DNA from: Coriobacteriia bacterium
GTDB lineage: Bacteria; Actinomycetota; Coriobacteriia; WRKU01; WQUG01
Assembly: GCA_009784345.1 (NCBI GenBank)
Contig: WRBW01000001.1
Coordinates: forward strand, 32,971-96,970
Length of the DNA stretch: 64,000 nucleotides
Direction of reading: 5' to 3'
Shown here: one piece after another, positions 1-64,000 of the stretch
How the letters are laid out: each line of letters opens with the position of its first letter
How positions within the stretch are numbered: position 1 is the stretch's first letter
Translations under genes and position numbers: made by a program
The notes under the pieces: generated by a model
The model's input: the letters and a program-made list of their open reading frames with translations, nothing else
What the model was told of the DNA's origin: nothing
Databases searched by the model: none

Positions 1-475
1 AGATAGAAATCGATGAACCAAAACTTGCCACGGGTGCCAGCGCACTGCGGATACGAATCGGTAGGTAGGCCTGCGCGGTTTGCACAGCATGCCCTACTTC
101 ATGAGCTGCAACGGCAGCAGCAGAAATCGAATCAGCACCGTAGACTGAATCTGACAGTCCCACCGTGTTGCTGCGCGGGTCAAAGTGGTCAGTCAGCTTA
201 CCAGGAACCGAGCGAATCGACACCGGACGCTTGCCAAAAGCCGTCTGACTGACATTGCCTGAAGAGTCCACCACGGGCAGGCTGTTTTTTTGCAGCGTGC
301 GCGCAGCTACCTGTGCACCCGTCATCGGACGCGCCAGGGGCTTTTTGCTGTACTTCTTAAAGGTCGATTTGATATACCACTGAGTCAGACCACCCAGCAC
401 CATACCGACCACCATGATGGCTATAAAAAGAGGATCGAAAATCATAAAATACCCTTTCAACATAAAATCGTTCAT
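1..475 (-). CDS. putative neutral zinc metallopeptidase (HEXXH, PF04298-like), C-terminus cut by window edge
   Basis: Manual reverse-strand translation gives MNDFMLKGYFMIFDPLFIAIMVVGMVLGG...AAHEVGHAVQTAQAYLPIRIRSALAPVASFGS, with an N-terminal TM helix and an HEXXH motif. It is absent from the ORF track because no stop codon falls inside the window. Confidence 0.55.
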   Translation of the reverse strand, partial: MNDFMLKGYFMIFDPLFIAIMVVGMVLGGLTQWYIKSTFKKYSKKPLARPMTGAQVAARTLQKNSLPVVDSSGNVSQTAFGKRPVSIRSVPGKLTDHFDPRSNTVGLSDSVYGADSISAAAVAAHEVGHAVQTAQAYLPIRIRSALAPVASFGSSISI

Positions 476-661
476 AACGCCAACTATCTATCATACGACA
501 GCTCTACGACAATCGACCATAATTACACATATAGGTTCAAAGTAGACACAGAAGCGGCGGAGCGAGTCCATACCAGCAAGGGCGATGTCTGAAGCATCAA
601 CTATAATTAAGGTGCTGACTTTCGCCTGTCGCAGGCACACCCCTCGAACAAAGGACAATTC

Positions 662-1591
662 GTGAAATACTTTCAGCAAGAGCTCGATGCATCAACTCAA
701 GGCGCTAGTGCATTAGTGGACGCTCTCCGCCAGGTTAAGGTCTTATATACCGACATTGATGGGACCGTGCTGGGCAAGCGTGGCTGCCTGCTGGTCGATG
801 GTGATAATGCGCCGTGTGCGGATACGGCTGTGGCGATTGTTGAGGCAAATGTCAGCCCCGATTTTGCCGTCGTGCCGTGTACCGGGCGCAGTGTGACTCA
901 GCTGATTGAGATTTCGCGCTTGCTGGGCTGGGATGATTTTATCGGCGAGGCAGGAGCGGTGCGCTCATACTGGAATGCTGCATCGGGGACGCGCGAGAAC
1001 TGTTATGACACGCCGGGCTGGTCGATCGAGCTGCAGGCGCAGTTGTCTGAAGATAACACGCCGCTTGATGTCATAAACGCCAGTGGTGCGATGGAGCGTC
1101 TTTTTGAGGCCTTTCCGGGGCAGATTGAGTACCACAGCCCCTGGAACGTGAATCGTCAGGCGACTAATGTTTTGCGCGGCCGTGTTGACCCTGTCCAGGC
1201 AACAGAGCTCTTTACCGATTTGGAGGTGCCCATTACGCTGATTGAAAACGGCGTGATTGCGCCCAGTGCCCACACCTTGATTGATGATGGTCAGCCCGTG
1301 CGCGCCTATCATTTGGCGCCGACTGGTGCCAGCAAGGGGGCTGCCATTGCGGCAGACTTAAAGCGGCGCGGCCTGCGTCGCGAGCAGGCGCTGATGGTGG
1401 GCGATGGTATGGCGGATCTGGAATGTGCTCCTGAGGTTGCGGCGATTTTCATGCTGAGCAATGCGCTGCATTCGCCCCGTATGGCAGCAGCGATGGAGCA
1501 GCTGGACAATGCCTATTTGGTTGAGGGTGCCCAGGGTACGGGTTGGGCGCAGCTGGTGCGTGCTATACTTGCGAGCAAACAGGGACGCTAA
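662..1591 (+). CDS. HAD-superfamily hydrolase (Cof-like, subfamily IIB)
   Basis: 309-aa ORF with HAD motif I YTDIDGT and motif IV GDGMAD. GTG start. Confidence 0.7.
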   Translation: MKYFQQELDASTQGASALVDALRQVKVLYTDIDGTVLGKRGCLLVDGDNAPCADTAVAIVEANVSPDFAVVPCTGRSVTQLIEISRLLGWDDFIGEAGAVRSYWNAASGTRENCYDTPGWSIELQAQLSEDNTPLDVINASGAMERLFEAFPGQIEYHSPWNVNRQATNVLRGRVDPVQATELFTDLEVPITLIENGVIAPSAHTLIDDGQPVRAYHLAPTGASKGAAIAADLKRRGLRREQALMVGDGMADLECAPEVAAIFMLSNALHSPRMAAAMEQLDNAYLVEGAQGTGWAQLVRAILASKQGR

Positions 1592-1681
1592 AGGGTCTTT
1601 TCTGTGAGTCGCTTGCGGCTGCTTTGGTGGGAAGCGCAGCCGCGGTTTTGAAGGCGACAAGGTGATTTTGAAGGGGAAATC

Positions 1682-4027
1682 ATGCTGTATTTATCTGAAT
1701 TTCTACATCTGCCCGTTGTTGATGCCAAAGGTAATAAGGTCGGCGAAGTCAGCGACCTGATTGTCAATGCAAAGGACATCTTTCCACGCGTGGTTGCCCT
1801 GTCTTTTAAGACGGGCGATGACACCGCACGCATCCTCGACTGGAAAGACAATGTCGCAGATTTCAAGCTGGGAGACGCAGACGATGAGCCTGGTGTGGGA
1901 ATACTCCTCAAAAGGAATCTCGATGCCCTGGAGTTCACTCATCTGCAAGATGACGAGCTGCTGCTGGGGCGCGACTTGCTGCATAAGCAAATCGTGGACG
2001 TCAAGGACAAGAAGGTCGCCCGCGTTAGTGACCTGAAGCTCTCTGCGGACGGCAGTGCGCTGCGCTTGCTGGGGGCAGAATGTGGCCTGACGGGCCGCCT
2101 GCACTTCATGGGTCCTTTCAAGGCGGGGCTGACCCGCGCCTGGATGGGGTTGACGGGCCACCAGATCAAGGAAGCCCTGATTGCCTGGAACTACATCGAC
2201 ATCCCCGGCCGTGATATGTCGCGTCTTGAAATGTCGATTTCGCATAAGCGTCTGGCGCAGCTGCGCCCGGCAGATATCGCCGACATCATCGAGCAGCTCG
2301 ACCCGGAGACGCGTCGCGCCGTGTTTGCGCATCTAGACAAAAAGGATGCTGCTGATACGGTCAGCGAGCTCGAGGACATCTATCAAACTGACGTCATTGG
2401 TGACCTGCCCGAAGACCACGCATCGAGCCTGCTTTCCGAGATGGAACCAGATGACGCCACCGACATCCTTTCAGGGCTAGAATATGAAAAGGCCGAAAAG
2501 ATTCTCCAGCTGATGGGGATAGAGGATGCAGAGGTGATACGAAAGCTCATGGGATATCGAAATAACAGCGCGGGTGGCATTATGACCCCCGAAGTTGCCG
2601 TCGCTACAGAAGACATGATTGTCGCTGAGGTCGCACAGCACCTGAAGGCGATTGATGATGACACCGGCGACCTGCACTACGTTTATATTGTTGACCGCGT
2701 GGACGGCGAAGGCAAGGCAGACCCCGCAGGACGCCTGCTAGGTGTTGTGACGCTGCTGGAGCTTCTGACCCATGACCCGTCGACGAGGTTGGCGGAGTTT
2801 GCCCATTACAACATCGTGAGCGCAAGTCCCGAAGAAGACCAGGAAGCCGTCGCAGAGCTCATAACCAAGTACAACCTGCTGGCACTGCCCGTTATTGACC
2901 AAGGTGGCCACCTGCTGGGCACCATTACGGTTGATGATGTGGTCGAGTTCATGGGCAAGGGCACGGGCAGACCTGTCGGGGTACCTGCGAGCGCAAAGTC
3001 TGAACTCGAAGGCACCGGCGCTGGTGCGTCTGCCGGCAAGGACGGGGACGGTGCAAAGCACCAGACCCTTGATGGTGGCACCATTGGGCAAGAGATTGGC
3101 GGCTTTTTCCGTAAGGCTTGGAACGGCTTTACCTGGGTGCTGCCGCAATACTTGACCTGGGTGGCACTGTGGATGGCCGCCTCCCTAATGGTCTTTGCGG
3201 GCCGCCCCGTGGTCATGAACATCATGGAGCGCATCATGGTCAACGTTGACCCTGCTCTTGAGACGGGTGCAGAAATCCCTCACTGGCTGCTGATGCTTGA
3301 TTTGAGCTTAATCTTTGTTCAGGTGACTTTGTTTGCCCTACCCTTTATCTTACTTGCGGTACACCACAGCGTACTGCGTGGCATAAGCGTCTACACTGAC
3401 AAGGTCGTTCTGGCACCAAAGGCCTTGATTCGCTATCTGTTGGCACTGGTTATTGGTGCGGCACAGGCCTGCCTGGGCTTTACCCTTGCTATTGCCCTCT
3501 ATGTGCTCAATACCAGCTTTTTGGGTATGTCGATAGAGATGGACAGCCTTGCCACCTTCTGGCATGAATTCACTGATTTTGCAGGCATCCTCGCAGTGCC
3601 CGTCTTTGTGCCCCTGCTGTTAGCCTGCCTGATAGCTTCGCTGTTTGCAGCATGGCGCATTGGCATCGTCGTCGATGCCGAAGAAGCCGGCAAGACCATC
3701 CACCCACGTCGCAATGCTGCGGCAACGATGCTGGTCTTCATGCTGAGCTTCATCATGATTACCTACCCCTTTGCCTGGATCTGGAATGCCTCGCAGCAGC
3801 GCAATGCAGCCATCGAGCAAGAAATGATGGGTGGCGATGAATGGGCAGACTGGGGCGACGAAGAGATGATGTTTGATGACCAGATGCTGCAGGAGCTTGA
3901 TTTAGAAGCACTGGGACTAGAGGGGCTGGATGGTCTGGATCTTGAGGGCATCAGCTTTGATGATGAGCCGGTCTATCATGAAGACTTGATGGGAACTGAC
4001 GATCAAGGCGAAGTAGTCCTAGACTAA
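1682..4027 (+). CDS. MgtE-N/CBS domain membrane protein (putative divalent cation transporter) with two N-terminal PRC-barrel-like repeats and an acidic C-terminal tail
   Basis: 781 aa. MgtE_N-like segment LAQLRPADIADIIEQLDPETRRAV...EPDDATDILSGLEYEKAEKIL, a CBS pair and a hydrophobic C-terminal half. RBS-like GAAGGGGAAATC precedes the ATG. Confidence 0.6.
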   Translation: MLYLSEFLHLPVVDAKGNKVGEVSDLIVNAKDIFPRVVALSFKTGDDTARILDWKDNVADFKLGDADDEPGVGILLKRNLDALEFTHLQDDELLLGRDLLHKQIVDVKDKKVARVSDLKLSADGSALRLLGAECGLTGRLHFMGPFKAGLTRAWMGLTGHQIKEALIAWNYIDIPGRDMSRLEMSISHKRLAQLRPADIADIIEQLDPETRRAVFAHLDKKDAADTVSELEDIYQTDVIGDLPEDHASSLLSEMEPDDATDILSGLEYEKAEKILQLMGIEDAEVIRKLMGYRNNSAGGIMTPEVAVATEDMIVAEVAQHLKAIDDDTGDLHYVYIVDRVDGEGKADPAGRLLGVVTLLELLTHDPSTRLAEFAHYNIVSASPEEDQEAVAELITKYNLLALPVIDQGGHLLGTITVDDVVEFMGKGTGRPVGVPASAKSELEGTGAGASAGKDGDGAKHQTLDGGTIGQEIGGFFRKAWNGFTWVLPQYLTWVALWMAASLMVFAGRPVVMNIMERIMVNVDPALETGAEIPHWLLMLDLSLIFVQVTLFALPFILLAVHHSVLRGISVYTDKVVLAPKALIRYLLALVIGAAQACLGFTLAIALYVLNTSFLGMSIEMDSLATFWHEFTDFAGILAVPVFVPLLLACLIASLFAAWRIGIVVDAEEAGKTIHPRRNAAATMLVFMLSFIMITYPFAWIWNASQQRNAAIEQEMMGGDEWADWGDEEMMFDDQMLQELDLEALGLEGLDGLDLEGISFDDEPVYHEDLMGTDDQGEVVLD

Positions 4028-4073
4028 GGTCAAGGTCAAACCCGAGACCCCGCATCAAGTGCGGGGTGACACT
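4028..4073 (+). repeat. intergenic palindromic repeat, copy 1 (GGTCAAGG..GAGACCCCGCATCAAGTGCGGGGTGACA)
   Basis: Seen directly. Hairpin CCCCGCA-TCAAG-TGCGGGG with the conserved flanks GGTCAAGG and GTGACA. Confidence 0.8.
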
Positions 4074-4151
4074 GTGGAACTTCAACTGTAGGGGCGCGCG
4101 TCCCCGCGCGCCCGCCCTGCGGGGTAACAAAACCAATAAGGAGGAGTTAGC

Positions 4152-4778
4152 ATGACGTGCGCCGACGAAAAGAAACATGTTCGTGACAAGGCGACCGCCA
4201 TCCGCAACGAGATCGCCGCAGACCCCGGAAAAATTTCCCGCGCTACAAAAGGCATTGCCACACAGCTTCTGAGCGTTCCGGCCGTGCGTGAGCTTCTTGC
4301 CTGGCCGCGCCAGGGCGGGGTTGCCAGCCCGCTCTTTGCCAGTTACGCCCCGCGTAGTGGCGAAGCTAATCCCAATGGTTTTCTCGACATCATTGAAAAA
4401 GACGGCGGAGCGCGTCCAAACATGGCCTTTCCTCGCGTTACGGGCAAGGCGCAGCTGTCGATGCACTACGCTACCGTAGAGGAGCTCGCGCCTGGCAGCT
4501 TTGGTATCGCAGAGCCCGGTGCAGACATGCCGGTAGCACGTTTGGCTGATATCGATGTGATTCTAGTTCCCGGGCTCGCCTTTGATGCTCAGGGTAATAG
4601 ACTGGGCTACGGACGGGGCTACTTTGATCGCCTGCTGGGCAGCTGTGATGTCTGCGACTTGCCGCTGCTGATAGGCATTACCTATGATGAGACGCTGCTT
4701 GAAAGTGTCCCCTGCGAGACTCATGATATTAAAGTGGACTATATTGTCACACCCACCATGTACCTTGAAGCGCACTAA
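4152..4778 (+). CDS. 5-formyltetrahydrofolate cyclo-ligase
   Basis: 208 aa. C-terminal GYGRGYFDR motif and DVILVPGLAFD are typical of the 5-FTHF cyclo-ligase family. AAGGAGG RBS upstream. Confidence 0.75.
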   Translation: MTCADEKKHVRDKATAIRNEIAADPGKISRATKGIATQLLSVPAVRELLAWPRQGGVASPLFASYAPRSGEANPNGFLDIIEKDGGARPNMAFPRVTGKAQLSMHYATVEELAPGSFGIAEPGADMPVARLADIDVILVPGLAFDAQGNRLGYGRGYFDRLLGSCDVCDLPLLIGITYDETLLESVPCETHDIKVDYIVTPTMYLEAH

Positions 4779-4783
4779 AAAAA

Positions 4784-4808
4784 GGTCTCGCCTTGGCGAG
4801 ACCTTTTT
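4784..4808. terminator. bidirectional rho-independent terminator between convergent genes
   Basis: AAAAAAAGGTCTCGCCttggCGAGACCTTTTT: a 9-bp GC-rich stem flanked by an A-run and a T-run. Confidence 0.8.
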
Positions 4809-4833
4809 CAATTCTTGAACGCAATGCGATGAG

Positions 4834-6030
4834 CTACTTTATTTCCTGGAGGACTGCTTCGAGCTGGTCGAGCATCCAATCCAAATCTTCCTTGTTGGTT
4901 GAAAGCGGTGGCGCAAAACGAACCGTCGAGCCATGGGTGTCTTTTGCAAGCACTCCCTTGTCCATCAGCAGCTCACACACCGCGCGTCCTGTTGCGCGGT
5001 CAGGATCGATGTCGATGCCAGCCCACATACCCGCACCACGCTTATCGAGCAGCAGACCCTCGCGAACCATGGCGTCAAGACGTGATTGGAAGTGCTCACC
5101 CAGTTCACGTGCACGTGCCTGATACTCGCCGGTTTCCAGCAGGTCACAAACTGCCATACCCAGCGCACAGGCGATGGGGTTGCCGCCAAAGGTCGATCCG
5201 TGGGTGCCAGGCGTCATGAGGCCCATGACTTCTGCCTTACCAACGCAGGCCGACACGGGGTAGATGCCGCCGCCCAAGGCCTTGCCCAGGGTCATCAGGT
5301 CTGGCTTTGCGCCGACACGCTCCCAGGCAAAGGTGTAGCCGGTGCGGCCCAGGCCAGACTGGATTTCGTCCAAGATAAACAGGACATTGTTTTCTTCGGT
5401 CAGACGACGTACCGCTGGCAGGTATTCTGCAGGAGGAATGACAACGCCCGATTCACCCTGAATGGGCTCCAGCAAGACGGCTGCAAGGCGATCAGCGTTT
5501 TCCGTGATGGCCTTTTCAATGGCATCGATATCGCCATAGGGAACCGCCAGAAAACCGCCAGAGAAGGGCCCAAAGTTGTCGCGTGCCACATCATCGCTGC
5601 TAAACGAAACGATGGTCGAGGTGCGTCCGTGGAAGTTGTCTTCGGCGACGATGATCAGGGCTTCGTTAGCCGGAATGCCCTTGACTTCATGACCCCACTT
5701 GCGCGCTGCCTTGATGGCTGTTTCGACAGCCTCTGCACCGGTGTTCATCGGTAGAATCATGTCCATGTCACAGAGCTTCGCAAGCTTGTCTGCAAAGGGC
5801 TCGAGCAGCTCGAAGTCGAAGGCACGAGACACGAGGGTCACGCGGTCCATCTGGTCTTTGGCTGCCTGGATAAGGCCGGGGTGGCGATGCCCAAAGTTCA
5901 GTGAGCTGTAACCTGCCAGCGCATCATAGTAGCGCTTGCCCTCTACGTCTATTACCCAGCAGTCTTCTGCTGTCGCGATCTTGACGGGAAGCGGCTTGTA
6001 GTTGGGGGCCATTCTAGACTGGTGTGACAT
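4834..6030 (-). CDS. class-III PLP aminotransferase (ornithine/acetylornithine aminotransferase family)
   Basis: 398 aa. YSSLNFGHRHPG, IVAEDNFHGRT, ILDEIQSGLGRTG and TLGKALGGG are motifs of OAT/ArgD-type aminotransferases. Confidence 0.8.
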   Translation of the reverse strand: MSHQSRMAPNYKPLPVKIATAEDCWVIDVEGKRYYDALAGYSSLNFGHRHPGLIQAAKDQMDRVTLVSRAFDFELLEPFADKLAKLCDMDMILPMNTGAEAVETAIKAARKWGHEVKGIPANEALIIVAEDNFHGRTSTIVSFSSDDVARDNFGPFSGGFLAVPYGDIDAIEKAITENADRLAAVLLEPIQGESGVVIPPAEYLPAVRRLTEENNVLFILDEIQSGLGRTGYTFAWERVGAKPDLMTLGKALGGGIYPVSACVGKAEVMGLMTPGTHGSTFGGNPIACALGMAVCDLLETGEYQARARELGEHFQSRLDAMVREGLLLDKRGAGMWAGIDIDPDRATGRAVCELLMDKGVLAKDTHGSTVRFAPPLSTNKEDLDWMLDQLEAVLQEIK

Positions 6031-6130
6031 GATTCTCCTTACTGGTTTGCGTGAAAGTTCTTATCGATGTTCAGGTATGTGCCGACAGCTATGCCGGCAG
6101 TCTGAAATGAACGGATTTTACAGCGAGCCT

Positions 6131-6847
6131 TTAGCTCGAAAAGTCCGTATTGACTGTATCACATTTCCCGTGTGTCGTGCGACTGAAGAGCCGTTCACAC
6201 AGACTCAGCACAGCATTCGCAAAAAGTGCCAGCAACATGGTCAAAAGGGTCGCCCACAAAAGCAGGTTCAGACTGTTCGTTCGCAGCCCCGTGAAAATGA
6301 GCGCGCCCAGGCCACCAGCATCGACAAGCGCCGCAATAGTGGCAATGCCAATGGTCGATATGGTCGCCAGTCGCACGCCCGCAATCAGGATTGGAGCCGC
6401 CAGGGGCAACTGCACGCTGGTAAAGGCTTGCAGACGCGTGCACCCCAAGCTGCGCGCTGCCTCATAGAGGCCCGTATCGACCGAGGCCAGACCTGCGCTA
6501 AAGTTGCGCACCAGCAGAAACTGATTGTAGGCAACCAAAACGATGATGGCCGTAGCTGTGCCGATGCCCAGCAAGGGAATGGCTAGCGCAAACAGAGCCA
6601 GACTGGGTACGGCATAAAGGGCAGCGAGGCTTGATTGGACAGACTCCGCCAGTTTATGGGCAGCATGCGGAGTGCGTCCATTACTTTTGAGCTGCCTGTT
6701 GTTTTGCAGCGCATCGATGCCTGCCGTGATGAGCGCTGCCAGCAGTATCGACAGCAGTACCGCGGTGATGACGAGGCTCAGGTGCTGGCCGGTTGCCGTG
6801 GCAAAGCGCGCGGTGTTGGCCACACCAAAGTGCCAGAAGTCGATCAT
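6131..6847 (-). CDS. ABC transporter permease (OpuCB/OpuCD-like osmoprotectant uptake)
   Basis: 238 aa, polytopic, with a binding-protein-dependent permease signature. In an operon with a lipoprotein substrate-binding protein. Confidence 0.7.
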   Translation of the reverse strand: MIDFWHFGVANTARFATATGQHLSLVITAVLLSILLAALITAGIDALQNNRQLKSNGRTPHAAHKLAESVQSSLAALYAVPSLALFALAIPLLGIGTATAIIVLVAYNQFLLVRNFSAGLASVDTGLYEAARSLGCTRLQAFTSVQLPLAAPILIAGVRLATISTIGIATIAALVDAGGLGALIFTGLRTNSLNLLLWATLLTMLLALFANAVLSLCERLFSRTTHGKCDTVNTDFSS

Positions 6848-6922
6848 GGCTGGCTACCGTTCACAGTGCTGTGCCTGCTTCTTATCACGGTGGTCACTGG
6901 CTAGTGATTTCAGCTGCTGGCT

Positions 6923-7849
6923 CTACCGGGGCAGCTTGTCGCGTATGAACTGGAAGTACTGGGCGGCGACCTCTTCGAAGCTGAGTCCGTCGACATCGAC
7001 CTGTGCGTTGAGTTGCGTCATCTTTTCACTGGTCAGATTAGCTGAAATGGCATTGAGGATGTCTGCTATCTGTGGGTAGGCCTCGAGTGTTTGGGCGCGG
7101 ATGATGGGCGCGATATTGTAGGGTGGCCAGGCATGTTTATCATCGATCAGCAGGACAAAGTCGGGGTCGGTGAGCTGACCTTCCGTGGTGTAAGCAGGAG
7201 CTGCGTCTGCTTGCCCGCTGCGCAGAACTTCGTATTTCAGCGCGTTATCAAACACGGTCGAAGAGGCGAAGTCGATGGGGCCGTAGACCTGTCGCAGCAG
7301 AGGCAGCGCGTCTTCACGCACGTCGAACTCGCCCTGGCTGGCGAAGCGCAGATTGTGGGCTTCGCGCTGGAAGTCGGTCAGGGTCGTGATGTCGTAGCGT
7401 TCGCTTGCCTCGCGCGTGATGACGATGCCCTGACTATTGTTTGCTGCAGCCATGTCGAGCCATATGATTTCGAAACGCTCTTTGTATTGCTGCGCGACCG
7501 TGTCATAGACCTTCTGAGGGTCAGTTTCCATCGGCAGCTGTAGTACCGTCAGCAGACCCGTTCCTGTATATTCTGGGTACAGATCAACGTCACCAGCCAG
7601 CATGGCTTCGTGCACGACGGCACTGGCAAGACCCAGGCGACGTTGCACGGGAATGCCCGCATCTTCGAGCGCAAGCGCGTAGAGCTCGCCCAGTATCAGG
7701 TTTTCAGTAAAGTCTTTCGAGCCGACTTGCACGGGCGCTGTTTGAGCAGGCGAATTGCTGCCTGAACCTGTGTCATTTGCGCAGGCAGTAAGTGCAAAGA
7801 GCCCTGCTAGCAGTGACAAGCACGCTATGAGATAGAGACATTTCTTCAT
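6923..7849 (-). CDS. ABC substrate-binding lipoprotein (glycine betaine/choline-binding OpuAC/OpuCC-like)
   Basis: Signal peptide MKKCLYLIACLSLLAGLFALTAC with a lipobox. The second ATG is chosen (RBS AGAGGGGG upstream); the ORF track's longer start at 7873 adds 8 residues. Confidence 0.7.
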   Translation of the reverse strand: MKKCLYLIACLSLLAGLFALTACANDTGSGSNSPAQTAPVQVGSKDFTENLILGELYALALEDAGIPVQRRLGLASAVVHEAMLAGDVDLYPEYTGTGLLTVLQLPMETDPQKVYDTVAQQYKERFEIIWLDMAAANNSQGIVITREASERYDITTLTDFQREAHNLRFASQGEFDVREDALPLLRQVYGPIDFASSTVFDNALKYEVLRSGQADAAPAYTTEGQLTDPDFVLLIDDKHAWPPYNIAPIIRAQTLEAYPQIADILNAISANLTSEKMTQLNAQVDVDGLSFEEVAAQYFQFIRDKLPR

Positions 7850-7910
7850 GTGATTATTACCCCCTCTATCCATTATGACAAATATGAACAGGGTGCGGGG
7901 TGCAAAGCAA

Positions 7911-7962
7911 GGTCAAGGTCAAATGCGAGACCCCGCATCGAAGTGCGGGGTGACAAGGGTGA
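7911..7962 (+). repeat. intergenic palindromic repeat, copy 2
   Basis: GGTCAAGGTCAAATGCGAGACCCCGCATCGAAGTGCGGGGTGACAAGG. Confidence 0.8.
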
Positions 7963-7998
7963 GGGACGCAATGACGTGGATTGGGTAAAGGCGGGGTG

Positions 7999-8646
7999 TT
8001 AGCTGGGGAGGTGTTTCCAGGGGATGAGGCGGCGTTCGCACAGGTTCAGGAGCGCAAGGCTCGCAAGCGACAGGGCGGCAACTGATGCCCCGCCAATGAC
8101 CAGCAGGTCGGTGCGCATCAGGCCAAGACCCGTGAAGATGAGGGTCCCCAGGCCGCCACCCCCAATGAAGGCTGCCAACGTTGCAGATGCGATAACTTCA
8201 GTGGTGGCCGTCTTTATGCCCGCGAAGACTACCGGTGCTGCAAGGGGCAGCTTGACTTGCCAGAAAATCTTGAAGGAGCTCATTCCTAGGGCCTCGGCAG
8301 CCTCGACCGTCGCTGGGGGCAAGTGCGAGAAAGCAACGGTTGTGTTTATCATTACCGGCGGCAGAGCAAGCACGGTCAGGGCAAAGAGTGCCACCTGAAA
8401 GCCCACCTGTCCGGTTAAGACGACGATCAGAAATAAGAGAGCCAAGCTGGGTATGACACGCAGGGTTGAAAGCGTGCCAGTGACAATTGAGCGCGCCACC
8501 CTGTTGCGAGAAGATAAGACCCCCAGCGGAAAGCCAGCTACAATTGCAAGGGTAACCGCAGCCACAGCGATTGCGATGTGTTGCCACAGGGCATGGACGT
8601 ACTCTGCCGATGAAGAGTCAAAGTAGCTGATGATTGCGTGAATCAT
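7999..8646 (-). CDS. ABC transporter permease (second OpuC-like permease)
   Basis: 215 aa polytopic protein, paralogous to the 6131..6847 product. Confidence 0.7.
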   Translation of the reverse strand: MIHAIISYFDSSSAEYVHALWQHIAIAVAAVTLAIVAGFPLGVLSSRNRVARSIVTGTLSTLRVIPSLALLFLIVVLTGQVGFQVALFALTVLALPPVMINTTVAFSHLPPATVEAAEALGMSSFKIFWQVKLPLAAPVVFAGIKTATTEVIASATLAAFIGGGGLGTLIFTGLGLMRTDLLVIGGASVAALSLASLALLNLCERRLIPWKHLPS

Positions 8647-8741
8647 GGAACTATCTTAGCTTAAATGCGGGATGTGGGCTTGACGTGCGCGGGTGTTGGT
8701 GGCATTATAGTTAGTCGCTTGATTTTTGCAAGCGTTGGTAT

Positions 8742-8820
8742 GGGCGCCCTTACCTCAGCTGGATAGAGGGTCTGACTACGAATCAGAACGCCGCAGGTTC
8801 GAATCCTGCAGGGCGCACCA
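8742..8820 (+). tRNA. tRNA-Arg (anticodon ACG), CCA encoded
   Basis: GGGCGCC acceptor, D-loop AGCTGGATAGAG, anticodon stem-loop TCTGA-CTACGAA-TCAGA, T-loop GGTTCGAATCC, 3' CCA. Confidence 0.9.
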
Positions 8821-9179
8821 TTTCTTTATTCATTTACACGGATTTGAAGAACACCCCTTCCCGAGTGCAGAGTACTGGGGATACTTAAGTCTTGTGACGA
8901 GGGATCTTTGGGTGGCAAGCACCCCGATATGCCAATAATGAGGACACGCAAGATCCTTCGCAAAAGGCTTGGCGAAACCAGAAACTCGTTGCGCTCAGGA
9001 AGTGCTGCCAGCAGGCTTGACCCGCAATCTACTCTTCTTTCTCTTTTGATTTCATCTTTGTCTAAATTTCCATGCCGTTTGTGGGTGTGTGGGGCACGGG
9101 GGCTTGTGGTCTGTCATGCTGTGCAGGTGTCTTTGCGTATGCAAGCATGTCCCTATCCTTTTTGCCTTGGAGGTGTCCC

Positions 9180-9695
9180 GTGCTGGGAGTCAATTTAGTC
9201 TTCGCTGGATTTGCCTTGACCTTGAATGGTTTGAGCTACTTGACCGCTGTTGATGAGCGGGTCAAGATGGCCGTTAACATCTTTGTCGGAGCCGTCATTG
9301 CCATTAATGCCGTGCTGCAGACGCAAATCGCCATTGCGGCAGGCGAGCCAGCTGCCTTTGGCTTTGCTGCTGCGACCTGGCTCTTTGCTATTAACTACTT
9401 TGTCATTGCGGCACACCTCTTCTTCAAGTCGACAAACTGGAAGGTCTTCGGTCTGTACTCGCTGTTTGCGTCCATCGTGTCACTGACCTTTGCGACAGAG
9501 ACTGTGGTGCTAGGTGGGCCTGGGGTTCTAGTCTACCTATGGCTCATGTGGGCACTGTTGTGGGCGCAGAGCTTTCTTGCCATCTTAGTGGGGCTTAAAG
9601 CCGTGGACAAGCTCACCCCTTATGTCTTGATCACCAATGGCATCGCCAGCACCTTCGTGCCCGGGCTGCTGATACTGCTGGGGGTTATTCTGTAA
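9180..9695 (+). CDS. AmiS/UreI-family channel-like small membrane protein (6 TM)
   Basis: GTG start 7 nt after GGAGG. The product VLGVNLVFAGFALTLNGLSYL... is about 171 aa, matching the AmiS/UreI size and topology. The ORF-track start at 9072 lacks an RBS. Confidence 0.45.
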   Translation: MLGVNLVFAGFALTLNGLSYLTAVDERVKMAVNIFVGAVIAINAVLQTQIAIAAGEPAAFGFAAATWLFAINYFVIAAHLFFKSTNWKVFGLYSLFASIVSLTFATETVVLGGPGVLVYLWLMWALLWAQSFLAILVGLKAVDKLTPYVLITNGIASTFVPGLLILLGVIL

Positions 9696-9728
9696 GCGCT
9701 CAGGAAGGTGAAGCTTGAGCGTGCTGGC

Positions 9729-9752
9729 GAAGTTAAGTGCGGGGTGACAAAG
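9729..9752 (+). repeat. intergenic repeat, half copy (right arm GTGCGGGGTGACAA)
   Basis: GAAGTTAAGTGCGGGGTGACAAAGG. Confidence 0.6.
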
Positions 9753-9757
9753 GTTAG

Positions 9758-10576
9758 CTACTTCAGGGAGAGGAAGGCGGCGAGAGAGCCGCGGGGTAAA
9801 CCCGTTGCGCGGTGCGAAAAAAAGAGTTCAGGGTTGCAGGCCGTGCAGATGCCGGGTAGCTCGATGTTTTCCGCAGGAATACCTGCGCGTATGAGCGATT
9901 GACGGTTGATACCCTGCAGATCAATGAAGCTCTTTTCAATTTTCGTGGGGTGTTCTGCGATGAAGTCCTTTGACCAGGGAAGCTCTGACTTGAAGGCATC
10001 TGCGACATCAAAACTAACTTCAAAACATTCCTTGCAGATTGATGGGCCGATGCCCACCAGGACATCATGTGGGTCGCTGCCATAGTTTTCCACCAGCGAC
10101 TGAAGGGTTCGCGCGCCAATTTCACCTACGGTCCCCCGCCAGCCTGCGTGTGATAATCCAATGGCATGCATGACAGGGTCGACAAAGTAGAGCGGTACGC
10201 AGTCTGCATAGAAGGTCGCAAGCACCACATCTGGTTCATTCGTCACGAGGCCATCAATGCCCTTGTAGTCGCGCTGGCGCAGGGTGCCCTTGCCGCGATC
10301 TGCTGCCCCCACAGCTAGTACCTTGCACTGGTGGGTCTGTTGTGAGAAAACCATGCTCTCAAGCGGGAATCCCAAGGTGGAAAAGCGGCGAAAGTTTTCT
10401 TCGACGGCAGCTGGGTCGTCACCTAAGAGACCGCTTAAGTTCATGCTCGACCAGGGACCTGATGATACGCCACCAAGCCGGGTCGAGAAGGCGTGATGGA
10501 CGTGCTCCCCCGCTGTGCCTTGCGAGAGATTTTCAAAGCTGAAGTAGGTGATGCGATTGCGGGTGTTGCGAATCAT
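9758..10576 (-). CDS. pgeF: peptidoglycan editing factor PgeF / YfiH (DUF152 laccase-domain purine nucleoside phosphorylase family)
   Basis: Motifs HQCKVLAV, LVTNEPDVVLATFYADCVPLYF, GLSHAGWRGT, GPSICKECFEV. Start moved to the internal ATG (MIRNTR...) because the upstream ATG at 10630 lies inside a repeat element. Confidence 0.75.
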   Translation of the reverse strand: MIRNTRNRITYFSFENLSQGTAGEHVHHAFSTRLGGVSSGPWSSMNLSGLLGDDPAAVEENFRRFSTLGFPLESMVFSQQTHQCKVLAVGAADRGKGTLRQRDYKGIDGLVTNEPDVVLATFYADCVPLYFVDPVMHAIGLSHAGWRGTVGEIGARTLQSLVENYGSDPHDVLVGIGPSICKECFEVSFDVADAFKSELPWSKDFIAEHPTKIEKSFIDLQGINRQSLIRAGIPAENIELPGICTACNPELFFSHRATGLPRGSLAAFLSLK

Positions 10577-10605
10577 AGTTGCCTGGCTTTCTGGCGGAGC
10601 TGGAA

Positions 10606-10664
10606 GGTCAAGGGCGAGACCCCGCATCAAGTGCGGGGTGACAAGGTCAAGTGCGGGGTGACAA
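10606..10664 (+). repeat. intergenic palindromic repeat, copy 4 (full copy plus an extra right arm)
   Basis: GGTCAAGGGCGAGACCCCGCATCAAGTGCGGGGTGACAAGGTCAAGTGCGGGGTGACAAAA. Confidence 0.85.
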
Positions 10665-10671
10665 AAATGGC

Positions 10672-12015
10672 TCAGGGTAAGGGGGTACCTGACTGGTTAT
10701 CGATGATTTCGTCGAGGCGGGTGAGGGCGCGGTCCTCCCAGCCAATGCGGTCGGGCGTGTAAAAATCACCGCGAGCCAGACCTTCTGGCAGGTAATCCTG
10801 GTCGACCCAGTGATTGGGGTAGCTGTGCGGGTACAAGTAGGGCCCGTACTGGTCGCTGCCCGGGCGCGTGCGGTCGCGCAGGTAGGAGGGCACGGGTCGC
10901 GCCTTGCCTTCACGGACCTCTGCCAGAGCCTTGTCGATACCCACATAGGCCGCGTTGCTTTTGGGCGCAAGGGCTAGATAGACCGCCGCCTGTGCGAGGT
11001 TAATGCGACACTCAGGCATGCCAATGATTTCTGCTGCGCGAAAAGCCGCGTCTGCAATGAGCAGGGCCTGCGGGTCGGCATTTCCCACGTCTTCTGAAGC
11101 GAAAATCAGCATGCGCCGGGCGATGAATTTAGGGTCCTCGCCACCGTGAATCATGCGCGCCATCCAGTAAAGCGCCGCATCCGGGTCAGAGCCACGCATC
11201 GACTTGATAAAGGCGCTAATGACGTCGTAGTGCATGTCGCCGCCCTTGTCGTAGGGCAGCATGCGCGAAGGCATGACGTCTTGCACCAGCTGCAGCGTAA
11301 TGGTGCCGGGCTGGTCCGAGTGCGCAGCCAGTTGTGCGGCAAGTTCTAGTGAAGTCAGGGCTACACGGGCGTCCCCACCTGCGGTTATACTGAGTGCGTC
11401 CAGAGCATCTGAATCGACGGTAACAGCATGGTCGAGCCCGCGTGAGCTCGAAAGGGTGCGGTTTAGCAGCTCGCGGATATCGTCGTCAGACAGTGCCTGA
11501 AGCTCGAGAACACGCGAGCGGCTCACCAGAGGAGAGTTGACCTCAAAGTAGGGGTTTTCTGTGGTGGCGCCTATCAGGACGACGATGCGGTCTTCAACTG
11601 CATGCAGCAGGGCATCTTGCTGTGATTTCGAGAAGCGGTGGATTTCGTCAATGAAGAGTATCGTGCGCTGTTGCGAGATAGCAAGTCTGTTACTGGCTGC
11701 CTCGATGGCTGCGCGCAGGTCTTTAACGCTGCCCGTGACGGCAGAGACTTCTTCAAAGTAGGCTTCGGTGCGGTTGGCGATGATGCGCGCAAGCGTTGTC
11801 TTGCCCGTGCCGGCAGGTCCGAAGAGGATGAGCGAAGTCAGTGCGTCAGCCTCGATCATACGGCGCAAGTAGGAGTCGGGACCGACGATGTGTTGCTGAC
11901 CGACGAAATCATCCAGCGTGCGCGGCCGCATGCGCACAGCAAGGGGTGCGACGCGTGCGCGGCTTTCAGCCGCTTGCGTATCGAAGAGTGAGTCCATACA
12001 GGAATTGTAAAGCAA
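10672..12015 (-). CDS. rarA: replication-associated recombination protein A (AAA+ ATPase RarA/MgsA)
   Basis: Walker A LILFGPAGTGKTTLARIIAN; MgsA C-terminal region; 447 aa. Confidence 0.85.
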   Translation of the reverse strand: MLYNSCMDSLFDTQAAESRARVAPLAVRMRPRTLDDFVGQQHIVGPDSYLRRMIEADALTSLILFGPAGTGKTTLARIIANRTEAYFEEVSAVTGSVKDLRAAIEAASNRLAISQQRTILFIDEIHRFSKSQQDALLHAVEDRIVVLIGATTENPYFEVNSPLVSRSRVLELQALSDDDIRELLNRTLSSSRGLDHAVTVDSDALDALSITAGGDARVALTSLELAAQLAAHSDQPGTITLQLVQDVMPSRMLPYDKGGDMHYDVISAFIKSMRGSDPDAALYWMARMIHGGEDPKFIARRMLIFASEDVGNADPQALLIADAAFRAAEIIGMPECRINLAQAAVYLALAPKSNAAYVGIDKALAEVREGKARPVPSYLRDRTRPGSDQYGPYLYPHSYPNHWVDQDYLPEGLARGDFYTPDRIGWEDRALTRLDEIIDNQSGTPLP

Positions 12016-12022
12016 TGGCGGT

Positions 12023-12089
12023 TAAGGTCAAGTTCAAGGGCGAGACCCCAAGATCCTTCGACTACGCTCAGGAAGTGCGGGGTGACAAT
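12023..12089 (+). repeat. intergenic palindromic repeat, copy 5, with a ~24-bp mini-element inserted into the hairpin loop
   Basis: GGTCAAGTTCAAGGGCGAGACCCC[AAGATCCTTCGACTACGCTCAGGAA]GTGCGGGGTGACAA. The inserted module also occurs at 8946-9004. Confidence 0.75.
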
Positions 12090-13928
12090 CTAAGGTGACT
12101 CGTGGTAGGTTGGGGCGGCTTCGATACTACCATCCGCAAGCCCCACTTCAAGTTGTTCGCGCATTTTGTACTTCATGATTTTTCCGCTGGTGGTCAGAGG
12201 AAATTCGTCAACAAAGAGGACGTATTTTGGTGCTTTGAAGCGCGCCATCTGCTCATAGCAGGCCTCTTTGACATCGACCTCGTCGAGTTGCGCGCCCGGC
12301 TTCAAAATGATGAAAGCTGCGGGTAGCTCCCCATATTTGCCGTCAGGCGCTGCGACGACCTGAACGTCTTGAACTTCAGGAAGCGTATAGAGGAATTCTT
12401 CAATTTCACGCGGATAGATGTTTTCGCCCCCGCGGATAATCATGTCCTTGATGCGCCCGGTGACTCGGTAGTAGCCTTTGTCGTCAACGGTGCCCAGGTC
12501 ACCTGAATGCAGAAAGCCATCTGCATCTATCGCCTCGACCGTGGCTGCGGGCATCTTATAGTAGCCCTTCATGACCTGGTAGCCTCGACAACACAGTTCG
12601 CCTACCTGGTTTGGACCGCACTCCTCCCCCGTTTCGGGGTCAATGACCCGCACGTCAGCGTGTGGCATGGCCTTGCCGACCGTTTCGGCGCGCACCTCTG
12701 GCGGGTCGTCGGTGGTCGTCATCGTGAAGACGGGGCTGGTTTCGGTGAGCCCGTAGGCTATGGTGATTTCGCTGCAGTGCATGTCGGTCATGACCTGCTT
12801 CATGGTTTCGACGGGGCAGGGTGAGCCTGCCATGATGCCCGTGCGCAGGCTGGTCAGGTCGAATTTGGCAAAGTCTGGATGGTTCATGACGGCGATGAAC
12901 ATGGTTGGTACGCCGTAGAGGGCGGTTGCGCGCTCTTTTTCGATGGCTGAGAGGGTCAGGAAGGGGTTAAATTCTTCGAGCAGGACGTGGGTTGCGCCGT
13001 GGGTCAGTACGGCCATGACGCCCAAAACGCAGCCAAAGCAGTGGAAGAGCGGGACGGGTAGGCAGACGCGATCTGCAGTTGTTAATTGCTGACACTGGCC
13101 GATGTAGTAGCCGTTATTTAAGATATTGCGGTGCGAGAGCTGCACCCCTTTGGGAAAGCCAGTTGTGCCGCTGGTGTACTGCATCATGGCGACGTCATCT
13201 GGCTTGACGTCGTAGAAGGCGTCCATGACGGTGGCACCCGGGGTGTGCTGCCCGAGGATCAGCAGTTCTGGCATGCTGTAAAAGCCTTTGTGCTTTTCAG
13301 GACCCATGTATATCAGGTGCTTCAGATGGGGGAAGCGCTCTGATTTGAGAAAACCGCGCGGCATGGTTTGCGATTCCGGAACCAGATCGCGGATGGTCTT
13401 GACGTAGTCGACGTCACGGAAACTGTCGATGACGGCCAGTGCGTCGAGATCTGCCTGTTCTAGCACGTAGGCGAGCTCGTGAGCCTTGTAGGCGGAGTTC
13501 ATGGTGACCATGACGACACCGATTTTTGCTGCCGCAAACATGAAGGTTAGCCAATCAGGGACGTTGCGCGCCCATACGCCCAGGTGCATGCCACGTCGAA
13601 GCCCAATGGCAAGCATGCCTTTTGCTAGGGCGTTGACGCGATCGTCAAACTGCGCGTAGGACCAGCGCAGACCGCGGTCGGGCATGACCAGAAAGTCCTG
13701 GTCGGGGTTTTGGGCGACTTCCTTTTCGAGGAATTGACCAATCGTCAGGTCTGTGAAGGGGCCTGCGTAGCTGGCTTGTTGTTGGATGACTTCGGGGACC
13801 TCGTAGGCGTCGAGATTGTCCAGACCTGCGGCCTCAGAGGCGGCAAGGTGCAGAGCGACGTTTATGGGCAGGTCGGGGCGAAGCTCATAGGTCTTTGCCG
13901 TGGGATTCATATTGATGGGCGTGCTCAT
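12090..13928 (-). CDS. AMP-dependent acyl-CoA synthetase / fatty-acid--CoA ligase
   Basis: AMP-binding signature [20 protein letters not shown] plus motifs [14 protein letters not shown] and GDLG..D..GY; 612 aa. Confidence 0.8.
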
Positions 13929-13944
13929 GGACGTGCTCCTCTGG

Positions 13945-14075
13945 TTGAGGTCAAGGGCGCGGGCGACCGGGGACGGTCGCCCCTACAAAGGTCAAGGGCT
14001 CAATTCCAAATCAAGTTTGGAATAACAAACAGGGTCAAGGGCGAGACCCCGCATCAAGTGCGGGGTGACAAGTGT
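13945..14075 (+). repeat. compound intergenic repeat, copy 6 (three hairpins, ending in the canonical element)
   Basis: GGGCGACCggggaCGGTCGCCC, then TTCCAAAtcaagTTTGGAA, then GGTCAAGGGCGAGACCCCGCATCAAGTGCGGGGTGACAA. Two of the stems share the loop ATCAAGT. Confidence 0.75.
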
Positions 14076-14678
14076 CTAGCTGGGGGTGTAGACGCAGGCG
14101 AGGATGCGAGAGCTGCCGTCACCGGCGCCGCGCACCTGATGGGGCACGACGGTGTCATAGTACAAACTGTCGCCAGGACCCAGGAGGTAGGTTTCGGTGC
14201 CGTATTCAATTTTTATCGCGCCGCTCATGCAGTAAATGAATTCTTCGCCTTCGTGGGTGTCGAGCTTGCGCGGGGTATTGGGCGCAATGTCGATGATAAA
14301 GGGGTCCATGTGGCGTGAAATCTTGCCTTCCGCCAAAGAAAAGAAATCCAAGGGCGCATCGCTGCTGCCCGTTTCCAGTGCGAGGGTGCGACTGCCAGGT
14401 TCGAGGTCTTTGGCGCGCGTCAAGGCGGGCCCCATCCCCTGGTCGTCGTCGAGCAGCGTTCCCAGGCGCATCCCCAGGGCGCGGGCGATGGTGATAAGCG
14501 GCGAGAGATTCGCGGCAGTATTTGACTGCTCGATCTGCGCTAAAGCTTCAACGGGCATTTGAGTGCGCTGCGACAGCTCATCAAGGCTAATGCCGTGAGT
14601 CTCGCGCAGGGACTTTATGCGGTCGCCGACGTGGCACTGAGACTGCTGCGCTTGCGGGGAGCTTTGGGAAGGCGTCAT
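14076..14678 (-). CDS. XRE-family HTH transcriptional regulator with C-terminal cupin domain
   Basis: HTH DRIKSLRETHGISLDELSQRTQMPVEALAQIE; cupin motif EFIYCMSGAIKIEYGTETYLLGPGDSLYYD. Confidence 0.75.
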   Translation of the reverse strand: MTPSQSSPQAQQSQCHVGDRIKSLRETHGISLDELSQRTQMPVEALAQIEQSNTAANLSPLITIARALGMRLGTLLDDDQGMGPALTRAKDLEPGSRTLALETGSSDAPLDFFSLAEGKISRHMDPFIIDIAPNTPRKLDTHEGEEFIYCMSGAIKIEYGTETYLLGPGDSLYYDTVVPHQVRGAGDGSSRILACVYTPS

Positions 14679-14836
14679 TTCTTTGATTCTCCTTTTTGCA
14701 GATAGACGGGAGGCAACGAAAGTCTAGGTTAGCACACTGGCGGAGTGCGTCCATGAAAAATGGACCGCAACAGCTTGTGCGTTGCGATCCACTCTTTTGA
14801 GTTCATTTGCCCTGCGCTGGCTTGCTGCAGGTGGTG

Positions 14837-17710
14837 CTAGCGGCTTTCCTTAATGGCTGCCTCAAGTGGTGCCAGTACTGAAGGTACCAAGCGCTCGTTG
14901 CCGTAGCTTGACCCGAGGTTCAGTTCTGCACGTGTCTGTGACGACAGGGCCGTAAAGAGTTGTGCGGCACTGAGGGCTGAAGGTGCGGGTGCGACGTCAC
15001 GACCCAGAGCTCTAGCCAAGTCTGGGTCAAGGTCACGAACAATATTATGACCGCTCATTGCCTCCACCATACTTGCTGGCGCCTTATGACAGGTCGTACA
15101 AGTGATCTCCTGACCCGCTGCCTTCGCCGCATTAATATGATTCAAAATGGGTGTTCGCAAACGATGATCTTGACCATCCGCGCGCGAGTGACATACGCCG
15201 CAGGCTGAAGGGTTTTCTGCGGTCATGTCAACGCTAGGGTTGCTGGTCTCGCGGATAGCTCCGCGTTGTACAGCATCCCAGTAGTCAGCATGTGCAGAGG
15301 CGAGATCCATGGACCCAAAGCCAAAACCTTCCCAGCGTTGTTCATCTGGGTTATAGGTTGGTGCGCCATGACATCCAGAACCAGAACAACCATTGTCCCT
15401 GCCGTCGGCAATAATGAGACCCGCGTCTACCGTATGCGCTTGAAGCATACGAGTTGGGCCACGGTGCACTTCTGCATCAGGGCCGCCGTGACAGGCCAGA
15501 CAACCAGAGGTCTCTGGGTCACAATCGCGCAGCTCTTCTTTCAGCTCTGGATGCGCCAGCCAGTTGATCTTGCCGCTGTCAGGTGCTGTCTCGAACTCGA
15601 CCCCGTGGCATTTCTGGCAGCCATAGTCGTAGTTAAAATCTGTAATGCCGCGTGAGGTCACAAAGGCGTGTTCCTTGCGCAGGCTTTCGGTAAAGTGGCA
15701 GGTAGCACAGGTCGATGCGTCATAGGTGATGGTATCGCCCGTGAAGACGTTTTCATCCAGGAGGCCTGTTTTGAACTCCCAGCTAAAGGGCGTCATTTCG
15801 ACATAGTCTTTCGAGCCCAGGAAGGCATCCAAAAAGCCGCTGACCGTAACGAAATGCCAGGTCATCTCTGTGCCCAGGTTCATGGGGATGGTCAAGACCG
15901 TATCGCCCTGTGACCACACAGCGTTGTCCCAATCAAGCGTCACATCAACCGTAACAGGGTCGCCGCCGCGGTTTGCTTCGCTATAACCAGTAAAGCTGAT
16001 TTCACCACGCACATCGACGCCTGTCTGCATGGGGCGGTCAAAGCGCACTACCAGGTCAACTGACAGGTCATCGCCCACCAGAACGTCCTCGGCGCCATGC
16101 TGTGGTGACACAGCATCAGGTGCCGGAGTCTTATCGTTATCAGAAGTGGCAGCTACTGAAGCTGTCACCATCCAGGGTAGCCAATTGTTGGTGCCGGCAC
16201 CCGGTGTCGCAGGATTGGGGGTAATAATACCCTTGCCCAGCTCGCCCTGGCGATTGTCACCCCAGGTCCACAGACGACCGTCACTATCTTTGGCAGCCGT
16301 ATGGGTGTAGCCTGCATCAACCTCTGTCCAAGCATCAACGCCGGCTGCGATGACCTGGACCGGTCTATTGCGCAAGTCGGTGTCGCCCAGACCGTGCTGA
16401 CCATAGCTGTTGGCACCCCACTTGAAGAGGCGTCCATCCGTGGTCAAAGCAGCAGAGTGGTTTCCATTAGCTGATACGGCAGCCCAAGTAGGCGTACCGG
16501 GCACATCTGTCACGCCAGGCACATTCGTGATGCGCACTAGAGAGCTTGTTCCAGTTGACATTGTCCCCTGCCCTAGTTGCCCAGAAGTATTGAGGCCCAC
16601 GCCATAAAGATTGCCAACCGCGTCAATGGCAAGGGTGTGATTCGCGCCAGCAGAAACGGCAACCCAGGATTGCGGCGGACCTGCAATACGCTCAGGAGTA
16701 CGATTGTTTGCGCCGTAATTCCCAATGCCCAGCTGGCCTGAACCATTGGCACCCCAGCCATACATAAAGCCATTGCTGTCGATTGCTACGGTGTGATTCA
16801 CACCGGCAGATACTGCTGTCCAGTAAGCGCCTGCACCCGTTGGGTTTGCTACACGCTGTGGCACATTGTACTGAGCCAGGGCAACGTTACCGAGTCCTAA
16901 TTTTCCTTCGATGCTGCCACCCCAAGACCAGAGGCGACCTTCGGTATCAAGGCCCAGGGCATGATTGCTGCCGCCAGCGACCGATGCCCACTCGACCGCA
17001 GGGGTTACCGCAGGTGCTGTTACCATCTGAGGTGTGCTGTTAACAGCCGACAGGCTGCCAGCTCCGAGTCCCAAACGGCCGTCCTGCCCATTACCCCAGG
17101 TCCACAGTTGCCCGTCCTGATCGATGGCCATCGCAAAACCGCCCGACTGTCCCATCTGGTACATGCCGTCTTGTGTCTGGCTAGCACCAGCAGAGGCACT
17201 GACATAGCGCCAAGCGCTAACCCCATCAGGGAAGGGTACCATCGTAGGCACATGGCGATAGTCAGTATCGCCCAGTCCCAGCTGACCATTGTCATTCAGA
17301 CCCCAGGACCACAGCGTTCCATCGCTGCGAATCGCCAAGGTGTACTCGAGTCCCGTTGCCGTCTGCAAGACATGATAGCGACCACCAAAGGGGTCATCTT
17401 CTACCGCTGCAAGCTCATCTTCAGTCATGACGACGCCGCCGTCACTGACAACATAGCCATCGGCGGTCAAAATATTTAACGTTACATCAGAAATCGAATG
17501 GTTCTCTGCAGGATTTGCAGCAGAGCTCACCACAGGGTTTCCGTAAGATAGTTCACTTGGTGAAGCGAAGGTAACATTTGTTACTGCTAGAAGAAACGTC
17601 AAGACCAGCGATGTCAACAAAAGAACTTTGTTTGTGTGCCCAGAACTCCGTTGGATGGACGTCATTTTCACTTTCTGTGGCGGTCGCACGTTCATAGTCT
17701 TAACCCTCAT
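14837..17710 (-). CDS. secreted RCC1-repeat beta-propeller protein with C-terminal multi-CXXCH (multiheme cytochrome c-like) domain
   Basis: Start chosen at MRVKT (RBS AAGAAGGAA); signal peptide ...LLLTSLVLTFLLAVTNVTFA. At least six RCC1 repeats (WSWGLNDNGQLGLGDT, WTWGNGQDGRLGLG, WSWGGSIEGKLGLG ...), an Ig-like linker, then CATCH, CQKCH, CLACH, CSGSGCH (CX4CH), CGVCH and CTTCH. Confidence 0.7.
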   Translation of the reverse strand: MRVKTMNVRPPQKVKMTSIQRSSGHTNKVLLLTSLVLTFLLAVTNVTFASPSELSYGNPVVSSAANPAENHSISDVTLNILTADGYVVSDGGVVMTEDELAAVEDDPFGGRYHVLQTATGLEYTLAIRSDGTLWSWGLNDNGQLGLGDTDYRHVPTMVPFPDGVSAWRYVSASAGASQTQDGMYQMGQSGGFAMAIDQDGQLWTWGNGQDGRLGLGAGSLSAVNSTPQMVTAPAVTPAVEWASVAGGSNHALGLDTEGRLWSWGGSIEGKLGLGNVALAQYNVPQRVANPTGAGAYWTAVSAGVNHTVAIDSNGFMYGWGANGSGQLGIGNYGANNRTPERIAGPPQSWVAVSAGANHTLAIDAVGNLYGVGLNTSGQLGQGTMSTGTSSLVRITNVPGVTDVPGTPTWAAVSANGNHSAALTTDGRLFKWGANSYGQHGLGDTDLRNRPVQVIAAGVDAWTEVDAGYTHTAAKDSDGRLWTWGDNRQGELGKGIITPNPATPGAGTNNWLPWMVTASVAATSDNDKTPAPDAVSPQHGAEDVLVGDDLSVDLVVRFDRPMQTGVDVRGEISFTGYSEANRGGDPVTVDVTLDWDNAVWSQGDTVLTIPMNLGTEMTWHFVTVSGFLDAFLGSKDYVEMTPFSWEFKTGLLDENVFTGDTITYDASTCATCHFTESLRKEHAFVTSRGITDFNYDYGCQKCHGVEFETAPDSGKINWLAHPELKEELRDCDPETSGCLACHGGPDAEVHRGPTRMLQAHTVDAGLIIADGRDNGCSGSGCHGAPTYNPDEQRWEGFGFGSMDLASAHADYWDAVQRGAIRETSNPSVDMTAENPSACGVCHSRADGQDHRLRTPILNHINAAKAAGQEITCTTCHKAPASMVEAMSGHNIVRDLDPDLARALGRDVAPAPSALSAAQLFTALSSQTRAELNLGSSYGNERLVPSVLAPLEAAIKESR

Positions 17711-17902
17711 AGCATCGTTCCTTCTTATGGCATACCGCCCCCCATTCGACGGAGCAGCATAGTTCATGTATTAATGGACGAATCATTACACAGTAAACGT
17801 AGTCCATTATGCCATGTATGCAGCGATAATTACTAGTCTAAGGGGGGTCGTGAGCACCACTTATTCACAAGTGATACATATGATTTGCCCATCACTCACA
17901 AC

Positions 17903-18334
17903 TTATGTGCTTAATATAAGCGCATTGAGCTCTTTTGCCGCCTTGTGGAGGAGTGCGTCCATCTCCTCAAGCGAGCTACCTCCATAGATACGCAGGCGAT
18001 AGGTACCGCGCGGGTCATCTTTCGGGATACCCGTTTGACCGCGGACAGTGCTTCGCTCAACACCACTCGCGACCAAAATTTCGACCGCAAGGTGCTCGAG
18101 CAGATGCACCGTCTGGGTCTGGCGCGCTTCGGTCCGAAAGCTACGATGGCGACCACTGTCGCAGCGGTGGATGCGCAGGCCTGGGTAAGCCTCAAAGAGG
18201 GGGCCGACATCGAGACCTGTTGTCATGACGGGTGTTCCGGGTTCCAGCGTCACATCAAAGCTCGCACACGACAGGTCCTGGTCGTAGGAAAGCGGAGTTA
18301 TGCGAAAAGGACTACGCGACATTTTCTGGGTCAA
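17903..18334 (-). CDS. hypothetical protein (143 aa)
   Basis: Coding-like composition on the minus strand (…HLLEHLAVEILVASG…SLEEMDALLHKAAKELNAL). A 135-aa ORF on the opposite strand (17945..18352) overlaps it completely; the true strand is unresolved. Confidence 0.35.
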   Translation of the reverse strand: MTQKMSRSPFRITPLSYDQDLSCASFDVTLEPGTPVMTTGLDVGPLFEAYPGLRIHRCDSGRHRSFRTEARQTQTVHLLEHLAVEILVASGVERSTVRGQTGIPKDDPRGTYRLRIYGGSSLEEMDALLHKAAKELNALILST

Positions 18335-19634
18335 GAGGCTCTGGTGCTTTGAGCTTCACGACACGCATGCGGGCGATGCGGCGGCGCCGCATCGTGATGA
18401 CCGTAAAACGATAGCCCTCGTATTCGACGTATTCGCCCACATGGGGAATATGCCCCAGCTGTTCCAGCAACCAACCGGCAATCGTTTCATACTCATCAGA
18501 GACCTCAAGCGGCAGGCCTTCTTCGATGGCATCTTCGATGTCGCAGGTGCCGTTTACCAGCCAGGTGCTGTCGTCGGTCTGCACAATTGATTCCATTTCC
18601 TGGTCAGTCTCATCGATGATCTCACCTGTGACTTCTTCCAGGATGTCTTCCATGCTGACAAGCCCAGCCGTACCGCCGTATTCGTCAACAACGATGACTA
18701 TCTGGATGCGCGATTCCTGCATCTCTGTCAGGGTTGACATGAGGTCTTTTGTTTCGGGCACGAAGACGGGTTCACGCAAATAATCAGTGATCGGCTGGTC
18801 ATACTCCCCATCTGCCAAAGGCATGACAAGGTCTTTCAGAATCAGGATGCCGATGATGCGGTCGTAGTCTTCTTCGTAGACGGGCACGCGCGAAAAGCCG
18901 CGGGCGTAGAGGCGTTTGGCCGCCTCCCCTACGGTCTCACTGCCCTGGGCAAAAACGATGTCAACGCGCGGCACCATGACTTCGCGCACGACGGTGTCTG
19001 AAAGCTCGAATATTTCGCTGATCATCGACTTTTCTTCATCTGACAGGTGCTGTTGCTCGTCAACAATCAGTTTGATTTCTTCTTCGCTGACTTGAGCTGC
19101 GGTGACGTCCTTGCGAATACCAATGAGCTTGCCCAGCAGGTCAGTCGAGGCCGAAAGCAGCTTGACAACAGGGCCCATGAGGGTCGAAACAAAAATCACC
19201 ACAAGCGCCGTGTGGCTGGCAATGCTGTCAGCGCGCTGCAGACCGAGCTGCTTTGGGATGAGCTCGCCTATGACGAGGGTGAAGTAGGACATGATGATGG
19301 TGACGAGGAAAATCGACACAAAGGATGCCACGGGGGTCAAAAAGCCAATGCCCAGCGACAGAATCCATGAGGTCAGGGGGTATTCAAAGGTAAAGGCCGT
19401 CAAAGCTGCTGCAAAGACACCAATGAGCGTCATAATGACCTGGGTTGTCGCAAGCAGGCGCGTGGGGTCATCTTTAAGCTTCAGTGCCGCAGACGCGCCT
19501 TTCGAGCCGTCAGCTTCGCGCTGTTGCAGGGCGGACTTACGCGCAGATATGACGGCAAGCTCGACCATGGCGAAAAAGCCGTTGACCAGAATCAAAACGA
19601 AGATGAAAAGGACATACCACAGATAAGTAATCAT
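18312..19634 (-). CDS. CNNM/CorC-HlyC family transporter (DUF21 + CBS pair + CorC_HlyC)
   Basis: N-terminal DUF21 TM region MITYLWYVLFIFVLILVNGFFAMVELAVISARKS, a CBS pair and a C-terminal transporter-associated domain; 440 aa. Confidence 0.8.
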   Translation of the reverse strand: MITYLWYVLFIFVLILVNGFFAMVELAVISARKSALQQREADGSKGASAALKLKDDPTRLLATTQVIMTLIGVFAAALTAFTFEYPLTSWILSLGIGFLTPVASFVSIFLVTIIMSYFTLVIGELIPKQLGLQRADSIASHTALVVIFVSTLMGPVVKLLSASTDLLGKLIGIRKDVTAAQVSEEEIKLIVDEQQHLSDEEKSMISEIFELSDTVVREVMVPRVDIVFAQGSETVGEAAKRLYARGFSRVPVYEEDYDRIIGILILKDLVMPLADGEYDQPITDYLREPVFVPETKDLMSTLTEMQESRIQIVIVVDEYGGTAGLVSMEDILEEVTGEIIDETDQEMESIVQTDDSTWLVNGTCDIEDAIEEGLPLEVSDEYETIAGWLLEQLGHIPHVGEYVEYEGYRFTVITMRRRRIARMRVVKLKAPEPLDPENVA

Positions 19635-19638
19635 GATG

Positions 19639-20670
19639 CTATGTTATCTCTTCTGGTTCCTGCTGCAGGTCAAATCCAAACTTTTCTTTCACAGCTGTTG
19701 CTATTTGCGCCCGTGCACGACTTAAGTTCGCATACGAACCGGCAGATTCATTAATCAAGATGAGTGCCGCCTTGTCGCTGACACGCATACCGTGGAGGAG
19801 TGCGCCCTTGAGTCCCGCTTGCTCGATAAGCCAGCCACTGGGGATTTCCCAACGACTACCAATCAAGAAAATCGGGATGCCCTCGAAGCGCTGCCTCAGA
19901 GCCGGGATATCTGCTTCGTCAACGGTGATGTTTTTGAAAAAAGAACCGGCGCTGGGTGTGGTGCGCGGGTCAGGAAGCTTGTTGTCGCGAATGTCGCGCA
20001 CTGCTGCGCGAATGGTCGCGGCCCGACGGTCGCTTTTGCCGTGGGCGACGAGGTATTCATGCAGAGAACCATAGAGTTCACCTGCGATTTCTGAGCGGTT
20101 CAGTCGAATGTGTGCTGCGGTGATGAAGTAGCGTCCGCGAGCAGAATCAGGTCCTGCGCTGTTAAATATCGAATGGCGATAACACAGGTTCATGTCGTCT
20201 ACGGGAATATGGACGTACTCCCCCGCATTAATGTCATAGGCGTCCACGCCCACCAGGACCTGGGACATTTCCTGTCCGTAGGCGCCGGCGTTTTGCATGA
20301 CGGCTCCGCCGACCGTGCCAGGAACGGCGGCAAGCGCCTCGATGCCATACCAGTCGTCGTTGACGGCATAGTCGACCAGGGCGTTGAGAGAGGTTCCCGT
20401 GGCGACGCGCACAAGGAGCTCATCTGCCGTCTGCGACTTGATCTCGATGCCGGTCAGAAGGTTGTGCAGCACGACGCCTTCGTATGCTTCGTCGCGGCCA
20501 ATCACATTGCTGCCGTCGCCGAGGATGTAGGAGGGCAGGTTGTGGGCGCTGACGAAATCATAGGCAGGGCCCAGGTCGTCTTCGTTTTCGATTTCGATGA
20601 GATAGCGCGCAGCGGCTCCCAAGCGCATGGTGGTAAGCTGCGAGATTAGAACGTGTTCTCGAATTTTCAT
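19639..20670 (-). CDS. murB: UDP-N-acetylenolpyruvoylglucosamine reductase
   Basis: FAD-binding N-terminal domain (ILGDGSNV...), AAVPGTVGGAVMQNAGAYGQE and the MurB C-terminal domain; 343 aa. Confidence 0.85.
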   Translation of the reverse strand: MKIREHVLISQLTTMRLGAAARYLIEIENEDDLGPAYDFVSAHNLPSYILGDGSNVIGRDEAYEGVVLHNLLTGIEIKSQTADELLVRVATGTSLNALVDYAVNDDWYGIEALAAVPGTVGGAVMQNAGAYGQEMSQVLVGVDAYDINAGEYVHIPVDDMNLCYRHSIFNSAGPDSARGRYFITAAHIRLNRSEIAGELYGSLHEYLVAHGKSDRRAATIRAAVRDIRDNKLPDPRTTPSAGSFFKNITVDEADIPALRQRFEGIPIFLIGSRWEIPSGWLIEQAGLKGALLHGMRVSDKAALILINESAGSYANLSRARAQIATAVKEKFGFDLQQEPEEIT

Positions 20671-20699
20671 AGTGCTATTTTAGCAGGATTTAGCGGGGG

Positions 20700-21566
20700 C
20701 TACCCTTCTTCAACGCGTACTGACACTTTTGCCAGATAGTCGACGGGGTTGCGCAGGCAAATCTCGTCGTGGAGGTATTCCGTGTAGACCGGACCTGTGG
20801 GCTTGAGCTTGTGCTGTGTGGCGTAGTCTGCCAGTTCCTGGTGGATGTTTGCCAGCTGGCCGTAGAAGCCGCGCACGTAGCCAACGAGGTAGGTGCCTTC
20901 GGGGCTGACGCGGTTGCCGCGCGGATCGATGGAGATGAAGTTATCAGGGCCGCCTGGCATTTTCAAGAAGCTGTCAAAGCGGTCGTGGCGCCCGGCGATG
21001 GGCAGACTGAGCTTAATGCGCGAGCCGTCGGCCTTTGTGACAAATTCGATCAGAGAGTCGAAGAAGTCGCCGCTTTCCGTAAAGTGATTGCGCGGACCGA
21101 GGATGTAACCTATCCCGCCCCCTTCGAGCAGCTGAATGGCCGTCTTGCTGGATTCTTTAGACTTGCGTTCTTCGTCGCTGAACTCGAGGTCGAATTCGCT
21201 TAAGACGCGCATGCCTTCTTCTATGAGGCGACGGCGCGTATGCAGGATGGTGAATTGTTCCTGAATGCGCAGAAGTTCGAGGCCCAGGCCGCGTTCGCGT
21301 TCGCTAATCAGTTCAATGATTTTTTCTGGGGTGCGCTGTTCTTCGATGTGAGCAATGGCCTTGAGCGGAACATTGAGATCGCTGAGGACGCCGATGAATT
21401 TCACCGCGATGATTTGTTCCGGTGAATAGTAGCGGTAATTATTAATGGGATCGCGCTTGCTGGGTGAAAACAGACCGATGTCATCCCAGTACCTCAGCGT
21501 CGTTTGTTCGATGCGAGAAAAGCGGGCAAATTCCTTAATAGAAAGGTTTTCTTTCAACTGAGACAA
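20700..21566 (-). CDS. MerR-family transcriptional regulator with C-terminal effector-binding (GyrI-like) domain
   Basis: MerR HTH LSIKEFARFSRIEQTTLRYWDDIGLFSP; 288 aa, of which about 180 aa form the C-terminal ligand-binding region. Confidence 0.7.
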   Translation of the reverse strand: MSQLKENLSIKEFARFSRIEQTTLRYWDDIGLFSPSKRDPINNYRYYSPEQIIAVKFIGVLSDLNVPLKAIAHIEEQRTPEKIIELISERERGLGLELLRIQEQFTILHTRRRLIEEGMRVLSEFDLEFSDEERKSKESSKTAIQLLEGGGIGYILGPRNHFTESGDFFDSLIEFVTKADGSRIKLSLPIAGRHDRFDSFLKMPGGPDNFISIDPRGNRVSPEGTYLVGYVRGFYGQLANIHQELADYATQHKLKPTGPVYTEYLHDEICLRNPVDYLAKVSVRVEEG

Positions 21567-22085
21567 AGCTCCTATCAGTGAATAAATTTTTATCTCCCGT
21601 CAAATCTATTCTACCCGAAACTAACCAGGCGCTTTGTTTAAGACTGTGGTGGCGTATGCGGCGGAAGAAAAATGCATTGAGAGCCCTGGAGGGACCGCCA
21701 AGTACTCGAGGGCTCTTAATGCTATAACTAACAGCGCTGCAGCGCTGGTAGTAATGAGGCGTGCTCAGCAGTTTGTGCGGTAACTCCTGAGCACTTAGTG
21801 AGGTATTCTCAAGCCTTGGGATCAAGGCTGTTGAGACTTCTTCATGGATACTATCTTGTGCCCTGTACCCACTAGAGGGTCAACACCTTTTTCAAAAATT
21901 ATTTTTAAGCTTGATTTTTATTCGTGCAGGAGAAAACTGTAGCAGATTATGCATACAAACCTTAAAGTTACCCCCAAGTTTTGCCAAAAAAAGCTGGGTG
22001 CGCAGGTGCGCTGGCATGGCAAGAGATGAGGCTTGTTTGCGTTTATTGGTGGAGATGGTGAGAGAAGTGGTAGTGAGAATGGTGA

Positions 22086-22162
22086 TGGTGGACCCGGGCT
22101 GACTCGAACAGCCGACCTCACGGTTATCAGCCGTGCGCTCTAACCAACTGAGCTACGGGTCC
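22086..22162 (-). tRNA. tRNA-Ile (anticodon GAT), CCA encoded
   Basis: Reverse complement GGACCCGTAGCTCAGTTGGTTAGAGCGCACGGCTGATAACCGTGAGGTCGGCTGTTCGAGTCAGCCCGGGTCCACCA. Anticodon loop CTGATAA. Confidence 0.9.
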
Positions 22163-22258
22163 GTTTGTTTTTCAAGCCTTAATACTCTATATGAAAACGA
22201 GCTGTAATGCAAGTATCATTCTTTCAGGTTTGGACGTACTCCCCCGCATTTATGCTAG

Positions 22259-24658
22259 CTAGTATTTGATGAGGCGAATCCAGATAAGCCAAATCACAAA
22301 GCTGATGGCGGTGATGGCAGCAAAGACGGGCAGGGTTGCTGCGGTCATGGTGCTTGCTAGTCCGACGTGGGGGCCGATGAAGTAGAGGCCGAGGAAGTAG
22401 CCGCCGAGGGTGAGGATGAGAATCGTCAGGTTGTGCAGATTGAGCGGCCAGCAGGCGCGCAGCACGTTGTAGAAGGTGATGATGCCGAGGCAGCAATACA
22501 TGAGGGTGATTGAGTCGATTTGGCTCCAGCCTTGTGCCTGTCCGTAGAAGTGTACAAAGACGAAACTAGCTGCAATCAGTACGGCATTCGGAAGGGAGCG
22601 CATGAGAGCTGTTTTGAGGAATTCTTTTTGCACGGGTGCGCGGTCCTTGCGGAAGGAGAAGTAGAAGGTGGGCCAGCCGATGGTTTGGTCGGCGAGGGTT
22701 ACTTGGATTGCCACGAAGGGAAAGAGGAAGAGGTTTCCTGCCAGCATGCTGACGGAGCTTGTCAGTACGATGAAGAGCGAATAGATAGTTTTGATGAAAA
22801 AGATGGACGCGCTGCGCAACATGTTGTTGACGACACGGCGAGCCTCGTAGAGGATTTCTGGGACGTCTGCAAAGTCAGACTTTAGCAAGACGAGGTTTGC
22901 GATTTGTTTGGTTGCGGCGTCGCCGGTGGCCATGGCGATTGAAAGGTTTGCTTCACGCATGGCTAGGATGTCGTTGACGCCGTCTCCGGTCATACCCACG
23001 GTATGCCCGCGCTGCCGCAGAGTCGAGACGATGAGCTTCTTTTGCTGGGGAGAAACACGGCCAAAAATCGCTGTTTCGTCGAGGACTGCAAGGAGCTGGT
23101 CATCTGAAAGGGTTGATGCATCGACGTAGCGGTCGTGCTGATCAAAGCCTGCCCGCTGCGCGATGATTGACACGGTCTTTGGGTTGTCACCCGAGATGAT
23201 TTTGAGGCTGACACCCTGTTCGCGCAGGTAGCCCAAGGTCTGGGGCGCACTTTCACGGATGGGGTCATCGAGCATGATGACGGCAAGGGGCGTCAGATCT
23301 GTGAGGGTCTCATCATCGATGCTGGGTAGCTGGTCACGGGTTCCGAGCAGGAGGACGCGGTAGCCTGCAAGCTGCATATCAGTGATGGCTGCAGGCAGGG
23401 GTTCATCGCGTGGTAGCAGCATCTCTGGTGCGCCGAGGACGAGCGTTGTGCCATGAGATGTGGCGAGCTGTGTTGCGAGTGGCGAAAAGTCGATGGCGCC
23501 CCACTTGCGATGGGACGAAAAGGGCACGGCAGGCAGCTGATGCTGGCTAGCCTCGACAGGATAGGCATCGCGCAGAGCGGTCATTGTCGAGTTCATGTCA
23601 GTAGCTGCTGCCAGGTAGGTGCGCAGGTCAGACTCCGCCTGCTGTTTTGCCTTTTCAGAAGATGTTGCAAGGATGCGCCCTTCGCTTATCTCGAGCGGCT
23701 GAATAGATGCCACGCGTATGACGCCTTCGGTGATGGTTCCGGTTTTGTCGAGGCAGAGGGTGTCGAGGTGCGCCATGGTTTCGATGGAGTACATTTCCTG
23801 GACCAGTACCTGGCGGCGGCCGAGCTTGACGACTCCGGTGACGAGGGTGACGGCGACCAGTACCACCATGCCGCGCGGGATCATGCCCAGCAGGCCGGCG
23901 GTGGTTGCGAGCACGGCCGTTTGGTAGTCAACGTGGGCGAGCACGAGGGCTTGAATCAGCAAGATGACGCCCAGGGGGAGTGCTATCCAGCTGACGAACT
24001 TCATGACGGTGCCCAGGGCCTTCATGAGGCCTGATTCGATGGGGCGGTATTGCTTTGCTTCTGCGGTGAGTTTCGTCGAATAGTTGTCTGCTCCGACGTG
24101 TTCGACGATGGCCATGACCTGGCCGCTTGCGATGAAGCTGCCTGAAAGCAGGTGGTCGTTGGTCTGTTTAATAAGGAGGTCAGATTCGCCGGTCAGTAGG
24201 GCCTCATTGACCTCTGCGTATCCGCTGATGACCTGTGAGTCTGTGGGGACTTGGTCGCCGGTGTTGAGCACGAGCAGGTCGTCGATGACGATGTCGCGAG
24301 GGGCGATTTTGTGCTGACTGCCGTCGCGGATGGCGATGACGGGGTCCGTGTTGAGCAGGGTGAGCTTGTCCACGATGCGGCGTGCACGGATTTCAACGAC
24401 GATACCGAGGGTGACGTTGAAGACCAGCAGCAGCATGAAGAGGGAGTTGATGATGGAGCCTACGGCAAGGACGGCGATGAAGATGATGAAGCTGGTGACG
24501 TTAAAGAGGGTGAAGGTGTTAGAGCGAATGATGTCCCAGTTAGTCTTTCCGGGATTTGCGACGTAGGAATTGTCGAGACCACGTTGCTGTCTCGACTGTA
24601 CTTCAGCGGTGGTGAGACCTGTTGAGCTGTTTGTGCTGTGCGTTTGCAAAGGCATCAT
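22259..24658 (-). CDS. cation-transporting P-type ATPase (P2/P3-type, Mg/Ca-like)
   Basis: DKTGTITEG phosphorylation motif, GDGVNDILAM, 10 TM. Start set at MMPLQTHS...; the first 42 codons of the ORF-track frame are probably not translated. Confidence 0.8.
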   Translation of the reverse strand: MMPLQTHSTNSSTGLTTAEVQSRQQRGLDNSYVANPGKTNWDIIRSNTFTLFNVTSFIIFIAVLAVGSIINSLFMLLLVFNVTLGIVVEIRARRIVDKLTLLNTDPVIAIRDGSQHKIAPRDIVIDDLLVLNTGDQVPTDSQVISGYAEVNEALLTGESDLLIKQTNDHLLSGSFIASGQVMAIVEHVGADNYSTKLTAEAKQYRPIESGLMKALGTVMKFVSWIALPLGVILLIQALVLAHVDYQTAVLATTAGLLGMIPRGMVVLVAVTLVTGVVKLGRRQVLVQEMYSIETMAHLDTLCLDKTGTITEGVIRVASIQPLEISEGRILATSSEKAKQQAESDLRTYLAAATDMNSTMTALRDAYPVEASQHQLPAVPFSSHRKWGAIDFSPLATQLATSHGTTLVLGAPEMLLPRDEPLPAAITDMQLAGYRVLLLGTRDQLPSIDDETLTDLTPLAVIMLDDPIRESAPQTLGYLREQGVSLKIISGDNPKTVSIIAQRAGFDQHDRYVDASTLSDDQLLAVLDETAIFGRVSPQQKKLIVSTLRQRGHTVGMTGDGVNDILAMREANLSIAMATGDAATKQIANLVLLKSDFADVPEILYEARRVVNNMLRSASIFFIKTIYSLFIVLTSSVSMLAGNLFLFPFVAIQVTLADQTIGWPTFYFSFRKDRAPVQKEFLKTALMRSLPNAVLIAASFVFVHFYGQAQGWSQIDSITLMYCCLGIITFYNVLRACWPLNLHNLTILILTLGGYFLGLYFIGPHVGLASTMTAATLPVFAAITAISFVIWLIWIRLIKY

Positions 24659-24766
24659 AGATGCTTGAAATTGTAACAAAGCGCGGTGTGGTGGCTGGTG
24701 AGCTTTGCCATTTGGTTGTTTTAAAAGGTTTCTGGAGACAGCTGGCAAATGGTCTTGAGGTGCGTG

Positions 24767-24828
24767 AAAAAGCCCTGTTGTCAAAGACGTCGCGTAGTAA
24801 CTACGTAAGTTTTTGACAACAGGGCTTT
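24767..24828 (-). terminator. rho-independent terminator of tRNA-Ala (15-bp perfect stem)
   Basis: AAAAGCCCTGTTGTCAAA..26 nt..TTTGACAACAGGGCTTT, 23 nt after the tRNA 3' end. On the minus strand the stem is followed by TTTTT. The inner loop holds a second palindrome, CGTAGTAACTACG. Confidence 0.75.
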
Positions 24829-24850
24829 AGTACGTGCATCAAGGCCATTT

Positions 24851-24926
24851 TGGTGGAGGCTAGGGGGATCGAACCCCTGACCTCTGGCTTGCAAAGCCAG
24901 CGCTCTCCCAGCTGAGCTAAGCCCCC
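24851..24926 (-). tRNA. tRNA-Ala (anticodon TGC), CCA encoded
   Basis: Reverse complement GGGGGCTTAGCTCAGCTGGGAGAGCGCTGGCTTTGCAAGCCAGAGGTCAGGGGTTCGATCCCCCTAGCCTCCACCA. The G3:U70 identity pair is present. Confidence 0.9.
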
Positions 24927-24980
24927 ACGGATAACAGCGACGTACTACTATACAGCATTTCAGAAAAAGGTCAAATTTTC

Positions 24981-26396
24981 TTACGACACCTCGCGAATAT
25001 GTGCCGATATTTCTCGCTCTCGACCATTCTCAGTCGGTGGTGGAATGGTAGTAACATAGCCCAGTACGAACAGAGCAATGGGGGCAAACACTGCTTGATC
25101 AAAAACAACTTCAAACAGCCCGAAGGATAAAAGCGCAATGGCAAGAAGCTTCGGAAAAAACGGAGCCATTTTTGACCGCGGTTTCCATAATAGCCAAACC
25201 AAGAACCATAGGTAGAGTGCAACTGCTACTGGACCTCCAGTTATCCACCTATTGAGAACTTCATTATGTGCATGTCCATTGCCGTCAAGCAAAAACCCTG
25301 ATGGTTGCCAGCTTCCTAAGGGTTCTGAGGCGATTCTTTCAAGAGCCTGAAACCACAAGTCTCCTCGCCCAGACGTAAACTCGTCTACGAATAGAAACAC
25401 CCTCTTTTCGTAACTCGTAAGCTGATCCAGTTGCACTTCATAATCTGACTTTGGTTGCTCTACATAAGAAGTGACACTCTCTTCTGGTATGCTCTCAGAA
25501 GAAGAGGGGATATTTCTAACTACATTATTTGATTGTACAAATACACCGACCCCCCCAATTAGCACAACAATTAAAGCGTTAACAATCAGGAAAGTCTTGT
25601 AGTTTATTTTGAACCAAGAAACCAATTCTCCTCTCTTTGCCAGAAGAATTATGAAGGCCATCAGAACTAAAGCAAAGGCAAAAAAAGCTGTACGCGTTCC
25701 TGTTAAAAAGCATAAGAATACACTCATGACTACTACAGCAGAGCGAAGAAGAACGAGCTTTTTGCTCGCCAGTGCCCAGCAAAATGCAATGAGGGCAGTA
25801 AAAGCATAAAGAGAAGGATAGTGAGCAAGTCCCTGTGCTCGGACGGGCTCAGCCTCATTCCATATGTAAACAGAATGAAGCGTTAGGCTGATGTCATTAA
25901 CACGACCAATCCATGCCCCAATAGGATTATGAAATCCACCCAAATGAAAATATTCGCCCAGCGCCAAAGTGAGCATGCCCCCCAAAGCCACAACAAGGGC
26001 AATTCCCAATTTCTTGTTTCCCAAAACAGATATTCTTGTTCCGATGTACCATGCACACAGTACTGATAACTGGGTCAAGAAAAAATTAATCCACCATCGT
26101 TGCAGCCCAATTGAGACATCGGCGACGGTCAATCCGTTGATTACTATATAGGAGACTACAACAAACAAAATATTAAAAGACAAAAATGCAATTAGTGGAA
26201 TATTGGTGCGAAACAGCTTGGTGACCTGCCTGAATAGTTCTCTTTCCTTGATGGCGTAAGCAACAAGAAGGCCTGCAATAAATACCACAAGGGGGGCAGC
26301 GAAAAAGAGTCGGGGTGCACCCGACAAAAAGAACAAATGTCTTTGCGGAATCACCATGAGCACAACAATGGAGACAAAGCTCAACAAGTAGAGCAA
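24981..26396 (-). CDS. O-antigen ligase / Wzy-type polysaccharide polymerase family membrane protein
   Basis: About 12 TM segments; Wzy_C-like segment LTGTRTAFFAFALVLMAFIIL; first gene of the low-GC block. Confidence 0.55.
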   Translation of the reverse strand: MLYLLSFVSIVVLMVIPQRHLFFLSGAPRLFFAAPLVVFIAGLLVAYAIKERELFRQVTKLFRTNIPLIAFLSFNILFVVVSYIVINGLTVADVSIGLQRWWINFFLTQLSVLCAWYIGTRISVLGNKKLGIALVVALGGMLTLALGEYFHLGGFHNPIGAWIGRVNDISLTLHSVYIWNEAEPVRAQGLAHYPSLYAFTALIAFCWALASKKLVLLRSAVVVMSVFLCFLTGTRTAFFAFALVLMAFIILLAKRGELVSWFKINYKTFLIVNALIVVLIGGVGVFVQSNNVVRNIPSSSESIPEESVTSYVEQPKSDYEVQLDQLTSYEKRVFLFVDEFTSGRGDLWFQALERIASEPLGSWQPSGFLLDGNGHAHNEVLNRWITGGPVAVALYLWFLVWLLWKPRSKMAPFFPKLLAIALLSFGLFEVVFDQAVFAPIALFVLGYVTTIPPPTENGREREISAHIREVS

Positions 26397-26511
26397 GCCT
26401 CTTATTTTATTATCGAGCTTATAATCCTGAATGAGTGTTTCCTAACCGAAATAGTCACGTGTCAGTCAGCTAGTATACTCGCAAGAAGGAGTTTACATCA
26501 AGCAAGTCGAA

Positions 26512-29508
26512 TCAACACAGGGTACCAATATCATGCAACAATTTCTCGCTTAAAGATGACATTCCTGGATTTGCCTGAATAAAATTGTCATAGTTTGCTA
26601 CAAGTCCCTGATAAATCCAGTCTTGATCAATCATTTCTCGGATGAGCTCACTCTGCTGCTCAATTGAAATTGAGCTACTTAAGTAATAATTCATTTGATG
26701 AACAAGCATTGACAGCACATCATATCTGAGCGGAAGCAACCTACCACTTTTCTCGAGTATCTCACGAAGTCTGCTGATAGCATCGATGGCACTAGTCTTT
26801 TTTCCTACCATGCCCCCAGTAAGACTTTCATCGTTATTTGCGCGATAAGTAATCAGTCTGCGATCAAGGGTCGTTATTTTGCCCGCGAGTGCAAGCGCAG
26901 AGTAGGTAAAGCTGATGTCCTCACAATTGGGTAATGATTGAAATCTGAGGCCCTTGGACCTCACGAATGAACTCTTGAACAATTTATTCCACGGGGCAGG
27001 ATTCGTGATTCTGAACAACCCGTTGTGGACATCGCGATAGTCGAAAACATCAAGCTCGGGCAAAAATTTCTGATTCAAATAGTGCGTTGGCTCACTTATC
27101 TCCCGACTTGCCTGGTCGAATATCTTACCGTCGAAGATGGTCACATCGGCATTTGTTGCACAAGCCTTTGAAAACACTTCTTCAATCGTCGTATCCGCGA
27201 TGAAATCATCGGCATCCAAGAAGAGGAGATACCTTCCTCTCGCCATATCCATGCCGCGATTACGAGCGGGTCCAGCAGTTTGATTCTTTTGTGTAACATA
27301 GGAGAGTCTTGAGTACTTACTTGAATATTCAGCTAATATCTGGACCGAATCGTCAGTGCTTCCATCATCAACACAAATGACTTCGAAATTTTGAAAAGAC
27401 TGTCCTATGACGCTGTCAAGTGTCTGCTCGAGATACTTGGCAGAGTTAAATACAGGTATGATGACCGATACATCGAAAGCAATGTTCCTTGCAACATCAA
27501 GAGATTGAACAAAATCCTCACTGAGTTCATTCGTTTTAATAAGCTGCTTATCGTTCATGCTGGATAGCGCGCTGCCTTCTTGAACAAGTGCAATAATCAT
27601 AGATCCACTTGCCAAGTAATCAGCATATTTTGAAGGTAAATATGGATTATTCTCTCCAGAGTATTCAGTATCATTCAGGAAGAGAAAGTCCATTCTGGCA
27701 GCCAGGCTCAGCATTTCCAAGTACCCAACCGAGTCGTTAGTTTTCAATTGCGAATTTTCAAAGCCCATTCGCTTAATGTCATCACGAATACCGTCATAAC
27801 TGGACTTGAAATAGTCGGGCGTGAAAACATGCAGAACAACTCTTGGGTTTTTTAGCAATTCAATCATGGGGTCATGACGCCTATTAGTGTAGAAGGAGCC
27901 GAAGTAGGCAATGTTTATTTTGTCAGCATCGAGCGGATACGCAGGTGTCACGGCCCCAACAAATGCACTGTCGATTTGCGGGTGAGGCCAAATTAAACTG
28001 CGCTTCATCACTGACTCTTTTTCTTCACTGCTTAACGCACTCTTATCCAGCATTAGTTTCTGCTGGTTACTATTGGTAAAAATAATTTTATCAGCGCGTT
28101 CATAAACAGCTGCTTCAACTTCTTGATAACACTGACGCTTCGGGCGTCCCTGTACATCTAACGACAGGGGATCCGAGAATTCAGCGAACCACGTGGCTTC
28201 TGGGTAGAGCTCTTTATACTTGTATGCCGCAAGGTGTGATCCCGACATTTGTGATCGCGAATAAACATATGGCGTCTCATCGAAAATCGCTCTTTCAAAT
28301 GCTCGCTGCCCCCACCATTCGAAGTCGCCAATTTTTTTAGTATTGACCTCTGACTTTTGATCATACTGGTGCTGTGCATAAATCAAGTCGTACATAGGGT
28401 CTGTGCTTCGAAGTGAAGACCAGTCCTGTTTATACACGTTCCAGCCCACAATTTCGCCTACATAGTCTGATATCTGTGAGAGCCTCCGCGAGGCGACATA
28501 TGCAGAAGGGTCTGCCTCGGGTGCAAAGAGCTGGCAAAAGACGGTACCGCGGCTAGATGCAAATCTAGCTCGGTTTATAAGCAGCGCCTTGTCGCTTCTC
28601 AGCCTTCCCCGGACCAGTCTGGCACTCTCTTGGGTTTCATCGCGCGCGCAATAGTCTTCAACCTGCAAGCTTTGGGCTTTAATCTGCCTTATCAAGAATT
28701 TCTTGTGGGTTACGCTTGTGCTGCCATCCAACACTAATGTCGAGAGGTATTTTAAGATATCTAATTTGTCGGTAACATAATCTAGGAGTTGTGAAGGTTC
28801 TGGGCGAGACATGCTCTTCTCCATGACTCTTCGCATATATGCTTCATTGGACTCTTGGCTCACAAACGCAAGTTCTCCACTTATATTTCCAAAATTTTCT
28901 GCCCAAAAGAGAATGTCTTCTGAATGTCTGACGTACTCGGGAATGCGATAGAAAGCGGTTCTCATGAGATCAGTTCGGATGAGCTTGCTGGTACAATTGC
29001 CAAAGAGCGACGTTGCCCACAGGTAATCAGTTGAATACTGCTCCTTTTGCTTTTCAAGGCTTCGATTAATGTATGTATCTGTTTCAATCTGCCCACTATC
29101 AACATCGAAGAGCTTCCCGAAGATAATGCTTACATCTTTCATAGCGAGCTCAAGCATTTCCTGCAAATAGCCCCTGCTAAGCCAATCGTCATCATCTAGA
29201 AAAGTCACATAGTTCTTACTGGCATGCTGGACGCCCACATTCCTTGCGTGCCCAAGACCCGCCTGCTGGGTGTAGATTACACTAACGTTAGAAGTAGAAT
29301 TGTACTCACTTTGGAGGTGCTCAAAATGGATGCGGTCACTTCCGTTTACCACAATGAGCAATTCAACGAGTGATTCATCTATAGTCTGACCCAGTACAGA
29401 ATCAATTGCCTCTTGCAAAGTTGGAGTCACTTTCCAAGTGGCAAGTACAACAGTCACCCCCAGATCCAGACCTTCAACTGGCCCGGGCTCATTCTTTGAT
29501 GCTATCAT
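26512..29508 (-). CDS. three-domain glycosyltransferase: GT2 - uncharacterised 380-aa domain (X) - GT2
   Basis: N-terminal GT2 (VVLATWK...DDDD), then the X domain (FCQLFAPEADPSAYVASRRL...NPYLPSKYADYLASGSMIIALV), then a second GT2 (VSVIIPVFNSAKYLEQTLDSVIGQSF..VICVDDGSTDDS). Start at the internal ATG overlaps the upstream stop by 1 nt. Confidence 0.7.
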   Translation of the reverse strand: MIASKNEPGPVEGLDLGVTVVLATWKVTPTLQEAIDSVLGQTIDESLVELLIVVNGSDRIHFEHLQSEYNSTSNVSVIYTQQAGLGHARNVGVQHASKNYVTFLDDDDWLSRGYLQEMLELAMKDVSIIFGKLFDVDSGQIETDTYINRSLEKQKEQYSTDYLWATSLFGNCTSKLIRTDLMRTAFYRIPEYVRHSEDILFWAENFGNISGELAFVSQESNEAYMRRVMEKSMSRPEPSQLLDYVTDKLDILKYLSTLVLDGSTSVTHKKFLIRQIKAQSLQVEDYCARDETQESARLVRGRLRSDKALLINRARFASSRGTVFCQLFAPEADPSAYVASRRLSQISDYVGEIVGWNVYKQDWSSLRSTDPMYDLIYAQHQYDQKSEVNTKKIGDFEWWGQRAFERAIFDETPYVYSRSQMSGSHLAAYKYKELYPEATWFAEFSDPLSLDVQGRPKRQCYQEVEAAVYERADKIIFTNSNQQKLMLDKSALSSEEKESVMKRSLIWPHPQIDSAFVGAVTPAYPLDADKINIAYFGSFYTNRRHDPMIELLKNPRVVLHVFTPDYFKSSYDGIRDDIKRMGFENSQLKTNDSVGYLEMLSLAARMDFLFLNDTEYSGENNPYLPSKYADYLASGSMIIALVQEGSALSSMNDKQLIKTNELSEDFVQSLDVARNIAFDVSVIIPVFNSAKYLEQTLDSVIGQSFQNFEVICVDDGSTDDSVQILAEYSSKYSRLSYVTQKNQTAGPARNRGMDMARGRYLLFLDADDFIADTTIEEVFSKACATNADVTIFDGKIFDQASREISEPTHYLNQKFLPELDVFDYRDVHNGLFRITNPAPWNKLFKSSFVRSKGLRFQSLPNCEDISFTYSALALAGKITTLDRRLITYRANNDESLTGGMVGKKTSAIDAISRLREILEKSGRLLPLRYDVLSMLVHQMNYYLSSSISIEQQSELIREMIDQDWIYQGLVANYDNFIQANPGMSSLSEKLLHDIGTLC

Positions 29509-29807
29509 TACTTCCGCCTTTTTTTGACTGCGGCGGTTGCTCTCTTGCCAAGCATGCAAATTCTTCGCGCAACTCTGGTCAAGAAAAAAGATTCGAAAGA
29601 GGCAAGTTTCTTTGTCTCAATACGCAAACTGCGTTTTAGACTCTCAATTTCTTCATCCTGGCGAGCAATGTCACTCAAGTAGTTCTTGCATGCAATCTCT
29701 GCAGCCTCAATGACTCTTTGGCATTTTTCTAACTCTTGAGCACAGTCGCGCTGCTTAAGACAGGGGGTTTCGACTGCACAAGAGCGTATGTGGTCGTGAT
29801 TGCTCAT
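29508..29807 (-). CDS. coiled-coil protein with basic C-terminal tail (CC module 1)
   Basis: 99 aa, ...QRVIEAAEIACKNYLSDIARQDEEIESLKRSL...RVARRICMLGKRATAAVKKRRK. Translationally coupled (TAATG) to the GT2-X-GT2 gene. Paralogous to 39164..39643 and to the C-terminus of the TagD-like protein. Confidence 0.45.
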   Translation of the reverse strand: MSNHDHIRSCAVETPCLKQRDCAQELEKCQRVIEAAEIACKNYLSDIARQDEEIESLKRSLRIETKKLASFESFFLTRVARRICMLGKRATAAVKKRRK

Positions 29808-29849
29808 AGAACAGTCATTATAGCACTGGCAGTAGGTATCATTCTGTTC

Positions 29850-30557
29850 TCACGAGCCCAGATGCTTCACAAAGACATACTCGATTTTTATTGGCAGGTA
29901 CCCCATCTTTAAGTGGGCTCTAACCGAACCGGGATTATTTGTCGAAACTGACGTAGTTAGCGTTTGACACCCCTTTCCTCGAGCATATAAGATGCCGCTA
30001 CTAATGATGAGATATGACAGTCGCTTGCCTGCGAATTCGGGGTAGATTCCTACAAGATAACTGTGGCACGAATCCTTGCCAGTCTGTCGCAAAAGCGCGA
30101 AACCAACAGTTTCTCCGTCAGATTCGAGCGCGAGCAATTCCCCCCCCCGGTTCTTCTCATCATCAATCCAGTTAACGTATCGTTGCGCAGACTGCCCTTT
30201 CGAAAAGTGCGGATCCCTCGAAATCCGATCTGTCCCAAATAATCCAGCCTTGATAACTTTGTCGAGGTTATCCTCTTCCTCCTCGGTCATAATGTGGTAT
30301 TCGGCTGAACGAAAGTTCTCTGATTCATCTGTCGCAATCTCCAGCGTCATTAGCGCCTCAGAGAGATAGAATCCTCTTTTATGTAGAACTTCGGACAGCT
30401 CCACTTGCTCAGCAGGTAGCTTAACTACCTGATAGTCTGCATCGATGGTACTAAGATTTTCGGCCAGACTTCCAGCAGTGTCACTCGCCTCAATTATTAT
30501 TTCCTGCACTTTACATCCAAGATTCTCATACTCCCAAACAGCATCAATGACCCGCAT
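29850..30557 (-). CDS. GNAT-family N-acetyltransferase (WecD/dTDP-fucosamine acetyltransferase-like)
   Basis: 235 aa. C-terminal GNAT core FALLRQTGKDSCHSYLVGIYPEFAGKRLSYLII. Sits between sugar aminotransferase and rml genes. Confidence 0.55.
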   Translation of the reverse strand: MRVIDAVWEYENLGCKVQEIIIEASDTAGSLAENLSTIDADYQVVKLPAEQVELSEVLHKRGFYLSEALMTLEIATDESENFRSAEYHIMTEEEEDNLDKVIKAGLFGTDRISRDPHFSKGQSAQRYVNWIDDEKNRGGELLALESDGETVGFALLRQTGKDSCHSYLVGIYPEFAGKRLSYLIISSGILYARGKGCQTLTTSVSTNNPGSVRAHLKMGYLPIKIEYVFVKHLGS

Positions 30558-31548
30558 GTTTAACCTCTTTATCTTCTTTTCTTATATACCCTGAACCATT
30601 TTCATTTGTATCATCTTGCCGGACTACATCTCTGATGACATATTGAGGGCTTGCGCTCTGAGTAATATACATTCGTCCCAAATACTCTCCCATAATTCCC
30701 AGCATTACCATTATTATTCCAGACACAAAAAGGAGGGCTGCCATCATGGAGGTGTAGCCGGCAGGCACATAGGGATCTAAAAGTCTGCGCACCACAATAC
30801 TAATGCCCAGAGCAAAACCACTTAATGCAATGAGCGAGCCAAAAATTGTAGTTACACGCAGCGGCTTGACTGAAAAGGCGGTCGCTCCATTTAGCCATAG
30901 AGACAAGAGTTTCGCGAGAGTGTAGTTCGAAGTTCCGCTTGCGCGTGAGCGATGCTGCACCTCTACAGCTGCAATATTATTTGTGCTCCGCAGTATCAGA
31001 CCGATAACATATGGATAAGCACTGCAGTATCTCACCACTTCATCTATAATGAATCGCCTCGCAACAAAGAAGCTCGTCGTCTGCAAGTTCTTTGGCTTGT
31101 TCATTAGAGTCTCAAGCATGATGGTGTTAACCTTTGTGCCAAATCTCCTAAAAGTGCTTTGCTTTACTATCGGATATTGAGCATAAACCACATCGCTGCC
31201 CGCCTCAATGAGATTAATGAGGGAAAAGACTTCATCGACCGGCGTTTGCCCATCATCATCAAGAGACACTATGATATCTCCGGTTGCGTGACGGTATCCT
31301 GCCATGAGGGCAGCATGTTGCCCAAAATTCTTGGCCAGCTCGATGCCCCTGATTCTATTATCCTCGTGGGCCATGGTTCGGATTATGTCATACACATTAT
31401 CCGGAGAGGCATCTGAAACCAGAACAACTTCCCAAAGATAGTCAGAGTTCAACAGCATGACCTCATGTATCTCTGAAATAACCTTAGGCAGCACTGCTGC
31501 CGAATTGTAGCAGGGGATAACAAAAGATATTTTTTCTTTTTGGTCCAC
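30544..31548 (-). CDS. polyprenyl-phosphate glycosyltransferase (GT2, GtrB/CsbB/DPM1-like) with 2 C-terminal TM helices
   Basis: ISFVIPCYNSAAVLPKVISEI...VSDASPDN...DDDGQ; two C-terminal TM helices. Confidence 0.7.
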   Translation of the reverse strand: MDQKEKISFVIPCYNSAAVLPKVISEIHEVMLLNSDYLWEVVLVSDASPDNVYDIIRTMAHEDNRIRGIELAKNFGQHAALMAGYRHATGDIIVSLDDDGQTPVDEVFSLINLIEAGSDVVYAQYPIVKQSTFRRFGTKVNTIMLETLMNKPKNLQTTSFFVARRFIIDEVVRYCSAYPYVIGLILRSTNNIAAVEVQHRSRASGTSNYTLAKLLSLWLNGATAFSVKPLRVTTIFGSLIALSGFALGISIVVRRLLDPYVPAGYTSMMAALLFVSGIIMVMLGIMGEYLGRMYITQSASPQYVIRDVVRQDDTNENGSGYIRKEDKEVKHAGH

Positions 31549-31611
31549 TTAATATTCCTTTTCATCACAAGGAGAGGACATCAATACTACGTTGATTGAC
31601 GTTCACAGAAA

Positions 31612-32970
31612 CTACTCTTCTTTTAAGGTAATCGCTTCAACACCCATGTATTGCGCCAGACCCTGATTCCTCCAAAAGTCTGGATCGCCTGTTATATCAC
31701 CCAATTGGTATCCTGCACGATACTTTGTTTTAGGGTTGGGAATGGCACTTACTTGGATGTCAGTTTTTCCCATCTCCTTTTGAACTTGAATGTACTTCAT
31801 GCGGGTTCGTTCTGCGCGCCACGCTTGGGCAGTGTCCACTCCGGCCGGTATTACTGAAAACACAAATAACAAAGCGAGTACCAAGACCGTACTCTTTCCA
31901 AGAAATTTCGACAGCTGAAGATCGCTTTCAAACAAGCGTGCGAGAAGGACTGTTGCCGCAGCTACCAAGAAGAAAGTTCCGAAGCTATAGGTGCGCAGCG
32001 CTACCGTGCTAGCAGGTGCAAAAATCATTACGTAGGTTACTGCAAAGGCTGCAGCAACAAAGCAGCCAGCAACATAGAGTGACTCCCTGTTAATTCTCAT
32101 AGTAGTGCAAGCAGCGTAAAGCACAACTATTAGAATTAGTAGCCATTTCAATTCTGAAAAATATACCTCACTTATACTTTGAAATTGCACTATAGTGCTC
32201 ATTGAAATCAAAGAATTGGTGTTGATATACTCTGCACGACTTGCATTCCCTGGTGAGGCCACAACCGCAACCAAACCTCCCAAGCAGCCAATCCATCCTG
32301 CCAGCATCCAAAGCTGTATGCTCTCCCGATTTTTCGCGAACGCATAAATCACAAAGAGGCTGATGATTACCAACGCGCCTCCGGAGCCATTTTGAGCCGC
32401 GTTTCCGGCAACAAGCCCAACCAAAAATATAAGGGGAACGCTCACAACCGCAGGTAAATTTAAGGGTTTATTAAGGAATACCGAGCGATGAAATAGCCAA
32501 ATTAGCACAAAGATTTGCGCAGCGCCCCATAAATATATGATTGCGCCCAGCTGCCACAGAATTATCTGCCCATACACTGGCATAAATACCCAAATCAGCA
32601 GTGATATACTCAGGAAAACCCAGCTATTGTATCTCTGCTTTGGTGCCGCAATTGCATACAAAAGAAATACAAGTGCCACGTAGACACCTGTGTTAATGAT
32701 GTTGAAAAGCGCTTTAGGCACAAGGAAGGAGCCAAAGCCGAACAACGAATTGAATAGTCGACCATCCCAATTGAAATAAAAGCTCCATGCATCACTGATG
32801 GCCTTGCTTAGTGTACTCGCCATTGATGCACGAACCCAGTCATCAGCCACAAGAGGTGTAAGTGCGTTAAACACAAACATCCCAGCAACAACAAAGGCCA
32901 CGCTAAAGAAAAAGACCAGTTTGTCCTTTGTAAAACTGCTCGAATGTTCTTGAATGTCTTCCATGACCAC
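31612..32970 (-). CDS. polytopic membrane protein (candidate GT-C glycosyltransferase partner of GtrB-like enzyme)
   Basis: 452 aa, at least 10 TM, no cytoplasmic domain. Position immediately downstream of the GtrB-like gene. Confidence 0.45.
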   Translation of the reverse strand: MVMEDIQEHSSSFTKDKLVFFFSVAFVVAGMFVFNALTPLVADDWVRASMASTLSKAISDAWSFYFNWDGRLFNSLFGFGSFLVPKALFNIINTGVYVALVFLLYAIAAPKQRYNSWVFLSISLLIWVFMPVYGQIILWQLGAIIYLWGAAQIFVLIWLFHRSVFLNKPLNLPAVVSVPLIFLVGLVAGNAAQNGSGGALVIISLFVIYAFAKNRESIQLWMLAGWIGCLGGLVAVVASPGNASRAEYINTNSLISMSTIVQFQSISEVYFSELKWLLILIVVLYAACTTMRINRESLYVAGCFVAAAFAVTYVMIFAPASTVALRTYSFGTFFLVAAATVLLARLFESDLQLSKFLGKSTVLVLALLFVFSVIPAGVDTAQAWRAERTRMKYIQVQKEMGKTDIQVSAIPNPKTKYRAGYQLGDITGDPDFWRNQGLAQYMGVEAITLKEE

Positions 32971-33037
32971 CCTTCAACCAGCATCACTGCAACGAAAATA
33001 CCTTCAATAGAAAGCGTGCACCCCCAGTTTATTGAAC

Positions 33038-34198
33038 CTAGCCTTCAACCCAGATAGCTGAAGAAGGATGTGCTTTAGCGAAGCTCATTATAGCATCGCA
33101 CACTTTGGATATGTCCTCGATGCTTAAGCCATAAAACAGGGGTAAGCGCAAAATTCTTTCACTTTCCCTTGTTGTATGCACATCTACGCCATGAAATCTA
33201 CCCAGAAGCCTCCCGGCGGGTGCTGAATGTAAGGGAACATAGTGAAAGACCGCTAATATACCCCTTTTCTTCAGCCAACTTATTAACAAGCTCCGCACAC
33301 CAATATCCCTTACCTTAATGTAAAACATATGGGCATTGTGCTCACACTCTGCTGGTATAGTGGGCATTTCAAGAAAACACGCATCAGACAAGGGCTTCAA
33401 CTGTTCATAGTACGATTTCCAAGACTCTAGCCTATTCTGATTTATCTTTTCTGCGTCAATAAGCTGTGCACAAAGAAGTGCTGCATTAAGGTCGCTTGGG
33501 AGATAAGATGATCCGATGTCAACCCAAGTGTATTTATCTACCTGTCCTCTGAGGAATTGGCTCCTGTCTGTTCCTTTTTCACGAATTATTTCAGCCCTCT
33601 TATAAAGCTCGTGATCCTGTATGACAATTGCCCCGCCCTCACCCATACTATAATTCTTTGTTTCGTGGAAACTATAGCAACCTATATCGCCATAGGTGCC
33701 CAAAGGCTTCCCATGGTATTTGGCCATCATAGCCTGTGCAGCATCCTCGATCACAAACAAATTATGATCAGAGGCAATCTTCATAATTGATTTCATTTCG
33801 CATCCAACGCCCGCATAGTGTACAGGAGCGATTGCCCTAGTCTTTTCAGTAATTGCCTCTTCGATCTTTGACTCATCAATATTCATAGTGTCAGGTCGAA
33901 TGTCCACAAAAACAATTTTTGCACCACGCAGAGCAAAAGCATTGGCGGTTGACGAAAAGGTGTACGACGGCATAATCACTTCGTCACCAGTCTTGATATC
34001 AGCTAGCATGGCTCCCATTTCGAGAGCATGAGTCCCTGACGTGGTTAGTAGTGCCCGCCCATTTTCACCGTATTCGTTTAGCCACTCAGTGCACTGTTTG
34101 GTAAAAGGTCCATCTCCACAGAGCTTGTTGCCAGCAATTGCCTGCGCAACAAAATCGTACTCTGTACCAAGAAGTGGTGGCCGATTAAAAGGAATCAT
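33038..34198 (-). CDS. DegT/DnrJ/EryC1-family sugar aminotransferase (WecE-like dTDP-4-keto-6-deoxyhexose 4-aminotransferase)
   Basis: MIPFNRPPLLGTEYDFVAQAIAGNKLCGDGPFTKQCTEWL closely resembles the WecE N-terminus. PLP-lysine region ...SFHETKNYSMGEGG. Confidence 0.8.
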   Translation of the reverse strand: MIPFNRPPLLGTEYDFVAQAIAGNKLCGDGPFTKQCTEWLNEYGENGRALLTTSGTHALEMGAMLADIKTGDEVIMPSYTFSSTANAFALRGAKIVFVDIRPDTMNIDESKIEEAITEKTRAIAPVHYAGVGCEMKSIMKIASDHNLFVIEDAAQAMMAKYHGKPLGTYGDIGCYSFHETKNYSMGEGGAIVIQDHELYKRAEIIREKGTDRSQFLRGQVDKYTWVDIGSSYLPSDLNAALLCAQLIDAEKINQNRLESWKSYYEQLKPLSDACFLEMPTIPAECEHNAHMFYIKVRDIGVRSLLISWLKKRGILAVFHYVPLHSAPAGRLLGRFHGVDVHTTRESERILRLPLFYGLSIEDISKVCDAIMSFAKAHPSSAIWVEG

Positions 34199-34252
34199 TT
34201 CGCATCTCCATATATTGGTTTAGATTTTCCTGCACAGTCAGGTGCAAGACGC

Positions 34253-35971
34253 TCATTCTTCTATGCCGAAGTTGATGACGATAACATCATCAATAATTGC
34301 AATTCCACCTTCGCTTGGCCAGGCTGGCATATCTGAATCAAGTACTGACTTACGAAGCTCTACCCATTTCACGTCATCAGACAATAATGTAACTGGCACT
34401 CCATGTAGGTTCCGGAGATTTGCAACAAATTGGTTTTGTTGCCACCTTCCGTCATTGTGCATCTGAAGAAAATGAGGGTTGGCTAGTGGATGCCCCTGTA
34501 GGGTCGACGAAAAAGGATCATCAATTGCAGGATAGTGCTCATTGGGGATTCCCCCAAAGTATACTATGTCCTTCTCCTCTGACGAAACTTCGGGAATGAG
34601 CCGATCAATCTCAACAGCCAACCTGCCAGCAAAAGAAATTATCCTCTGATTCGCATAGTATGCCTTCAAGTAATAAACATTGTTGACTATTACATGATTG
34701 GCGCCAATGAATAACACGCAGACGAGCATCAAGGACTTAAATATCCCCCAAATATTGGACCTATTATCAGCACCAGCTACAACAAACGCCATAGGAAGCA
34801 TGAATGCAAGCCCCATGAGCGCACTGAACCTAAAGCCTGGCTCGGTAAAGAAGGTGGCAAAATTACTGGCGAAAGGAATAAGTAGTGTCAGCAGCAGAAG
34901 CAGTGACAGCCTCAGCGGTTCGCGATATATCCTCTGGTTAATAATCACGGTCATGAACAGAATCAGCGCAATGATAAGGAAAAGTATGTATGCCATATGC
35001 ATGCTGGGCACTACCTGAAAGCGCGCACCGTCGAAGTTGACAAAAAAGTACTTTGAGGTCGAGAGAAATGAATCTAGCAGCCAGCGTGGTGACAGCATAC
35101 GGCTTAGCATGCTGTCACCAGAGAGACCTCCGTAGCCCGTAAGCGTTATGCCGGTCATGAATTGGGAGACAGGCAGCGAAATACCATACAAAGCGCCGCC
35201 TCCTGCAATTAAGAGTCCGAGCCTCGCAGAAAGGTTTCCCAGATACTTCCAGTTAAAACGCTCAGAGACAATCGTAAATACGAGCAGCATTACTGAGAGT
35301 ACAAGAGCGACATTAAGGAGCGTTTGGTATATTGCAATCGCTATCATTAGTAGCACTGCACCTATCAAGAAACCATACTTGTACTTCTTTGCCAAATAGA
35401 CTGCAAGGACGGCTAAGGCTGCGCCCAAATGTACGTTTGCAGAAGTAAATTGAAACACATTCGCTATAGCTACGGTTGGGTACGTAGAGATGATTAGCGC
35501 AATGAGAAATGCACTGATCTTCTCTCTGATGTCGAAAATTTTACAGAACAAGAAGGCAACTGCCGCAAGAGAGACTGTGGCAAAAATGCCGATAATGGCC
35601 GGCATAAGGTAGCTATACGATAGCTGAATGGCAATTTCGCCAATCCACCTGCCTGCGCCAACCATGTGACCCGTGCGTCTGGGCATCGCAATGCTGTGAT
35701 CCCCAAATATTAAACTCGAATAGACAAATATATTGGTGACAAACCCGATAATTAGTGCTGCAAGAAACGAGTGCTTTGCTGCGGGAGATTCGCCTATCCA
35801 CCAATTGATGAGCTCCGCACCCAAATCAAAGGACTTGACTTTGACAATTAACTCTTGCATATACTGTGACGAGGCTCCTTCTTGCACTTTGACAACACCC
35901 TCAGAACAATGCGGCCAGCTCCACTCTATCGTCTCGCAAGCAGAAAGAACTCTCTGAATTAGTATTTTCAA
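34253..35971 (-). CDS. large polytopic membrane protein (uncharacterised; candidate GT-C/YfhO-like)
   Basis: 572-aa ORF with at least 12 TM segments and a C-terminal extracytoplasmic domain of about 120 aa. True start is probably an internal Met (MQELIVK...). Confidence 0.45.
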   Translation of the reverse strand: MKILIQRVLSACETIEWSWPHCSEGVVKVQEGASSQYMQELIVKVKSFDLGAELINWWIGESPAAKHSFLAALIIGFVTNIFVYSSLIFGDHSIAMPRRTGHMVGAGRWIGEIAIQLSYSYLMPAIIGIFATVSLAAVAFLFCKIFDIREKISAFLIALIISTYPTVAIANVFQFTSANVHLGAALAVLAVYLAKKYKYGFLIGAVLLMIAIAIYQTLLNVALVLSVMLLVFTIVSERFNWKYLGNLSARLGLLIAGGGALYGISLPVSQFMTGITLTGYGGLSGDSMLSRMLSPRWLLDSFLSTSKYFFVNFDGARFQVVPSMHMAYILFLIIALILFMTVIINQRIYREPLRLSLLLLLTLLIPFASNFATFFTEPGFRFSALMGLAFMLPMAFVVAGADNRSNIWGIFKSLMLVCVLFIGANHVIVNNVYYLKAYYANQRIISFAGRLAVEIDRLIPEVSSEEKDIVYFGGIPNEHYPAIDDPFSSTLQGHPLANPHFLQMHNDGRWQQNQFVANLRNLHGVPVTLLSDDVKWVELRKSVLDSDMPAWPSEGGIAIIDDVIVINFGIEE

Positions 35972-36050
35972 CCTGTTTGCGTTACGCGTCAGCTCGATAT
36001 GATAGCATGATTTCCTTGTATTACACTACAATGAAACGGAGGTTACCCTC

Positions 36051-36947
36051 GTGAAGGGTCTCATTCTTGCGGGAGGTAGCGGTACACGGCTGTACCCCAT
36101 TACCATTGCCACGTCTAAGCAGCTCCTGCCTGTTTACGACAAGCCGTTGGTGTACTACCCGCTCTCAACACTGCTTCTGGCAAATATTAGAGACATCCTC
36201 GTAATCTCAACTCCTAGGGACATTGAAGCATATCAGAAACTCTTAGGGGACGGATCTCGTCTCGGAGTTAATTTTTCCTATAAAGTTCAAGACGAGCCAC
36301 GCGGACTAGCTGACGCCTTCATTGTAGGAGAAGATTTCATTGGAGGCGACAATTCTTGCCTGATTTTAGGCGACAATCTTTTCTACGGTCAAAACCTTAC
36401 TCACACGCTCAAAAGTGCAGCGTCTCGAACCGATGGAGCCACTATTTTCGGTTATCCCGTAAGCGATGCACGAGAGTATGGAGTGGTAGAGTTTGATAAA
36501 AAATACCGCGCTCTTTCGCTTGAGGAAAAGCCCGAACATCCTAAGTCAAAGTTTGCCATTCCCGGTCTTTACTTTTATGACAACAATGTAGTCGATATTG
36601 TCAAACAAATTGAGCCTTCTGCACGTGGTGAGCTAGAAATCACATCAGTCAATTCAGCCTATCTCGAAGTTCAGAAATTGCACGTGCAACTGCTTGGGCG
36701 CGGCATGACCTGGCTTGATACAGGCTCTGCTGATGGCCTCTTAAATGCTGCAAATTTTGTGGAAGTTACCCAGTCACGCCAGGGCTTCTACATTTCCTGT
36801 CTCGAGGAAATTGCCTGGCGTCGCGGCTTCATCGATGACTCGCAGCTGGAAAAACTTGGCCACGAGTTGAAAAAGACAAACTACGGCAAGTACCTGTTGT
36901 CTCTGCTTGAAGAGTCTTCTTTGCTTTTGTCTGAAAATGAAAGGTAA
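36051..36947 (+). CDS. rmlA: glucose-1-phosphate thymidylyltransferase
   Basis: [41 protein letters not shown] is near-identical to the RmlA N-terminal signature. Confidence 0.9.
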
Positions 36948-36956
36948 GCCAGCATT

Positions 36957-37961
36957 ATGAAGATGCTCGTCACTGGAGCTGCCGGTTTTATTGGCTCAAA
37001 TTTCGTGTTCCACCAGTTGAAGAAGCGTCCCAAGACCCAAATCGTTGGCTTGGACGCACTCACATATGCAGGCAATTATGAAACACTCAAGCCACTAGAA
37101 GGACACAGCCAGTTTCGCTTTATAAAATCTGACATTACAGACAAAAGCTCTATTGATGTGCTGTTTGATACCGAGAGATTTGATGTAGTTGTAAATTTCG
37201 CTGCCGAATCACATGTAGACAGATCGATTGAAAACCCATCGATTTTTCTAAGCACGAACATCATTGGTACTCAGGTACTAATGGACGCTGCACTGCGCTA
37301 CGATGTAAGGCGCTTCCACCAAATTTCGACCGATGAGGTTTACGGTGATCTGCCTCTGGAACGACCCGATTTATTGTTTACAGAAAGTACGCCTTTACAC
37401 ACATCAAGCCCCTATTCAGCATCAAAGGCTAGCGCTGACCTGCTGGCTCAAGCTTATTATCGCACCTTTAATTTGCCATTGAGTATTTCGCGGTGCTCGA
37501 ATAACTATGGCCCTTATCACTTCCCGGAAAAACTTATACCTCTGGCCATAACTAACGCGCTGGCAGACAAGCCGATCCCTGTGTATGGTACAGGTGAAAA
37601 TGTTCGCGACTGGCTATATGTCGAAGACCACTGTGAGGCGATAGACTGCATCATTACAAGGGCGGATTCAGGTTCCGTCTTCAATGTTGGTGGACATAAT
37701 GAAATGCGAAATATCGATATCGTGAAGCTCATTCTTGACAAGCTTCAAAAGCCTGAATCCCTGATTGAATATGTTTCAGACCGCAAGGGTCATGATCTGC
37801 GCTACGCAATTGACCCCTCCAAAATTGAAAACGAGCTGAGCTGGACCCCGAAGACACAATTCGCAGAGGGTCTCGACAGAACAATTGAATGGTACCTGCG
37901 CAATGAAACTTGGTGGTCGCGTATTCTAACTGGTGAATACCGGAAAAGCCTACCGCGTTAA
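36957..37961 (+). CDS. rmlB: dTDP-glucose 4,6-dehydratase
   Basis: MKMLVTGAAGFIGSNF Rossmann motif, YSASKASAD catalytic YxxxK; 334 aa. Confidence 0.9.
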   Translation: MKMLVTGAAGFIGSNFVFHQLKKRPKTQIVGLDALTYAGNYETLKPLEGHSQFRFIKSDITDKSSIDVLFDTERFDVVVNFAAESHVDRSIENPSIFLSTNIIGTQVLMDAALRYDVRRFHQISTDEVYGDLPLERPDLLFTESTPLHTSSPYSASKASADLLAQAYYRTFNLPLSISRCSNNYGPYHFPEKLIPLAITNALADKPIPVYGTGENVRDWLYVEDHCEAIDCIITRADSGSVFNVGGHNEMRNIDIVKLILDKLQKPESLIEYVSDRKGHDLRYAIDPSKIENELSWTPKTQFAEGLDRTIEWYLRNETWWSRILTGEYRKSLPR

Positions 37962-37964
37962 CAA

Positions 37965-39164
37965 TTACTCAATAGGTTTTTTTAGCGTTTTGACAAATTC
38001 AACAACATTAGTTGAAACCTTAATTAGCTGACTGTCGCTGCGCTTCGACAGCGGACTACCAGAGTTTATCAGCGCTATTATCTCTGTGCCACTAGCAAGA
38101 TAGTCGGCATACTTGGATGGCAAATAAGGATTCATGGCGCCCGGAAAATCTATATCTGCCAAAAGCAGGTAGTCCATTGTGCTCGCAATTGTAAGCATTT
38201 CCAGATTCCCCACAGAGCCGTTTGCTCGCAGCCTTTCCGGCTCATACCCCAATTCTCTAATATCGCAGTTTATGGTGTGATAATTTGAAGCGTAATAATT
38301 CGGTGTAAAAATATGCAGAACAACTTTTGGGTTGCTGAGGATACTCAGCAGTTCTTTATGACCACGCTCGTTGTAGAACGAGCCGAAGTAAGCGACATTT
38401 ATCATATCGCCATCAAGGGAATAATCGACCTGAGCCCTACCTACATACTCTCTATCTATGACAGGGTGCGCCCACACGATACTGCGCTCTCTGATTGAAT
38501 CTATGTCACGTCTTGCACAGTATGAATGCATGAATTCGCGCTGATTTTCATTGGTATAGATAATAAAGTCCGCCTTGTCATACACCATTTCCTCGACACG
38601 AAAAAACCTACTATCTCGTGGCTTGTTGTTCGTGCCGAAGCCGAGCGGGTCTGAGAACTCTGCATACCAGACGACACTAGGATACAATTCCTTATACTTA
38701 GATGCCGCAATATGCGAACCAGGCATCATTGAACGCGAATACATCACATCAGCCTGATAAAAGATCGCACTATCGAACGCTCGCTGTCCCCACCATTCAA
38801 AGTCAGTAAGTCGACTAACAGAAATTTCTTTTCTATGACTGAACTGTCGTATTGCATAAGTCTGGTCGTAATGCGGGTCGGTATTTCTCTGTTCCGAATA
38901 GTCTTGCTTAATTACATGCCAATCTATCTCGGCGCCATAATGAGTTGAGACTTCCGCAAGCCGCTTGGATGCAACATAAGCTGAAGGGTCTGCCTCGGGA
39001 GGAAATAGCTGGCAAAACGCAATCCCTTTTGCTATGCAGCTTTTCCCAAGGTCGAACTGCACTTGATGTCCTGAATCATTGAGATTCTCCGAGCTGGACT
39101 CCTCAAAAGAAAGTATTGGCGTGGACTCATCAGTCATTTGATCAATTGGTATGCCTGCGGCCAC
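37965..39164 (-). CDS. stand-alone X-domain protein (paralog of domain in 26512..29508 and 39670..41682)
   Basis: 399 aa, GTG start overlapping the upstream stop (TAGTG). Shared blocks FCQLFPPEADPSAYVASKRL, DFEWWGQRAFDSAIFY, GSHIAASKYKELYP..WYAEFSDPL, INVAYFGSFY, NPYLPSKYADYLASGTEIIAL. Confidence 0.6.
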   Translation of the reverse strand: MAAGIPIDQMTDESTPILSFEESSSENLNDSGHQVQFDLGKSCIAKGIAFCQLFPPEADPSAYVASKRLAEVSTHYGAEIDWHVIKQDYSEQRNTDPHYDQTYAIRQFSHRKEISVSRLTDFEWWGQRAFDSAIFYQADVMYSRSMMPGSHIAASKYKELYPSVVWYAEFSDPLGFGTNNKPRDSRFFRVEEMVYDKADFIIYTNENQREFMHSYCARRDIDSIRERSIVWAHPVIDREYVGRAQVDYSLDGDMINVAYFGSFYNERGHKELLSILSNPKVVLHIFTPNYYASNYHTINCDIRELGYEPERLRANGSVGNLEMLTIASTMDYLLLADIDFPGAMNPYLPSKYADYLASGTEIIALINSGSPLSKRSDSQLIKVSTNVVEFVKTLKKPIE

Positions 39165-39643
39165 TATGCACTAATAATGCTTTGGTACTCTCGCAGCAAC
39201 CTGCGCCGGACGCGCAGTGCAAAAGTCACCGGTGGCAAAAATCTATATCTTTTGGCGATCTTCCTAAGATAAAATCCGCGTGGGAGATCTGGCAGCCCTG
39301 GAACATTGTCACTTGGTATGTTGAGCTCTTTGCGGAGCCTGATATTCTCCCTTCTCAGTTCCCTTAATTCCAAATCATTATGGAACTGAGCTTGCCGAGC
39401 CGCCTCTACAATTCGTTCCATTTGGTCAATTTTTGAATCCTTGATAGATACCTCTTCCTCGAGGCGTCTGGTTAGTGCTGTAAGCTGCGTAACGTTTTCT
39501 CTGGGATCAAGCGACTCGCAACATTCTTGCAGACCCTCCCGAGCCTGCACATTTGACCCGTCAAAGCGAGTAACTGTATCTTCATAAAGATGTTTCATAT
39601 TCTGATTATGATACCATTTACCAGCATCAAACAGATTCTTCAC
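39164..39643 (-). CDS. coiled-coil protein with basic C-terminal tail (CC module 2)
   Basis: 159 aa, ...RIVEAARQAQFHNDLELRELRRENIRLRKEL...LRKIAKRYRFLPPVTFALRVRRRLLREY. Translationally coupled to the X-domain gene. Confidence 0.45.
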   Translation of the reverse strand: MKNLFDAGKWYHNQNMKHLYEDTVTRFDGSNVQAREGLQECCESLDPRENVTQLTALTRRLEEEVSIKDSKIDQMERIVEAARQAQFHNDLELRELRRENIRLRKELNIPSDNVPGLPDLPRGFYLRKIAKRYRFLPPVTFALRVRRRLLREYQSIISA

Positions 39644-39669
39644 AGACAGAGAAGTGGACTAGGCCAATT

Positions 39670-41682
39670 ATGAACCAATTACAAGGCGGGAATAGTCTTC
39701 CCCTTGGCGTGAGCGTTATCGTTACAACATGGAAGGAAGTTCCCAGCATCTACGAGGCCGTTGCCTCGGTAGTAAACCAGAGTCTCAGTCAGTCCAAGAT
39801 AGAAATTATTATTGTCGTTAATGGAAGTAATGAACAATACTTTGAAAAGTTAGAGTCTACCTATCAAGAATCTGAAAACGTTAGGGTGCTTTACACGTCC
39901 CGCTTGGGAGCCAGTCATGCATGCAACCTTGGAGTTGCTGAAGCATCCATGCGCTATCTAACCTTTCTTGACGACGACGACCAGCTTACAGAAGGCTACT
40001 TGGCCGAACTGCTTAATCTTGACGAGCCTGAAGTGAGCATTATTATGGGAAAGCTCTCAGACTTTGAGGCAGGCAGCTTATCGCGTGACACATACATAAA
40101 CCGAGCAATTCAATCAAGCAGCAAGAGGAGAACAAGCGATTATTTGTCAATAAGTTCACTCTTTGCGAACAAGACAGCAAAGCTTATCAGAACCAATCTA
40201 ATGAAAGCACGCTTTTTGCCCTTCCCAGAAGAATTCTCTCACAGCATAGATGTAGTCTTTTGGTGCCGCAATTTTGGTCGTCTGACTGGCTTGGTTGCCG
40301 TGGCTTCTGCGCGCACTAAAGAGACTTACATAAGGAAAAAGACATCGGACAGCTTGTCCCGACCAGACTCTGCAAAACTCATGCAATACACTGATGATAA
40401 GCTGGCCATGATTAAGGAGTTTTCCGAGCTCTATTTAGATGGCAACACAAGGCCTTCTCACAAAACTTTCTTGCGAAACGTCATGAGTCGTCAGTCACTG
40501 TTTCTAAAGGACTACACGGAAAGTGACCCTAGTGGACAGTGCCTGCAATTGATTCAAGAGCGACTGCTTGCAGACGATGGACTGTTGATAAAGCGTTCGC
40601 TGTTTGCACAGGTCAAAGGTTTAGCCTTCTGTCAATTGTTTTTACCTGAAGCAAGTCCGTCATCCTATGTTTCCTCACGACGTCTTTGGCAACTTTCAAA
40701 GTATCTCGGAAAAGTAATCGACTGGACAGTGCTGAAGCAAGATCTTTCTGAGCGTCGCCACGAGGATAGAGCTTATTACTCTGGCTTTGCCCAATATTTT
40801 TGCGGTAATGTAAAGAATGTTTTCGTTAGAAAGCCTAATGACTTCATGCTGTGGGGACAAAATGCCTTCGAATCAGCCTTATTTTACAAAGTTCCTTACG
40901 TGTATTCTCGCGCACAGTTTCCAGGCTCACATGTTGCCGCTTCAAAATATAAGGCACTGTATCCTGAGACCACCTGGTTTGCAGAATTTTCCGATCCTCT
41001 TTCGCGCGGAACTGATGATTGCGCAAAGACTGATCTTCGGTACGAAGAAATTGAGAATTTGGTATACGATGGCGCTGATTGCATCATTTTCACCAATAAT
41101 AATCAGCGAGAATACATGCTTGGCTACTGCGGTCGATCAGATACTGAGTCCATACGAGAGCGAAGCCTTGTCTGGAACCACACCGTCATAGATAAGGCAT
41201 TTGTAGGCTCTGTCCAAGTGAACTATGCTCTGAATGAAGAGCAGATAAATGTCGCATACTTTGGCTCTTTCTATATGAATCGCGGTCATGAGAACATGCT
41301 TCGGCTACTAAATAATCCCAGGGTCGTGCTACACATATTTACACCCGACTACTTCAAATCAAACTACGGCCAGATTGATGATGACATTAAGCGGATGGGT
41401 GTTGATCCGGGACGCCTTCGTAGAAATGACGCTGTTAGCTATATGGAGATGCTGGGGCTTGCACAGCGCATGGATTATTTATATCTGGGTGATGTTTCAT
41501 TTCCAGGCACAGTCAACCCATACTTACCCTCCAAGTACTCTGATTACGTTGCTAGCGGAAGCAAAATTATTGCCGTAGTCGAACCAGGCAGCCCTCTTTC
41601 GCAGCAAAGATGCGATCAGCTTATCAAACTTCAGAGCCTAAATGATGATTTTATTGCCACCCTAGCAAAGCCCATCAGCTAG
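39670..41682 (+). CDS. GT2 glycosyltransferase fused to X domain
   Basis: N-terminal GT2 (VSVIVTTWKEVPSIYEAVASVVNQS..FLDDDD), then the X domain (LAFCQLFLPEASPSSYVSSRRL ... NPYLPSKYSDYVASGSKIIAV); 670 aa. Confidence 0.7.
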   Translation: MNQLQGGNSLPLGVSVIVTTWKEVPSIYEAVASVVNQSLSQSKIEIIIVVNGSNEQYFEKLESTYQESENVRVLYTSRLGASHACNLGVAEASMRYLTFLDDDDQLTEGYLAELLNLDEPEVSIIMGKLSDFEAGSLSRDTYINRAIQSSSKRRTSDYLSISSLFANKTAKLIRTNLMKARFLPFPEEFSHSIDVVFWCRNFGRLTGLVAVASARTKETYIRKKTSDSLSRPDSAKLMQYTDDKLAMIKEFSELYLDGNTRPSHKTFLRNVMSRQSLFLKDYTESDPSGQCLQLIQERLLADDGLLIKRSLFAQVKGLAFCQLFLPEASPSSYVSSRRLWQLSKYLGKVIDWTVLKQDLSERRHEDRAYYSGFAQYFCGNVKNVFVRKPNDFMLWGQNAFESALFYKVPYVYSRAQFPGSHVAASKYKALYPETTWFAEFSDPLSRGTDDCAKTDLRYEEIENLVYDGADCIIFTNNNQREYMLGYCGRSDTESIRERSLVWNHTVIDKAFVGSVQVNYALNEEQINVAYFGSFYMNRGHENMLRLLNNPRVVLHIFTPDYFKSNYGQIDDDIKRMGVDPGRLRRNDAVSYMEMLGLAQRMDYLYLGDVSFPGTVNPYLPSKYSDYVASGSKIIAVVEPGSPLSQQRCDQLIKLQSLNDDFIATLAKPIS

Positions 41683-41750
41683 CAAGAGGGTATCAAGGCT
41701 TATTACCATTCAGCCAAGCATTTGACGTATCAAATCTTGCAAGGTTGTTG

Positions 41751-42434
41751 CTAGCGCTTTACATACTTGCGAAGCCTTGCCCGATAACTCTTCGGAACCA
41801 TCCTGCGAACCGCAAACACAAGAGCGGTCTTAATGCTTTTTAAAGCCTCATTCCTGGAGCGCAAATAATTGATATCTTCCTCGTATCGGTTGCACGCAAT
41901 TTGCGCAGCATCAATTATCTTATTTTTTTGCTTCAGAGTTCTTTGGGCACTCGCGAGCTCTGCTGAAAGGGCTTCGACACTTCTGTACTCTGGCTCAAAA
42001 GCCGGCTGGGGCAGTACGGAATGGTCATCCTCGGGGCTTAAGAGCTTGAGCTCATCTTTGATTTGCGTTGTTGAAATGCCTTCGGTCCTGTCCAGAAAGA
42101 CGAGCTCACAAACATCTGCAAGATACTCAAATCGATCACTTCCGGCCCAGTCACCGCCCATGACGACGACATCAATGTCATTGTCTTTTACATCTTTGAT
42201 TTTTTGATTCCAATTTCTTTCTGGAATAACCTCATCAACATCACACAGAGAGAGGAGCATCTCGCGACGAACATCATAGCTGTGGTATGTTTTCTTACCC
42301 TTCTGCTCGAGATTGAATTCGTCCGTTGATAAAGCAACGGTTAAGTGGTCCCCCAGAGCACGTGCACGCTTGATAAGTCGGATATGACCATAGTGCAATA
42401 AGTCGTAAGTTCCGTATGTGAGTACTTTTTTCAC
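41751..42434 (-). CDS. tagD: glycerol-3-phosphate cytidylyltransferase with C-terminal coiled-coil/basic-tail extension (CC module 3)
   Basis: Residues 1-130 align with B. subtilis TagD (MKKVLTYGTYDLLHYGHIRLIKRA...TEGISTTQIKDEL). The roughly 95-aa extension ...KIIDAAQIACNRYEEDINYLRSRNEALKSI...AVRRMVPKSYRARLRKYVKR is paralogous to CC modules 1 and 2. Confidence 0.85.
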   Translation of the reverse strand: MKKVLTYGTYDLLHYGHIRLIKRARALGDHLTVALSTDEFNLEQKGKKTYHSYDVRREMLLSLCDVDEVIPERNWNQKIKDVKDNDIDVVVMGGDWAGSDRFEYLADVCELVFLDRTEGISTTQIKDELKLLSPEDDHSVLPQPAFEPEYRSVEALSAELASAQRTLKQKNKIIDAAQIACNRYEEDINYLRSRNEALKSIKTALVFAVRRMVPKSYRARLRKYVKR

Positions 42435-42435
42435 G

Positions 42436-44598
42436 CTATCCTCTTTGCTCTAGTTTGTCACGAAGTAAGTTTATCAGCATTTGGTTGCTCTCTCTTGAAT
42501 TGCAGTATTCTCCCGTGTGGTCATCCAGACCCAATGCCTGTACTTCTGAACGAATAATTGCTTTTGCTAGGTCGCCTTCCTTTTCGAAGACTCGCTGCTT
42601 GAAAAGACCCCACATGTCCGGATAGACTCCACGGCTCTCTTCGTACTGTTCGAAATCGTTCACATAGAGATAGACTGGCTTATCGATTGTGAGAGCATCG
42701 AAAACGACAGATGAGTAATCAGAAACTATAATATCAGCGCCCAGAAGCAAGTCCTGCAGATCCATGGATGAAGTAGAGCGCTCCAAGATATCATCCTGAA
42801 AGTCGTGCCCTTTAGAGACTACGAAGTATGCGTCGCCAAGGCATTTCTGAAGCTCCTCAACATTAAGCAAGTACTGTAAGTTGCACTGTTCTGCACTCAC
42901 CTTGTAATTGTAGTCCCGCCACGTTGGTAGGTAGAGAATAATCTTTTGTTCTCCGCATGCCCCTAACATCTTTCGTAATGCGTTCCGCAATTCATGGTTG
43001 TACATGTTGGCGTTTAGGTAGTGTACACGCGGGTAACCCCAAGGCAACATCTTTGACTGTGGCATGAGAAAGCCCGTTTCGAAATAGCGCGATGCCCCCC
43101 TTGAATCGAGAAGAAAGTAATCCCACTTGAGTATATTTGCATACCTGCTTTGCTTATGACGCGGGTAATTCTGTGTTATTTCTGTTTCAGGCGAATCGAA
43201 GAGAAGCCTTTTTATGGGCGTACCATGCCAAAGCTGAATCCAAACACAGTCCGGGTGCTTCGTGATAAAGCTCGGCACCCACGATTCTGCAATAATTATT
43301 CGCGCTCTGAACACTGCCCTGAGGAGCTCCTTTGACTGCGGCTGAAGCCTGAACTGCTTGGGGACTCTCTCATCATCGGTAACAAAGTAGAGATTCGTAA
43401 ACCCTTTAAGACGTAAATCGTCGAAGAGGTACTTCGAGTTCCCTGAATACTGGAAGTCGAAGCCCAAAAAGACGACTGTTTTCTCCCGAGCGAAAGACTG
43501 TGCTTTCTTAGCTTCAAGCCTACATCGCATGAGCCAGACCATTCCGCCAAAAAAGCCACCCTTGTATCCGCTAAAATCAAGTTGTAGTACGCGCCTGATT
43601 GCTCTTTTGGCAGCAACCGATAATCGACGAGCTCTGCACACCAATATGAACAAAATTGCCCGCTGAGGATTCAGGAGCCTAATCTTTGCGCATCTCCTCA
43701 TAAAAGCATTGTCTTGAAGCAGGGATTTTTGTGTCAATGGAGCGATAGCCTCCAGGTAGTCACGAGCGAAGCTGCCCTTCAACCGACCTGGAACTCTGAG
43801 CTGGTAGTAGAGTGCAAATTTCATGCTGAGCGATGTGAGCAAGTCGCTCGTTTCCGAAAGCTTCTCTCTTTGAGCAATTCTTACTGCGTCACTAACTGCT
43901 GCTATGAAACCCTTTGCATGAACATCGGTCTGATACTTTGTTTTTGTAATTGAGTACTTGTTTACTCGAATAGTATAGAGAGGAGATTGAATAATTGATA
44001 TTCTCTCAGCTGAAATAACTGATTTTACCCAAAATGGAATATCTTCATAGAGGTAGCCTACGCCAAATTGGATATCGTGCGAGACAAGAAACCGCCTTGA
44101 ATAGAGCTTGTTGACCGTGAAGTATGTTTCTAGGCTGAGCAACTCAAGGCATTCTTTCCCTTGCAGGAGTTGAGATCTATTGCACAAATCATTACTGAGG
44201 TAGCGAATAGACTGAGATTCTTCGTAATAGTACTTCCAATCAAAGAACACAAAGTCTGATCTGTCTTCCTTAATGCGCTCATAGGCGAGTTCGAGGCAGA
44301 CGGGCTCGATTGTATCGTCAGCATCAAGGAAGAGAATATAATCGCCTCGTGCTTGCGTAATACCCAAATTGCGAACGAAGCCTAAGCCACAGTTCTCAAT
44401 GGTCATTGTCCTGAAACAAGTGTACATTTCTTCATACGACTTCAGAATGGACTCAGTCGAATCTGTCGAGCCGTCATTAATTGCCAATATCTCGAAGCTC
44501 TTGAAGCCTTGACCAAGTACCGAGTCGATGCATTGGGACAAATATTTTTCTGCATTATAGCAAGGAATAATTACGCTAATTTCTGGCTTCACGTTCAA
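42436..44598 (-). CDS. bifunctional GT2 glycosyltransferase / CDP-glycerol glycerophosphotransferase (TagF/TagB-like)
   Basis: N-terminal GT2 (ISVIIPCYNAEKYLSQCIDSVLGQ..LDADD). C-terminal TagF-type domain with the PTWR motif (KIILYLPTWRDYNYK) and DYSSVVFD; 720 aa. Confidence 0.75.
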   Translation of the reverse strand: MNVKPEISVIIPCYNAEKYLSQCIDSVLGQGFKSFEILAINDGSTDSTESILKSYEEMYTCFRTMTIENCGLGFVRNLGITQARGDYILFLDADDTIEPVCLELAYERIKEDRSDFVFFDWKYYYEESQSIRYLSNDLCNRSQLLQGKECLELLSLETYFTVNKLYSRRFLVSHDIQFGVGYLYEDIPFWVKSVISAERISIIQSPLYTIRVNKYSITKTKYQTDVHAKGFIAAVSDAVRIAQREKLSETSDLLTSLSMKFALYYQLRVPGRLKGSFARDYLEAIAPLTQKSLLQDNAFMRRCAKIRLLNPQRAILFILVCRARRLSVAAKRAIRRVLQLDFSGYKGGFFGGMVWLMRCRLEAKKAQSFAREKTVVFLGFDFQYSGNSKYLFDDLRLKGFTNLYFVTDDERVPKQFRLQPQSKELLRAVFRARIIIAESWVPSFITKHPDCVWIQLWHGTPIKRLLFDSPETEITQNYPRHKQSRYANILKWDYFLLDSRGASRYFETGFLMPQSKMLPWGYPRVHYLNANMYNHELRNALRKMLGACGEQKIILYLPTWRDYNYKVSAEQCNLQYLLNVEELQKCLGDAYFVVSKGHDFQDDILERSTSSMDLQDLLLGADIIVSDYSSVVFDALTIDKPVYLYVNDFEQYEESRGVYPDMWGLFKQRVFEKEGDLAKAIIRSEVQALGLDDHTGEYCNSRESNQMLINLLRDKLEQRG

Positions 44599-45704
44599 TT
44601 CGCCCCCGAGACGTTATGCTGCCGCTGGACTTCATTCTGGGTTGCTCGCTTTGACCTGACAACTCCAGATGAAAGGGCTTTCCGAAACAGCTGCCTCTTT
44701 ACACCTGCACTGTAGCGCCCTCCAAGTATGCTGACAAATGTCATCACACTGCAAGAGATGACCAGCAGGTCAGCTCTTCGACCCTGTATAATCCTCAGCC
44801 TGTGTAAAACAGATACAAACGGGCTTGCGATTTGACCAGGTCGAAGCTCGACTTGTGATAAGACTGCTGCAAAATCAGACGCGAACTGTGCTCTCTTTTT
44901 CTTCGGTACGCGTCTTTTGTAGTAGACGTAGAATTTCATTATGAGGCTTTCATACAGGTAAGAATATTGGGGCTTATACTCAGACCTTGTGTAAGCAAGT
45001 GCTGCCTCCACGGCCTTCAGGAAACTTGAAGAATGCCAGTCTGTTTCATGACCCCTCCCCGTCGACGAGGACTGATTAACCCTAATGACGTAGAGTGGTT
45101 TCGACATAGTGCTAATCTTTTTTGCCGCCGTAACTGCTGCAACCCAAAAGGGAACATCTTCATATAAATAATCTTCTCCGAACCGAATCTTGTGTTTAGC
45201 AAGGAAGTCACTTCGGTAGAGCTTGTTAACTGGAAAGTAAGTCACCAGTCTGAGGTAATCAAGGCATTCATCTCCCCTAAGGGGACTCTTCGTCGCCACG
45301 GACTTATCGGGGAGATAGAGTCGCCTATCGTAAGCATCGAAATAGAATTCCCAATCAAAGACTACCACGTCAGACTCGTCGCAAAGTGCTTGCCGAAGTG
45401 AAAGCTCAACGGCTTGATTAAGAAGAGTGTCATCAGCATCGAGAAACATGACGTACTCACCTTTTGCTCGAGCTAGTGCAAAATTTCGGGCGTGCCCCTG
45501 CCCCTTATTTTCGGTAGTGAATACGGTCAGATGGGCGTGCTCCGCAGAGTAATGCATTAGTATCGCAGGTGTTTCATCATATGACCCGTCATCGACAACT
45601 ATTATCTCAAGGTTTTTATGGGTCTGGGCGAGCACTGAATCAAGGCAAGGCGCAAGGTAGGCCTCGCCATTGAAGACAGGTATTATGATGCTAACTAAGT
45701 GCAT
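44595..45704 (-). CDS. GT2-family glycosyltransferase
   Basis: VSIIIPVFNGEAYLAPCLDSVLAQTHKNLEIIVVDDGS..FLDADD; ATGA overlap with the upstream gene. Confidence 0.7.
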   Translation of the reverse strand: MHLVSIIIPVFNGEAYLAPCLDSVLAQTHKNLEIIVVDDGSYDETPAILMHYSAEHAHLTVFTTENKGQGHARNFALARAKGEYVMFLDADDTLLNQAVELSLRQALCDESDVVVFDWEFYFDAYDRRLYLPDKSVATKSPLRGDECLDYLRLVTYFPVNKLYRSDFLAKHKIRFGEDYLYEDVPFWVAAVTAAKKISTMSKPLYVIRVNQSSSTGRGHETDWHSSSFLKAVEAALAYTRSEYKPQYSYLYESLIMKFYVYYKRRVPKKKRAQFASDFAAVLSQVELRPGQIASPFVSVLHRLRIIQGRRADLLVISCSVMTFVSILGGRYSAGVKRQLFRKALSSGVVRSKRATQNEVQRQHNVSGAN

Positions 45705-45737
45705 ACTCTATTGGCTAACCCCTGGTCTATAACCACA

Positions 45738-46499
45738 CTAATTATGTTTCTCATAAGTCTCGATAGCTGTTTCCACATCACCGTCATAGATGAGCTCACC
45801 TTTTTTGATGTAAAGAACTCTGCTACACAACTCTTCGACGCTGGTCATCGAGTGGCTGACGTAAAGTAAGGTAACGCCACTTTGGGCTAATTCATTAATT
45901 TTCTTGTTGCATTTTTCGCGAAACTTTGCATCGCCCACACTGAGTGCCTCATCAACCACGAGGATATCGGGATCTGAGTTTGCGCTAATGGCAAATCCCA
46001 AGCGCATCTTCATGCCGCTTGAATAGGTGAAGAGCGGTTGATCAATGTATTCGCCCAGTTCTGCAAACTCTATGATGAGTGTCTCCATCTGCTCTATTTC
46101 ATCTTTGGAGTAGCCCATTATAAAGCCCTTGAGATAGATGTTTTCGCGACCCGTCATTTCATTTGAGAATCCTGCAGTCAGCTCGAGGAGAGCCGCAACA
46201 TTGCCGTTTACCTCTACTTCCCCGGACGTAGGGAAGGTAACACCCGTGACGATTTTGAGCAAGGTCGATTTGCCGGCACCGTTTCGACCAATAATTCCCA
46301 CGGCTTCACCGCGACCGACCTCAAAATTGATATCTTTGAGCGCATCATGCCTCTTCAGTTTTTTACTCTTATGAAACAGTGCAGCAAATCGCTCTCTGTC
46401 AGACTTATACAGAATGTATTCCTTATTGACGTTGCTTATCTTCACAGCTGTCTTGCTCTGACGCGCGAGGTCTTTTTGCTTGTCGTGATTCTTCATCAT
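45738..46499 (-). CDS. ABC exporter ATP-binding protein (TagH/Wzt-like, polysaccharide/teichoic-acid export)
   Basis: Walker A GRNGAGKST, signature YSSGMKMRLGFA, Walker B ILVVDEALSVGD; 253 aa. Confidence 0.8.
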   Translation of the reverse strand: MMKNHDKQKDLARQSKTAVKISNVNKEYILYKSDRERFAALFHKSKKLKRHDALKDINFEVGRGEAVGIIGRNGAGKSTLLKIVTGVTFPTSGEVEVNGNVAALLELTAGFSNEMTGRENIYLKGFIMGYSKDEIEQMETLIIEFAELGEYIDQPLFTYSSGMKMRLGFAISANSDPDILVVDEALSVGDAKFREKCNKKINELAQSGVTLLYVSHSMTSVEELCSRVLYIKKGELIYDGDVETAIETYEKHN

Positions 46500-47293
46500 A
46501 ATACGTCTGCCATATCTTTGCGTAGGCGCTTATAGTTGTACACACCAAAGGCGATAGTTATTGCCAAAATTCCCAGAAATACATACACTTCGATGGGTCT
46601 CTCCCATATCCATTCGTGATAGAGGAATGTCTTTCGGTACCCGTTCACGAAAAAGGTCACTGGGTTGAATATCATGAGCTTCTTTAACCAGGGCAAGCCT
46701 AAGTCATAACTATTCCAAAGAATGCCAGAAAGCCAGAAAACGGCAGTCATCACAGATGAAATTAAGTTTTGCAAATCCCTTGAGTACACAACCCATGGCG
46801 CCAATGTCCACGTTACAGCCAGAAAGAAGATAAACATAAGGGGGAAATAGATAAAAAACTGCAAATGATAGAGAGAGGGAGTATTACCCATGGCAACCAA
46901 GTATAAGTACACGCATGCTAGAAGCATCAAATGCACTATTGCATATGAGATTGCAGAAAAAGTCATGATAGTTGATACGGGAAAATGTATCTTAGTCACA
47001 TACTGTGAGTTCTGACGAATTGTTCGAGCCCCTTGATTCAGCATGTCGCGCATGAAATACCAAGCTACAAGTCCGACCATGAGGAATTGAAAGAAGGGAA
47101 CGCCGTTTATATCTCCACCAGCACGCAGCCCAATGGTGAAAACAAACCAGAAAAGCATCAGCGTCGTAAAGGGACCTACAATTGCCCAAGCTGACCCCAA
47201 GAATGAGCCTTTGAACCTCTTTTTTATGTCGAGCCTGGCGAGCTTCCAGATTTGACCCCAAAAGCCTCTATGTTCTTGAATGATTGAGGGCAC
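46496..47293 (-). CDS. ABC-2 type exporter permease (TagG/Wzm-like)
   Basis: 265 aa, 6 TM. ATGA overlap with the ATPase gene, the classic TagGH/Wzm-Wzt arrangement. Confidence 0.75.
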   Translation of the reverse strand: MPSIIQEHRGFWGQIWKLARLDIKKRFKGSFLGSAWAIVGPFTTLMLFWFVFTIGLRAGGDINGVPFFQFLMVGLVAWYFMRDMLNQGARTIRQNSQYVTKIHFPVSTIMTFSAISYAIVHLMLLACVYLYLVAMGNTPSLYHLQFFIYFPLMFIFFLAVTWTLAPWVVYSRDLQNLISSVMTAVFWLSGILWNSYDLGLPWLKKLMIFNPVTFFVNGYRKTFLYHEWIWERPIEVYVFLGILAITIAFGVYNYKRLRKDMADVL

Positions 47294-47368
47294 TACCCAT
47301 TACCTTTCTGTCAAAACACCAGCTGACTATTATACTCTTTTCACTTTACGCTCGTTGTTTGGTTGTGG

Positions 47369-47406
47369 AGGGCGTCCATAGCTGCTGGTTTGGACGCGCT
47401 CCCCCA
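47369..47406. terminator. hairpin (GGAGGGCGTCCA..12 nt..TGGACGCGCTCCCC) at right edge of low-GC block
   Basis: A 12-bp imperfect inverted repeat downstream of the 47453 gene and upstream of the exporter operon. The stem contains the GCGTCCA core of the over-represented motif. Confidence 0.5.
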
Positions 47407-47452
47407 CGGTATTTTCATCACGCGCTCGTTGTCAGGTGCTGGCTGTTAGATG

Positions 47453-49099
47453 CTAGTTGTTCGTCATGTCGCGGCGCTTATACATAACAAAGGCTGCCAC
47501 GATAAACACCACAGCAAACGCGGCCATCGCAATGAGTGTTGGCCAGTGTATCGGGTCTTTGGTGATGTTAGGTGTCAGGCCAAAGGGCGATAGCTTGGGG
47601 ATCCAGGCGGGAATCTTTGGAAAGAGTTCGCCAAAGTAGCCCATGAAGAAGCTGAAGGCGAAATAGCCCCAGATGGCGCCCGATGCGATGCGAGGCCAGA
47701 CGGCGATCAAAAACAGTGTCGCGCCGGTAAAGAGCCACACAGCAGGCAGGTAGACGCCCATGGACTTGAAAAAGAAGCTTGCCGCAATGGGGTCTTCTTT
47801 CATGACCAGTGCTGACGCGCCCCACAGACCCAAGGCTGCCAGCAGCGGCAGTATCGTCGCCATCACCATGGCGATACCGCCGTAGGTCGCGAGAAAACTG
47901 CTGCGTGAAGTCGCGGTCCCTAGCACCAGTTCTGCGCGGCCGGATTCTTCTTCGCGCCAAGCTTTGAGCGCAATCATGATGGGGCCTGCTGCCATCATGG
48001 CAGCCATGACAACCATAATCAGTGATGCAAAAGCCTCCGTTGTAGTGTAGCCCTGCGCGGTCTCGAGGGCCGCCTGGAAGAAGGGGCTGGTCTTAATAAA
48101 ATCAGCAATGTAGTTCATGATTGAGCCATAGCTGGCGCCCAGCACCACCGCCATGTAGACCCAGGCGATGAGCGTAATGCGCAGCAGGCGCATGGCCAGA
48201 CCATAGTTCGAAGCCAGCTGTGCGTTAGCATAAGCCGGACCGGGCTTAGGCGGGATGATCCCCGCACCCAGGTCACGACGTGCATTGAGCAGGTAGGCAA
48301 GAGCAATCAGCACGACGACCTGCGCCATCAAGATAGGCAGCGGCCAGAAGTAGTTGCCCACAAAGGCCTCGACACGCAGGCACAGACCCAGCGGCGAAAT
48401 ATAGGACAGCGACCGTGCCCAGCTGTCACCCATGTGGTTGAGCATGTCACCCGCAGCACGCATCAGATAGAAGACACCCAGAATTATCCCTGAATAGGCC
48501 AGCGCCGCACGCCCCGTACTTGCCAGCTGCGCACAAATGGCAGCGATGCCGGCAAAAACCATGCCGGTCACACCACAGGCAGCCGCGTACAGGAAAGCGC
48601 CCGTGCTGGTGACGGTCGGGATACTGATGACCACAAGCCCCAGCCAGGTAATCAGGACAATCACACTATTTAACAGGAGTGCGCCCAACAGTGCCGCATT
48701 CAGCGGTGCTAGACGACCAACGGGAAGCGAGCGAATTACTTCGGCGCGCTCTGCTTCTTCGTCTGCGCGCGTGTAGCGCACCACAAAGAGGATGTTCATG
48801 AAGCACACCGCAAGCACCGTAAAGAGCAGCATTTCGCCTGAAATGAGTGAACCTACGGTGTAGTTGTGCGGGTCAAACACCGGTCCTACCAGCGCAATCA
48901 TGGCAGGATTTTGCAACATGGGCACCATGGCCTGCAGCGTTTGCGCGTCTGTTCCATAGATGTTGTGTATGGCCATGGGCACCGCTGTCGCAAAGACCAG
49001 CAGTCCAATCAGCCAGGTCAGACTGCTACCACGGTCACGACGCAAGAAGAACTGGGTCAGGCGCAGGCTGCCAGTGGAATTAAGCAACAGATTCTGCAT
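47453..49099 (-). CDS. ABC-2 family exporter permease (large, about 10-12 TM)
   Basis: Polytopic. Start chosen at MQNLLL (GGAGG about 9 nt upstream); the ORF-track start at 49153 is an alternative. Overlaps the upstream ATPase gene. Confidence 0.6.
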
Positions 49100-50078
49100 A
49101 GCGCTTTGCCTCCGCTTCCATCTCTGCGATGGCAGCTTCAGTTTCGGCGCCATCTTTGACCAGCAAGCCCTGTCTAATCACCGCGACACGATCTGCGAGG
49201 TCGCGGACCTCTTGCATAATGTGACTGGAAAGAAAGATCGTCTTTCCTGCCTGCTTTTCACCGCGAATGCATTCCTGAAAGACTTGCTCCATGATGGGGT
49301 CAAGTCCGCTGGTGGGCTCATCCAGCAGATACAAGTCAACGTCACTGGCAAAGGCAGATATCAGCACGACCTTCTGGCGATTACCCTTCGAGTAGGTACG
49401 ACACTGCTTTGTGGGGTCCAGTTCGAATTTTTCAATCAGCTCATTGCGGCGTTTGCGCACCTGACTTGACTGAGCCTTGCCACCGCGCAGGCTGACAAAG
49501 AGGTCAATGACCTCGCCGCCGGTAAGATTAGGCCACAAGTTCACATCACCCGGCACATAGGCAAGACTGCGATGAATCTTGACGGGGTCCTTCCAGGCAT
49601 CAAGCCCAAAGACCTTTGCCTCGCCACTGGTAGCTTTCAGCAGCCCCAGCAGCGTGCGAATGGTTGTCGACTTACCTGCACCGTTATTGCCAATGAAGCC
49701 AAAGACTTCACCCTGATGAACTGAAAAGCTGATGCCGCCTAAGGCAACGACACTGCCAAAATGCTTTACCAGATTGTTGACCTCAATGACGGCTGATCCA
49801 CTGGGAACCTGGGGCTTTTTCGCCTGTTCTTTGGCAGCGATTGCTGCAGCTTTTTCGGGGTGCTTTGCTTCGAAGCGCTCTTCGCGGGCTTCATGTTTTG
49901 CCTCGCGCGCGTCTTCTGCTGCAGCGACTTTTGCCTCATGTTTTTGTTCGTGTGCGGCTACTTTATCCGCCTGCTTTTCAAAGAAACTTTCCTTTGCATC
50001 AGCGCCAACTCCTGTTGCGGCTGCGGCTGCGGCTGGCTCGCTTGCTTCTGTCTGCTTCTTGTCCTTGTGATGTGGCAT
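49080..50078 (-). CDS. ABC transporter ATP-binding protein with about 85-aa Ala/Glu/Lys-rich N-terminal extension
   Basis: Walker [10 protein letters not shown] and [10 protein letters not shown]. The N-terminal low-complexity region is encoded by GC-rich near-repeats (GCGGCTGCGGCTGCGG). Confidence 0.75.
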
Positions 50079-50196
50079 GACTAAAGTCCCCCTTTTTCAC
50101 GGCAGTCCTCGGTATTGTTGTCTCGCGTACCCTTCACCCTGGCAAACACAAAAAGTTCATAACTCTATCATTTTACCACCATGTTAGAATACCTGC

Positions 50197-50928
50197 ATGA
50201 GTAAACAGGCTGCAAAGATACATAAAATGCGCGAAAAAGAACTGGGATTTCCCTTTCCTGCCGCGACCAGCCGCATCGGTCCAGTCACGCAAGAGCGCGC
50301 CCGCGCGGTCGCCCGCAGACTCGAGGCTGCCTACCCCGGCGACCCGACGCCCTTTTTGCACTTCGCCACGCCCTACCAGTGCGTAGTTGCCGTCGCGCTT
50401 TCGGCGCAAACGACGGACAACAACGTCAATAAGGTGCTGCCGGAACTCTTCGAGCGCTGGCCGGACTGCGCGACCCTGGCACGCGCCGATCAAGAAGAGC
50501 TGGAGGAGTGCGTCCATTCACTGGGATTTTACCGGCAAAAGGCGCGCAACCTCAGAAAGATGGCAGCAATCTGTGTTGAAGACTTCGGCGGGCTCATTCC
50601 GGATTCGATGGTCGAACTCCTCCGCCTACCCGGGGTAGCACGCAAGACTGCCAATATTGTGCTCTCTGAAAGCTTTGGTATTGTGCAGGGCATCGCGGTT
50701 GACACGCATGTGTATCGTGTCTCGACGCGTCTTGGGCTGACCCATGCAAAGACGCCCGAAAAGTGTGAAGGCGACCTTTTGAAGGCTTTTGACTATGCTG
50801 ATTGGCGCCGCATTAATCACGACATGATAAGCCTGGGGCGGGCGATATGCGATGCACGAAAGCCCCTGTGCGGGCGCTGTCCGCTGGCTGAGCTTTGCCC
50901 CAGTTATGAAAAATTCAAAAGAAGTTAG
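50197..50928 (+). CDS. nth: endonuclease III (DNA glycosylase/AP lyase)
   Basis: HhH-GPD motif LPGVARKTANIVL and the [4Fe-4S] cysteine ligands CDARKPLCGRCPLAELC; the alignment with E. coli Nth was done from memory. Confidence 0.85.
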   Translation: MSKQAAKIHKMREKELGFPFPAATSRIGPVTQERARAVARRLEAAYPGDPTPFLHFATPYQCVVAVALSAQTTDNNVNKVLPELFERWPDCATLARADQEELEECVHSLGFYRQKARNLRKMAAICVEDFGGLIPDSMVELLRLPGVARKTANIVLSESFGIVQGIAVDTHVYRVSTRLGLTHAKTPEKCEGDLLKAFDYADWRRINHDMISLGRAICDARKPLCGRCPLAELCPSYEKFKRS

Positions 50929-51043
50929 CACAAGGCGGGGCTCATGCACCATAATTGAGCGATAAGACCGCTGTCAGACAGAACATGAGTCAGGCAGCAA
51001 CACATCGGCACACCTTAATCCACCATGAGCGACAGGACAGACC

Positions 51044-53974
51044 ATGACCCGCTGGTACCAGCTCGACCGCACCGAAGCATTGACGAAAATAGGCAGCGAT
51101 GCCACGACCGGGCTGTCCAGCGATGAGGCCCGTCGCAGGCTGGAAAAGTACGGCCCGAACCAGCTTAATGAGGCTCCGGCTACCCCGCTGTGGAAGGTCT
51201 TTGTGCTGCAATTCAAGGACTTTTTGATCTACATTTTGCTGGCAGCCGTCCTGATTGCCGCCCTGCAAGGCCAAATCATCGAGGCCATTGCGATTCTGAT
51301 AATCCTCATAGTCAACGGCATCCTAGGCTTTGTGCAAGAGTACCGCAGCGGCAAGGCCCTCGAAGCCCTGAAGCAAATGGCAGCGCCCATGGCCTATGTC
51401 ATGCGCGACGGCAGGCAGCAGCATCTGCTGTCAAGCCAGCTGGTGCCCGGCGACATCGTCATGCTCGAGGCCGGCAATACCGTGCCTGCCGACGGCCGCC
51501 TCATTGATGCCGCTGCCCTGCAGATTAATGAGTCCGCCCTGACCGGCGAAAGCGAACAGGTCCGCAAGACCGCTGACACCCTGACAGGCGACCACGACAT
51601 CCTGGGCGACCAGGAAAGCATGGTCTTTGCTTCAACGACGGTCAGTGCTGGACGGGGCACCCTTGTCGTGACCAGCACCGGCCAGTCAACAGAAATGGGC
51701 AAAATCGCCACCCTGCTGGACAGTACCCAGCAAGGCGACTCGCCGCTGCAAATAGAAATCGAGCGCACTGGCAAGCACATCGGCATCGCCATACTGGTCA
51801 TCGCGGCAATCATCTTTGTCCAGGGCATCCTCGCCGGCAGCCTGCCCCTGCTGACCGATGCCAGCAGCAGCCTGAGCCTGGGCCAACTGCTGGCAGACCC
51901 CGGCTTTCGCGCCATTTTGACCTCGACGATGCTCGTCGCCATCGCGCTCGCCGTCGCCGCGATTCCTGAAGGCCTGCCCGCCATCGTCACCGTCACCCTG
52001 TCACTGGGGGTCAGACGCATGGCCGCGCGCCACGCCATCATGAAGCGCCTCCACGCCGTCGAAACCCTGGGCTCGACGACCTACATTTGCAGCGACAAAA
52101 CCGGCACGCTGACCCAAAATGTCATGACCGTCAAGCGCCTGGTCCTGGGCACCCAAGTCCTGCGCGTCCACGGAAGCGAACTGGGCGTCTTGCCCCGCGC
52201 GAGTGAACTGACAGAGGCCGCCTCCACAAAAGCGGAGGAGTGCGTCCACACCAGCAGCCCCTGTTCGCCCGTGCAGGAACTGCTTGACGCTCGCATCGTC
52301 AATGAAGCTGCGCTGAAAACACTGCTTTCGATAGCTAGCTCCTGCAACGACGCGCACTACACGGCTGGCGGTGAACTGGTAGGTGACCCCACAGAAACAG
52401 CACTGGTCGCTTGCGTTCGCGACCTGATGCCTGATCTGCAATCGCAGCTGCCGCCGCGCGTGTCAGAAATCCCCTTTGACAGTGACCGCAAACGCATGTC
52501 GGTCATCTTAGATGACTCCAGCGCGGGCCTTCCCCGCTATATTACCTTTGCCAAAGGCGGCTTTGACACCCTCATCCCCTGCTGTACGCATGCTCTCGTC
52601 GACGGTCACATCGTCGCCTTAGACGATGCTCTGCTTGCCCAGCTGAGCGCAGAAAACGAGCGCTTTGCCAGCGAAGGGCTGCGCACGCTCGCCTTCGCCC
52701 TGCGCGAAGACACAGCACTGCCACAGCGCGACGATGACGTCGCGGGCATCGAGTCACGCCTGATTTACGTTGGCATGATGGCCTCGCAAGACCCGCCCCG
52801 CCCCGAAGTCCCCGCAGCGGTACGCACCGCGCAGGAGGCCGGAATTAAGGTCTGCATGATCACCGGTGACCACATCCTGACAGCTAGCGCCATCGCCCGC
52901 GAGGTCGGCATCCTGACTGATGACATGATGGCTGACGGACGCAAGCACAGTATGACGGGTAGCGAAATCGAAGCCTTAAGCGATGACGAACTGGCAGACA
53001 TCGCCTGCGACATTCGGGTCTATGCCCGCGTCAACCCGGAGCATAAAATTCGCATCGTGTCAGCCCTGAAAGCTCGCGGCCAGGTCGTTGCCATGACGGG
53101 CGACGGCGTCAACGATGCACCCGCCCTGAAGCGTGCAGACATCGGCGTCGCCATGGGGGTTGTGGGTACCGATGTAACCCGCGAAGCCGCAGACATGGTG
53201 CTGTCCGACGACAACTTCAGCACCATCGTTGCCGCCGTCGAAGAAGGCCGCACCGTCTTTGCCAATCTAAAGAAAGTCATCATCTACCTGATGGCATCGA
53301 ACTCGTCTGAAGTCATGGTGGTCGCCCTGATCGCGCTCTTTGGAAGCTCGCTTGCCGCCCTCCTTGCCGGCGCTGGTTCAACCGTTGCCGTCGCAAACCT
53401 GCTGCCCCTGCAATTGCTGTGGATCAACCTCATGACTGATGGCTTCCCCGCCCTTGCTCTGGGCGTCGACCCCGCCGAGCGCGACGTCATGGCCCGCCGC
53501 CCCCGTAACGCCCGCAAGCCCATCCTGAGCCGCCAACGCTGGACACAAATCCTGGCCCAGGGCCTGGTGCTGACCGTCGCCGCCCTGCTGACCACCTTTG
53601 TCGTGGCGCCGTGGATGGGGGGCTTACTCCGCCCCGAAATGCCCTCGCTGGCAGACGGCGAAGCCCTGACGCGCACCATCTTGCTGATGAGCATCGCCTT
53701 CAGTCAAATGTTTTTCATCTTCATATACCGCAGCGAAAGCTACAGCGTTTTCTCGCGCGATAGCTTCAGCAATAAGTGGCTGAACGCGACCTTCGTCTTT
53801 ACGGCGCTGGCGCAATTCGTGGTGATTTACGTGCCGGCCTTTGCAAGTGTCTTTGGCTTCGTGCCCTTGAATGTGGCGGAGTGGCTGTCCATTCTGGTCA
53901 TGTCTCTGCTGGCGCTGGCCGCTGCCGATGCCATCGGGATTTTCGCGAGTAAACGTCTTCGTGCCATCGAGTAA
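51044..53974 (+). CDS. calcium-translocating P-type ATPase (P2A/SERCA-PMR1-like)
   Basis: CSDKTGTLTQN, TGDHILTA, GDGVNDAPALKRADIGVAMG, 10 TM; 976 aa. Confidence 0.85.
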   Translation: MTRWYQLDRTEALTKIGSDATTGLSSDEARRRLEKYGPNQLNEAPATPLWKVFVLQFKDFLIYILLAAVLIAALQGQIIEAIAILIILIVNGILGFVQEYRSGKALEALKQMAAPMAYVMRDGRQQHLLSSQLVPGDIVMLEAGNTVPADGRLIDAAALQINESALTGESEQVRKTADTLTGDHDILGDQESMVFASTTVSAGRGTLVVTSTGQSTEMGKIATLLDSTQQGDSPLQIEIERTGKHIGIAILVIAAIIFVQGILAGSLPLLTDASSSLSLGQLLADPGFRAILTSTMLVAIALAVAAIPEGLPAIVTVTLSLGVRRMAARHAIMKRLHAVETLGSTTYICSDKTGTLTQNVMTVKRLVLGTQVLRVHGSELGVLPRASELTEAASTKAEECVHTSSPCSPVQELLDARIVNEAALKTLLSIASSCNDAHYTAGGELVGDPTETALVACVRDLMPDLQSQLPPRVSEIPFDSDRKRMSVILDDSSAGLPRYITFAKGGFDTLIPCCTHALVDGHIVALDDALLAQLSAENERFASEGLRTLAFALREDTALPQRDDDVAGIESRLIYVGMMASQDPPRPEVPAAVRTAQEAGIKVCMITGDHILTASAIAREVGILTDDMMADGRKHSMTGSEIEALSDDELADIACDIRVYARVNPEHKIRIVSALKARGQVVAMTGDGVNDAPALKRADIGVAMGVVGTDVTREAADMVLSDDNFSTIVAAVEEGRTVFANLKKVIIYLMASNSSEVMVVALIALFGSSLAALLAGAGSTVAVANLLPLQLLWINLMTDGFPALALGVDPAERDVMARRPRNARKPILSRQRWTQILAQGLVLTVAALLTTFVVAPWMGGLLRPEMPSLADGEALTRTILLMSIAFSQMFFIFIYRSESYSVFSRDSFSNKWLNATFVFTALAQFVVIYVPAFASVFGFVPLNVAEWLSILVMSLLALAAADAIGIFASKRLRAIE

Positions 53975-54226
53975 ATTCCGACCGCAACGACCTGCCTTCA
54001 GACCGCTCTTCCAGCTGGTCTGGGCTCATCTGGGCTCGCCCGGAGCTTTCTAGGGCTGCGGATTTAAGCGTGGCATTATTGGATAATTCTGCATGCCAAA
54101 AAAGGATACCCTGCAGTAACTACCGCTATATCCCCATTTTGAATATATGCCAATTATGCTTACGCTGTCGTTCTATGCATTGCAACAATCTATCCGTAAC
54201 TGGGCCGCCAGGTCAGGAAAGCAACG

Positions 54227-57200
54227 ATGGATATTCAGGATGTGGTTTCTTCTAGTACTTCTGCCCGGATTATCACAGGTCTCGGGATTCCAGCGCTGAC
54301 AATTATTATCAGCCTTCTCATAATCTTTAGTGTGGCAAACTTTTCTGCCAATGCCGTGGGTGAAGCAAACATTACGGCCATCGAGGCAACACCGACAGCA
54401 TCTCACATGGCGGCAGGATCAGCCGCCCTTGACCTCGTAGATGTGCCTGACCTTCTGGCTACTGCAGACCCAGCAGCCTCAGCCCCAGACCCAGCAGCCT
54501 CAACAGACGACGGCGACCTCGCTCTCATCACCCCCGGCGAGGGCCCGCGGGTACGCCAGGCAACAAGAGGAATCGATGCGCCTTTAGGTGGAAACACCCT
54601 GCAGGCAGGTGACACAACGCGCCTGGTTGTCATGGCAGTAGTTGGCGACCCGGCTGAAGGCTACTATGAGTCCTATCCGGCCAGCCATGCAGGCGTCAAC
54701 AGTGCTCTTACTGACCTGCACCAAAGCGGCGACCCCAGCAGCAGCTACGTCATGTATGTGGGTGCAAACATCACCGGAATTCCTGTTGCACGCTATGCCA
54801 ACACAGAGGCACCCGGAACCTTTTCAGGTCTTGCTGGGCGCATCCACACTTTGGTGATTACCGGCAATGCGCAAGACCCCATAAACACCGCAGCAGCACT
54901 GAATGCTGCTCCTACAGAACGTCGTCAGTTTACCCGCGGTGATGGGGACAGCTGGTTTGGCTCTCACATCATCTTGCGCAATGTGCAGCACAGATTGGGC
55001 AGTAATGTCTACATGAAGGGTCATAACCTGACCCTGGGCGGAAGCTCCTGGCAAACAGCTGCTACTAATTACTTTGGCGGTAGCAACACAGGCAACATCA
55101 CCTCGCGCGAGGGAACGACGACGCTCACGGTCTATTCAACCGGCACGGGTGATTCGAACTTTTTTGGCGGTATGAATGCGGGAACCTTCACCGGTAATAC
55201 CGCAATTGTCATCAGGGGTTCAAGCGGCAACGCCATCATGACGCGTGGCGGCGGAAGCGGTACCGATGGTGCACGCGCCCATGTCATGGGCAACGTATCA
55301 ACGACAATCACGGGTCTCGATACACGCACCTGGGGACTTTCAAGCTTCCTGGGTGGTGTCCACTACGGCAACATTAGCGGGCAGATCACGAACCATATTT
55401 CGGGACCTGGACGTTTTGTGTGGACTGGAGGATCTACCAGCGGTGACGTAGGAGGGGGCCACTATGTCGGCGGATCCCGCACCGGCAGCGTAGGTGGCGC
55501 AGATACCATTGCAGCTCCCATCAAAACTGATGGTCTTGATATGGACTACTCCCCCCTTTTAGACAACACAAATTACGCCATCTTCAACGATATCGACACG
55601 TCGGCCTATACCAACGGACGCAAATACTTCATTGGTGCCAACACAGCTGCAGGCACCATCACAGGCAATGTTATTAATGTAGTAAAGGCCGGCACGGTGA
55701 ACGCAGGTGGGCTTACGGGTCTCCAGGCTCTGGGCGGCATTGGCACAACTATAAACAATACCTGGCCCAGCGCCCTGTCTGGCTCGACCAGCACCGGACG
55801 CGTCACCGGTATTGAGCGTGCGCGTGAACTTGCTGAATCGCAGGCAGGATTTCGTGTCTATGGTAACGCGGTGACCGTTGTGCGCGCGGGTCATATTACG
55901 GCCGGTGGCGATATTAATTATTATCGCGGTGCAGGCTATGGTGGCTATATCGAAGGCGACATTTATTCTGCCATCGGGACAGAAGGCCTGGTCTATCAGA
56001 CGACCCTCAACACCTATCAATACCGCGTCAACCCGAATGCCGGCATATCCCAGGGTTACTCGACCACCTTTGATCTGGTGGGTGGTGGCGGTCGCGAAGG
56101 CTGGAATGACAGCACCTTCATCGCAGGCGATACTCATATCGTCCTGAAGGAAGTGCGCGCCCGCTGGACTTACGGCTCAAGCTTTGGGGGTGTGCTACAG
56201 GGTGACAGCCTGATAGAGCTCCACGCGGGCGTTGTTGACACCCTCGAAGGCGCCGGGTATTTAACCTATGTGCACGTGGGCGACAGCCGCGCAGAGGTTC
56301 ACGGTGGTCAGGTCGAGTGGTTTCTTTCTGGCGGCGGCTGGAACGACCACTGGCATGACGGCAATGTCAGCGTCGAGGTCTTTGACGGCCCGCCCCCAAA
56401 CACGCCCATCATTAACGCATCTATGGGCGGAACTTATGGCAATTCGACAGCTCACTATACCAGCGGGGATTCGACCATGGTGATTCGCGGCGGCGACTTT
56501 AGCGGAGTGCCCAGGAGGGGACCTTCCGGGTTTTCCAGTGGGCCAACCAATGCCGGCTACATCTTTGGCAATGCATCTATGACCCTTGATTTACGGGGCA
56601 ACCAGCACGGCTTTAAAACCTCTGCGGCTAATGCCGTGTCTGCGGGCAGATCCACCGTAGCAAGTGGAGACAGCTACCTGGGCTTTAACCACAATAATAC
56701 GATTGAGCTCAACATCTTCACTGATGACGATGGCGGCGACCTTCTAAGCCGCATGAACATCTACGGGGATGCATCTGCAAGTGGCGTACATGACCGGACG
56801 CGCTCTGGCCACATCACCATGAACATCAATGCACCGGGCTCGACCATCGGTAACCTCTATGCGACCAGCTACGTCAACCTAACGGGAACGGCCACGAGTC
56901 GCATGCTGTGGCGCAATGTTGAAATGAACCTGGTATCTGCAGCAAATATCGAAGGACTATCTGCGGGCAACGGATTTACCGACACAGGGGCAGGTGCTGA
57001 TACCAATACGCTGCGCAGTGATGTGGCGCAGCGCAGCATTGCTGCGGGCAGACAGGCCATCATCAAGGTGGGCCCCCACACTGACGACCCCGCCCACCCC
57101 CTGGGCGAGCGCGAAACGACGGTGCCAGAAAATGGACGCCCTCGCGTCATTAATGTCGCCGGCGTCGGCATCACCGGATTTACGCGGATGGATATCACGC

Positions 57201-59017
57201 GGCGCCTGTTGACAGCAACGGATGGTACGGTTAAAAATGGCGGAGCGCGTGCTAGCCTGGCCACCTTTGCCGAGTACAACAACCACGGTTCGGTCTACCT
57301 GCACGCGGGTCAGGGCGTCGATGCATCAGGCTTTGGCATAAGGCGTGCGGGGCAGTCACTGATTGTCGCCGGAGACCTGCATGTGGTGGGTGAAGGTACG
57401 GCCTATATTCAGTCGCAGGGTGCGCTCAATCAGGCGGTGTTTAACGATGTTCACATAGCTGATACGCTGACCTGGCTGCGTGTGGGTGACACCTCTGCCG
57501 CGAATTTCAGCCCGCTGACCAGCTGGTTTGGTGCAGCTCGAGGCTGGCATGTCTTTACCTTGAATCCGCAGCGTGAGCGTGCGCTGAAAGTCAGCCCCTT
57601 TAATTTGGAAGGCATCGACGAGTCAAATGGTCACACCTATCTGGGCGACAGCGTGGTACCTTCCAGTGGTGCCAGCGGCTTTGCCGTCTGTATTCCCGGT
57701 GCGAAATATCGCTGGCAGGTTACCGCTGGCGAGGGCATGGTCACCCATGATGTGGACATTACGGTAAGCACGGGCGAAACACCCTCGAGCCCTGTGCACG
57801 GTATTGGCTCGGTTGGCAAGGGTGTGCCATCGCAGTCAGGCATGATTGCCGTGCCCTCAGAGTTTGTTCCTGACCCGATGAACTATCCGACCTTTAGTTT
57901 TATCCCCCATGCCCCGCGCGGCGAATGGGTGGAGGGCGTCCAGATTCACCGTTCAGACTGCCTGCTGACAGACCCGCAGCACAGCTTGCGCTGCATCACT
58001 ATTCCTGAAGTTCCGCTGCCAGACTATCACCAGGACTATGTCGATGGCTTGCCCCCAGGCTGGGCCACCTGGACAGCGCAGGGCGATGATCGCTACTTTA
58101 GCTTTGACATTGCAGCTCAGTACACCCATGACTGCGAACTGCAGGCACGCAGCGTCATCATTACCGAGTCTGAAGCGGCAGCGATTGCAGATGCTGGCTG
58201 TATTACGGGCTATCAAGAGGCCATGGGACGCCCCTTCTTTAGGCATGACATTGACGACGCACTGCTTGCAGCAATTCGTCAACCACTGGCTGATGGCCTT
58301 TACTTAAGGTCACATCCCGTGACCTACAGCACGGGGCGCGCCGTAACAGGCGACGTCGCCTCAGCTGCACTCACGACGCTGACGGTTAAGGTCGTTGTGG
58401 TGCGCGATGGCAGCGTACTTTCAGAAGATCGCAGCTACGGCGTATGGGCAAAAGATGCCCGCATGACCTTAAGCATCGCACAGGAGATGCAGCGCGAGCG
58501 CTTAGATAGTCGCTACACCCATGCGATGGCCTTCACCTCGCAGGGAACAACAGATACCCCGACCCTTGCGGCAGGAGTGCTTGAAGACATCAGGTCAAGT
58601 ACGGCAGAACAGGTGCCGCGTGACGTGGTTGCCAGCTATTCGTTCCTGCCCGCAGACGCAGCAGGTTCCGGCACGGCAGATGGGCAGACCTTGGTGCCGG
58701 CGAGCATCGATGTCATCATCAGCATCATCCCGAACTGGCCCACCCCGACGGGTCTTCGCATGAGCAGTGTCAGGCTGGGCAGCCTGTTGCTGTTCCCCCT
58801 GGGGCTTGCCGTGCTGGGTGCCTGCGGCTACGCCGGTCACACCCGGCGCACGCTGGGGCAGCTGATGCCACCGCCATCGCAACAAGGCGAAATCCTTGAC
58901 GCAGGGCACGATAAGCCCAAGCCGCCGCCGTCACCATCGGCAGCAGCTACTGCAGAAGCAGCTGCAGTAGCGCCTGAACCGAAGCCATCAAGCCAGCACG
59001 TCATCTGGAAAATATAG
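54227..59017 (+). CDS. giant secreted Gly/Thr/Ser-rich beta-helix-like repeat surface protein (1596 aa)
   Basis: N-terminal signal/TM (ITGLGIPALTIIISLLIIFSVANFSANA). Dozens of GGxxxG/TGN-type repeats typical of a parallel beta-helix. C-terminal hydrophobic segment plus basic patch (LLLFPLGLAVLGACGYAGHTRR), then a Pro/Ala-rich tail. Confidence 0.7.
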   Translation: MDIQDVVSSSTSARIITGLGIPALTIIISLLIIFSVANFSANAVGEANITAIEATPTASHMAAGSAALDLVDVPDLLATADPAASAPDPAASTDDGDLALITPGEGPRVRQATRGIDAPLGGNTLQAGDTTRLVVMAVVGDPAEGYYESYPASHAGVNSALTDLHQSGDPSSSYVMYVGANITGIPVARYANTEAPGTFSGLAGRIHTLVITGNAQDPINTAAALNAAPTERRQFTRGDGDSWFGSHIILRNVQHRLGSNVYMKGHNLTLGGSSWQTAATNYFGGSNTGNITSREGTTTLTVYSTGTGDSNFFGGMNAGTFTGNTAIVIRGSSGNAIMTRGGGSGTDGARAHVMGNVSTTITGLDTRTWGLSSFLGGVHYGNISGQITNHISGPGRFVWTGGSTSGDVGGGHYVGGSRTGSVGGADTIAAPIKTDGLDMDYSPLLDNTNYAIFNDIDTSAYTNGRKYFIGANTAAGTITGNVINVVKAGTVNAGGLTGLQALGGIGTTINNTWPSALSGSTSTGRVTGIERARELAESQAGFRVYGNAVTVVRAGHITAGGDINYYRGAGYGGYIEGDIYSAIGTEGLVYQTTLNTYQYRVNPNAGISQGYSTTFDLVGGGGREGWNDSTFIAGDTHIVLKEVRARWTYGSSFGGVLQGDSLIELHAGVVDTLEGAGYLTYVHVGDSRAEVHGGQVEWFLSGGGWNDHWHDGNVSVEVFDGPPPNTPIINASMGGTYGNSTAHYTSGDSTMVIRGGDFSGVPRRGPSGFSSGPTNAGYIFGNASMTLDLRGNQHGFKTSAANAVSAGRSTVASGDSYLGFNHNNTIELNIFTDDDGGDLLSRMNIYGDASASGVHDRTRSGHITMNINAPGSTIGNLYATSYVNLTGTATSRMLWRNVEMNLVSAANIEGLSAGNGFTDTGAGADTNTLRSDVAQRSIAAGRQAIIKVGPHTDDPAHPLGERETTVPENGRPRVINVAGVGITGFTRMDITRRLLTATDGTVKNGGARASLATFAEYNNHGSVYLHAGQGVDASGFGIRRAGQSLIVAGDLHVVGEGTAYIQSQGALNQAVFNDVHIADTLTWLRVGDTSAANFSPLTSWFGAARGWHVFTLNPQRERALKVSPFNLEGIDESNGHTYLGDSVVPSSGASGFAVCIPGAKYRWQVTAGEGMVTHDVDITVSTGETPSSPVHGIGSVGKGVPSQSGMIAVPSEFVPDPMNYPTFSFIPHAPRGEWVEGVQIHRSDCLLTDPQHSLRCITIPEVPLPDYHQDYVDGLPPGWATWTAQGDDRYFSFDIAAQYTHDCELQARSVIITESEAAAIADAGCITGYQEAMGRPFFRHDIDDALLAAIRQPLADGLYLRSHPVTYSTGRAVTGDVASAALTTLTVKVVVVRDGSVLSEDRSYGVWAKDARMTLSIAQEMQRERLDSRYTHAMAFTSQGTTDTPTLAAGVLEDIRSSTAEQVPRDVVASYSFLPADAAGSGTADGQTLVPASIDVIISIIPNWPTPTGLRMSSVRLGSLLLFPLGLAVLGACGYAGHTRRTLGQLMPPPSQQGEILDAGHDKPKPPPSPSAAATAEAAAVAPEPKPSSQHVIWKI

Positions 59018-59144
59018 AGGCTGCCCCCAAGACGACCTCCCTGGGCTCGACTGACCCCCATTAGCGAGCCCGCTCACTTCACCAGAAGTCGGCCTGGAGC
59101 CCTGCAGTGATCCCCTAGTCACCTGACAGGACATGCGACTTCTG

Positions 59145-59181
59145 AAAAGTCCCTCGGTACACCCTGGCCGAGGGACTTTTA
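59145..59181. terminator. bidirectional rho-independent terminator
   Basis: AAAAGTCCCTCGGtacaccctggCCGAGGGACTTTT: a 10-bp stem with an A-run before and a T-run after. Lies between the convergent giant-protein and higA genes. Confidence 0.8.
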
Positions 59182-59275
59182 CTTTCCTCTACAGCCCCCG
59201 CGCCAGCATCCCGCTTCTGTCATGCCGTACTCCGACACGACATCTCGCCCTTGATCTTGTCCTGCCTTCTACGCA

Positions 59276-59557
59276 TCAGCGAAACTCGATGTGGAGCTTC
59301 TTGCCAAAGCCCATTGCTATTTGATTGAGCGTTCTGACATTGGGAATGCTTTGGCCCGTCTCAATGCGACTTATATTTGACTGCTTTATGCCACTTCTTT
59401 CAGCTAGCTCTTGTTGGGTAATACCCGTTTCGATGCGAGCTTCGATAATTGCATTCAGTGCTTGCATCTCTCCCTGAAGTGCGTCATATTCACTGCGTAT
59501 AGCTGGATTACACAGAAGCTCTTCCTTATGCAGTTCATAGTTAGTCATTCTTCTCAT
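59276..59557 (-). CDS. higA: HigA-type antitoxin (XRE-family HTH)
   Basis: HTH GITQQELAERSGIKQSNISRIETGQ. Start at ATG with GAGGTG 5 nt upstream. Overlaps the toxin gene. Confidence 0.7.
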   Translation of the reverse strand: MRRMTNYELHKEELLCNPAIRSEYDALQGEMQALNAIIEARIETGITQQELAERSGIKQSNISRIETGQSIPNVRTLNQIAMGFGKKLHIEFR

Positions 59558-59900
59558 TAACACACCTCGCTAAATAATCCTTCTTATATTTTTGAGCCAA
59601 AAGCAATTGTCGCTGTGGAACCTTGCTTTGCTTTTTGATAAAACCATTGGTTATTACACATTTTCTTCCCCGACAAAAGAAATACAAGATCCTAACCTGC
59701 CCATCTCGAGTTCTTGTTCTAAGCTCAAAGAGACCTTTTCCGATATGTTTTGATTCGGGCTCTCCAATCAGATTTCCATACTTTTCAAGTACGTCGATTA
59801 TCGCTAACACACTCGCTATTGCACCGTCGCTGAGACCCTCAATAAAATCTTTAGCAGGACATCTTCCGCTGGGCAATTGGTAATACTCAATTTGAAACAT
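59541..59900 (-). CDS. higB: HigB/RelE-ParE superfamily toxin
   Basis: 119 aa, ...KHIGKGLFELRTRTRDGQVRILYFFCRGRKCVITNGFIKK. The toxin-upstream, antitoxin-downstream order is typical of HigBA. Confidence 0.7.
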   Translation of the reverse strand: MFQIEYYQLPSGRCPAKDFIEGLSDGAIASVLAIIDVLEKYGNLIGEPESKHIGKGLFELRTRTRDGQVRILYFFCRGRKCVITNGFIKKQSKVPQRQLLLAQKYKKDYLARCVNEKND

Positions 59901-59989
59901 CCCGACCTCCTCTCACAATATTACTTTTTTGATATATTGTCAAGCCAAGTGCCGACTATTGATACCTTATCCAACGGACATTAAAGAGA

Positions 59990-60090
59990 GATTAACTCGA
60001 GATGAAAGAAAGCTGAAAGAAAGGTGAACACACTATGAAAGAAACATTAAAGAGAATTAACGCAAGATGAAAGAAACCTTAAAGCAGGTG
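59990..60090 (+). repeat. three degenerate tandem copies of ATGAAAGAAA(C)-NTTAAAG (about 33-bp period)
   Basis: gagATGAAAGAAAgctgaaag..ATGAAAGAAAcattaaagagaattaacgcaag ATGAAAGAAAccttaaagcaggtgg. The third copy opens a 45-codon ORF (MKETLKQVVECVHYCLSPR...). Confidence 0.6.
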
Positions 60091-60214
60091 GTTGAGTGCG
60101 TCCATTATTGCTTGTCACCCCGGCTCCTGAACCGTGGTCACGCCTGGCTGTCATCCCGTACTCCGACACGACATCTCGCCCTTGACCTATACACTACCAG
60201 ATAGATCTGCTAGG

Positions 60215-60256
60215 TTGACCATCTGTATAACAATTGTGTACACTATTGTTATACAG
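60215..60256 (+). promoter_or_regulatory. putative promoter (-35 TTGACC, -10 TACACT) with 12-bp perfect inverted-repeat operator for the Phd/YefM antitoxin gene
   Basis: CTGTATAACAAT tgtgtacact ATTGTTATACAG spans the -10 region. AAAGGAGC RBS, then the ATG at 60294. Confidence 0.55.
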
Positions 60257-60293
60257 ATAGCTCAAACACCCAAACTAGCCAAAGGAGCCTTTC

Positions 60294-60590
60294 ATGGTTT
60301 TCTACACAGTCCGCGAGCTGCGTAACAACACAAAAACGGTACAGCAGGCAATCAAAGGCGGCGGGGAAGTCGTCATTACCAACAACGGCAAACCCTGGGC
60401 ACTCATGCTCGATATTGCAGAAGACGACCTGTTCGAAGTGGTCCATGCAGTCAAGAGTGCCCGTATGGCGCGGGCGCTTGAAAAGATTAGAGAGGATGCT
60501 ATCGCAAACGGCACCGCGGATCTTTCCATACAAGAAATCGATGCAGAAATAGCGAGCTACAGAAATGGAAGGCACATTCAGGCGTTGTAG
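60294..60590 (+). CDS. Phd/YefM-family antitoxin (orphan; no intact toxin downstream)
   Basis: MVFYTVRELRNNTKTVQQAIKGGGEVVITNNGKPWALMLDIAEDD is a Phd/YefM signature. Only a 13-codon ORF follows. Confidence 0.7.
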   Translation: MVFYTVRELRNNTKTVQQAIKGGGEVVITNNGKPWALMLDIAEDDLFEVVHAVKSARMARALEKIREDAIANGTADLSIQEIDAEIASYRNGRHIQAL

Positions 60591-60759
60591 ATAGTTCCCA
60601 GCTCAGACACATTTGGTAGGGCAACACTAAAGATTTCCCCAAAGAGCCGCACATTATGACTCCAGCAGAATTCATCGACTCCATGCGCCTAGAATAAACA
60701 GCAGTGAATACCCCTGTGCCTACCGGCACAGGATCTAAAACAGTCGCTCCGCGAGCGTC

Positions 60760-60933
60760 TTAGTCATCTGGATACCTTTTAGGATCGTCGAAAAATTCCG
60801 CCATATCATCCCAGCCGAAAAGGCGACATATGAGCGACTGGATTTTCATCCCCACAGCAATCACGACCAGACTTAGACCAGCAAAGATGGCCACCCCAAC
60901 AAGTAGTGCTAACAGCTGTATTATCCCCTGCAC
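60760..60933 (-). CDS. small hydrophobic protein, 57 aa (peptide 1 of tandem array)
   Basis: GTG start with GGAGG 10 nt upstream; VQGIIQLLALLVGVAIFAGLSLVVIAVGMKIQSLICRLFGWDDMAEFFDDPKRYPDD; one TM plus an acidic tail. Confidence 0.35.
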   Translation of the reverse strand: MQGIIQLLALLVGVAIFAGLSLVVIAVGMKIQSLICRLFGWDDMAEFFDDPKRYPDD

Positions 60934-60982
60934 TTCACACCTGCCTCCCCGTCACCCCAGTCTCCGAGCCTCACACCCGCCC

Positions 60983-61153
60983 CTAGTATCGGTCCTTGTT
61001 CAGGTCTTTTTGGACTTCTTTCATCAGAGCGATGTTTCGAACCCCCGTCATATCTTGCCGCACCCGCCTCTTGGGCTTCTTCGGGGTCAGAGCTTCATGA
61101 ATCTCATTAAGAACAATAATTCCGGCCAACACAATGAAAATGGCAACTACCAC
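60983..61153 (-). CDS. small hydrophobic protein, 56 aa (peptide 2)
   Basis: GTG start with AGAGGGGG 9 nt upstream; VVVAIFIVLAGIIVLNEIHEALTPKKPKRRVRQDMTGVRNIALMKEVQKDLNKDRY; one TM plus a basic tail. Confidence 0.35.
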   Translation of the reverse strand: MVVAIFIVLAGIIVLNEIHEALTPKKPKRRVRQDMTGVRNIALMKEVQKDLNKDRY

Positions 61154-61313
61154 CTCAATCAACCCCCTCTTTCATCTGATTCAACAATTATGACACTGCG
61201 CCTTGCACAGCACGCCCAGCATCCCCCACTCCTTGTCACCCCAGCCTCGATCCGCAACATCGAGGGTGGTATTGTAGGAGCGAGAGTCCCAGCTTGTGCG
61301 GGGACTGTTAATC

Positions 61314-61418
61314 TTAGGGCCTCAGTGTGTAAAAGAACAGGAAAATGTGCTTAAGGATAATGAACGGAAACGCAATCATAAGCACCAAGCAACCGCCTTT
61401 ATCTTTGAAACGAGCCAT
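61314..61418 (-). CDS. small hydrophobic peptide, 34 aa (peptide 3)
   Basis: ATG with AAGGGGG 6 nt upstream; MARFKDKGGCLVLMIAFPFIILKHIFLFFYTLRP. Confidence 0.3.
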   Translation of the reverse strand: MARFKDKGGCLVLMIAFPFIILKHIFLFFYTLRP

Positions 61419-61581
61419 AATCTAACCCCCTTAGCCTTATCGTAGTTATGATTTACGAGATACATTTTCATCTTCCCACCGTCACTTCCTCCACCTCATA
61501 GATTCCTAGTTTTGGCATCTTGTTTGTCACCCCGCCTGTACGGGAATTACCGCGAGTCTACCCAGCGAGTTGCACCTTAAT

Positions 61582-61725
61582 CTAAGTAATCCCACTGTAA
61601 TCAATGAAGCGATCACTTCTATTCCCTGTAAACATCCACCATGCGGCACATACAAGAATCATGGGCGGGAAAACGAATCCATAGAACGCTACCCACATGA
61701 ACCTCTTGAAATAAATCCATCCCAT
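61582..61725 (-). CDS. small hydrophobic peptide, 47 aa (peptide 4)
   Basis: ATG with GAAGGGAG 5 nt upstream; MGWIYFKRFMWVAFYGFVFPPMILVCAAWWMFTGNRSDRFIDYSGIT. Confidence 0.35.
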   Translation of the reverse strand: MGWIYFKRFMWVAFYGFVFPPMILVCAAWWMFTGNRSDRFIDYSGIT

Positions 61726-62129
61726 AATCTTCTCCCTTCTTTATGCCAGCCTTCCCCAGCTGGCTCATCATCTGGCGGAGCACGTCCAGCATCCCCCACC
61801 CCTCGTCACAATAAGTCTCCCAAACACCTCAGACATACTAATTTCACAAATACCACACAAATGAACGCCCATCTCAATCGCACAAAAAAGAGCCCCACTC
61901 CCGCGAAACTCTCCATTTTCTTGCAACAGAATGACTTCCTTGCAGCGCTAACTTGAAAATATTTTTACGAAACTTGTAACTTTACTTTCAAGTTATCTTG
62001 GCGGAGTACGCCCAAACCTCCCATAGCTGTCCACTTCCTGAGCGAAAGCTGCAGCTGTAGACCAATTTGTATTTATATATGTTAGAATATGGTCATATGT
62101 TAGACATTAGAAAGTGAGGTTTAACCTTT

Positions 62130-62342
62130 ATGAAGGTATCTATTTCGGAATTAAAGACCAATCCTGGATATTATATCGACCTGTCGCAGAATCAAAGAAT
62201 CGCCATCACAAAGAACGGCAAGGTTGTTGCTAACATCATTTCTGCGATACCCTCAAAGCATGATTCGGCACGCAAACTGATTGGCTCACTACCTGCAAAC
62301 CTCGATTACGATGCGCTCAGAGAAGAGCGGATCGCACAATGA
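62130..62342 (+). CDS. vapB: Phd/YefM-type antitoxin of VapBC pair
   Basis: MKVSISELKTNPGYYIDLSQNQRIAITKNGKVVANII; 4-nt overlap with the downstream PIN gene. Confidence 0.7.
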   Translation: MKVSISELKTNPGYYIDLSQNQRIAITKNGKVVANIISAIPSKHDSARKLIGSLPANLDYDALREERIAQ

Positions 62343-62749
62343 AAAAAGTTTTACTCGACACCAATGTCATACTCGACGCAATGACCGCTCGAACAAACAA
62401 CCAGGCACCTGCCCGTATACTCGAACTGGCCGGCGAGGAAGCTTTCGAGGCCTGCGTTACTGCAAACAGCCTGACTGATATTTTGTATGTAACACAGCGG
62501 CATTATTCTCAGGCGCGAGCCCAAGAACTTTTGCCTTACCTGCTCAGCTTGTGCACCATTGTCAGCGTTACCGACAAGGACTGTTATACCGCCGCGTCAT
62601 GGGACTGGAATGACTTTGAAGATGCACTGCTCTGCGCTAGTGCTGCGCGCGAAAATGTCGACCTTATCATCACCAGCGACCAGGACTTTATCGCCCAAAA
62701 TGCACCAATCACCGCCATGACACCCCAGGACTTCCTCTCATTCTCCTAG
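62339..62749 (+). CDS. vapC: PIN-domain ribonuclease toxin VapC
   Basis: VLLDTNVILDA N-terminal PIN motif; conserved acidic residues (D..E..D..D); 136 aa. Confidence 0.8.
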   Translation: MKKVLLDTNVILDAMTARTNNQAPARILELAGEEAFEACVTANSLTDILYVTQRHYSQARAQELLPYLLSLCTIVSVTDKDCYTAASWDWNDFEDALLCASAARENVDLIITSDQDFIAQNAPITAMTPQDFLSFS

Positions 62750-62825
62750 CCTATCTCAGTACGCCCAAACCACCACACCACATCACCCACCCACTCACCC
62801 CTATTGAGCATCTTTACTCAAGACA

Positions 62826-62886
62826 CTGAGCAGATTTGTTCAGTGTATTGAACATTTTTGTTCACTATACTGAACAAATCTGCTCG
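62826..62886. repeat. 58-bp near-perfect palindrome at truncation point of ATPase pseudogene
   Basis: GAGCAGATTTGTTCAGTGTATTGAACA tttt TGTTCACTATACTGAACAAATCTGCTC: 27-bp arms with 2 mismatches. Confidence 0.8.
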
Positions 62887-63478
62887 TATAGACATCACAG
62901 ACTCAGAAAGTGGCCAAAACTGGATACAAGAGCAATGGCTTGCAGCGCGCATGCTCATTACAGAACAAAGCCCTTCTGCGATTCTAGTACTGGATGAAAT
63001 CCAAAGTGTTTCACAGTGGGCAACCATCTTAAAAATACTCTGGGATCAAGATGCTCGAACGGGAGTCGACCTCCGCGTAGTGGTGACGGGCTCTTCTGCG
63101 CTGCTGCTTCAGTCAGGCTTGTCAGAATCTCTCATGGGGCGATTTGAGATTATTCCCTCGACTCACCACAAACCCATCTTACAGACCCTGCAAAATATGG
63201 CCGACTCGCAGAAAGTGCCATCGGAGCTTATCTGCTGGGGCGCGGAAAGGTCGATGGCTTTGACCTGTACTGGTGGCGCGATGGAAACCTAGAGGTCGAC
63301 TTCGTCATTAAAAAAGGAGTCCATGCTATAGGCATTGAGGTAAAGTCTGGCAGCATGAAAAGCTACAAGGGCATAACAAAGTTTCGCGATAGCTTCCCTG
63401 ATGCAAAAGTTATCTTAGTCGGGGATAGCAACATTACCATTGAGGACTTTCTGCTGGGCAAAGTCCCCCTGTTCTAGA
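62858..63478 (+). pseudogene. N-terminally truncated, frameshifted AAA-family ATPase (AAA_14 + DUF4143 type)
   Basis: ILVLDEIQSVSQW...LRVVVTGSSALLLQSGLSESLMGRFEIIPS, then after a frameshift at about 63290 ...VDFVIKKGVHAIGIEVKSGSMKSYKGITKF...KVILVGDSNITIEDFLLGKVPLF. No Walker A region. Confidence 0.5.
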
Positions 63479-63668
63479 GCCAGCAAACATAAAGCGGCGG
63501 AGTACGCCCAGCATCCCCCACCCCTCGTCATTCTGAACTTGATTCAGAATCTCGCCCTTGACCTTCATTGCACCTGTGCCTAACGGCACAGGACCAGTAT
63601 CCGTTGCTTCGCTACGGGCAAACTGTCGCAGAACCGTCATTGAGGATCAAAGGCCGCAGTGACGGCAT

Positions 63669-64000
63669 TTACACTCTGCCCCTACCCTCATCAATTATGC
63701 GTAGAGCTTCAATCTCCTGGCGCTCGCGCACAAGCTCTGCCTGCAACTCCTCTTCACTCGGCAAGTACAGCTTGTACCTTGCAGAATGAAGCTCACCCAC
63801 ATCGGCCATGACCGAATACCGCACGATATTTGCATCCCCGCTTGATGACAAAACGATCCCGACAGTAGGGTTATCGTCATCGCGCCTAACTTTGTCATCG
63901 TAGATGCGACGGTAAAAATCAATCTGCCCAATGTCTTGATGAGTTAAAGATCCAACCTTTAAATCAACCAATACAAAGCATTTCAAAATATAGTTGTAGA
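63669..64000 (-). CDS. DUF1016/YhcG-family PDDEXK nuclease (C-terminal part; N-terminus beyond window)
   Basis: ...KLYLPSEEELQAELV and FVLVDLKVGSLTHQDIGQIDFYRRIY (D-x-LK PDDEXK-like core). The ORF track shows 63669..63986 with no stop upstream. Confidence 0.5.
   Translation of the reverse strand, partial: YNYILKCFVLVDLKVGSLTHQDIGQIDFYRRIYDDKVRRDDDNPTVGIVLSSSGDANIVRYSVMADVGELHSARYKLYLPSEEELQAELVRERQEIEALRIIDEGRGRV

Follow-up and report, generated by a model that had tools for sequence, protein, structure and literature searches.

The closest described counterparts of the word analysed here are DNA-uptake sequences. The DUS of the Neisseriaceae (12-mer ATGCCGTCTGAA and its dialects) is a short, asymmetric, high-information word (~24-25 bits) that occurs once per 1-3 kb on both strands, in intergenic DNA and, with a frame bias, in coding DNA. 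Its inverted pairs fold into hairpins downstream of genes, acquired DNA has few copies, and related lineages share the word with some variation. The USS of the Pasteurellaceae (core AAGTGCGGT or ACAAGCGGT) has the same genome anatomy, with a frame choice that correlates with preferred codons and copies that gather at poorly conserved residues or already compatible peptides. Chi, KOPS and SRS are likewise over-represented chromosomal words of native DNA, of 5-8 bp and strongly co-oriented with replication. HIP1 (GCGATCGC) of cyanobacteria is also lineage-specific and hyper-abundant, lies in genes as well as between them and has persisted over long periods. REP/BIME elements and MITEs are dispersed repeats, some copies of which form intergenic hairpins after genes. 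The word described below is alike in all these respects except the length and polarity of Chi, KOPS and SRS. It differs from DUS and USS in its sequence, which is unrelated, in having no AT-rich flanking segments of the USS kind, and in its host. DUS hosts are betaproteobacterial, and phylum and cell envelope differ from those of USS hosts too, the host here being a Gram-positive member of the Actinomycetota (Coriobacteriia). To our knowledge, DNA-uptake sequences in Neisseria and Haemophilus are the only earlier case of such a distribution pattern, and no Gram-positive bacterium has been shown to take up DNA in a sequence-specific way.

In the window, a 64-kb stretch from an uncultured Coriobacteriia bacterium of the termite gut, the 15-base word GGNGGAGTRCGTCCA recurred at a spacing of ~2-3 kb (~one per 2.5 kb) on either strand, in genic and intergenic DNA (Table 1). 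Its consensus is GGNGGAG(T>C)(G/A)CG(T>C)CCA, and the pattern GGMGGAGTRCGYCCA matched 26 times with up to 2 mismatches (0.68 expected; maximum of 3 matches in 100 shuffles), whilst the 12-mer core matched 22 times with up to 1 mismatch (0.37 expected). Within the 41 kb whose composition is native, the excess fell in a graded manner with mismatch number, from 6 copies with 0 mismatches (<0.005 expected) through 11 with one (0.03), 6 with two (0.39) and 14 with three (4.5) to 44 with four (38.5). A graded excess is described for uptake sequences in PMC1939737. The logo of the copies had sharp edges at 15 bp, was non-palindromic and asymmetric, and held ~25 bits; no conserved flanks or target-site duplications surrounded the motif. 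The motif is real and stronger than first reported in the sequence-only reading. All the copies named there were present within a few bases (50503 and 60094 truly start at 50502 and 60090), and the 20-mer described as shared was found at 52229 and 63491. The supposed variant at 47369 forms an arm of an inverted pair, 47364(+)/47391(-), and the 45-codon ORF placed after 14739 corresponds to no called gene in any public assembly of the contig.

Table 1 Copies of the motif and inverted pairs of copies in the window.
Position	Strand	Sequence	Class	Context
556..570	+	GGCGGAGCGAGTCCA	2 mismatches	intergenic; HAD-like hydrolase gene 662-1591 starts ~90 nt downstream
717..731	-	GGCGGAGAGCGTCCA		antisense within HAD-like hydrolase CDS
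2791..2805	+	GGCGGAGTTTGCCCA	weak, 2 mismatches	MgtE-domain protein CDS; chance possible
4404..4418	+	GGCGGAGCGCGTCCA		5-formyl-THF cyclo-ligase CDS, sense, minority frame (GGARP)
6636..6680		TGGACAGACTCCGCC / 15-nt spacer / TGCGGAGTGCGTCCA	inverted pair	within ABC permease CDS 6131-6847(-)
8594..8608	-	GGCAGAGTACGTCCA		sense, permease CDS 7999-8646(-)
10497..10511	-	GGGGGAGCACGTCCA		sense, Cu-oxidase_4 (YfiH-like) CDS; peptide GEHVH
13928..13942	-	AGAGGAGCACGTCCA		overlaps start of AMP-binding enzyme gene 12090-13928(-)
14739..14753	+	GGCGGAGTGCGTCCA	exact	intergenic, RCC1-repeat gene / cupin gene
17947..17961	+	GGAGGAGTGCGTCCA	exact	antisense, 139-aa gene; reads MDALLH
19794..19808	+	GGAGGAGTGCGCCCT		antisense, murB
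20210..20224	-	GGGGGAGTACGTCCA		sense, murB; peptide GEYVH
22231..22245	-	GGGGGAGTACGTCCA		intergenic, 14 nt past P-type ATPase gene stop, before tRNA-Ile
45532..45546	-	TGCGGAGCACGCCCA	weak	GT2 gene, low-GC island; chance possible
47364..47405		GGAGGGCGTCCA / 12-nt spacer / TGGACGCGCTCC	inverted pair	intergenic, 48 nt past 566-aa gene stop
48673..48687	+	ACAGGAGTGCGCCCA	weak	antisense, 566-aa CDS
50502..50516	+	GGAGGAGTGCGTCCA	exact	sense, nth; peptide EECVH
50609..50623	-	GGAGGAGTTCGACCA	weak	antisense, nth
52234..52248	+	GGAGGAGTGCGTCCA	exact	sense, Ca-ATPase; peptide EECVH
53619..53633	-	GGCGGAGTAAGCCCC	weak	antisense, Ca-ATPase
57928..57942	+	GGTGGAGGGCGTCCA		sense, favoured frame, 1596-aa CDS; reads VEGVQ
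60090..60104	+	GGTTGAGTGCGTCCA		intergenic, toxin-antitoxin island; second-repeat-family member directly after
61774..61808	+	GGCGGAGCACGTCCA		heads 35-nt repeat (motif + GCATCCCCCACCCCTCGTCA)
62000..62014	+	GGCGGAGTACGCCCA		intergenic, Phd antitoxin gene ~115 nt downstream
63496..63530	+	GGCGGAGTACGCCCA		intergenic; heads same 35-nt repeat as 61774

The motif is not a local duplication. Far from being restricted to the window, it was found in the flanks of the contig (3 copies in an unbiased 8.3-kb flank) and on at least 20 other contigs of the termite-gut metagenomes that yielded this one, where copies sit in housekeeping genes unrelated to one another; copy-bearing genes on other contigs included those for Obg, a class II aminoacyl-tRNA synthetase, LeuA, GcvP, a LytR-family protein and TauE. 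Four termite-gut samples supplied 20 of the 118 metagenome match stretches, and these 20 held 1.8 extra copies per 10 kb compared to 0.14 in unrelated contigs. Many of these contigs share the tetranucleotide signature of the window (r = 0.8-0.95). A 23-kb 45%-GC island and an 8.7-kb defence island held 0 copies and 1 weak copy. No copy within 2 mismatches of GGNGGAGTRCGTCCA occurred in the 45%-GC island, and the looser pattern of the sequence-only reading added one 2-mismatch match, 45532, the only near-copy there. These motif-poor foreign islands parallel the lack of uptake sequences in genes without homologues. Three related lineages share the motif, where 41.5 kb contained 6 exact 11-mers and 8 with one mismatch (0.03 and 0.8 expected), and it was absent from three others. 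Motif-rich lineages were that of the window, L266 and L268, and motif-free ones L137/L269 and L139/L270; among the related Coriobacteriia that carry it, density was lower than here and the same nth codons were included. Compared to DUS, lineages differed only in density or absence of the motif, and no alternative dialect was found in relatives without it. The GC content of the window's lineage has shifted from ~47% to ~55% relative to its relatives.

Long open frames contained 62% of the copies, compared to 65% for USS in H. influenzae and 34-65% in coding DNA for known uptake sequences. One frame held 15 of the 17 sense copies and one held 15 of the 21 antisense copies, and none of the other four frames reached as high a mean codon preference as these two (RSCU 1.19 and 1.27). 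Frame choice that tracks codon preference is also reported for USS and DUS (PMC2817400). A point against an uptake word is that sense copies in the favoured frame encode Cys, which is rare in proteins. The proposal that the motif reads as Glu-Cys-Val-His wherever it is coding on the + strand held for nth and the Ca-ATPase only; the copy at 57928 uses the same frame with another peptide, 4404 lies in another frame, and 17947, 19794 and 48673 run opposite to genes encoded on the minus strand.

Orthologous nth, murB and ATPase genes were compared, as the sequence-only reading had suggested. Codon alignments were gapless at the sites in murB, the 139-aa gene, nth and the Ca-ATPase (52234), where the copies differed from relatives solely by substitutions, which argues that they arose in place and not by insertion; the CuOx4 and Ca-ATPase 53619 sites lie within gapped regions. 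In murB, copy 19794 originated through AAG -> GCA (K -> A) together with synonymous changes, the K being kept in three relatives and replaced by Q in a fourth (L006), and the nearest relative carries GGGGGAGTTCGTCCA at the codons of copy 20210. Codons at the position of copy 17947 are unrelated in orthologues of the 139-aa gene, and a relative has GGAGGAGGACGTCCA (EEDVQ) at the Ca-ATPase 52234 site. Two related lineages carry the identical 15-mer at the codons of the nth copy and a third carries it with 1 mismatch, the peptide of this copy being ancestral and conserved. Lineages without motif enrichment still carry GAG GAG ... GTC CAT in nth, so part of the conservation at this site has another cause.

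The motif had been called oriented, and a polar word of the Chi or KOPS type, recognised by FtsK or by a recombination nuclease, would fit its G-richness, its frequency in core DNA and the placing of all six exact matches to the originally proposed pattern on the + strand. We consider this very improbable, since the split at up to 2 mismatches was 15 + and 11 -, with 7+/7- inside the same 24 kb, and the motif has 15 bp where known Chi and KOPS words have 5-8 bp. Most minus-strand copies (717, 6636, 8594, 10497, 13928, 47391, 50609 and 53619) had been overlooked, and part of the apparent bias arose because position 3 was written A/C, which excludes minus copies with G there. Direction was mixed relative to genes (17 sense, 21 antisense), and a check against local GC skew gave no association (25 co-oriented, 34 opposed, P = 0.30). 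The notion of a short mobile repeat, whether the end of a MITE or REP or a copied transposase or recombinase target, draws on the toxin-antitoxin island, where the motif abuts a second repeat family and heads a 35-nt repeat in three copies (the third, at 61204-61238, degenerate). The substitution-only origin at the four gapless sites, the unconserved flanks, the lack of target-site duplications and the fact that no transposase or RAYT gene was seen make it extremely improbable. REPs and MITEs moreover lie outside genes, are palindromic or end in terminal inverted repeats, and spread by insertion, whereas the motif is mostly intragenic and not self-complementary. Its inverted pairs raise the further idea that it is primarily half of a terminator or mRNA-stabilising hairpin, REP-like, with coding copies as by-products. 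Four pairs have predicted folds of -20 to -29 kcal/mol, including 6636..6680 (-20.6 kcal/mol, z = -3.5) and 47364..47405 (-22.2 kcal/mol), and a U-run follows one of them. The latter pair keeps its position in a relative, with an equivalent (L267 54-96) after the orthologue of the 566-aa gene, and several single copies lie just past stop codons (e.g. 22231, 62000). For uptake sequences, too, inverted DUES repeats within terminators have been amply described, in keeping with the uptake reading. However, only ~8/58 copies (~14%) are paired, a feature that also sets the motif apart from DUS; most are intragenic in both orientations, a lone copy is not self-complementary as the extragenic, palindromic REP elements are, and gene ends in this genome already carry hairpins of a separate family. 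This makes a primary hairpin role improbable.

Only slightly less improbable is context-biased repair or conversion that needs no reader protein, modelled on very-short-patch repair coupled to a cytosine methyltransferase, a process that has been put forward to explain cyanobacterial HIP1. Just outside the window lies a gene for a C5 DNA methylase, several decayed copies show CG -> TG (GGAGTATGTCCA; L099, L103, L267, L270), and the GC shift of the lineage could point the same way. Yet known patch-repair contexts span 4-6 bp, far short of a 15-bp asymmetric target of ~25 bits, no vsr gene was seen beside the C5 methylase, and HIP1 is a palindromic octamer of far lower information content. A stronger competitor, although still rather unlikely, is a site bound by some abundant protein of the chromosome that has no part in uptake, kept by ordinary selection at many sites, for example for nucleoid organisation, for a translocase such as the FtsK-like TraB proteins found in Actinomycetota or as a self marker for a nuclease or defence system. 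Streptomyces TraB recognises 8-bp repeats on plasmids and chromosomes. The sharply bounded asymmetric 15-mer, its confinement to native DNA, the orthologous positions conserved across lineages and the graded excess all agree with such a site, and these are the same facts that support the best explanation below. Against it, known organising or translocase words (KOPS, Chi, SRS, TRS) have only 5-8 bp, with strong polarity in the ones that give direction to translocases (KOPS, SRS) or nucleases (Chi), unlike the motif. The known nucleoid-protein sites parS, NBS and matS are palindromic with tens of sites, compared to the density found here, and hundreds of individually dispensable coding sites would be hard to sustain without drive.

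The best explanation is that the motif would be a recognition word in double-stranded DNA, rather than a mobile element or something that acts as RNA or peptide, and that it would mark the native chromosome of this Coriobacteriia lineage. Tentatively, we read it as a non-mobile self-DNA recognition word with a probable link to uptake or recombination. The features that can be tested, as far as sequence goes, match DUS/USS-type uptake sequences throughout: genome-wide spread in both orientations, coding and intergenic copies, a frame bias in step with codon preference, a dearth of copies in foreign islands, inverted pairs past gene ends and a presence limited to some of the related lineages. 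All of them would equally be expected of any long-lived DNA word under positive selection or drive. We infer a protein that reads the word, with uptake and recombination as driver. Copies would arise in situ via point substitution and then be preferentially fixed, accumulating where the protein code or intergenic function tolerates them, and the most likely source of the fixation bias, by analogy, would be the mechanism established for DUS and USS. In a naturally transformable cell, a DNA-uptake protein at the surface would bind word-bearing fragments, which would recombine more often, so that molecular drive would carry the word across the core genome; DNA gained recently would lack it, and some intergenic inverted pairs may have been co-opted to form hairpins where genes end (3'). 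Against this reading, the ~160 kb examined showed no competence gene, pilus gene or candidate receptor. Natural transformation does exist in Actinomycetota, as described for Micrococcus luteus and its Flp pili in PMC4322843. If the uptake reading is true, the motif would be a variant of the known uptake-sequence kind in a Gram-positive lineage.

Copy 13928 shares its final A with the ATG of the AMP-binding enzyme gene, and its GGAG could, from this position, serve as a candidate ribosome-binding site. Copy 14739 adjoins a separate terminator hairpin.

Matches to the motif pattern of the sequence-only reading with up to two mismatches numbered 26 in the 64-kb window against 0.68 expected, and the maximum in 100 dinucleotide-preserving shuffles was three. 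The 12-mer core GGAGTRCGTCCA, whose count the sequence-only reading had proposed as a check on over-representation, confirmed the excess, with 22 matches at up to one mismatch in the window against 0.37 expected, and GAGTGCGTCCA was among the most over-represented window words in an unbiased k-mer survey. The excess was graded by mismatches. Across 41 kb of native-composition DNA we found six perfect copies (<0.005 expected), 11 with one mismatch (0.03 expected), six with two (0.39 expected) and 14 with three (4.5 expected), with no excess at four. A logo of 54 distinct copies, pooled across the window and further contigs of this organism, gave sharp 15-bp bounds, G-G-N-G-G-A-G-(T>C)-(G/A)-C-G-(T>C)-C-C-A, with flanks that were unconserved except for a faint upstream A/A/G/C preference; the search seed accounts for part of the signal at its two leading G's, yet most window copies have them. 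The consensus, GGNGGAGTRCGTCCA, is not self-complementary and is unlike any known dialect of the DNA uptake sequences of Neisseriaceae (DUS) or Pasteurellaceae (USS). In the searchable literature, literal matches to the motif or its reverse complement were confined to unrelated primers, and Rfam at the gathering threshold detected only three tRNAs in the window.

The window belongs to a contig of ~100–130 kb that ENA, JGI and Logan each recovered in separate assemblies of termite-gut metagenomes. Its MurB corresponds to NCBI MAG entries (MCL2525472.1 / MCL2536795.1) that carry the annotation 'Coriobacteriia bacterium'. Artefacts of assembly or adapters were discounted, as the same copies occur in all of these assemblies and the conserved genes stay in frame; the public assemblies are mutually 99.6–100% identical, a comparison of strains that is uninformative for polymorphic motif sites. 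A metagenome scan for GGNGGAGTGCGTCCA gave mostly single chance matches, whilst 20 of 118 stretches came from four termite-gut samples. These 20 stretches (78.6 kb) held, in addition to the seeds, 14 relaxed copies; at 1.8 per 10 kb this is 13-fold higher than the 0.14 extra copies per 10 kb in unrelated matched contigs (578 kb). None of the termite-gut contigs overlaps the window and many share its tetranucleotide signature (r = 0.8–0.95). Their motif-bearing open frames encode unrelated housekeeping proteins, including Obg, a class II aminoacyl-tRNA synthetase, LeuA, glycine dehydrogenase, a PLP enzyme, a LytR-family protein and TauE. The unseeded flanks of the window's own contig also carry the motif, with three copies at up to one mismatch on the left (8.3 kb, 54% GC) and one two-mismatch copy amongst defence genes on the right (8.7 kb, 45% GC). 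Native DNA thus carries approximately one good copy per 2.5 kb. Confinement to the window through a local duplication, an outcome the sequence-only reading had raised, is contradicted by these flanks and by copies on at least 20 further contigs. As a genome-wide word in Coriobacteriia the motif is robust and has not been described previously, although its whole-genome count is an extrapolation. A scan of viral contigs gave single chance matches only, with no phage enriched.

The polysaccharide-synthesis island has a GC content of 45% compared with ~55% in native DNA, and its tetranucleotide correlation with native DNA was only r = 0.35, whereas that of the contig's left flank was r = 0.94. This 23-kb island contained no copy with up to two mismatches (binomial P ~ 4e−5) and the 8.7-kb defence island one weak copy; scarcity in recently acquired DNA is likewise a trait of DUS and USS. 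Copies within the toxin-antitoxin island were all intergenic. The GC content of the polysaccharide island equals that of low-GC sister lineages. GC skew changes sign at ~24000–28000, being positive over 1–24 kb and negative from 28 kb; the switch falls at the island boundary and so may stem from insertion of the island or from the orientation of genes, not from an origin or terminus.

We further investigated the phylogenetic spread of the motif. Four relatives compared at the murB locus (61–76% MurB identity, 46–48% GC) showed no enrichment; the nearest GTDB species representative is a Coriobacteriia MAG with 61% MurB identity. The idea that the motif is unique to this species rested on these relatives and was rejected, because three relatives compared at the nth locus (70–76% Nth identity), L266 (52% GC), L267 and L268 (47.5% GC), clearly carry it. 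GAGTRCGTCCA occurred in their 41.5 kb six times exactly and eight times with one mismatch, against 0.03 and 0.8 expected, and the word is therefore older than this species. In two lineages, L137+L269 and L139+L270 (~42 kb for each), and in L006, no exact copy was found and near-copies were at background level. Against the order-3 Markov null, even unrelated genomes show observed/expected ~4 for one-mismatch copies; the null is thus lenient there, and only exact copies or large excesses count as evidence in relatives. Overall, the density of the motif is high here and lower in some sister lineages, and others lack it. The exact 15-mer occupies the same nth codons here, in L266 and in L267, with one mismatch in L268, and adjoining synonymous sites vary among lineages. 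However, the peptide EECVH is ancestral in nth and motif-free lineages still keep GAG GAG GTY GTC CAT, so conservation at this site partly has another cause. No substitute word stood out in the motif-free lineages after RCC1 repeats were masked; the top k-mers of L006, L137, L139 and a further compared stretch, L135, were considered as dialects and proved to be RCC1 protein repeats. Such repeats generate spurious over-represented k-mers, and their number is lineage-dependent (976 aa for the whole protein here, 1080–1676 aa in relatives). Separately, native DNA has ~55% GC compared with 45–48% in most of the nearest relatives (52% in L266), with synteny conserved, in a comparison covering the whole window against L135, L137, L139 and L267–L270. 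This large one-lineage GC shift coincides with the highest motif density. Decayed copies in four stretches share the same ACG to ATG change (GGAGTATGTCCA), as deamination of a methylated CpG in the motif would be expected to produce.

Of eight coding sites compared by codon alignment with syntenic orthologues of related Coriobacteriia, five aligned without gaps. In three relatives the antisense murB site reads GG(T/A/C) AAG TT(A/G) CT(T/A) CA(C/T), and in this genome it reads GGC GCA CTC CTC CAC, a K to A replacement plus synonymous changes, at a residue that is K in those relatives and Q in a fourth (L006). The ancestral peptide at the sense murB site, G-E-F-V-H, was close to begin with and TTC to TAC completes the core, and in the Ca-ATPase EEDVQ became EECVH. 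Judged by these alignments, copies arise in place by substitution. Orthologues of nth, murB and the ATPase had been suggested as a place to look for presence or absence of the motif; it was present at the same nth codons in some relatives, whereas at murB and the Ca-ATPase the relatives differed by substitutions. The sequence-only reading had also entertained the footprint of a short targeted mobile repeat. MITEs and insertion-derived repeats appear as insertions against empty orthologous sites, with terminal repeats or target duplications, whereas the five sites above aligned without gaps and the flanks lacked conservation. For coding copies at gapless sites, an insertion-type mobile repeat is thus excluded, and we regard a mobile micro-repeat as barely credible. 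The description of the motif as oriented, for which mainly + strand copies had been listed, did not survive a full count, with 15 copies on the + and 11 on the − strand of the window at up to two mismatches. Likewise, long open frames held 17 sense and 21 antisense copies, orientation was unrelated to local GC skew (25 co-oriented, 34 opposed, P = 0.30) and orientations were mixed within single 20-kb stretches. Occurrence in both orientations, with no replication or transcription polarity, is shared with DUS and USS. Chi- and KOPS-type words, by contrast, are 5–8 bp long and strongly strand-skewed relative to replication. The Chi-like reading is not upheld for this 15-bp non-polar word, and a polar function of that type is very improbable.

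Almost two-fifths of the copies (23/61) lay outside long open frames and 62% inside. The outside share clearly exceeds the non-coding fraction of a bacterial genome, hence intergenic DNA is enriched in the motif, a feature of DNA and not of RNA or protein. Two other candidates were discarded. A peptide origin (EECVH) fails as a general cause, since sense copies are no more frequent than intergenic or antisense ones and the peptide does not recur in the other proteins; a reading as an ECF-promoter or RfaH-ops-like element was rejected because the motif lies inside genes in both orientations. Within genes, 15 of the 17 sense copies use the frame xxG GNG GAG TGC GTC CAx and 15 of the 21 antisense copies xTG GAC GCA CTC CNC Cxx. 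No stop codon arises in any of the six frames, so stop avoidance is not the reason for this bias; mean relative synonymous codon usage is higher in the two favoured frames (1.19 and 1.27) than in any of the others (0.65–0.92). Coding copies occur at variable residues or on already compatible peptides. Frame choice in USS and DUS has the same preferred-codon correlate, and uptake sequences lie at residues of low conservation and do not occur in genes that lack homologues in relatives (Findlay and Redfield, PMC2817400). The limitation of coding copies to preferred-codon frames and tolerant residues is thus common to USS, DUS and the motif described here.

Four clear inverted pairs of copies fold as hairpins at −20 to −29 kcal/mol (z-scores −3.1 to −5.1); one lies within a CDS, that on a further contig (L100) is followed by a U-run as in an intrinsic terminator, and one window pair lies 48 nt past the stop of the 566-aa gene. 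In L267 an equivalent pair, GGCGGAGTATGTCCA...TGGACAGACTCCGCC, follows the orthologous gene, with unrelated loop and flanks. Inverted repeats of uptake sequences in terminators are standard in DUS and USS genomes. Only ~14% of copies are paired, so the hairpin role is secondary. REP/BIME elements (RAYT-associated) are extragenic imperfect palindromes of 20–40 nt, unlike a 15-bp unit without self-complementarity that mostly lies inside open frames, and a primary terminator or REP-like role is improbable. A repair or conversion bias of the HIP1 type also seems quite unlikely. More serious, though still on the unlikely side, is a cytoplasmic DNA-binding protein with a different role that reads the motif. 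Preferential uptake followed by recombination is our tentative explanation, held at somewhat less than even confidence; no competence genes were found in the roughly 160 kb examined. In its sequence features, namely genome spread, use of both strands, frame bias and scarcity in acquired DNA, the motif looks DUS/USS-like. The uptake-signal resemblance first proposed has therefore held in every feature testable at this level, with a sequence unrelated to either family and a host, an uncultured Coriobacteriia bacterium, outside Neisseriaceae and Pasteurellaceae. Uptake and recombination of the DUS/USS type is the only established process known to give the whole pattern. Molecular drive of DUS and USS is attributed to preferential uptake of word-bearing DNA (PMC1939737). 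Natural transformation in Actinomycetota is described for Micrococcus luteus, as proceeding via Flp pili (PMC4322843), and phylogeny does not exclude the uptake idea.

In summary, the motif is a 15-bp asymmetric double-stranded-DNA word on both strands of the native genome. Point substitutions create copies, and codon and protein constraints filter them; the word is largely missing from foreign DNA, copies occasionally pair as hairpins after genes and the word is maintained across lineages. We infer that something reads it and biases its fixation, and the driver may be competent cells that prefer word-bearing DNA and then recombine it. The known cognate surface receptors are ComP in Neisseria and, by prediction, ComN in Pasteurellaceae. 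To our knowledge, sequence-specific DNA uptake and the resulting genome words are known in two proteobacterial families only. A bolder proposal, which we consider possible but doubtful, is that this motif adds an independent family of uptake-signal-type self-DNA watermarks, the third in all and the first beyond Proteobacteria. A clade of Gram-positive Coriobacteriia gut symbionts would then perform sequence-specific uptake via a so far unseen receptor, perhaps on a Flp/Tad- or Com-type filament, with the word gained, amplified or lost among sister lineages. Opinion still differs on whether uptake words result from selection for self-DNA or from molecular drive alone, and an independent case in Gram-positive gut symbionts would bear on that debate. 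Sister lineages with differing density or no word offer a natural comparative experiment, which could show which gene co-varies with the word, its rate of gain and decay, and its interplay with the large GC shift. Should uptake not be the cause, a non-polar 15-bp word kept at about one per 2.5 kb in housekeeping genes would still imply an undescribed DNA-reading activity. In practice, the motif can serve as a specific marker, both to bin contigs of this lineage and to flag recently acquired islands.

Locations of motif copies, repeats, islands and genes discussed in the text. Positions are those of the window unless another stretch (L-number) is named.
Feature	Position	Strand	Detail
Polysaccharide-synthesis island	24000-47000		Glycosyltransferases, Wzy-type polymerase, ABC-2 exporter
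Toxin-antitoxin/defence island	59000-64000, and ~9 kb past the window (L143 11663-20411)		45-48% GC; Gp49/HTH, two Phd antitoxins, PIN toxin, AAA_14 fragment, YhcG nuclease; C5 DNA methylase, then AIPR, DUF4420, Z1
RCC1-repeat protein	14837-17767		
566-aa protein	47453-49153		No Pfam domain at E<=1e-3
1596-aa protein	54227-59017		No Pfam domain at E<=1e-3
Coding copies, murB (two)			Gapless
Coding copy, 139-aa gene			Gapless
Coding copy, nth	50502		Gapless
Coding copy, nth (weak)	50609		Also gapless
Coding copy, Ca-ATPase	52234		Gapless
Coding copy, Ca-ATPase	53619		Within gapped region
Coding copy, Cu-oxidase_4 (CuOx4)			Within gapped region
Inverted motif pairs	6636/6666; 47364/47391; L065 262/280; L100 5357/5376		
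Decayed copies	L099 63; L103 864; L267 82; L270 13678		ACG to ATG
Second repeat family	4033-4072, 7916-7956, 9735-9750, 10605-10664, 12031-12088, 13948-14071	-	
Second repeat family	59217-59257, 60108-60188, 61520-61539, 63530-63564	+	
35-nt repeat	61204-61238, 61774-61808, 63496-63530		Motif + GCATCCCCCACCCCTCGTCA
Irregular array	59980-60084		ATTAA-N-GATGAAAGAAA-like units; directly upstream of copy 60090
Palindrome	60221-60258		19+19 nt, 95% complementary; just upstream of Phd antitoxin gene
Inverted repeat	62828-62885		27-nt arms; overlaps start of AAA_14 fragment ORF

Orthologues of the 566-aa protein adjoin the same ABC ATPase in all relatives. A second, organism-specific repeat family was strictly intergenic, co-oriented with neighbouring genes and absent from the relatives examined. 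Its layout is CCTTGTCACC, a GC-rich hairpin and TCTCGCCCTTGACCTT; the hairpin is often CCCCGCAC-loop-GTGCGGGG, with other stems between the same flanks, and the family resembles a REP or terminator module in which the stem can be exchanged between constant flanks. The motif copy at 60090 is directly fused to a member of this family, which, together with the 35-nt repeat found three times in the toxin-antitoxin island, suggests modular intergenic cassettes. A short irregular array precedes this fusion, and the near-perfect palindrome and the inverted repeat in the same island are likely operators.

Follow-up and report, generated by a model that had tools for sequence, protein, structure and literature searches.

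The gene described here lies on the minus strand of a 64-kb window (that is, the whole stretch of 64,000 nucleotides that was analysed) from a Coriobacteriia genome recovered from the P3 hindgut of Labiotermes labralis, a soil-feeding termite, and encodes a protein in which a Sec-type signal is followed by a seven-bladed RCC1 propeller, then by an Ig-like beta-sandwich and, at the C-terminus, by a six-site module (Table 1). Met20 (ATG 17710) is the start codon with most support given the Shine–Dalgarno sequence that precedes it; an RRND peptide upstream of Met20, seemingly kept in the orthologue P0002, was rejected as it is this same Shine–Dalgarno sequence translated in frame. A database entry that matches the window protein at 100% (P0001, JGI contig Ga0123353_10000092) carries a JGI gene call that begins at GTG 17533, with loss of the signal peptide. 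Downstream of the stop codon, the terminator-like hairpin folds with a dG of −24.6 kcal/mol (z = −5.07; equalled by none of 200 shuffles) and was missed by a consensus terminator scan because of its long loop. No other real ORF of the 64-kb window contains a CxxCH motif, and a second 976-aa ORF (51044..53974) is a Ca-type P-type ATPase whose equal length is a coincidence.

Matches of RarA place the genome in the class Coriobacteriia only (Olsenella at 69%), so that placement at the order level rests on the syntenic sister metagenome-assembled genome (MAG) Lab288P1_bin60, which has been classified as OPB41 in published work. Cultured OPB41 are Gram-positive, and the envelope of the present organism is monoderm: TagF/TagD/TagGH-like genes are found in the window and homologues of the protein carry PxTG sorting signals.

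Table 1. Coordinates of the gene and its features (residue numbers here and throughout follow the 976-aa maximal ORF)
Feature	Residues	Coordinates	Strand	Basis
CDS, RCC1–Ig–predicted hexaheme protein	957-aa precursor from Met20, stop included	14837..17710	(-)	ORF list and Shine–Dalgarno
Maximal ORF	976 aa	14837..17767	(-)	
Shine–Dalgarno AAGAAGGAA		17718..17726	(-)	8 nt upstream of ATG 17710; direct sequence reading
Predicted Sec-type signal peptide	20–68	17564..17710	(-)	basic n-region, core VLLLTSLVLTFLLAV, TFA/SP cleavage-like site
Seven-bladed RCC1-like beta-propeller	~130–530	16178..17380	(-)	PF25390, PF00415, blade motifs
Ig-like / E-set beta-sandwich linker	~531–672	15752..16177	(-)	AF2 model and Foldseek
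Predicted hexaheme c-type cytochrome module	~673–910	15038..15751	(-)	motifs, invariance, Pfam, PDB profile matches
Predicted heme site 1, CATCH	687–691	15695..15709	(-)	C, C and H invariant in 30/30
Predicted heme site 2, CQKCH	717–721	15605..15619	(-)	invariant in 30/30
Predicted heme site 3, CLACH	756–760	15488..15502	(-)	Cx6CH in distant family branch
Predicted heme site 4, CSGSGCH (Cx4CH)	794–800	15368..15388	(-)	motif reading and alignments
Predicted heme site 5, CGVCH	856–860	15188..15202	(-)	invariant in 30/30
Predicted heme site 6, CTTCH	890–894	15086..15100	(-)	invariant in 30/30
Conserved C-terminal tail, LSxQTRAELNLG...RLxPxVLAP	911–976	14840..15037	(-)	alignments
Intrinsic terminator-like hairpin and U-run		14756..14796	(-)	~40 nt past stop codon; RNA fold and sequence

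Domain architecture and export

The signal peptide recognized in the initial annotation is borne out by a 15-residue hydrophobic core (residues 48–62) within the N-terminal segment, the sole hydrophobic 19-mer stretch of the protein, and is followed by a site at which cleavage between TFA and SP is predicted. This signal has no twin-arginine motif, which fits Sec export of an apocytochrome, and orthologues possess equivalent N-terminal signals together with C-terminal sorting signals. The propeller, for which at least six RCC1 repeats had been claimed, has seven on the basis of both Pfam scores (PF25390, WD40_RLD, 252.5 bits against a cutoff of 150; PF00415, RCC1, 218.9 bits, E = 8.1e-66, seven stretches) and blade motifs (at residues 153, 222, 280, 336, 388, 448 and 500). 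The Ig-like nature of the linker likewise stands: its AF2 model (pLDDT 75.5, pTM 0.72, seven strands) retrieves Ig and E-set structures with Foldseek (CopC/PcoC, Ldt Ig domains, titin and antibodies; target-normalised TM 0.60–0.65), and PF13205 (Big_5-type) is found in homologues; a Pfam search with the linker segment alone gave no match.

The C-terminal tail is 47–55% identical to those of orthologues. It ends in ...LAPLEAAIKESR and shows neither a hydrophobic segment nor the remainder of a sortase anchor (that is, xPxTG, hydrophobic segment and basic tail). PxTG sorting signals are present in the orthologues P0002, P0003, P0004 and P0008 and, as GPxTG[DE], in P0121–P0124, with the longer orthologues carrying both an extra Cys-rich stalk and the sortase-type anchor. 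The short version encoded here, being without an anchor, may thus be released or held non-covalently.

A conserved module with six predicted heme sites

Five CxxCH motifs and one Cx4CH motif were found as initially described, and 12 of the 13 cysteines of the protein fall within them; in 200,000 shuffles of the C-terminal 317 aa, five CxxCH were never reached and the maximum was two. Conservation of the motif cysteines, which would be expected of genuine heme attachment, is complete: none of the 30 relatives, which reach down to 22% identity, lacks any of the six Cys-Xn-Cys-His sites. Sites 1, 2, 5 and 6 are strictly CxxCH across the family, site 4 is CxxCH in some orthologues and ranges from Cx4 to Cx11 in distant members, and one distant branch uses Cx6CH and Cx9-11CH. 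Given that the sites are invariant while positional orthologues are only 39–42% identical (compared with 68–80% for MurB, CNNM and RarA), we consider the heme sites to be strongly constrained within a fast-evolving, surface-type protein. We infer that the six sites bind heme covalently.

As to distal ligands, His700, His768 and His826 are kept in every one of the 30 relatives and His778 in all but one, and these four are the only non-motif histidines conserved family-wide; in the RCC1 subfamily (seven homologues aligned), His907, Met774 and Met820 are conserved in addition. Candidate ligands are therefore His700, His768, His778, His826, His907 and either Met774 or Met820. Four family-wide histidines for six putative hemes would nevertheless leave room for an open-coordinate, possibly catalytic heme.

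Similarity to known cytochromes

The expectation that multiheme models would recognize the domain was borne out for relatives and, by a small margin, failed for the window protein itself: the latter scores 24.3 bits with Cytochrome_C7 (PF14522; gathering cutoff 24.8, E = 2.8e-5) and stays below the cutoffs of another paired-heme Pfam model (22.4 against 25 bits) and of MtrC/MtrF domains II/IV (PF22113; 23.8 against 30 bits), whereas relatives with the same module pass Cytochrome_C7 (P0131, 30.7; P0138, 28.0; P0146, 25.8) and one passes NapC/NirT (27.0 against 24.1). When the family profile was compared with PDB sequences, c-type cytochromes made up 49 of the 50 matches listed, all weak, the exception having E = 6.4; the matches include NrfA, MtrC (E = 6e-5 to 3e-4 only, over short stretches), the reaction-centre tetraheme subunit and NrfH. 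A phmmer search of the module against PDB sequences returned no matches. The di-heme units of the cytochrome c7, c3 and NapC–NirT families (PF14522, PF14537, PF03264), comparable to NrfA hemes 4–5, NrfH and MtrC domains II/IV, align with sites 1–2 and 5–6 even though the window protein is under the Pfam cutoffs, and sites 5 and 6 are also the pair aligned by NrfA in PDB. No counterpart was found in Pfam, NCBIfam or PDB for the six-site arrangement, the invariant FxFGxMDLASAHxDY core or the C-terminal tail.

Structure prediction of the C-terminal domain, proposed as a check with hemes and run without them on the 30-sequence alignment, gave an unreliable AF2 model (pLDDT 52.8, pTM 0.38). Because the model is poor, the comparison of folds is uninformative, and Foldseek against PDB produced one meaningless match, so that a fold could not be assigned in the absence of hemes.

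Family distribution and gene neighbourhood

With the C-terminal 307 aa as query, a word-index search for homologues returned nothing, the query protein itself included, and an exhaustive profile search was used in its place. Among 1.84 billion representatives, this search yielded approximately 31 clusters with the module, all from MAGs of uncultured Coriobacteriia/Actinomycetes and with no named member from a cultured organism (matches weaker than approximately E = 1e-8, which are animal zinc fingers or generic cytochromes, were left out). The module constitutes a small undescribed family. It is always C-terminal and stands behind interchangeable surface domains (RCC1, NHL, IPT/TIG, InlB-B or Ig); orthologues carry one or two propellers, and short members have nearly no head (P0129, 292 aa; P0133, 393 aa). 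Searches with the propeller gave more than 3,000 matches, many with Ig-like, FN3 or SLH-type partners, and only seven of the best 120 also span the C-terminal part. The view that an RCC1–cytochrome fusion had not been described is in line with the literature, in which we found no earlier description of a multiheme protein with RCC1, with LPXTG/sortase or with a Gram-positive beta-propeller.

Within the same genome, a heptaheme cytochrome gene lies 3 kb beyond the window. This cytochrome was considered and rejected as a paralogue of the hexaheme module (hhalign probability 2%). A relationship of another kind is suggested by P0142, in which an NHL membrane protein (E = 3e-34 against the NHL gene located next to the window), a heptaheme-like region (E = 5e-11) and, at the end, the hexaheme module are joined, the module being the distal end of a chain of 13 motifs in line with canonical CxxCH cytochrome sequence; the TPR gene before P0142 is, moreover, homologous to a TPR gene near the window (E = 3e-9). 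We regard P0142 as Rosetta-stone evidence that links the hexaheme module to homologues of the heptaheme/NHL cluster. None of the eight loci examined has an adjoining gene for a quinol dehydrogenase or other redox partner.

The gene noted immediately downstream on the same strand is, as described, an XRE–cupin regulator, located at a distance of 158 nt and preceded by its own Shine–Dalgarno sequence. It forms a separate transcription unit and is not conserved: a copy with 92% identity is found downstream in one sister locus, and three of five syntenic loci have no counterpart, MgsA following directly there.

ResB and CcsA genes are, as previously remarked, absent from the 64-kb window, as are CcdA genes, and no cytochrome c maturation genes (ResB/CcsA/CcdA or Ccm) were found in the approximately 77 kb of the genome examined. 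The presence of a maturation system is nonetheless implied by the heptaheme cytochrome of this genome, by NrfA genes near the sister loci in sister genomes and by the cytochrome c biogenesis genes of cultured OPB41 relatives. The accompanying statement that extracytoplasmic multiheme proteins are rare in actinobacterial-like genomes is overstated for Coriobacteriia, as Anaerosomatales (OPB41), an order that includes an obligate Fe(III) reducer, have 17–18 multihemes and Eggerthella lenta has the multiheme protein Cgr1.

Proposed function and alternatives

Assuming that the sites do carry heme, we propose that the protein provides an extracytoplasmic hexaheme end module for electron transfer, equipped with a targeting or spacer head, through which respiratory electrons would be passed outside the cell; we assign this reading, which agrees with the electron-transfer role initially suggested, a probability of roughly 0.55. 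The apoprotein would be exported unfolded via Sec, and the maturation system of the bacterium would attach hemes outside the membrane, where their close spacing could create a short electron wire that terminates an extracytoplasmic electron-transfer chain on its outer side. The RCC1 propeller and Ig-like domain would take no part in redox chemistry; as a spacer and a binding head, they would place the wire within the cell wall or outside it, or else set it on a particle, a polymer or a partner. NHL, IPT/TIG, InlB-B or other Ig modules take the place of this head in other members, and in the longer orthologues the Cys-rich stalk and PxTG signal would permit covalent anchoring to the wall. Location and direction of electron flow are presumably as this scheme implies, and likely acceptors in the termite gut may be Fe(III) minerals or humic quinones.

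Although electron transfer is our preferred role, the hexaheme module may itself act catalytically (for instance as a reductase, as a peroxidase or as a detoxifying oxidoreductase, comparable to NrfA, octaheme reductases or MccA), in which one or two hemes with an open or weak sixth ligand would form the active site and the N-terminal domains would only target it to a surface or substrate. We think this unlikely, although not negligible. The shortage of family-wide histidines described above would allow it, NrfA nitrite reductases are the best PDB profile matches among named multiheme families (E = 1.7e-6), NrfA genes occur near sister loci, and the unusual spacings of the distant branch recall known cases, such as MccA, in which odd-spaced sites mark special hemes. 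However, the window protein has no CxxCK or other known catalytic signature, the similarity to NrfA extends no further than sites 5 and 6, a heme pair for electron transfer, and the scores with models of the NrfB/NrfA system (TIGR03146, NF008659, PF02335) remain under their cutoffs, far under for NCBIfam NrfB (21.6 against 166.6 bits) and also at 18.8 against 184 and, for PF02335, 11.8 against 24.1. Furthermore, the RCC1 subfamily keeps five histidines and a methionine, enough for six six-coordinate hemes, and the position of the module in P0142 is a typical wire arrangement. Propeller–cytochrome fusions are also a recurrent design of redox enzymes, and the propeller here is complete with its seven blades, so the propeller could be the catalytic or cofactor-binding part whose electrons are relayed by the hexaheme module, as in cytochrome cd1 nitrite reductase, quinohemoprotein alcohol dehydrogenases and hydrazine synthase, all likewise exported with a propeller joined to a c-type heme domain. 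Yet the propellers of the cd1 and PQQ enzymes are members of other families, with d1 heme or PQQ as bound cofactor, whereas this one matches RCC1-type families alone, with no cd1 or PQQ matches and no known redox cofactor; given also that the module occurs behind four other kinds of head, behind one or two propellers and in the near-headless P0129 and P0133, we judge a catalytic propeller to be improbable.

A cell-surface redox sensor that signals to the XRE–cupin regulator, the other role put forward in the initial annotation, would draw on the proximity of the two genes and on the sister locus in which they are again adjacent. This link is weak because the two genes are divided by a strong terminator and three of five loci lack the regulator; as the protein is, in addition, secreted and has no transmembrane or signalling domain, sensing of this kind seems very improbable. 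We are just as sceptical of a heme-free alternative, in which the protein would be a surface adhesin with a structural domain rich in Cys and His and the sites would serve for disulfide formation or metal-ion binding. At the bottom of the exhaustive search, the matches are animal C2H2 zinc fingers, a sign that the profile signal owes part of its strength to Cys/His composition, the spacing of the sites varies from Cx2 to Cx11, and long homologues have the additional Cys-rich stalk, which is clearly non-heme. Set against this, a histidine directly follows the second cysteine at six sites in 30 of 30 relatives, as in c-type heme signatures and unlike in zinc fingers; four sites are strictly CxxCH; relatives pass Pfam cytochrome thresholds and specific PDB matches are nearly all cytochromes c; the same genome encodes another multiheme cytochrome; and in P0142 the module continues a stretch of canonical CxxCH cytochrome sequence.

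Relation to known systems

Like the predicted hexaheme protein, OcwA (nonaheme) and the wall-embedded hexaheme cytochrome of Thermincola potens, which has the same number of hemes as the module, are secreted multihemes of monoderms, for which a role in conveying electrons across the wall or past it, to minerals, shuttles or oxyanions, has been proposed (PMC7720022). As of a 2020 review, OcwA was the only Gram-positive surface cytochrome characterised in detail, and its mode of anchoring, like the anchoring and arrangement of surface cytochromes on the Gram-positive wall in general, was stated to be unknown (PMC7720022). The present protein differs from OcwA in its lineage (Actinomycetota rather than Bacillota), in its propeller and Ig head, and in the sortase signal of its orthologues, and no chain named OcwA was among the PDB profile matches at E ≤ 10, in a PDB copy that may not include it. 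The multihemes of Anaerosomatales (OPB41) and E. lenta Cgr1 belong to the same class and are predicted to be at the membrane or surface and to serve anaerobic respiration, including Fe(III) reduction; they have been described as homologues of MtrA, OmcH, OcwA, CFE_2239 or NapC/NirT, and none has been reported with an RCC1, Ig or other display head or with a sortase signal. Bacterial RCC1-repeat surface proteins ('alpha-tubulin suppressor-like RCC1 family protein') share the seven-bladed propeller, but its fusion to a cytochrome is confined to a small clade.

Implications

Recognition of this family would add to annotation resources a cytochrome family with neither a Pfam or NCBIfam model nor a solved relative, the members of which are currently labelled 'hypothetical', 'Ig-like' or 'RCC1 family'. 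As Gram-positive extracellular electron transfer is understood from very few proteins, the family may offer answers at the level of sequence, in the form of a compact end module with six predicted hemes, heads that can be exchanged and explicit sortase signals carried by orthologues. More tentatively, we suggest that it could be the first recognised 'display-type' multiheme cytochrome family of Gram-positives, an electron-conducting adhesin that sortase would attach covalently to peptidoglycan in many members. If so, the question of how surface cytochromes are anchored and positioned on the monoderm wall would find an answer, and the distant branch would be using non-standard Cx6CH and Cx9-11CH heme sites. 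In the hindgut of termites that feed on soil and humus, the reduction of iron and of humic matter could plausibly serve as a respiratory sink; such an adhesin would there enable Coriobacteriia to attach to humic or iron-bearing particles of soil, or to partner cells, and to use them for respiration.

Gene and domain layout

Sequence comparison points to a surface multiheme cytochrome of a monoderm bacterium, built from a previously unmodelled hexaheme module in a modular, sometimes sortase-anchored display. The gene has the coordinates given in the initial annotation, including the start codon at 17710 (Met20), and lies on the minus strand. This start has the best support, as AAGAAGGAA precedes it by 8 nt; the apparent conservation upstream of Met20 ('RRND' in the homologue P0002) is this same ribosome-binding site translated in frame. 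As the JGI public gene model starts at GTG 17533 (898 aa) and leaves out the signal peptide, automated annotation would miss the secretion of the protein. Given a 3' hairpin and U-run about 40 nt past the stop codon (dG -24.6 kcal/mol, z = -5.1), the gene looks monocistronic.

The signal peptide, RCC1 repeats ('at least six') and Ig-like linker proposed initially were all recovered (see table), with the RCC1 propeller complete at seven blades (PF25390 cutoff, 150 bits) and the hydrophobic segment of the putative signal peptide being the only one in the protein. The linker searched alone had no Pfam match; its model (alignment with 16 homologous segments; pLDDT 75.5, pTM 0.72) is a confident seven-stranded sandwich with CopC/PcoC, L,D-transpeptidase Ig domains, titin and antibodies as top structural matches, and the same region of homologues matches Big_5. 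The likeness to copper-binding CopC/PcoC, the best of these matches, is at fold level only (about 11% identity). Behind the module, nearly all family members carry an LSxQxRAxL...L.PGVLAP tail, and the C-termini of some distant members read IP[AT]SALPATS..LF, without a membrane segment; neither ending fits a known sorting signal.

Features of the gene, its predicted product and other stretches discussed (976-aa residue numbering; window coordinates unless a DNA piece is named)
Feature	Residues	Position	Strand	Description
Maximal ORF	1-976	14837..17767	-	976 aa
Putative signal peptide	20-68			basic n-region without twin-arginine, 15-residue hydrophobic core, TFA/SP site
RCC1 propeller	about 130-530			seven blades, complete; PF25390 252.5 bits, PF00415 E=8e-66, seven blade motifs
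Ig-like linker	about 531-672	15752-16177		predicted seven-strand beta-sandwich
Putative hexaheme module	about 673-910			six Cys-Xn-Cys-His sites
Conserved tail	911-976	14840-15037		66 residues, directly after module
143-aa ORF		17903-18334	-	between CNNM and cytochrome genes
tRNA gene		24854-24926		edge of 45% GC island
45% GC island		24900-48000		23 kb
1596-aa protein		54227-59017	+	
Toxin-antitoxin genes		59000-64000; L009 15050-24791		
TPR-NHL-heptaheme cluster		L008 2902-7928	co-directional	TPR membrane protein 302 aa, NHL-repeat membrane protein 639 aa, secreted heptaheme cytochrome 692 aa
P0132 gene and neighbours		L006 12219-16953		

A conserved, putative hexaheme module

The five CxxCH motifs and one Cx4CH motif noted at first in the C-terminal part were all confirmed (CATCH 687, CQKCH 717, CLACH 756, CSGSGCH 794, CGVCH 856 and CTTCH 890). 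They hold 12 of the 13 Cys of the protein, at a density beyond that of shuffled sequences (shuffled 200,000 times, the C-terminal 317 residues never gave five CxxCH and gave 2 at most), and no CxxCH was found in the other real ORFs of the 64-kb window. The search against cytochrome models that the initial annotation proposed fell narrowly short for the protein itself: Pfam multiheme models gave significant E-values with scores slightly below the curated cutoffs (Cytochrome_C7, 24.3 versus 24.8; MtrC/MtrF II-IV, 23.8 versus 30; c3_2, 22.4 versus 25), and NCBIfam equivalogs scored far under cutoff. Its distant relatives, however, pass (C7, 30.7, 28.0 and 25.8; NapC/NirT, 27.0 versus 24.1), and c-type cytochromes make up 49 of the 50 matches listed for a family profile run against all PDB sequences (the sole other at E=6.4). 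The PDB matches (NrfA, 1.7e-6; MtrC, 6e-5; reaction-centre tetraheme, 9e-4; NrfH, 1.4e-3) are confined to heme-pair stretches. Taken together, these results predict a module that is cytochrome-c-like and stands outside every solved or modelled family. Modelled by AF2 without hemes, the module reached a pLDDT of 52.8, too low to rely on, and the model matched no fold; we regard the comparative evidence as the decisive part of the cytochrome case.

All six motifs persist in six homologues aligned along the entire protein (37-42% identity; one carries a Coriobacteriia label), among which site 4 switches between CxxCH and Cx4CH. An exhaustive HMM search of 1.84 billion representatives with the module retrieved just 42 proteins with E<=1e-3, of which 26 reach E<=1e-10. 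As the matches at the weak end were generic cytochromes or C2H2 zinc fingers of animals, the boundary of the family lies near E=1e-8, which leaves about 31 clusters. The named members, all from uncultured MAGs, are labelled only 'hypothetical', 'Ig-like', 'IPT/TIG' or 'RCC1 family'. Loss of the CXXCH cysteines in orthologues had been named as evidence that would speak against a cytochrome; in a 30-sequence alignment (identity down to 22%), the Cys and His of all six sites are invariant, together with the non-motif His700, His768 and His826 (His778 in 29/30). The RCC1 subfamily also keeps His907, Met774 and Met820, and its conserved His and Met would be enough for six six-coordinate hemes. In the distant members P0128-P0146, site 3 is Cx6CH (CG[VT]xxxACH), while the spacing of site 4 varies between Cx4CH and Cx11CH; these are unusual spacings that, if heme-binding, might need a dedicated heme lyase.

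The module is C-terminal to its head in every member, and the heads vary (RCC1+Big_5, NHL propeller, IPT/TIG, InlB-B repeats or Ig), with almost none in 292- and 393-aa forms. Many orthologues add a sortase-type signal: GPxTG[DE] in P0002, P0003, P0004, P0008 and P0121-P0124 (on the DNA pieces L002, L003 and L005). In long orthologues, Cys-rich repeated units (CPCLTGGTCNCxxxxCNCDPxRCTC; not heme motifs) precede this signal, after the module.

Host, locus and other cytochromes

The contig derives from JGI sample 3300010167 (Lab288P3), taken from hindgut compartment P3 of Labiotermes labralis, a soil-feeding termite. Peptide patterns drawn from the RCC1 subfamily, scanned across 185,579 species-representative genomes, found the module in one, the MAG Lab288P1bin60 (published classification Coriobacteriia; OPB41; Rs-J10 group). 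The best named matches of RarA are Coriobacteriia MAGs (69-80% identity), so that on this sequence evidence the class is secure, and we infer the order OPB41. Given the TagF-, TagD- and TagGH-like genes within the window and the Gram-positive character of cultured OPB41 isolates, the monoderm context assumed at the outset holds.

The order MerR-MurB-CNNM-small ORF-[subject gene]-(XRE-cupin)-MgsA-Cu-oxidase_4 is syntenic in four related genomes, across which MurB, CNNM and RarA are 68-80% identical, whereas the subject protein is only 39-42% identical and its orthologues have one or two propellers and may carry or lack a Cys-rich stalk and GPxTG[DE] signal. Proteins exposed at the cell surface typically diverge in this way, against which the unchanged heme sites carry all the more weight. 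The small ORF (143 aa; 23-nt overlap with the end of CNNM) is kept in all syntenic loci at 57% identity, with a weak match to the Cyanophycin_syn N-terminal domain (22.3 versus 27 bits).

More of this genome is covered by a 112-kb contig sharing a 14,027-bp identical stretch with the window. As first noted, cytochrome c maturation genes are absent from the window: no ResB/CcsA/CcdA genes were found there or in the roughly 77 kb of the genome that were covered. Cultured OPB41 have 17-18 multihemes and cytochrome c biogenesis genes. A secreted heptaheme cytochrome of the same genome lies 3-5 kb outside the window, with 7 CxxCH holding 14 of its 14 Cys and three Pfam thresholds passed, adjoining NHL-repeat membrane and TPR proteins in a cluster 0.4-5.4 kb before window position 1. 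Sister genomes carry one or two NrfA genes at a distance of 5-9 kb from the orthologous locus. The view that extracytoplasmic multihemes are rare in such genomes is therefore overstated for Coriobacteriia. Within that class, production of the Eggerthella lenta cytochrome Cgr1 in heterologous hosts is reported to have been unsuccessful. On L006, the genes directly after the cytochrome gene P0132 encode an HMA-DsbD/CcdA-type membrane thiol-reductant protein, an FtrD-like protein and a P-type ATPase for heavy metals; like P0136, P0132 is situated just downstream of dnaX-ybaB-recR.

Other features of the window

A GC drop (about 45%; flanks about 55%), wall-glycan and teichoic-acid-type genes (Wzy, several GT2, DUF6056, GtrII, TagF-like, TagD-like, ABC-2 exporter, dTDP-sugar enzymes) and a tRNA gene exactly at the edge mark a probably horizontally acquired envelope-glycan locus; sister genomes carry their NrfA genes at the corresponding position, beside the P-type ATPase. 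The 1596-aa protein, which has a hydrophobic segment in its N-terminal part and a membrane segment in its C-terminal part and matches nothing in Pfam, is probably a large surface protein. Clustered small toxin-antitoxin genes (HTH/Gp49 HigBA-like, Phd/YefM, Phd-PIN), with a DNA methylase and an AIPR abortive-infection gene just past the window end, look like a small defence or mobile island.

Proposed role and alternatives

In the distant family member P0142, one polypeptide chain carries the hexaheme module at its distal end. The N-terminal half of this chain is a homologue of the window-adjacent NHL membrane protein (E=3e-34), and its central part is a homologue of the heptaheme cytochrome's C-terminal half (E=5e-11); the preceding gene is a homologue of the TPR gene (E=3e-9). 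Through these homologies, P0142 ties the module, in the Rosetta-stone manner, to the TPR-NHL-multiheme cluster found in this genome. The sortase-type signals would place the module at the wall, and it is probably an electron-transfer end module on a targeting or spacer head. On the basis of the swappable head, the sortase signals and the P0142 fusion, we propose an extracellular electron-transfer chain in which the protein, exported by Sec and loaded with heme on the extracytoplasmic side, would serve as outer relay or terminal reductase, the direction of electron flow being presumed; likely acceptors in a soil-feeder hindgut would be Fe(III) minerals or humic quinones.

That the module is instead a catalytic multiheme enzyme is a less probable reading, yet more probable than the other alternatives: across the whole family just four non-motif His are kept, NrfA matches best of the multiheme families with a name, and odd Cx6CH and Cx9-11CH sites occur in the distant branch. 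A propeller that itself carries a cofactor and catalyses is unlikely because the head is swappable and of RCC1 type. The XRE-cupin regulator gene reported downstream is indeed in the locus; a sensor coupled to it is nevertheless unlikely, given the terminator between the genes, the presence of the regulator in only 2 of 5 loci and the lack of a signalling domain in the protein. Equally, a Cys/His domain binding metal rather than heme is unlikely in view of the strict C-x-x-C-H geometry, the relatives that pass Pfam cytochrome thresholds and the in-line fusion of the module with canonical cytochrome sequence.

The multiheme cytochrome interpretation is thus supported, with the caveats above. 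Closest in function are the surface and wall cytochromes of Thermincola (nonaheme OcwA and a wall-embedded hexaheme; PMC7720022), from which the protein differs in phylum and in its new display architecture, with no sequence relationship detected. No description of Gram-positive multiheme cytochromes combined with RCC1, LPXTG/sortase or a beta-propeller was found in the literature searched, in keeping with the initial view of the RCC1-cytochrome fusion as an undescribed architecture. The protein falls within a known functional class, and what is new is the module and its display architecture, which bear on the question of how Gram-positive bacteria anchor their surface cytochromes and position them on the wall.

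Follow-up and report, generated by a model that had tools for sequence, protein, structure and literature searches.

In the 64,000-nucleotide stretch of Coriobacteriia DNA analyzed here (the window), a block of 19 genes with 45% GC (24,981–47,293) probably represents the host's allele of a surface-glycopolymer locus which is conserved in position and variable in content, and whose cassettes are swapped via the conserved flanks. The site is bounded by nth with an ABC transporter to one side and by tRNA-Ala with a P-type ATPase to the other, a position that appears conserved across the clade. The gene content supports a coherent cell-wall glycopolymer cluster of the teichoic-acid-like type, and it is likely that only the cassette, not the site, has been laterally exchanged.

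Composition and boundaries of the block

The original prediction described a low-GC block of about 22 kb, which is borne out by GC, GC3 and codon usage. Across 25–47 kb, 1-kb windows have a GC of 0.419–0.468 (mean 0.451) as opposed to 0.483–0.613 (mean 0.563) in 35 flank windows (0–24 kb and 48–59 kb), with no overlap between block and flanks (Mann-Whitney p = 3e-10). The sliding-window and codon check proposed alongside the prediction finds the block lower than its flanks throughout; the flanks themselves, put at 58–60% GC, are indeed richer than the block, although their GC is nearer 53–61% (mean 56–57%). Coding GC is 0.453 in the block and 0.570 in the flanks (difference 0.117), and GC3 is 0.470 and 0.648, respectively. 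Gene by gene, all block genes have a GC3 of 0.42–0.53 and all flank genes one of 0.54–0.75, while leave-one-out codon usage places 36 of 37 genes in the right set. The composition of the block is foreign to its host. A second low-GC stretch, at 59–64 kb, has no relation to the glycan locus.

The edges are sharp, with GC steps at ~25.0 kb and 47.3–47.45 kb. At the left edge, tRNA-Ala turns its 5' end (24926) and its promoter (TTGAC-17-TATAGT, in the 54-nt spacer 24927–24980) toward the block and its 3' end toward the ATPase. The hairpin near 47.37 kb, previously named as the opposite boundary, is present as a stem of ~14 bp (47362–47404), but it has no U-tail and the region folds no better than shuffled sequence (z = -1.2).

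Table 1. Features of the locus and its anchors (window positions), with the evidence for each assignment.
Feature	Coordinates	Strand	Evidence
tRNA-Ile, after the P-type ATPase	22086–22162		
P-type ATPase, left anchor, core gene	22259–24658	-	Pfam E1-E2_ATPase and Hydrolase; GC3 0.71
tRNA-Ala(UGC)	24851–24926	-	ARAGORN and Rfam
Wzy_C membrane protein, O-antigen ligase/polymerase-like, last gene of locus	24981–26396	-	PF04932, 40 bits (cut-off 31.7)
Three-domain glycosyltransferase, GT2–X (GT-B fold)–GT2	26512–29559	-	two Pfam GT2 stretches
99-aa coiled-coil protein, basic tail	29508–29807	-	gene call in public assemblies
GNAT N-acetyltransferase, distantly WecD-like	29850–30557	-	Pfam Acetyltransf_1
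GtrB/ArnC/PgfS-like polyprenyl-phosphate glycosyltransferase, GT2 with C-terminal transmembrane helices	30544–31548	-	NCBIfam; Pfam GT2
DUF6056/GT_STM0557_N polytopic membrane protein, GtrC-type, GT-C-like	31612–32970	-	PF19528, 308 bits, E = 1e-91, full length
WecE-type dTDP-4-keto-6-deoxyglucose 4-aminotransferase	33038–34198	-	TIGR02379, 617 bits (cut-off 435); NF008687, 607 (cut-off 375)
GtrII-like membrane glucosyltransferase, GT-C-like	34253–35971	-	PF14264, 107.5 bits (cut-off 30)
RmlA, glucose-1-phosphate thymidylyltransferase	36051–36947	+	TIGR01207, 461 bits (cut-off 361)
RmlB, dTDP-glucose 4,6-dehydratase	36957–37961	+	TIGR01181, 468 bits (cut-off 365)
Stand-alone X-domain protein, 399 aa	37965–39164	-	AlphaFold2 and Foldseek
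159-aa coiled-coil protein, basic C-terminus; 144 aa in public assemblies	39164–39643	-	no family match
Two-domain glycosyltransferase, GT2 then X	39670–41682	+	Pfam GT2, residues 15–175
TagD-like glycerol-3-phosphate cytidylyltransferase, ~100-aa coiled-coil C-terminal extension	41751–42434	-	TIGR01518
TagF-type CDP-glycerol glycerophosphotransferase, N-terminal GT2-like domain	42436–44598	-	Pfam Glyphos_transf (PF04464), 195 bits, and GT2
GT2 glycosyltransferase, 369 aa	44595–45704	-	Pfam GT2, 120 bits
TagH-like ABC exporter ATPase, short form without C-terminal domain	45738–46499	-	NCBIfam
TagG-like ABC-2 exporter permease, first gene of locus	46496–47293	-	Pfam ABC2_membrane
ABC-2-type permease, right anchor	47453–49099	-	GC3 0.68; orthologues in six related lineages
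ATPase of flanking ABC transporter	49080–50078		
nth	50197–50928		

Gene content and predicted pathway

The TagD, TagF-like and TagG/TagH-like genes are essentially as claimed from the sequence, as judged by Pfam, NCBIfam and alignment with Staphylococcus epidermidis TagF (3L7I). The TagD-like enzyme matches TIGR01518 over its full length (154 bits, E = 2e-45), just missing the cut-off of 165.4. The TagF-type protein aligns end to end with 3L7I (6–663 vs 3–659) and keeps both catalytic histidines, His444 (WHGTP) and His584; the C-terminal part of the 369-aa GT2 enzyme resembles the linker of this protein. The best NCBIfam matches of the TagH-like ATPase are teichoic-acid export ATPases (261 and 224 bits; cut-offs 538 and 320), and the TagG-like permease matches only generic ABC-2, Wzm and KpsM models. 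The polyglycerol-phosphate backbone proposed from TagD and TagF is plausible because of the TagF architecture and the two histidines, although no TagO/WecA, TagA, TagB or LCP ligase is found among the genes of the 64-kb window; the polymer chemistry is deduced from gene content throughout. Genes for the linkage unit and for LCP enzymes often lie apart from tag clusters, and here they may be encoded elsewhere in the genome.

The block also carries the expected dTDP-amino-sugar genes, which resemble the dTDP-Fuc4NAc branch of enterobacterial common antigen (RmlA/RffH, RmlB/RffG, WecE, WecD). RmlA, RmlB and the WecE-type enzyme all lie above curated equivalog or subfamily cut-offs, whereas the adjacent GNAT acyltransferase is only distantly WecD-like, matching the WecD equivalog over its full length but weakly (44 bits, cut-off 219). 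A further difference from enterobacterial common antigen is that WecF, WecG, WzxE and WzyE are missing from the locus. The predicted product is dTDP-4-acetamido-4,6-dideoxyhexose, either Fuc4NAc or Qui4NAc, between which the sequence does not distinguish the C4 stereochemistry. Since the locus contains neither rmlC nor rmlD, rhamnose would not be made.

Six GT2 domains are found, where four or more GT2 enzymes had been expected, together with three paralogous copies of a domain termed X. The stand-alone X protein has no sequence match in Pfam, NCBIfam or PDB. Its AlphaFold2 model (pLDDT 82, pTM 0.82) gives 134 PDB matches in Foldseek at E ≤ 1e-3, the top ones being GT4-type GT-B enzymes with TM-scores of 0.53–0.63 (HepE 4xsr with E = 4.5e-12, PglA, BshA, GlgM and TarM). 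The model, with two Rossmann-like domains, shows the X domain as a predicted GT-B-fold glycosyltransferase which is not annotated in databases and which has matches in 2,752 cluster representatives at E ≤ 1e-3. The further copies are the middle domain of the three-domain glycosyltransferase (51% identical to the X protein) and the C-terminal domain of the two-domain enzyme (55%). In public gene calls the three-domain protein measures 998 or 1015 aa. The 99-aa coiled-coil protein has no Pfam match and is weakly similar to the 159-aa coiled-coil ORF.

A Gtr-type pair is present, formed by the GtrB-like enzyme and the GT-C-type membrane proteins (PF14264, PF19528). Over its full length the former matches ArnC (181 bits) and PgfS (142 bits), in each case under the equivalog cut-off, which places it at the family level only. 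The presence of a GtrB/ArnC-like enzyme beside GtrII-like and DUF6056 (GT_STM0557_N) proteins recalls the Gtr, ArnC-ArnT and CsbB-YfhO systems, and STM0557 itself is a member of a Salmonella gtr operon (PMC3688519). Unlike Gtr-type systems, the locus has two GT-C-type proteins instead of one and no GtrA-type small flippase among its called genes, the small ORFs being coiled-coil and not membrane proteins. From gene order alone, the adjacent WecE and GNAT genes may provide the sugar donor of this set. The Wzy/ligase-like protein foreseen at the outset is recognized as Wzy_C by PF04932.

In the proposed pathway, undecaprenyl phosphate would be primed by an initiating transferase encoded elsewhere, and the sugar part would be built at the cytoplasmic face by the GT2 and X-domain (GT-B) glycosyltransferases. 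The TagF-type enzyme would add glycerol phosphate from CDP-glycerol supplied by the TagD-like enzyme, and the lipid-linked polymer would be exported by the TagG/TagH-like ABC transporter. The dideoxyhexose (Fuc4NAc or Qui4NAc) made by RmlA, RmlB, WecE and GNAT may either be incorporated in the cytoplasm or be transferred by the GtrB/ArnC-like enzyme to undecaprenyl phosphate, from which the two GT-C-type proteins would add it outside the membrane. Final attachment to the acceptor would fall to the Wzy_C protein or to an unlinked LCP enzyme.

The locus in related lineages

The host of the window is an uncultured termite-gut member of the Coriobacteriia, known solely from metagenomes. Its relatives, also uncultured termite-gut Coriobacteriia, are represented by metagenomic contigs, most of which are cut inside the cluster, and no single contig spans both junctions. 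The site was compared by anchoring on orthologues of the ABC permease (57–78% identical) in six related lineages, all of which have the full anchor formed by nth and by the ATPase and permease of the ABC transporter. In L172–L174 (anchor permease 78% identical) and L175 (62%), TagG, TagH and TagF-type genes directly follow the anchor, with TagG orthologues 67–71% and TagH orthologues 70–72% identical in L172 and L175. The L172 cluster holds two TagF genes and a GT2, and that of L175 a PEP mutase and phosphonate genes; the cluster of the window is of the Fuc4NAc/X-domain type. In L177 and L179 (anchor permease 57–60%), the anchor is accompanied by a TagF-GT4 fusion, LicD and a Wzm/Wzt exporter (Wzt_C) of a different class, only 35–49% identical. 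The glycan cluster is absent from the site in L183 and L092, and the 3.2 kb of L181 that can be read shows none. A rough tree (three proteins, neighbour-joining, midpoint root) places both L181 and L183 within the cluster carriers.

At the opposite end, the order ATPase, tRNA-Ile, MerR, MurB, CNNM, RCC1 is common to relatives (65–76% amino-acid identity). L092 has tRNA-Ala with the ATPase-tRNA-Ile anchor, and L169 has tRNA-Ala in the order GT2-X, GT2-GT2, Wzy_C, tRNA-Ala, cytochrome c552. The L169 orthologues of the three-domain glycosyltransferase are 58% and 51% identical to it, and the Wzy_C orthologue (48%) likewise lies beside tRNA-Ala, across a 55-nt spacer in which the tRNA promoter is conserved. 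Both junctions of the locus are conserved in relatives.

The site is considered ancestral because a homologous locus stands at the anchor in relatives, because TagG and TagH are as diverged between window and relatives (67–72%) as the flanking housekeeping proteins (63–82%), and because the L169 junction matches. The original prediction had called for a comparison with relatives and named conservation of the block in all of them as contrary evidence. Biosynthetic content in fact differs among lineages and the cluster is missing in some, but the locus is homologous at the same anchor and not a tRNA insertion.

Alternative readings and origin of the cassette

The block had been read as a recent, horizontally acquired island integrated beside tRNA-Ala, through which a high-GC host gained a teichoic-acid pathway of foreign origin. 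Atypical base composition, with a strong and sharply edged discontinuity in GC, GC3 and codon usage, is one hallmark of tRNA islands that the block displays; a tRNA gene lies at one edge, and L092 and L183 have no glycan cluster between the anchors. Yet integration at tRNA-Ala by an integrase was rejected, and the island reading is largely refuted and very improbable. No integrase, recombinase or transposase is found among the 19 block genes (Pfam scans and precomputed Pfam tables), all of which are glycan-pathway genes, coiled-coil genes or genes with no family assignment, and the tRNA is not repeated at the far edge, where 24780–25010 and 47250–47470 share no word of ≥10 nt on either strand and only a single 9-mer. 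Furthermore, the block adjoins the tRNA at its 5' end, where the promoter is, and not at the 3' end, as a tRNA-targeted insertion would, the Wzy_C-tRNA-Ala junction is common to L169, and the site is occupied in relatives: TagF-containing clusters with ABC exporters stand at the nth/ABC anchor in four of six lineages, two of them with TagG/TagH orthologues ~70% identical. Of the claim of horizontally acquired surface-polymer diversity, the foreign composition and the varying content stand, but the site itself appears ancestral and only the cassette exchanged. Pure vertical inheritance, at the other extreme, would have kept the cluster in place since the ancestor of the clade, with no lateral exchange. 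Its rapid divergence and low GC would come from forces acting at the locus itself, for instance diversifying selection or, in membrane and glycosyltransferase genes that are weakly expressed, a codon preference biased toward AT. This accords with the conserved site and end genes, with TagG/TagH identities that resemble flank divergence from the window, and with cluster GC below the flanks in all five relatives (by 5.5–8 points, 0.055–0.083), which could reflect selection or mutation bias at the locus. It is nevertheless unlikely, given two non-orthologous exporter classes at one site and biosynthetic content that differs wholly by lineage (phosphonate, LicD and Fuc4NAc types). Between L172 and L175, identity reaches 80–89% for nth and the cation ATPase but falls to 71–72% for TagG/TagH, and the gap between flank (0.65) and cluster GC3 (0.47, near the relatives' genomes) is hard to explain under a shared mutational regime.

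A different question is whether the product is a wall teichoic acid at all. It could instead be a lipoglycan, an S-layer or protein O-glycan, or a capsule-like poly(glycosyl-glycerol-phosphate), with Wzy_C acting as ligase or oligosaccharyltransferase. In the window, L169 and L179 alike, the locus ends in a conserved Wzy_C protein; the window lacks the linkage-unit and LCP genes, and the many multi-domain glycosyltransferases recall TagF-like capsule polymerase systems (PMC5974469). Against this stand the full S. epidermidis TagF architecture and the TagGH-type exporter with a TagD-like enzyme, which complete the classical wall-teichoic-acid trio, as well as the frequent unlinking of the missing genes noted above; such a product is rather doubtful.

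Under the preferred reading of cassette exchange at an ancestral site, recombination would proceed through the conserved flanks rather than by integrase-mediated insertion at the tRNA. The present cassette probably derives from a lower-GC member of the same clade, or a neighbour to it. The window cluster lies 11.7 GC points below its flanks, more than in the relatives, and its codon choice fits the relatives' core and cluster genes (log-likelihood per codon -1.16 to -1.18) better than its own host flanks (-1.28). All same-species contigs retrieved are 99.6–100% identical to the window, and the best non-self matches of RmlA are 80% and 74% identical (short contigs), followed by ~70% in Clostridia.

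Among known systems, the tag clusters of Bacillus subtilis 168 and S. epidermidis share the TagD-like enzyme, the two-domain TagF architecture with both catalytic histidines, the TagG/TagH-like exporter and the ABC-transporter-dependent logic. They differ in that the window is without TagO, TagA, TagB and LCP, its TagD, TagH and TarF matches fall under equivalog cut-offs, and its host belongs to the Coriobacteriia (Actinomycetota); the window further adds the dTDP-amino-sugar branch, six GT2 domains, three GT-B X domains, GT-C proteins and Wzy_C. The enterococcal polysaccharide antigen (Epa) locus, whose variable part encodes teichoic-acid decorations, likewise specifies a cell-wall polysaccharide in Gram-positive bacteria and combines rml genes with an ABC exporter and many GT2 enzymes (PMC7188991), a likeness in the kinds of genes; unlike Epa, the dTDP branch here has no rmlC or rmlD and would lead to a 4-acetamido-4,6-dideoxyhexose. 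The locus resembles enterobacterial and pneumococcal O-antigen and capsule loci in that its anchors are conserved while its content, and its very presence, varies among relatives, and in having a cluster GC below that of the genome in each lineage; O-antigen clusters are a documented case of low GC and lateral replacement (PMC3715488). Whereas those loci vary among serotypes within a species, the variation here is between lineages whose anchor permeases are 57–78% identical, and the predicted teichoic-acid chemistry in a Gram-positive organism sets the locus apart from enterobacterial O-antigen loci. The locus is ordinary in kind, in a host group that is unstudied: a surface-glycan locus with a fixed position and varying content, as O-antigen and capsule loci are elsewhere.

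Composition and gene content of the block

The fall in base composition put forward in the original prediction is real and sharp. Across the block of glycan genes (24,981–47,293), which lies between tRNA-Ala and a P-type ATPase gene on the left and an ABC permease, an ABC ATPase and nth on the right, the GC content of 1-kb windows is 0.419–0.468 at 25 to 47 kb as opposed to 0.483–0.613 in 35 flank windows, and the two ranges are disjoint (Mann-Whitney p = 3e-10). Coding GC and GC3 reach 0.453 and 0.470 in the block vs. 0.570 and 0.648 in 20 flank genes. Gene by gene, GC3 stays at 0.42–0.53 throughout the block and at 0.54–0.75 throughout the flanks, and a leave-one-out codon-usage classifier placed 36 of 37 genes in the correct set. 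A hairpin near 47.37 kb was considered as a boundary signal; its stem is present, but the candidate was ruled out by the missing U-tail and by a fold no better than that of shuffled sequence. A second low-GC stretch at the right end of the window (0.46–0.50) is unrelated to the glycan locus and resembles a variable or mobile region rich in toxin-antitoxin genes.

The proposal that the block is an island inserted at tRNA-Ala is unsupported. No integrase or transposase occurs among its 19 genes, no att-like repeats were found, and its two boundaries share no repeat of at least 10 nt. Furthermore, the block adjoins the 5′ promoter side of tRNA-Ala, where the promoter TTGAC-17-TATAGT, conserved with a related Coriobacteriia contig (L169), lies in a 54-nt spacer. 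As a caution, low GC next to a tRNA is insufficient for calling an integrative island.

The accompanying reading of the genes as a teichoic-acid-like pathway proved largely right, with TagF, RmlA, RmlB and WecE in place and the TagD-like and TagH-like matches falling under their cut-offs (see table). Both catalytic histidines of the TagF protein are conserved relative to 3L7I. A reading of this protein as an atypical GT2-TagF fusion, from which a repeat of glycosyl-GroP would follow, was rejected, because S. epidermidis TagF carries the same N-terminal domain. TagO/WecA, TagA, TagB, LCP and GtrA-type genes were not found among the window's genes.

Features of the window; block genes run from the right boundary leftward
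Feature	Position	Strand	Remarks
ABC-2-type permease (right flank)	47453–49099	-	anchor for comparison with relatives
TagG-like ABC-2 permease and TagH-like ATPase			right end of block; top NCBIfam matches are teichoic-acid export ATPases, under equivalog cut-offs
GT2 enzyme			next after TagH-like ATPase
TagF protein, 720 aa			end-to-end alignment to S. epidermidis TagF (3L7I) that takes in the N-terminal GT2-like domain
TagD-like cytidylyltransferase			154 bits vs. cut-off 165; coiled-coil tail of ~100 aa
C-terminal coiled coil of TagD-like gene	41751–42050	-	basic tail
GT2-X protein	39670–41682	+
159-aa coiled-coil ORF	39164–39643	-	basic tail
399-aa X protein	37965–39164	-
RmlB, then RmlA			each scores over its cut-off
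GtrII-like membrane protein			left of RmlA
WecE			617 bits vs. cut-off 435
DUF6056/GT_STM0557_N membrane protein			left of WecE
GtrB/ArnC/PgfS-like GT2 enzyme			left of DUF6056 protein
GNAT			weak similarity to WecD
99-aa coiled-coil ORF	29508–29807	-	basic tail
GT2-X-GT2 protein, 1015 aa	26512–29559	-
Wzy_C protein			left end of block
tRNA-Ala(UGC)	24851–24926	-
P-type ATPase gene between tRNA-Ile(GAU) and tRNA-Ala(UGC)	22086–24926
Secreted protein, 976 aa	14837–17767	-	RCC1 beta-propeller; ~6 CxxCH haem motifs in the C-terminal region
Predicted surface protein, 1596 aa	54227–59017	+	C-terminal membrane anchor, proline-rich tail; no Pfam match
Second low-GC stretch	59000–64000		HTH_3 with Gp49/HigB-like toxin; PhdYeFM antitoxin
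PIN_3 protein	62339–62749
Truncated AAA_14 gene	62858–63292

The X domain and the predicted polymer

Three block proteins (the 399-aa, GT2-X and GT2-X-GT2 proteins) share a domain, here termed X, whose copies are 50–55% identical to each other and have no sequence match in Pfam, NCBIfam or the PDB. A PDB sequence search with an X-domain profile gave no meaningful match; the fold was resolved only via structure prediction and Foldseek. The AlphaFold2 model of the 399-aa protein (pLDDT 82, pTM 0.82) matches the GT-B glycosyltransferases HepE (4xsr, E = 4.5e-12), PglA, BshA, GlgM and TarM, with TM-scores of 0.53–0.63 at a sequence identity of ~10%. Judged from this model, X is a divergent GT-B-fold glycosyltransferase and not a new kind of enzyme. 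It carries the particular invariant motifs YSRS...SH, AEFSDP, FTNENQ and NPYLPSK and is usually fused to GT2 domains. A word-seeded search had returned 27 homologues only, suggesting a rare family, a view that was dropped when an exhaustive HMM profile search matched 2,752 representatives of 50%-identity clusters at E ≤ 1e-3, most of them multi-domain proteins. A family model for this widespread GT-B domain, which lacks one in Pfam and NCBIfam, seems warranted.

In the proposed pathway, an unlinked initiating transferase would prime undecaprenyl phosphate, on which the GT2, X-domain and TagF-type enzymes would assemble a glycerol-phosphate-containing polymer at the cytoplasmic face, supplied with CDP-glycerol by the TagD-like enzyme. 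The polymer would then be exported via the TagG/TagH-like transporter. RmlA, RmlB, WecE and the GNAT protein would provide dTDP-Fuc4NAc or dTDP-Qui4NAc, to be used either in the cytoplasm or for extracytoplasmic decoration via the GtrB/ArnC-like enzyme and the two GT-C-type proteins; final transfer would fall to either an LCP enzyme or Wzy_C. The product may be a poly-GroP backbone, a poly(glycosyl-GroP) like the products of TagF-like capsule polymerases (PMC5974469), or a polysaccharide decorated with GroP, as in Epa (PMC7188991).

Three short modules of coiled-coil type, each with a basic tail, are also encoded in the locus (see table), and the distant X-domain homologues P0023–P0027 likewise terminate in coiled coils. 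By analogy, these modules may be candidates for a scaffold or chain-length ruler, of which WbdD and WbbB are examples. A bolder joint reading, in which X represents a new family of glycosyltransferases specialised in heteropolymers of teichoic-acid-like type, the X proteins and the three modules form a membrane-associated polymerase complex with the coiled coils as its scaffold or ruler, and the product is a previously undescribed class of Coriobacteriia cell-wall polymer, is considered rather unlikely.

The site in related lineages

Exact-protein look-ups with RmlA, nth and MurB retrieved only contigs of the same strain, all 99.6–100% identical to the window, from termite-gut samples of a higher-termite MAG study (PMC7024585). 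The window itself maps to the JGI termite-gut metagenome contig Ga0123353_10000092, identical contigs are found in further termite-gut assemblies, and the proteins are listed at NCBI as "MAG: Coriobacteriia bacterium". No close species was found in genome or metagenome scans, and a genome-contig scan with the P-type ATPase returned only distant termite-gut Coriobacteriia (65–68% identity), followed by Firmicutes. Termite-gut Coriobacteriia recovered in these scans have the same gene order as the window on the left side: ATPase, tRNA-Ile, MerR, MurB, CNNM and RCC1.

Six related lineages, designated by their metagenomic contigs, were compared downstream of nth, the ABC ATPase and the ABC permease of the right flank, the permease serving as an unbiased anchor. 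L172–L174 (anchor identity 78%) carry TagG, TagH, two TagF genes and a GT2 gene, and L175 (62%) an S8 peptidase followed by TagG, TagH, a PEP mutase with phosphonate genes and a TagF fusion. L177 (57%) and L179 (60%) each encode a TagF-GT4 fusion, a Wzm/Wzt(Wzt_C) exporter and LicD, with an additional Wzy_C in L179. L183 (61%; same type as L092) has surface proteins, ArfB, RCC1, LytTR and then tRNA-Ala, without a glycan cluster, and L181 (62%) shows no exporter within the 3.2 kb visible. At the opposite end, L169 reads TagF, GT2-LicD, GT2-X, GT2-GT2, Wzy_C, tRNA-Ala and cytochrome c552, reproducing the window's left junction; its GT2-X protein is 58% identical to the 1015-aa protein and its Wzy_C 48% to that of the window. 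Both locus ends are therefore position-conserved across the clade, while no one relative contig shows both.

In L175 (14736–21659), the PEP mutase is accompanied by a phosphonopyruvate decarboxylase and an Fe-ADH/TagF/MptE fusion, representing phosphonate-type chemistry at the same site, and the clusters of L177 (11692–21650) and L179 (11704–21650) include an octopine-dehydrogenase-like gene. Upstream of the ATPase, the relatives L089 (38–7069) and L096 carry an RHS-repeat protein, Abi_2, a GFO/IDH oxidoreductase and an NrfA-like cytochrome c552, without a glycan cluster, and this side of the gene seems to be variable in general. The tRNA-Ile(GAU)/tRNA-Ala(UGC) pair, here separated by the ATPase gene, usually sits in rRNA spacers; the 64-kb window contains no rRNA. 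Relatives keep the ATPase gene next to tRNA-Ile, and some of them, not all, have tRNA-Ala. Farther left, the 976-aa secreted protein has syntenic orthologues in relatives (39–42% identity); its C-terminal region weakly matches the Pfam Cytochrome_C7 and MtrC/MtrF domains, and the protein is a possible extracellular multihaem cytochrome of a Gram-positive bacterium from the gut.

TagG/TagH of the window are 67–72% identical to the L172 and L175 versions, and flank proteins are similar at 63–82%. L172 and L175 share 80–89% identity in nth and a cation ATPase and only 71–72% in TagG/TagH, and the exporters of L177 and L179 belong to a different class (35–49% identity). In a rough neighbour-joining tree of three proteins, L181 and L183, in which no cluster was seen, nest among carriers. 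Cluster GC lies 5.5–8 points under the flanks in all five relatives and 11.7 points under them in the window, where the GC3 gap is 0.18 vs. 0.03–0.09 in relatives. By codon choice, the window's cluster is closer to the core and cluster genes of relatives (log-likelihood per codon of -1.16 to -1.18) than to its own flanks (-1.28). These data are most simply explained by a glycan site that is ancestral and fixed in place, with cassettes swapped by recombination and the current one derived from a lower-GC relative; the same cassette-replacement pattern is documented for O-antigen clusters (PMC3715488). A search with RmlA, which is too conserved for discriminating donors, identified none: its top non-self matches are 80% and 74% identical on short contigs, followed by ~70–72% (Clostridia and Anaerovoracaceae among those named).

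Significance for Coriobacteriia

A full-text literature search returned no paper with both Coriobacteriia and teichoic acid in the title or abstract, and cell-envelope glycopolymers have hardly been studied in this class. The kind of locus described here is already well known; the lineage is unstudied. For an uncultured lineage from the termite gut, the locus provides concrete genetic grounds for a polymer of the teichoic-acid type, and the clade maintains a dedicated hypervariable surface-glycan site, sites of this kind being typical targets of phage and host/immune selection.
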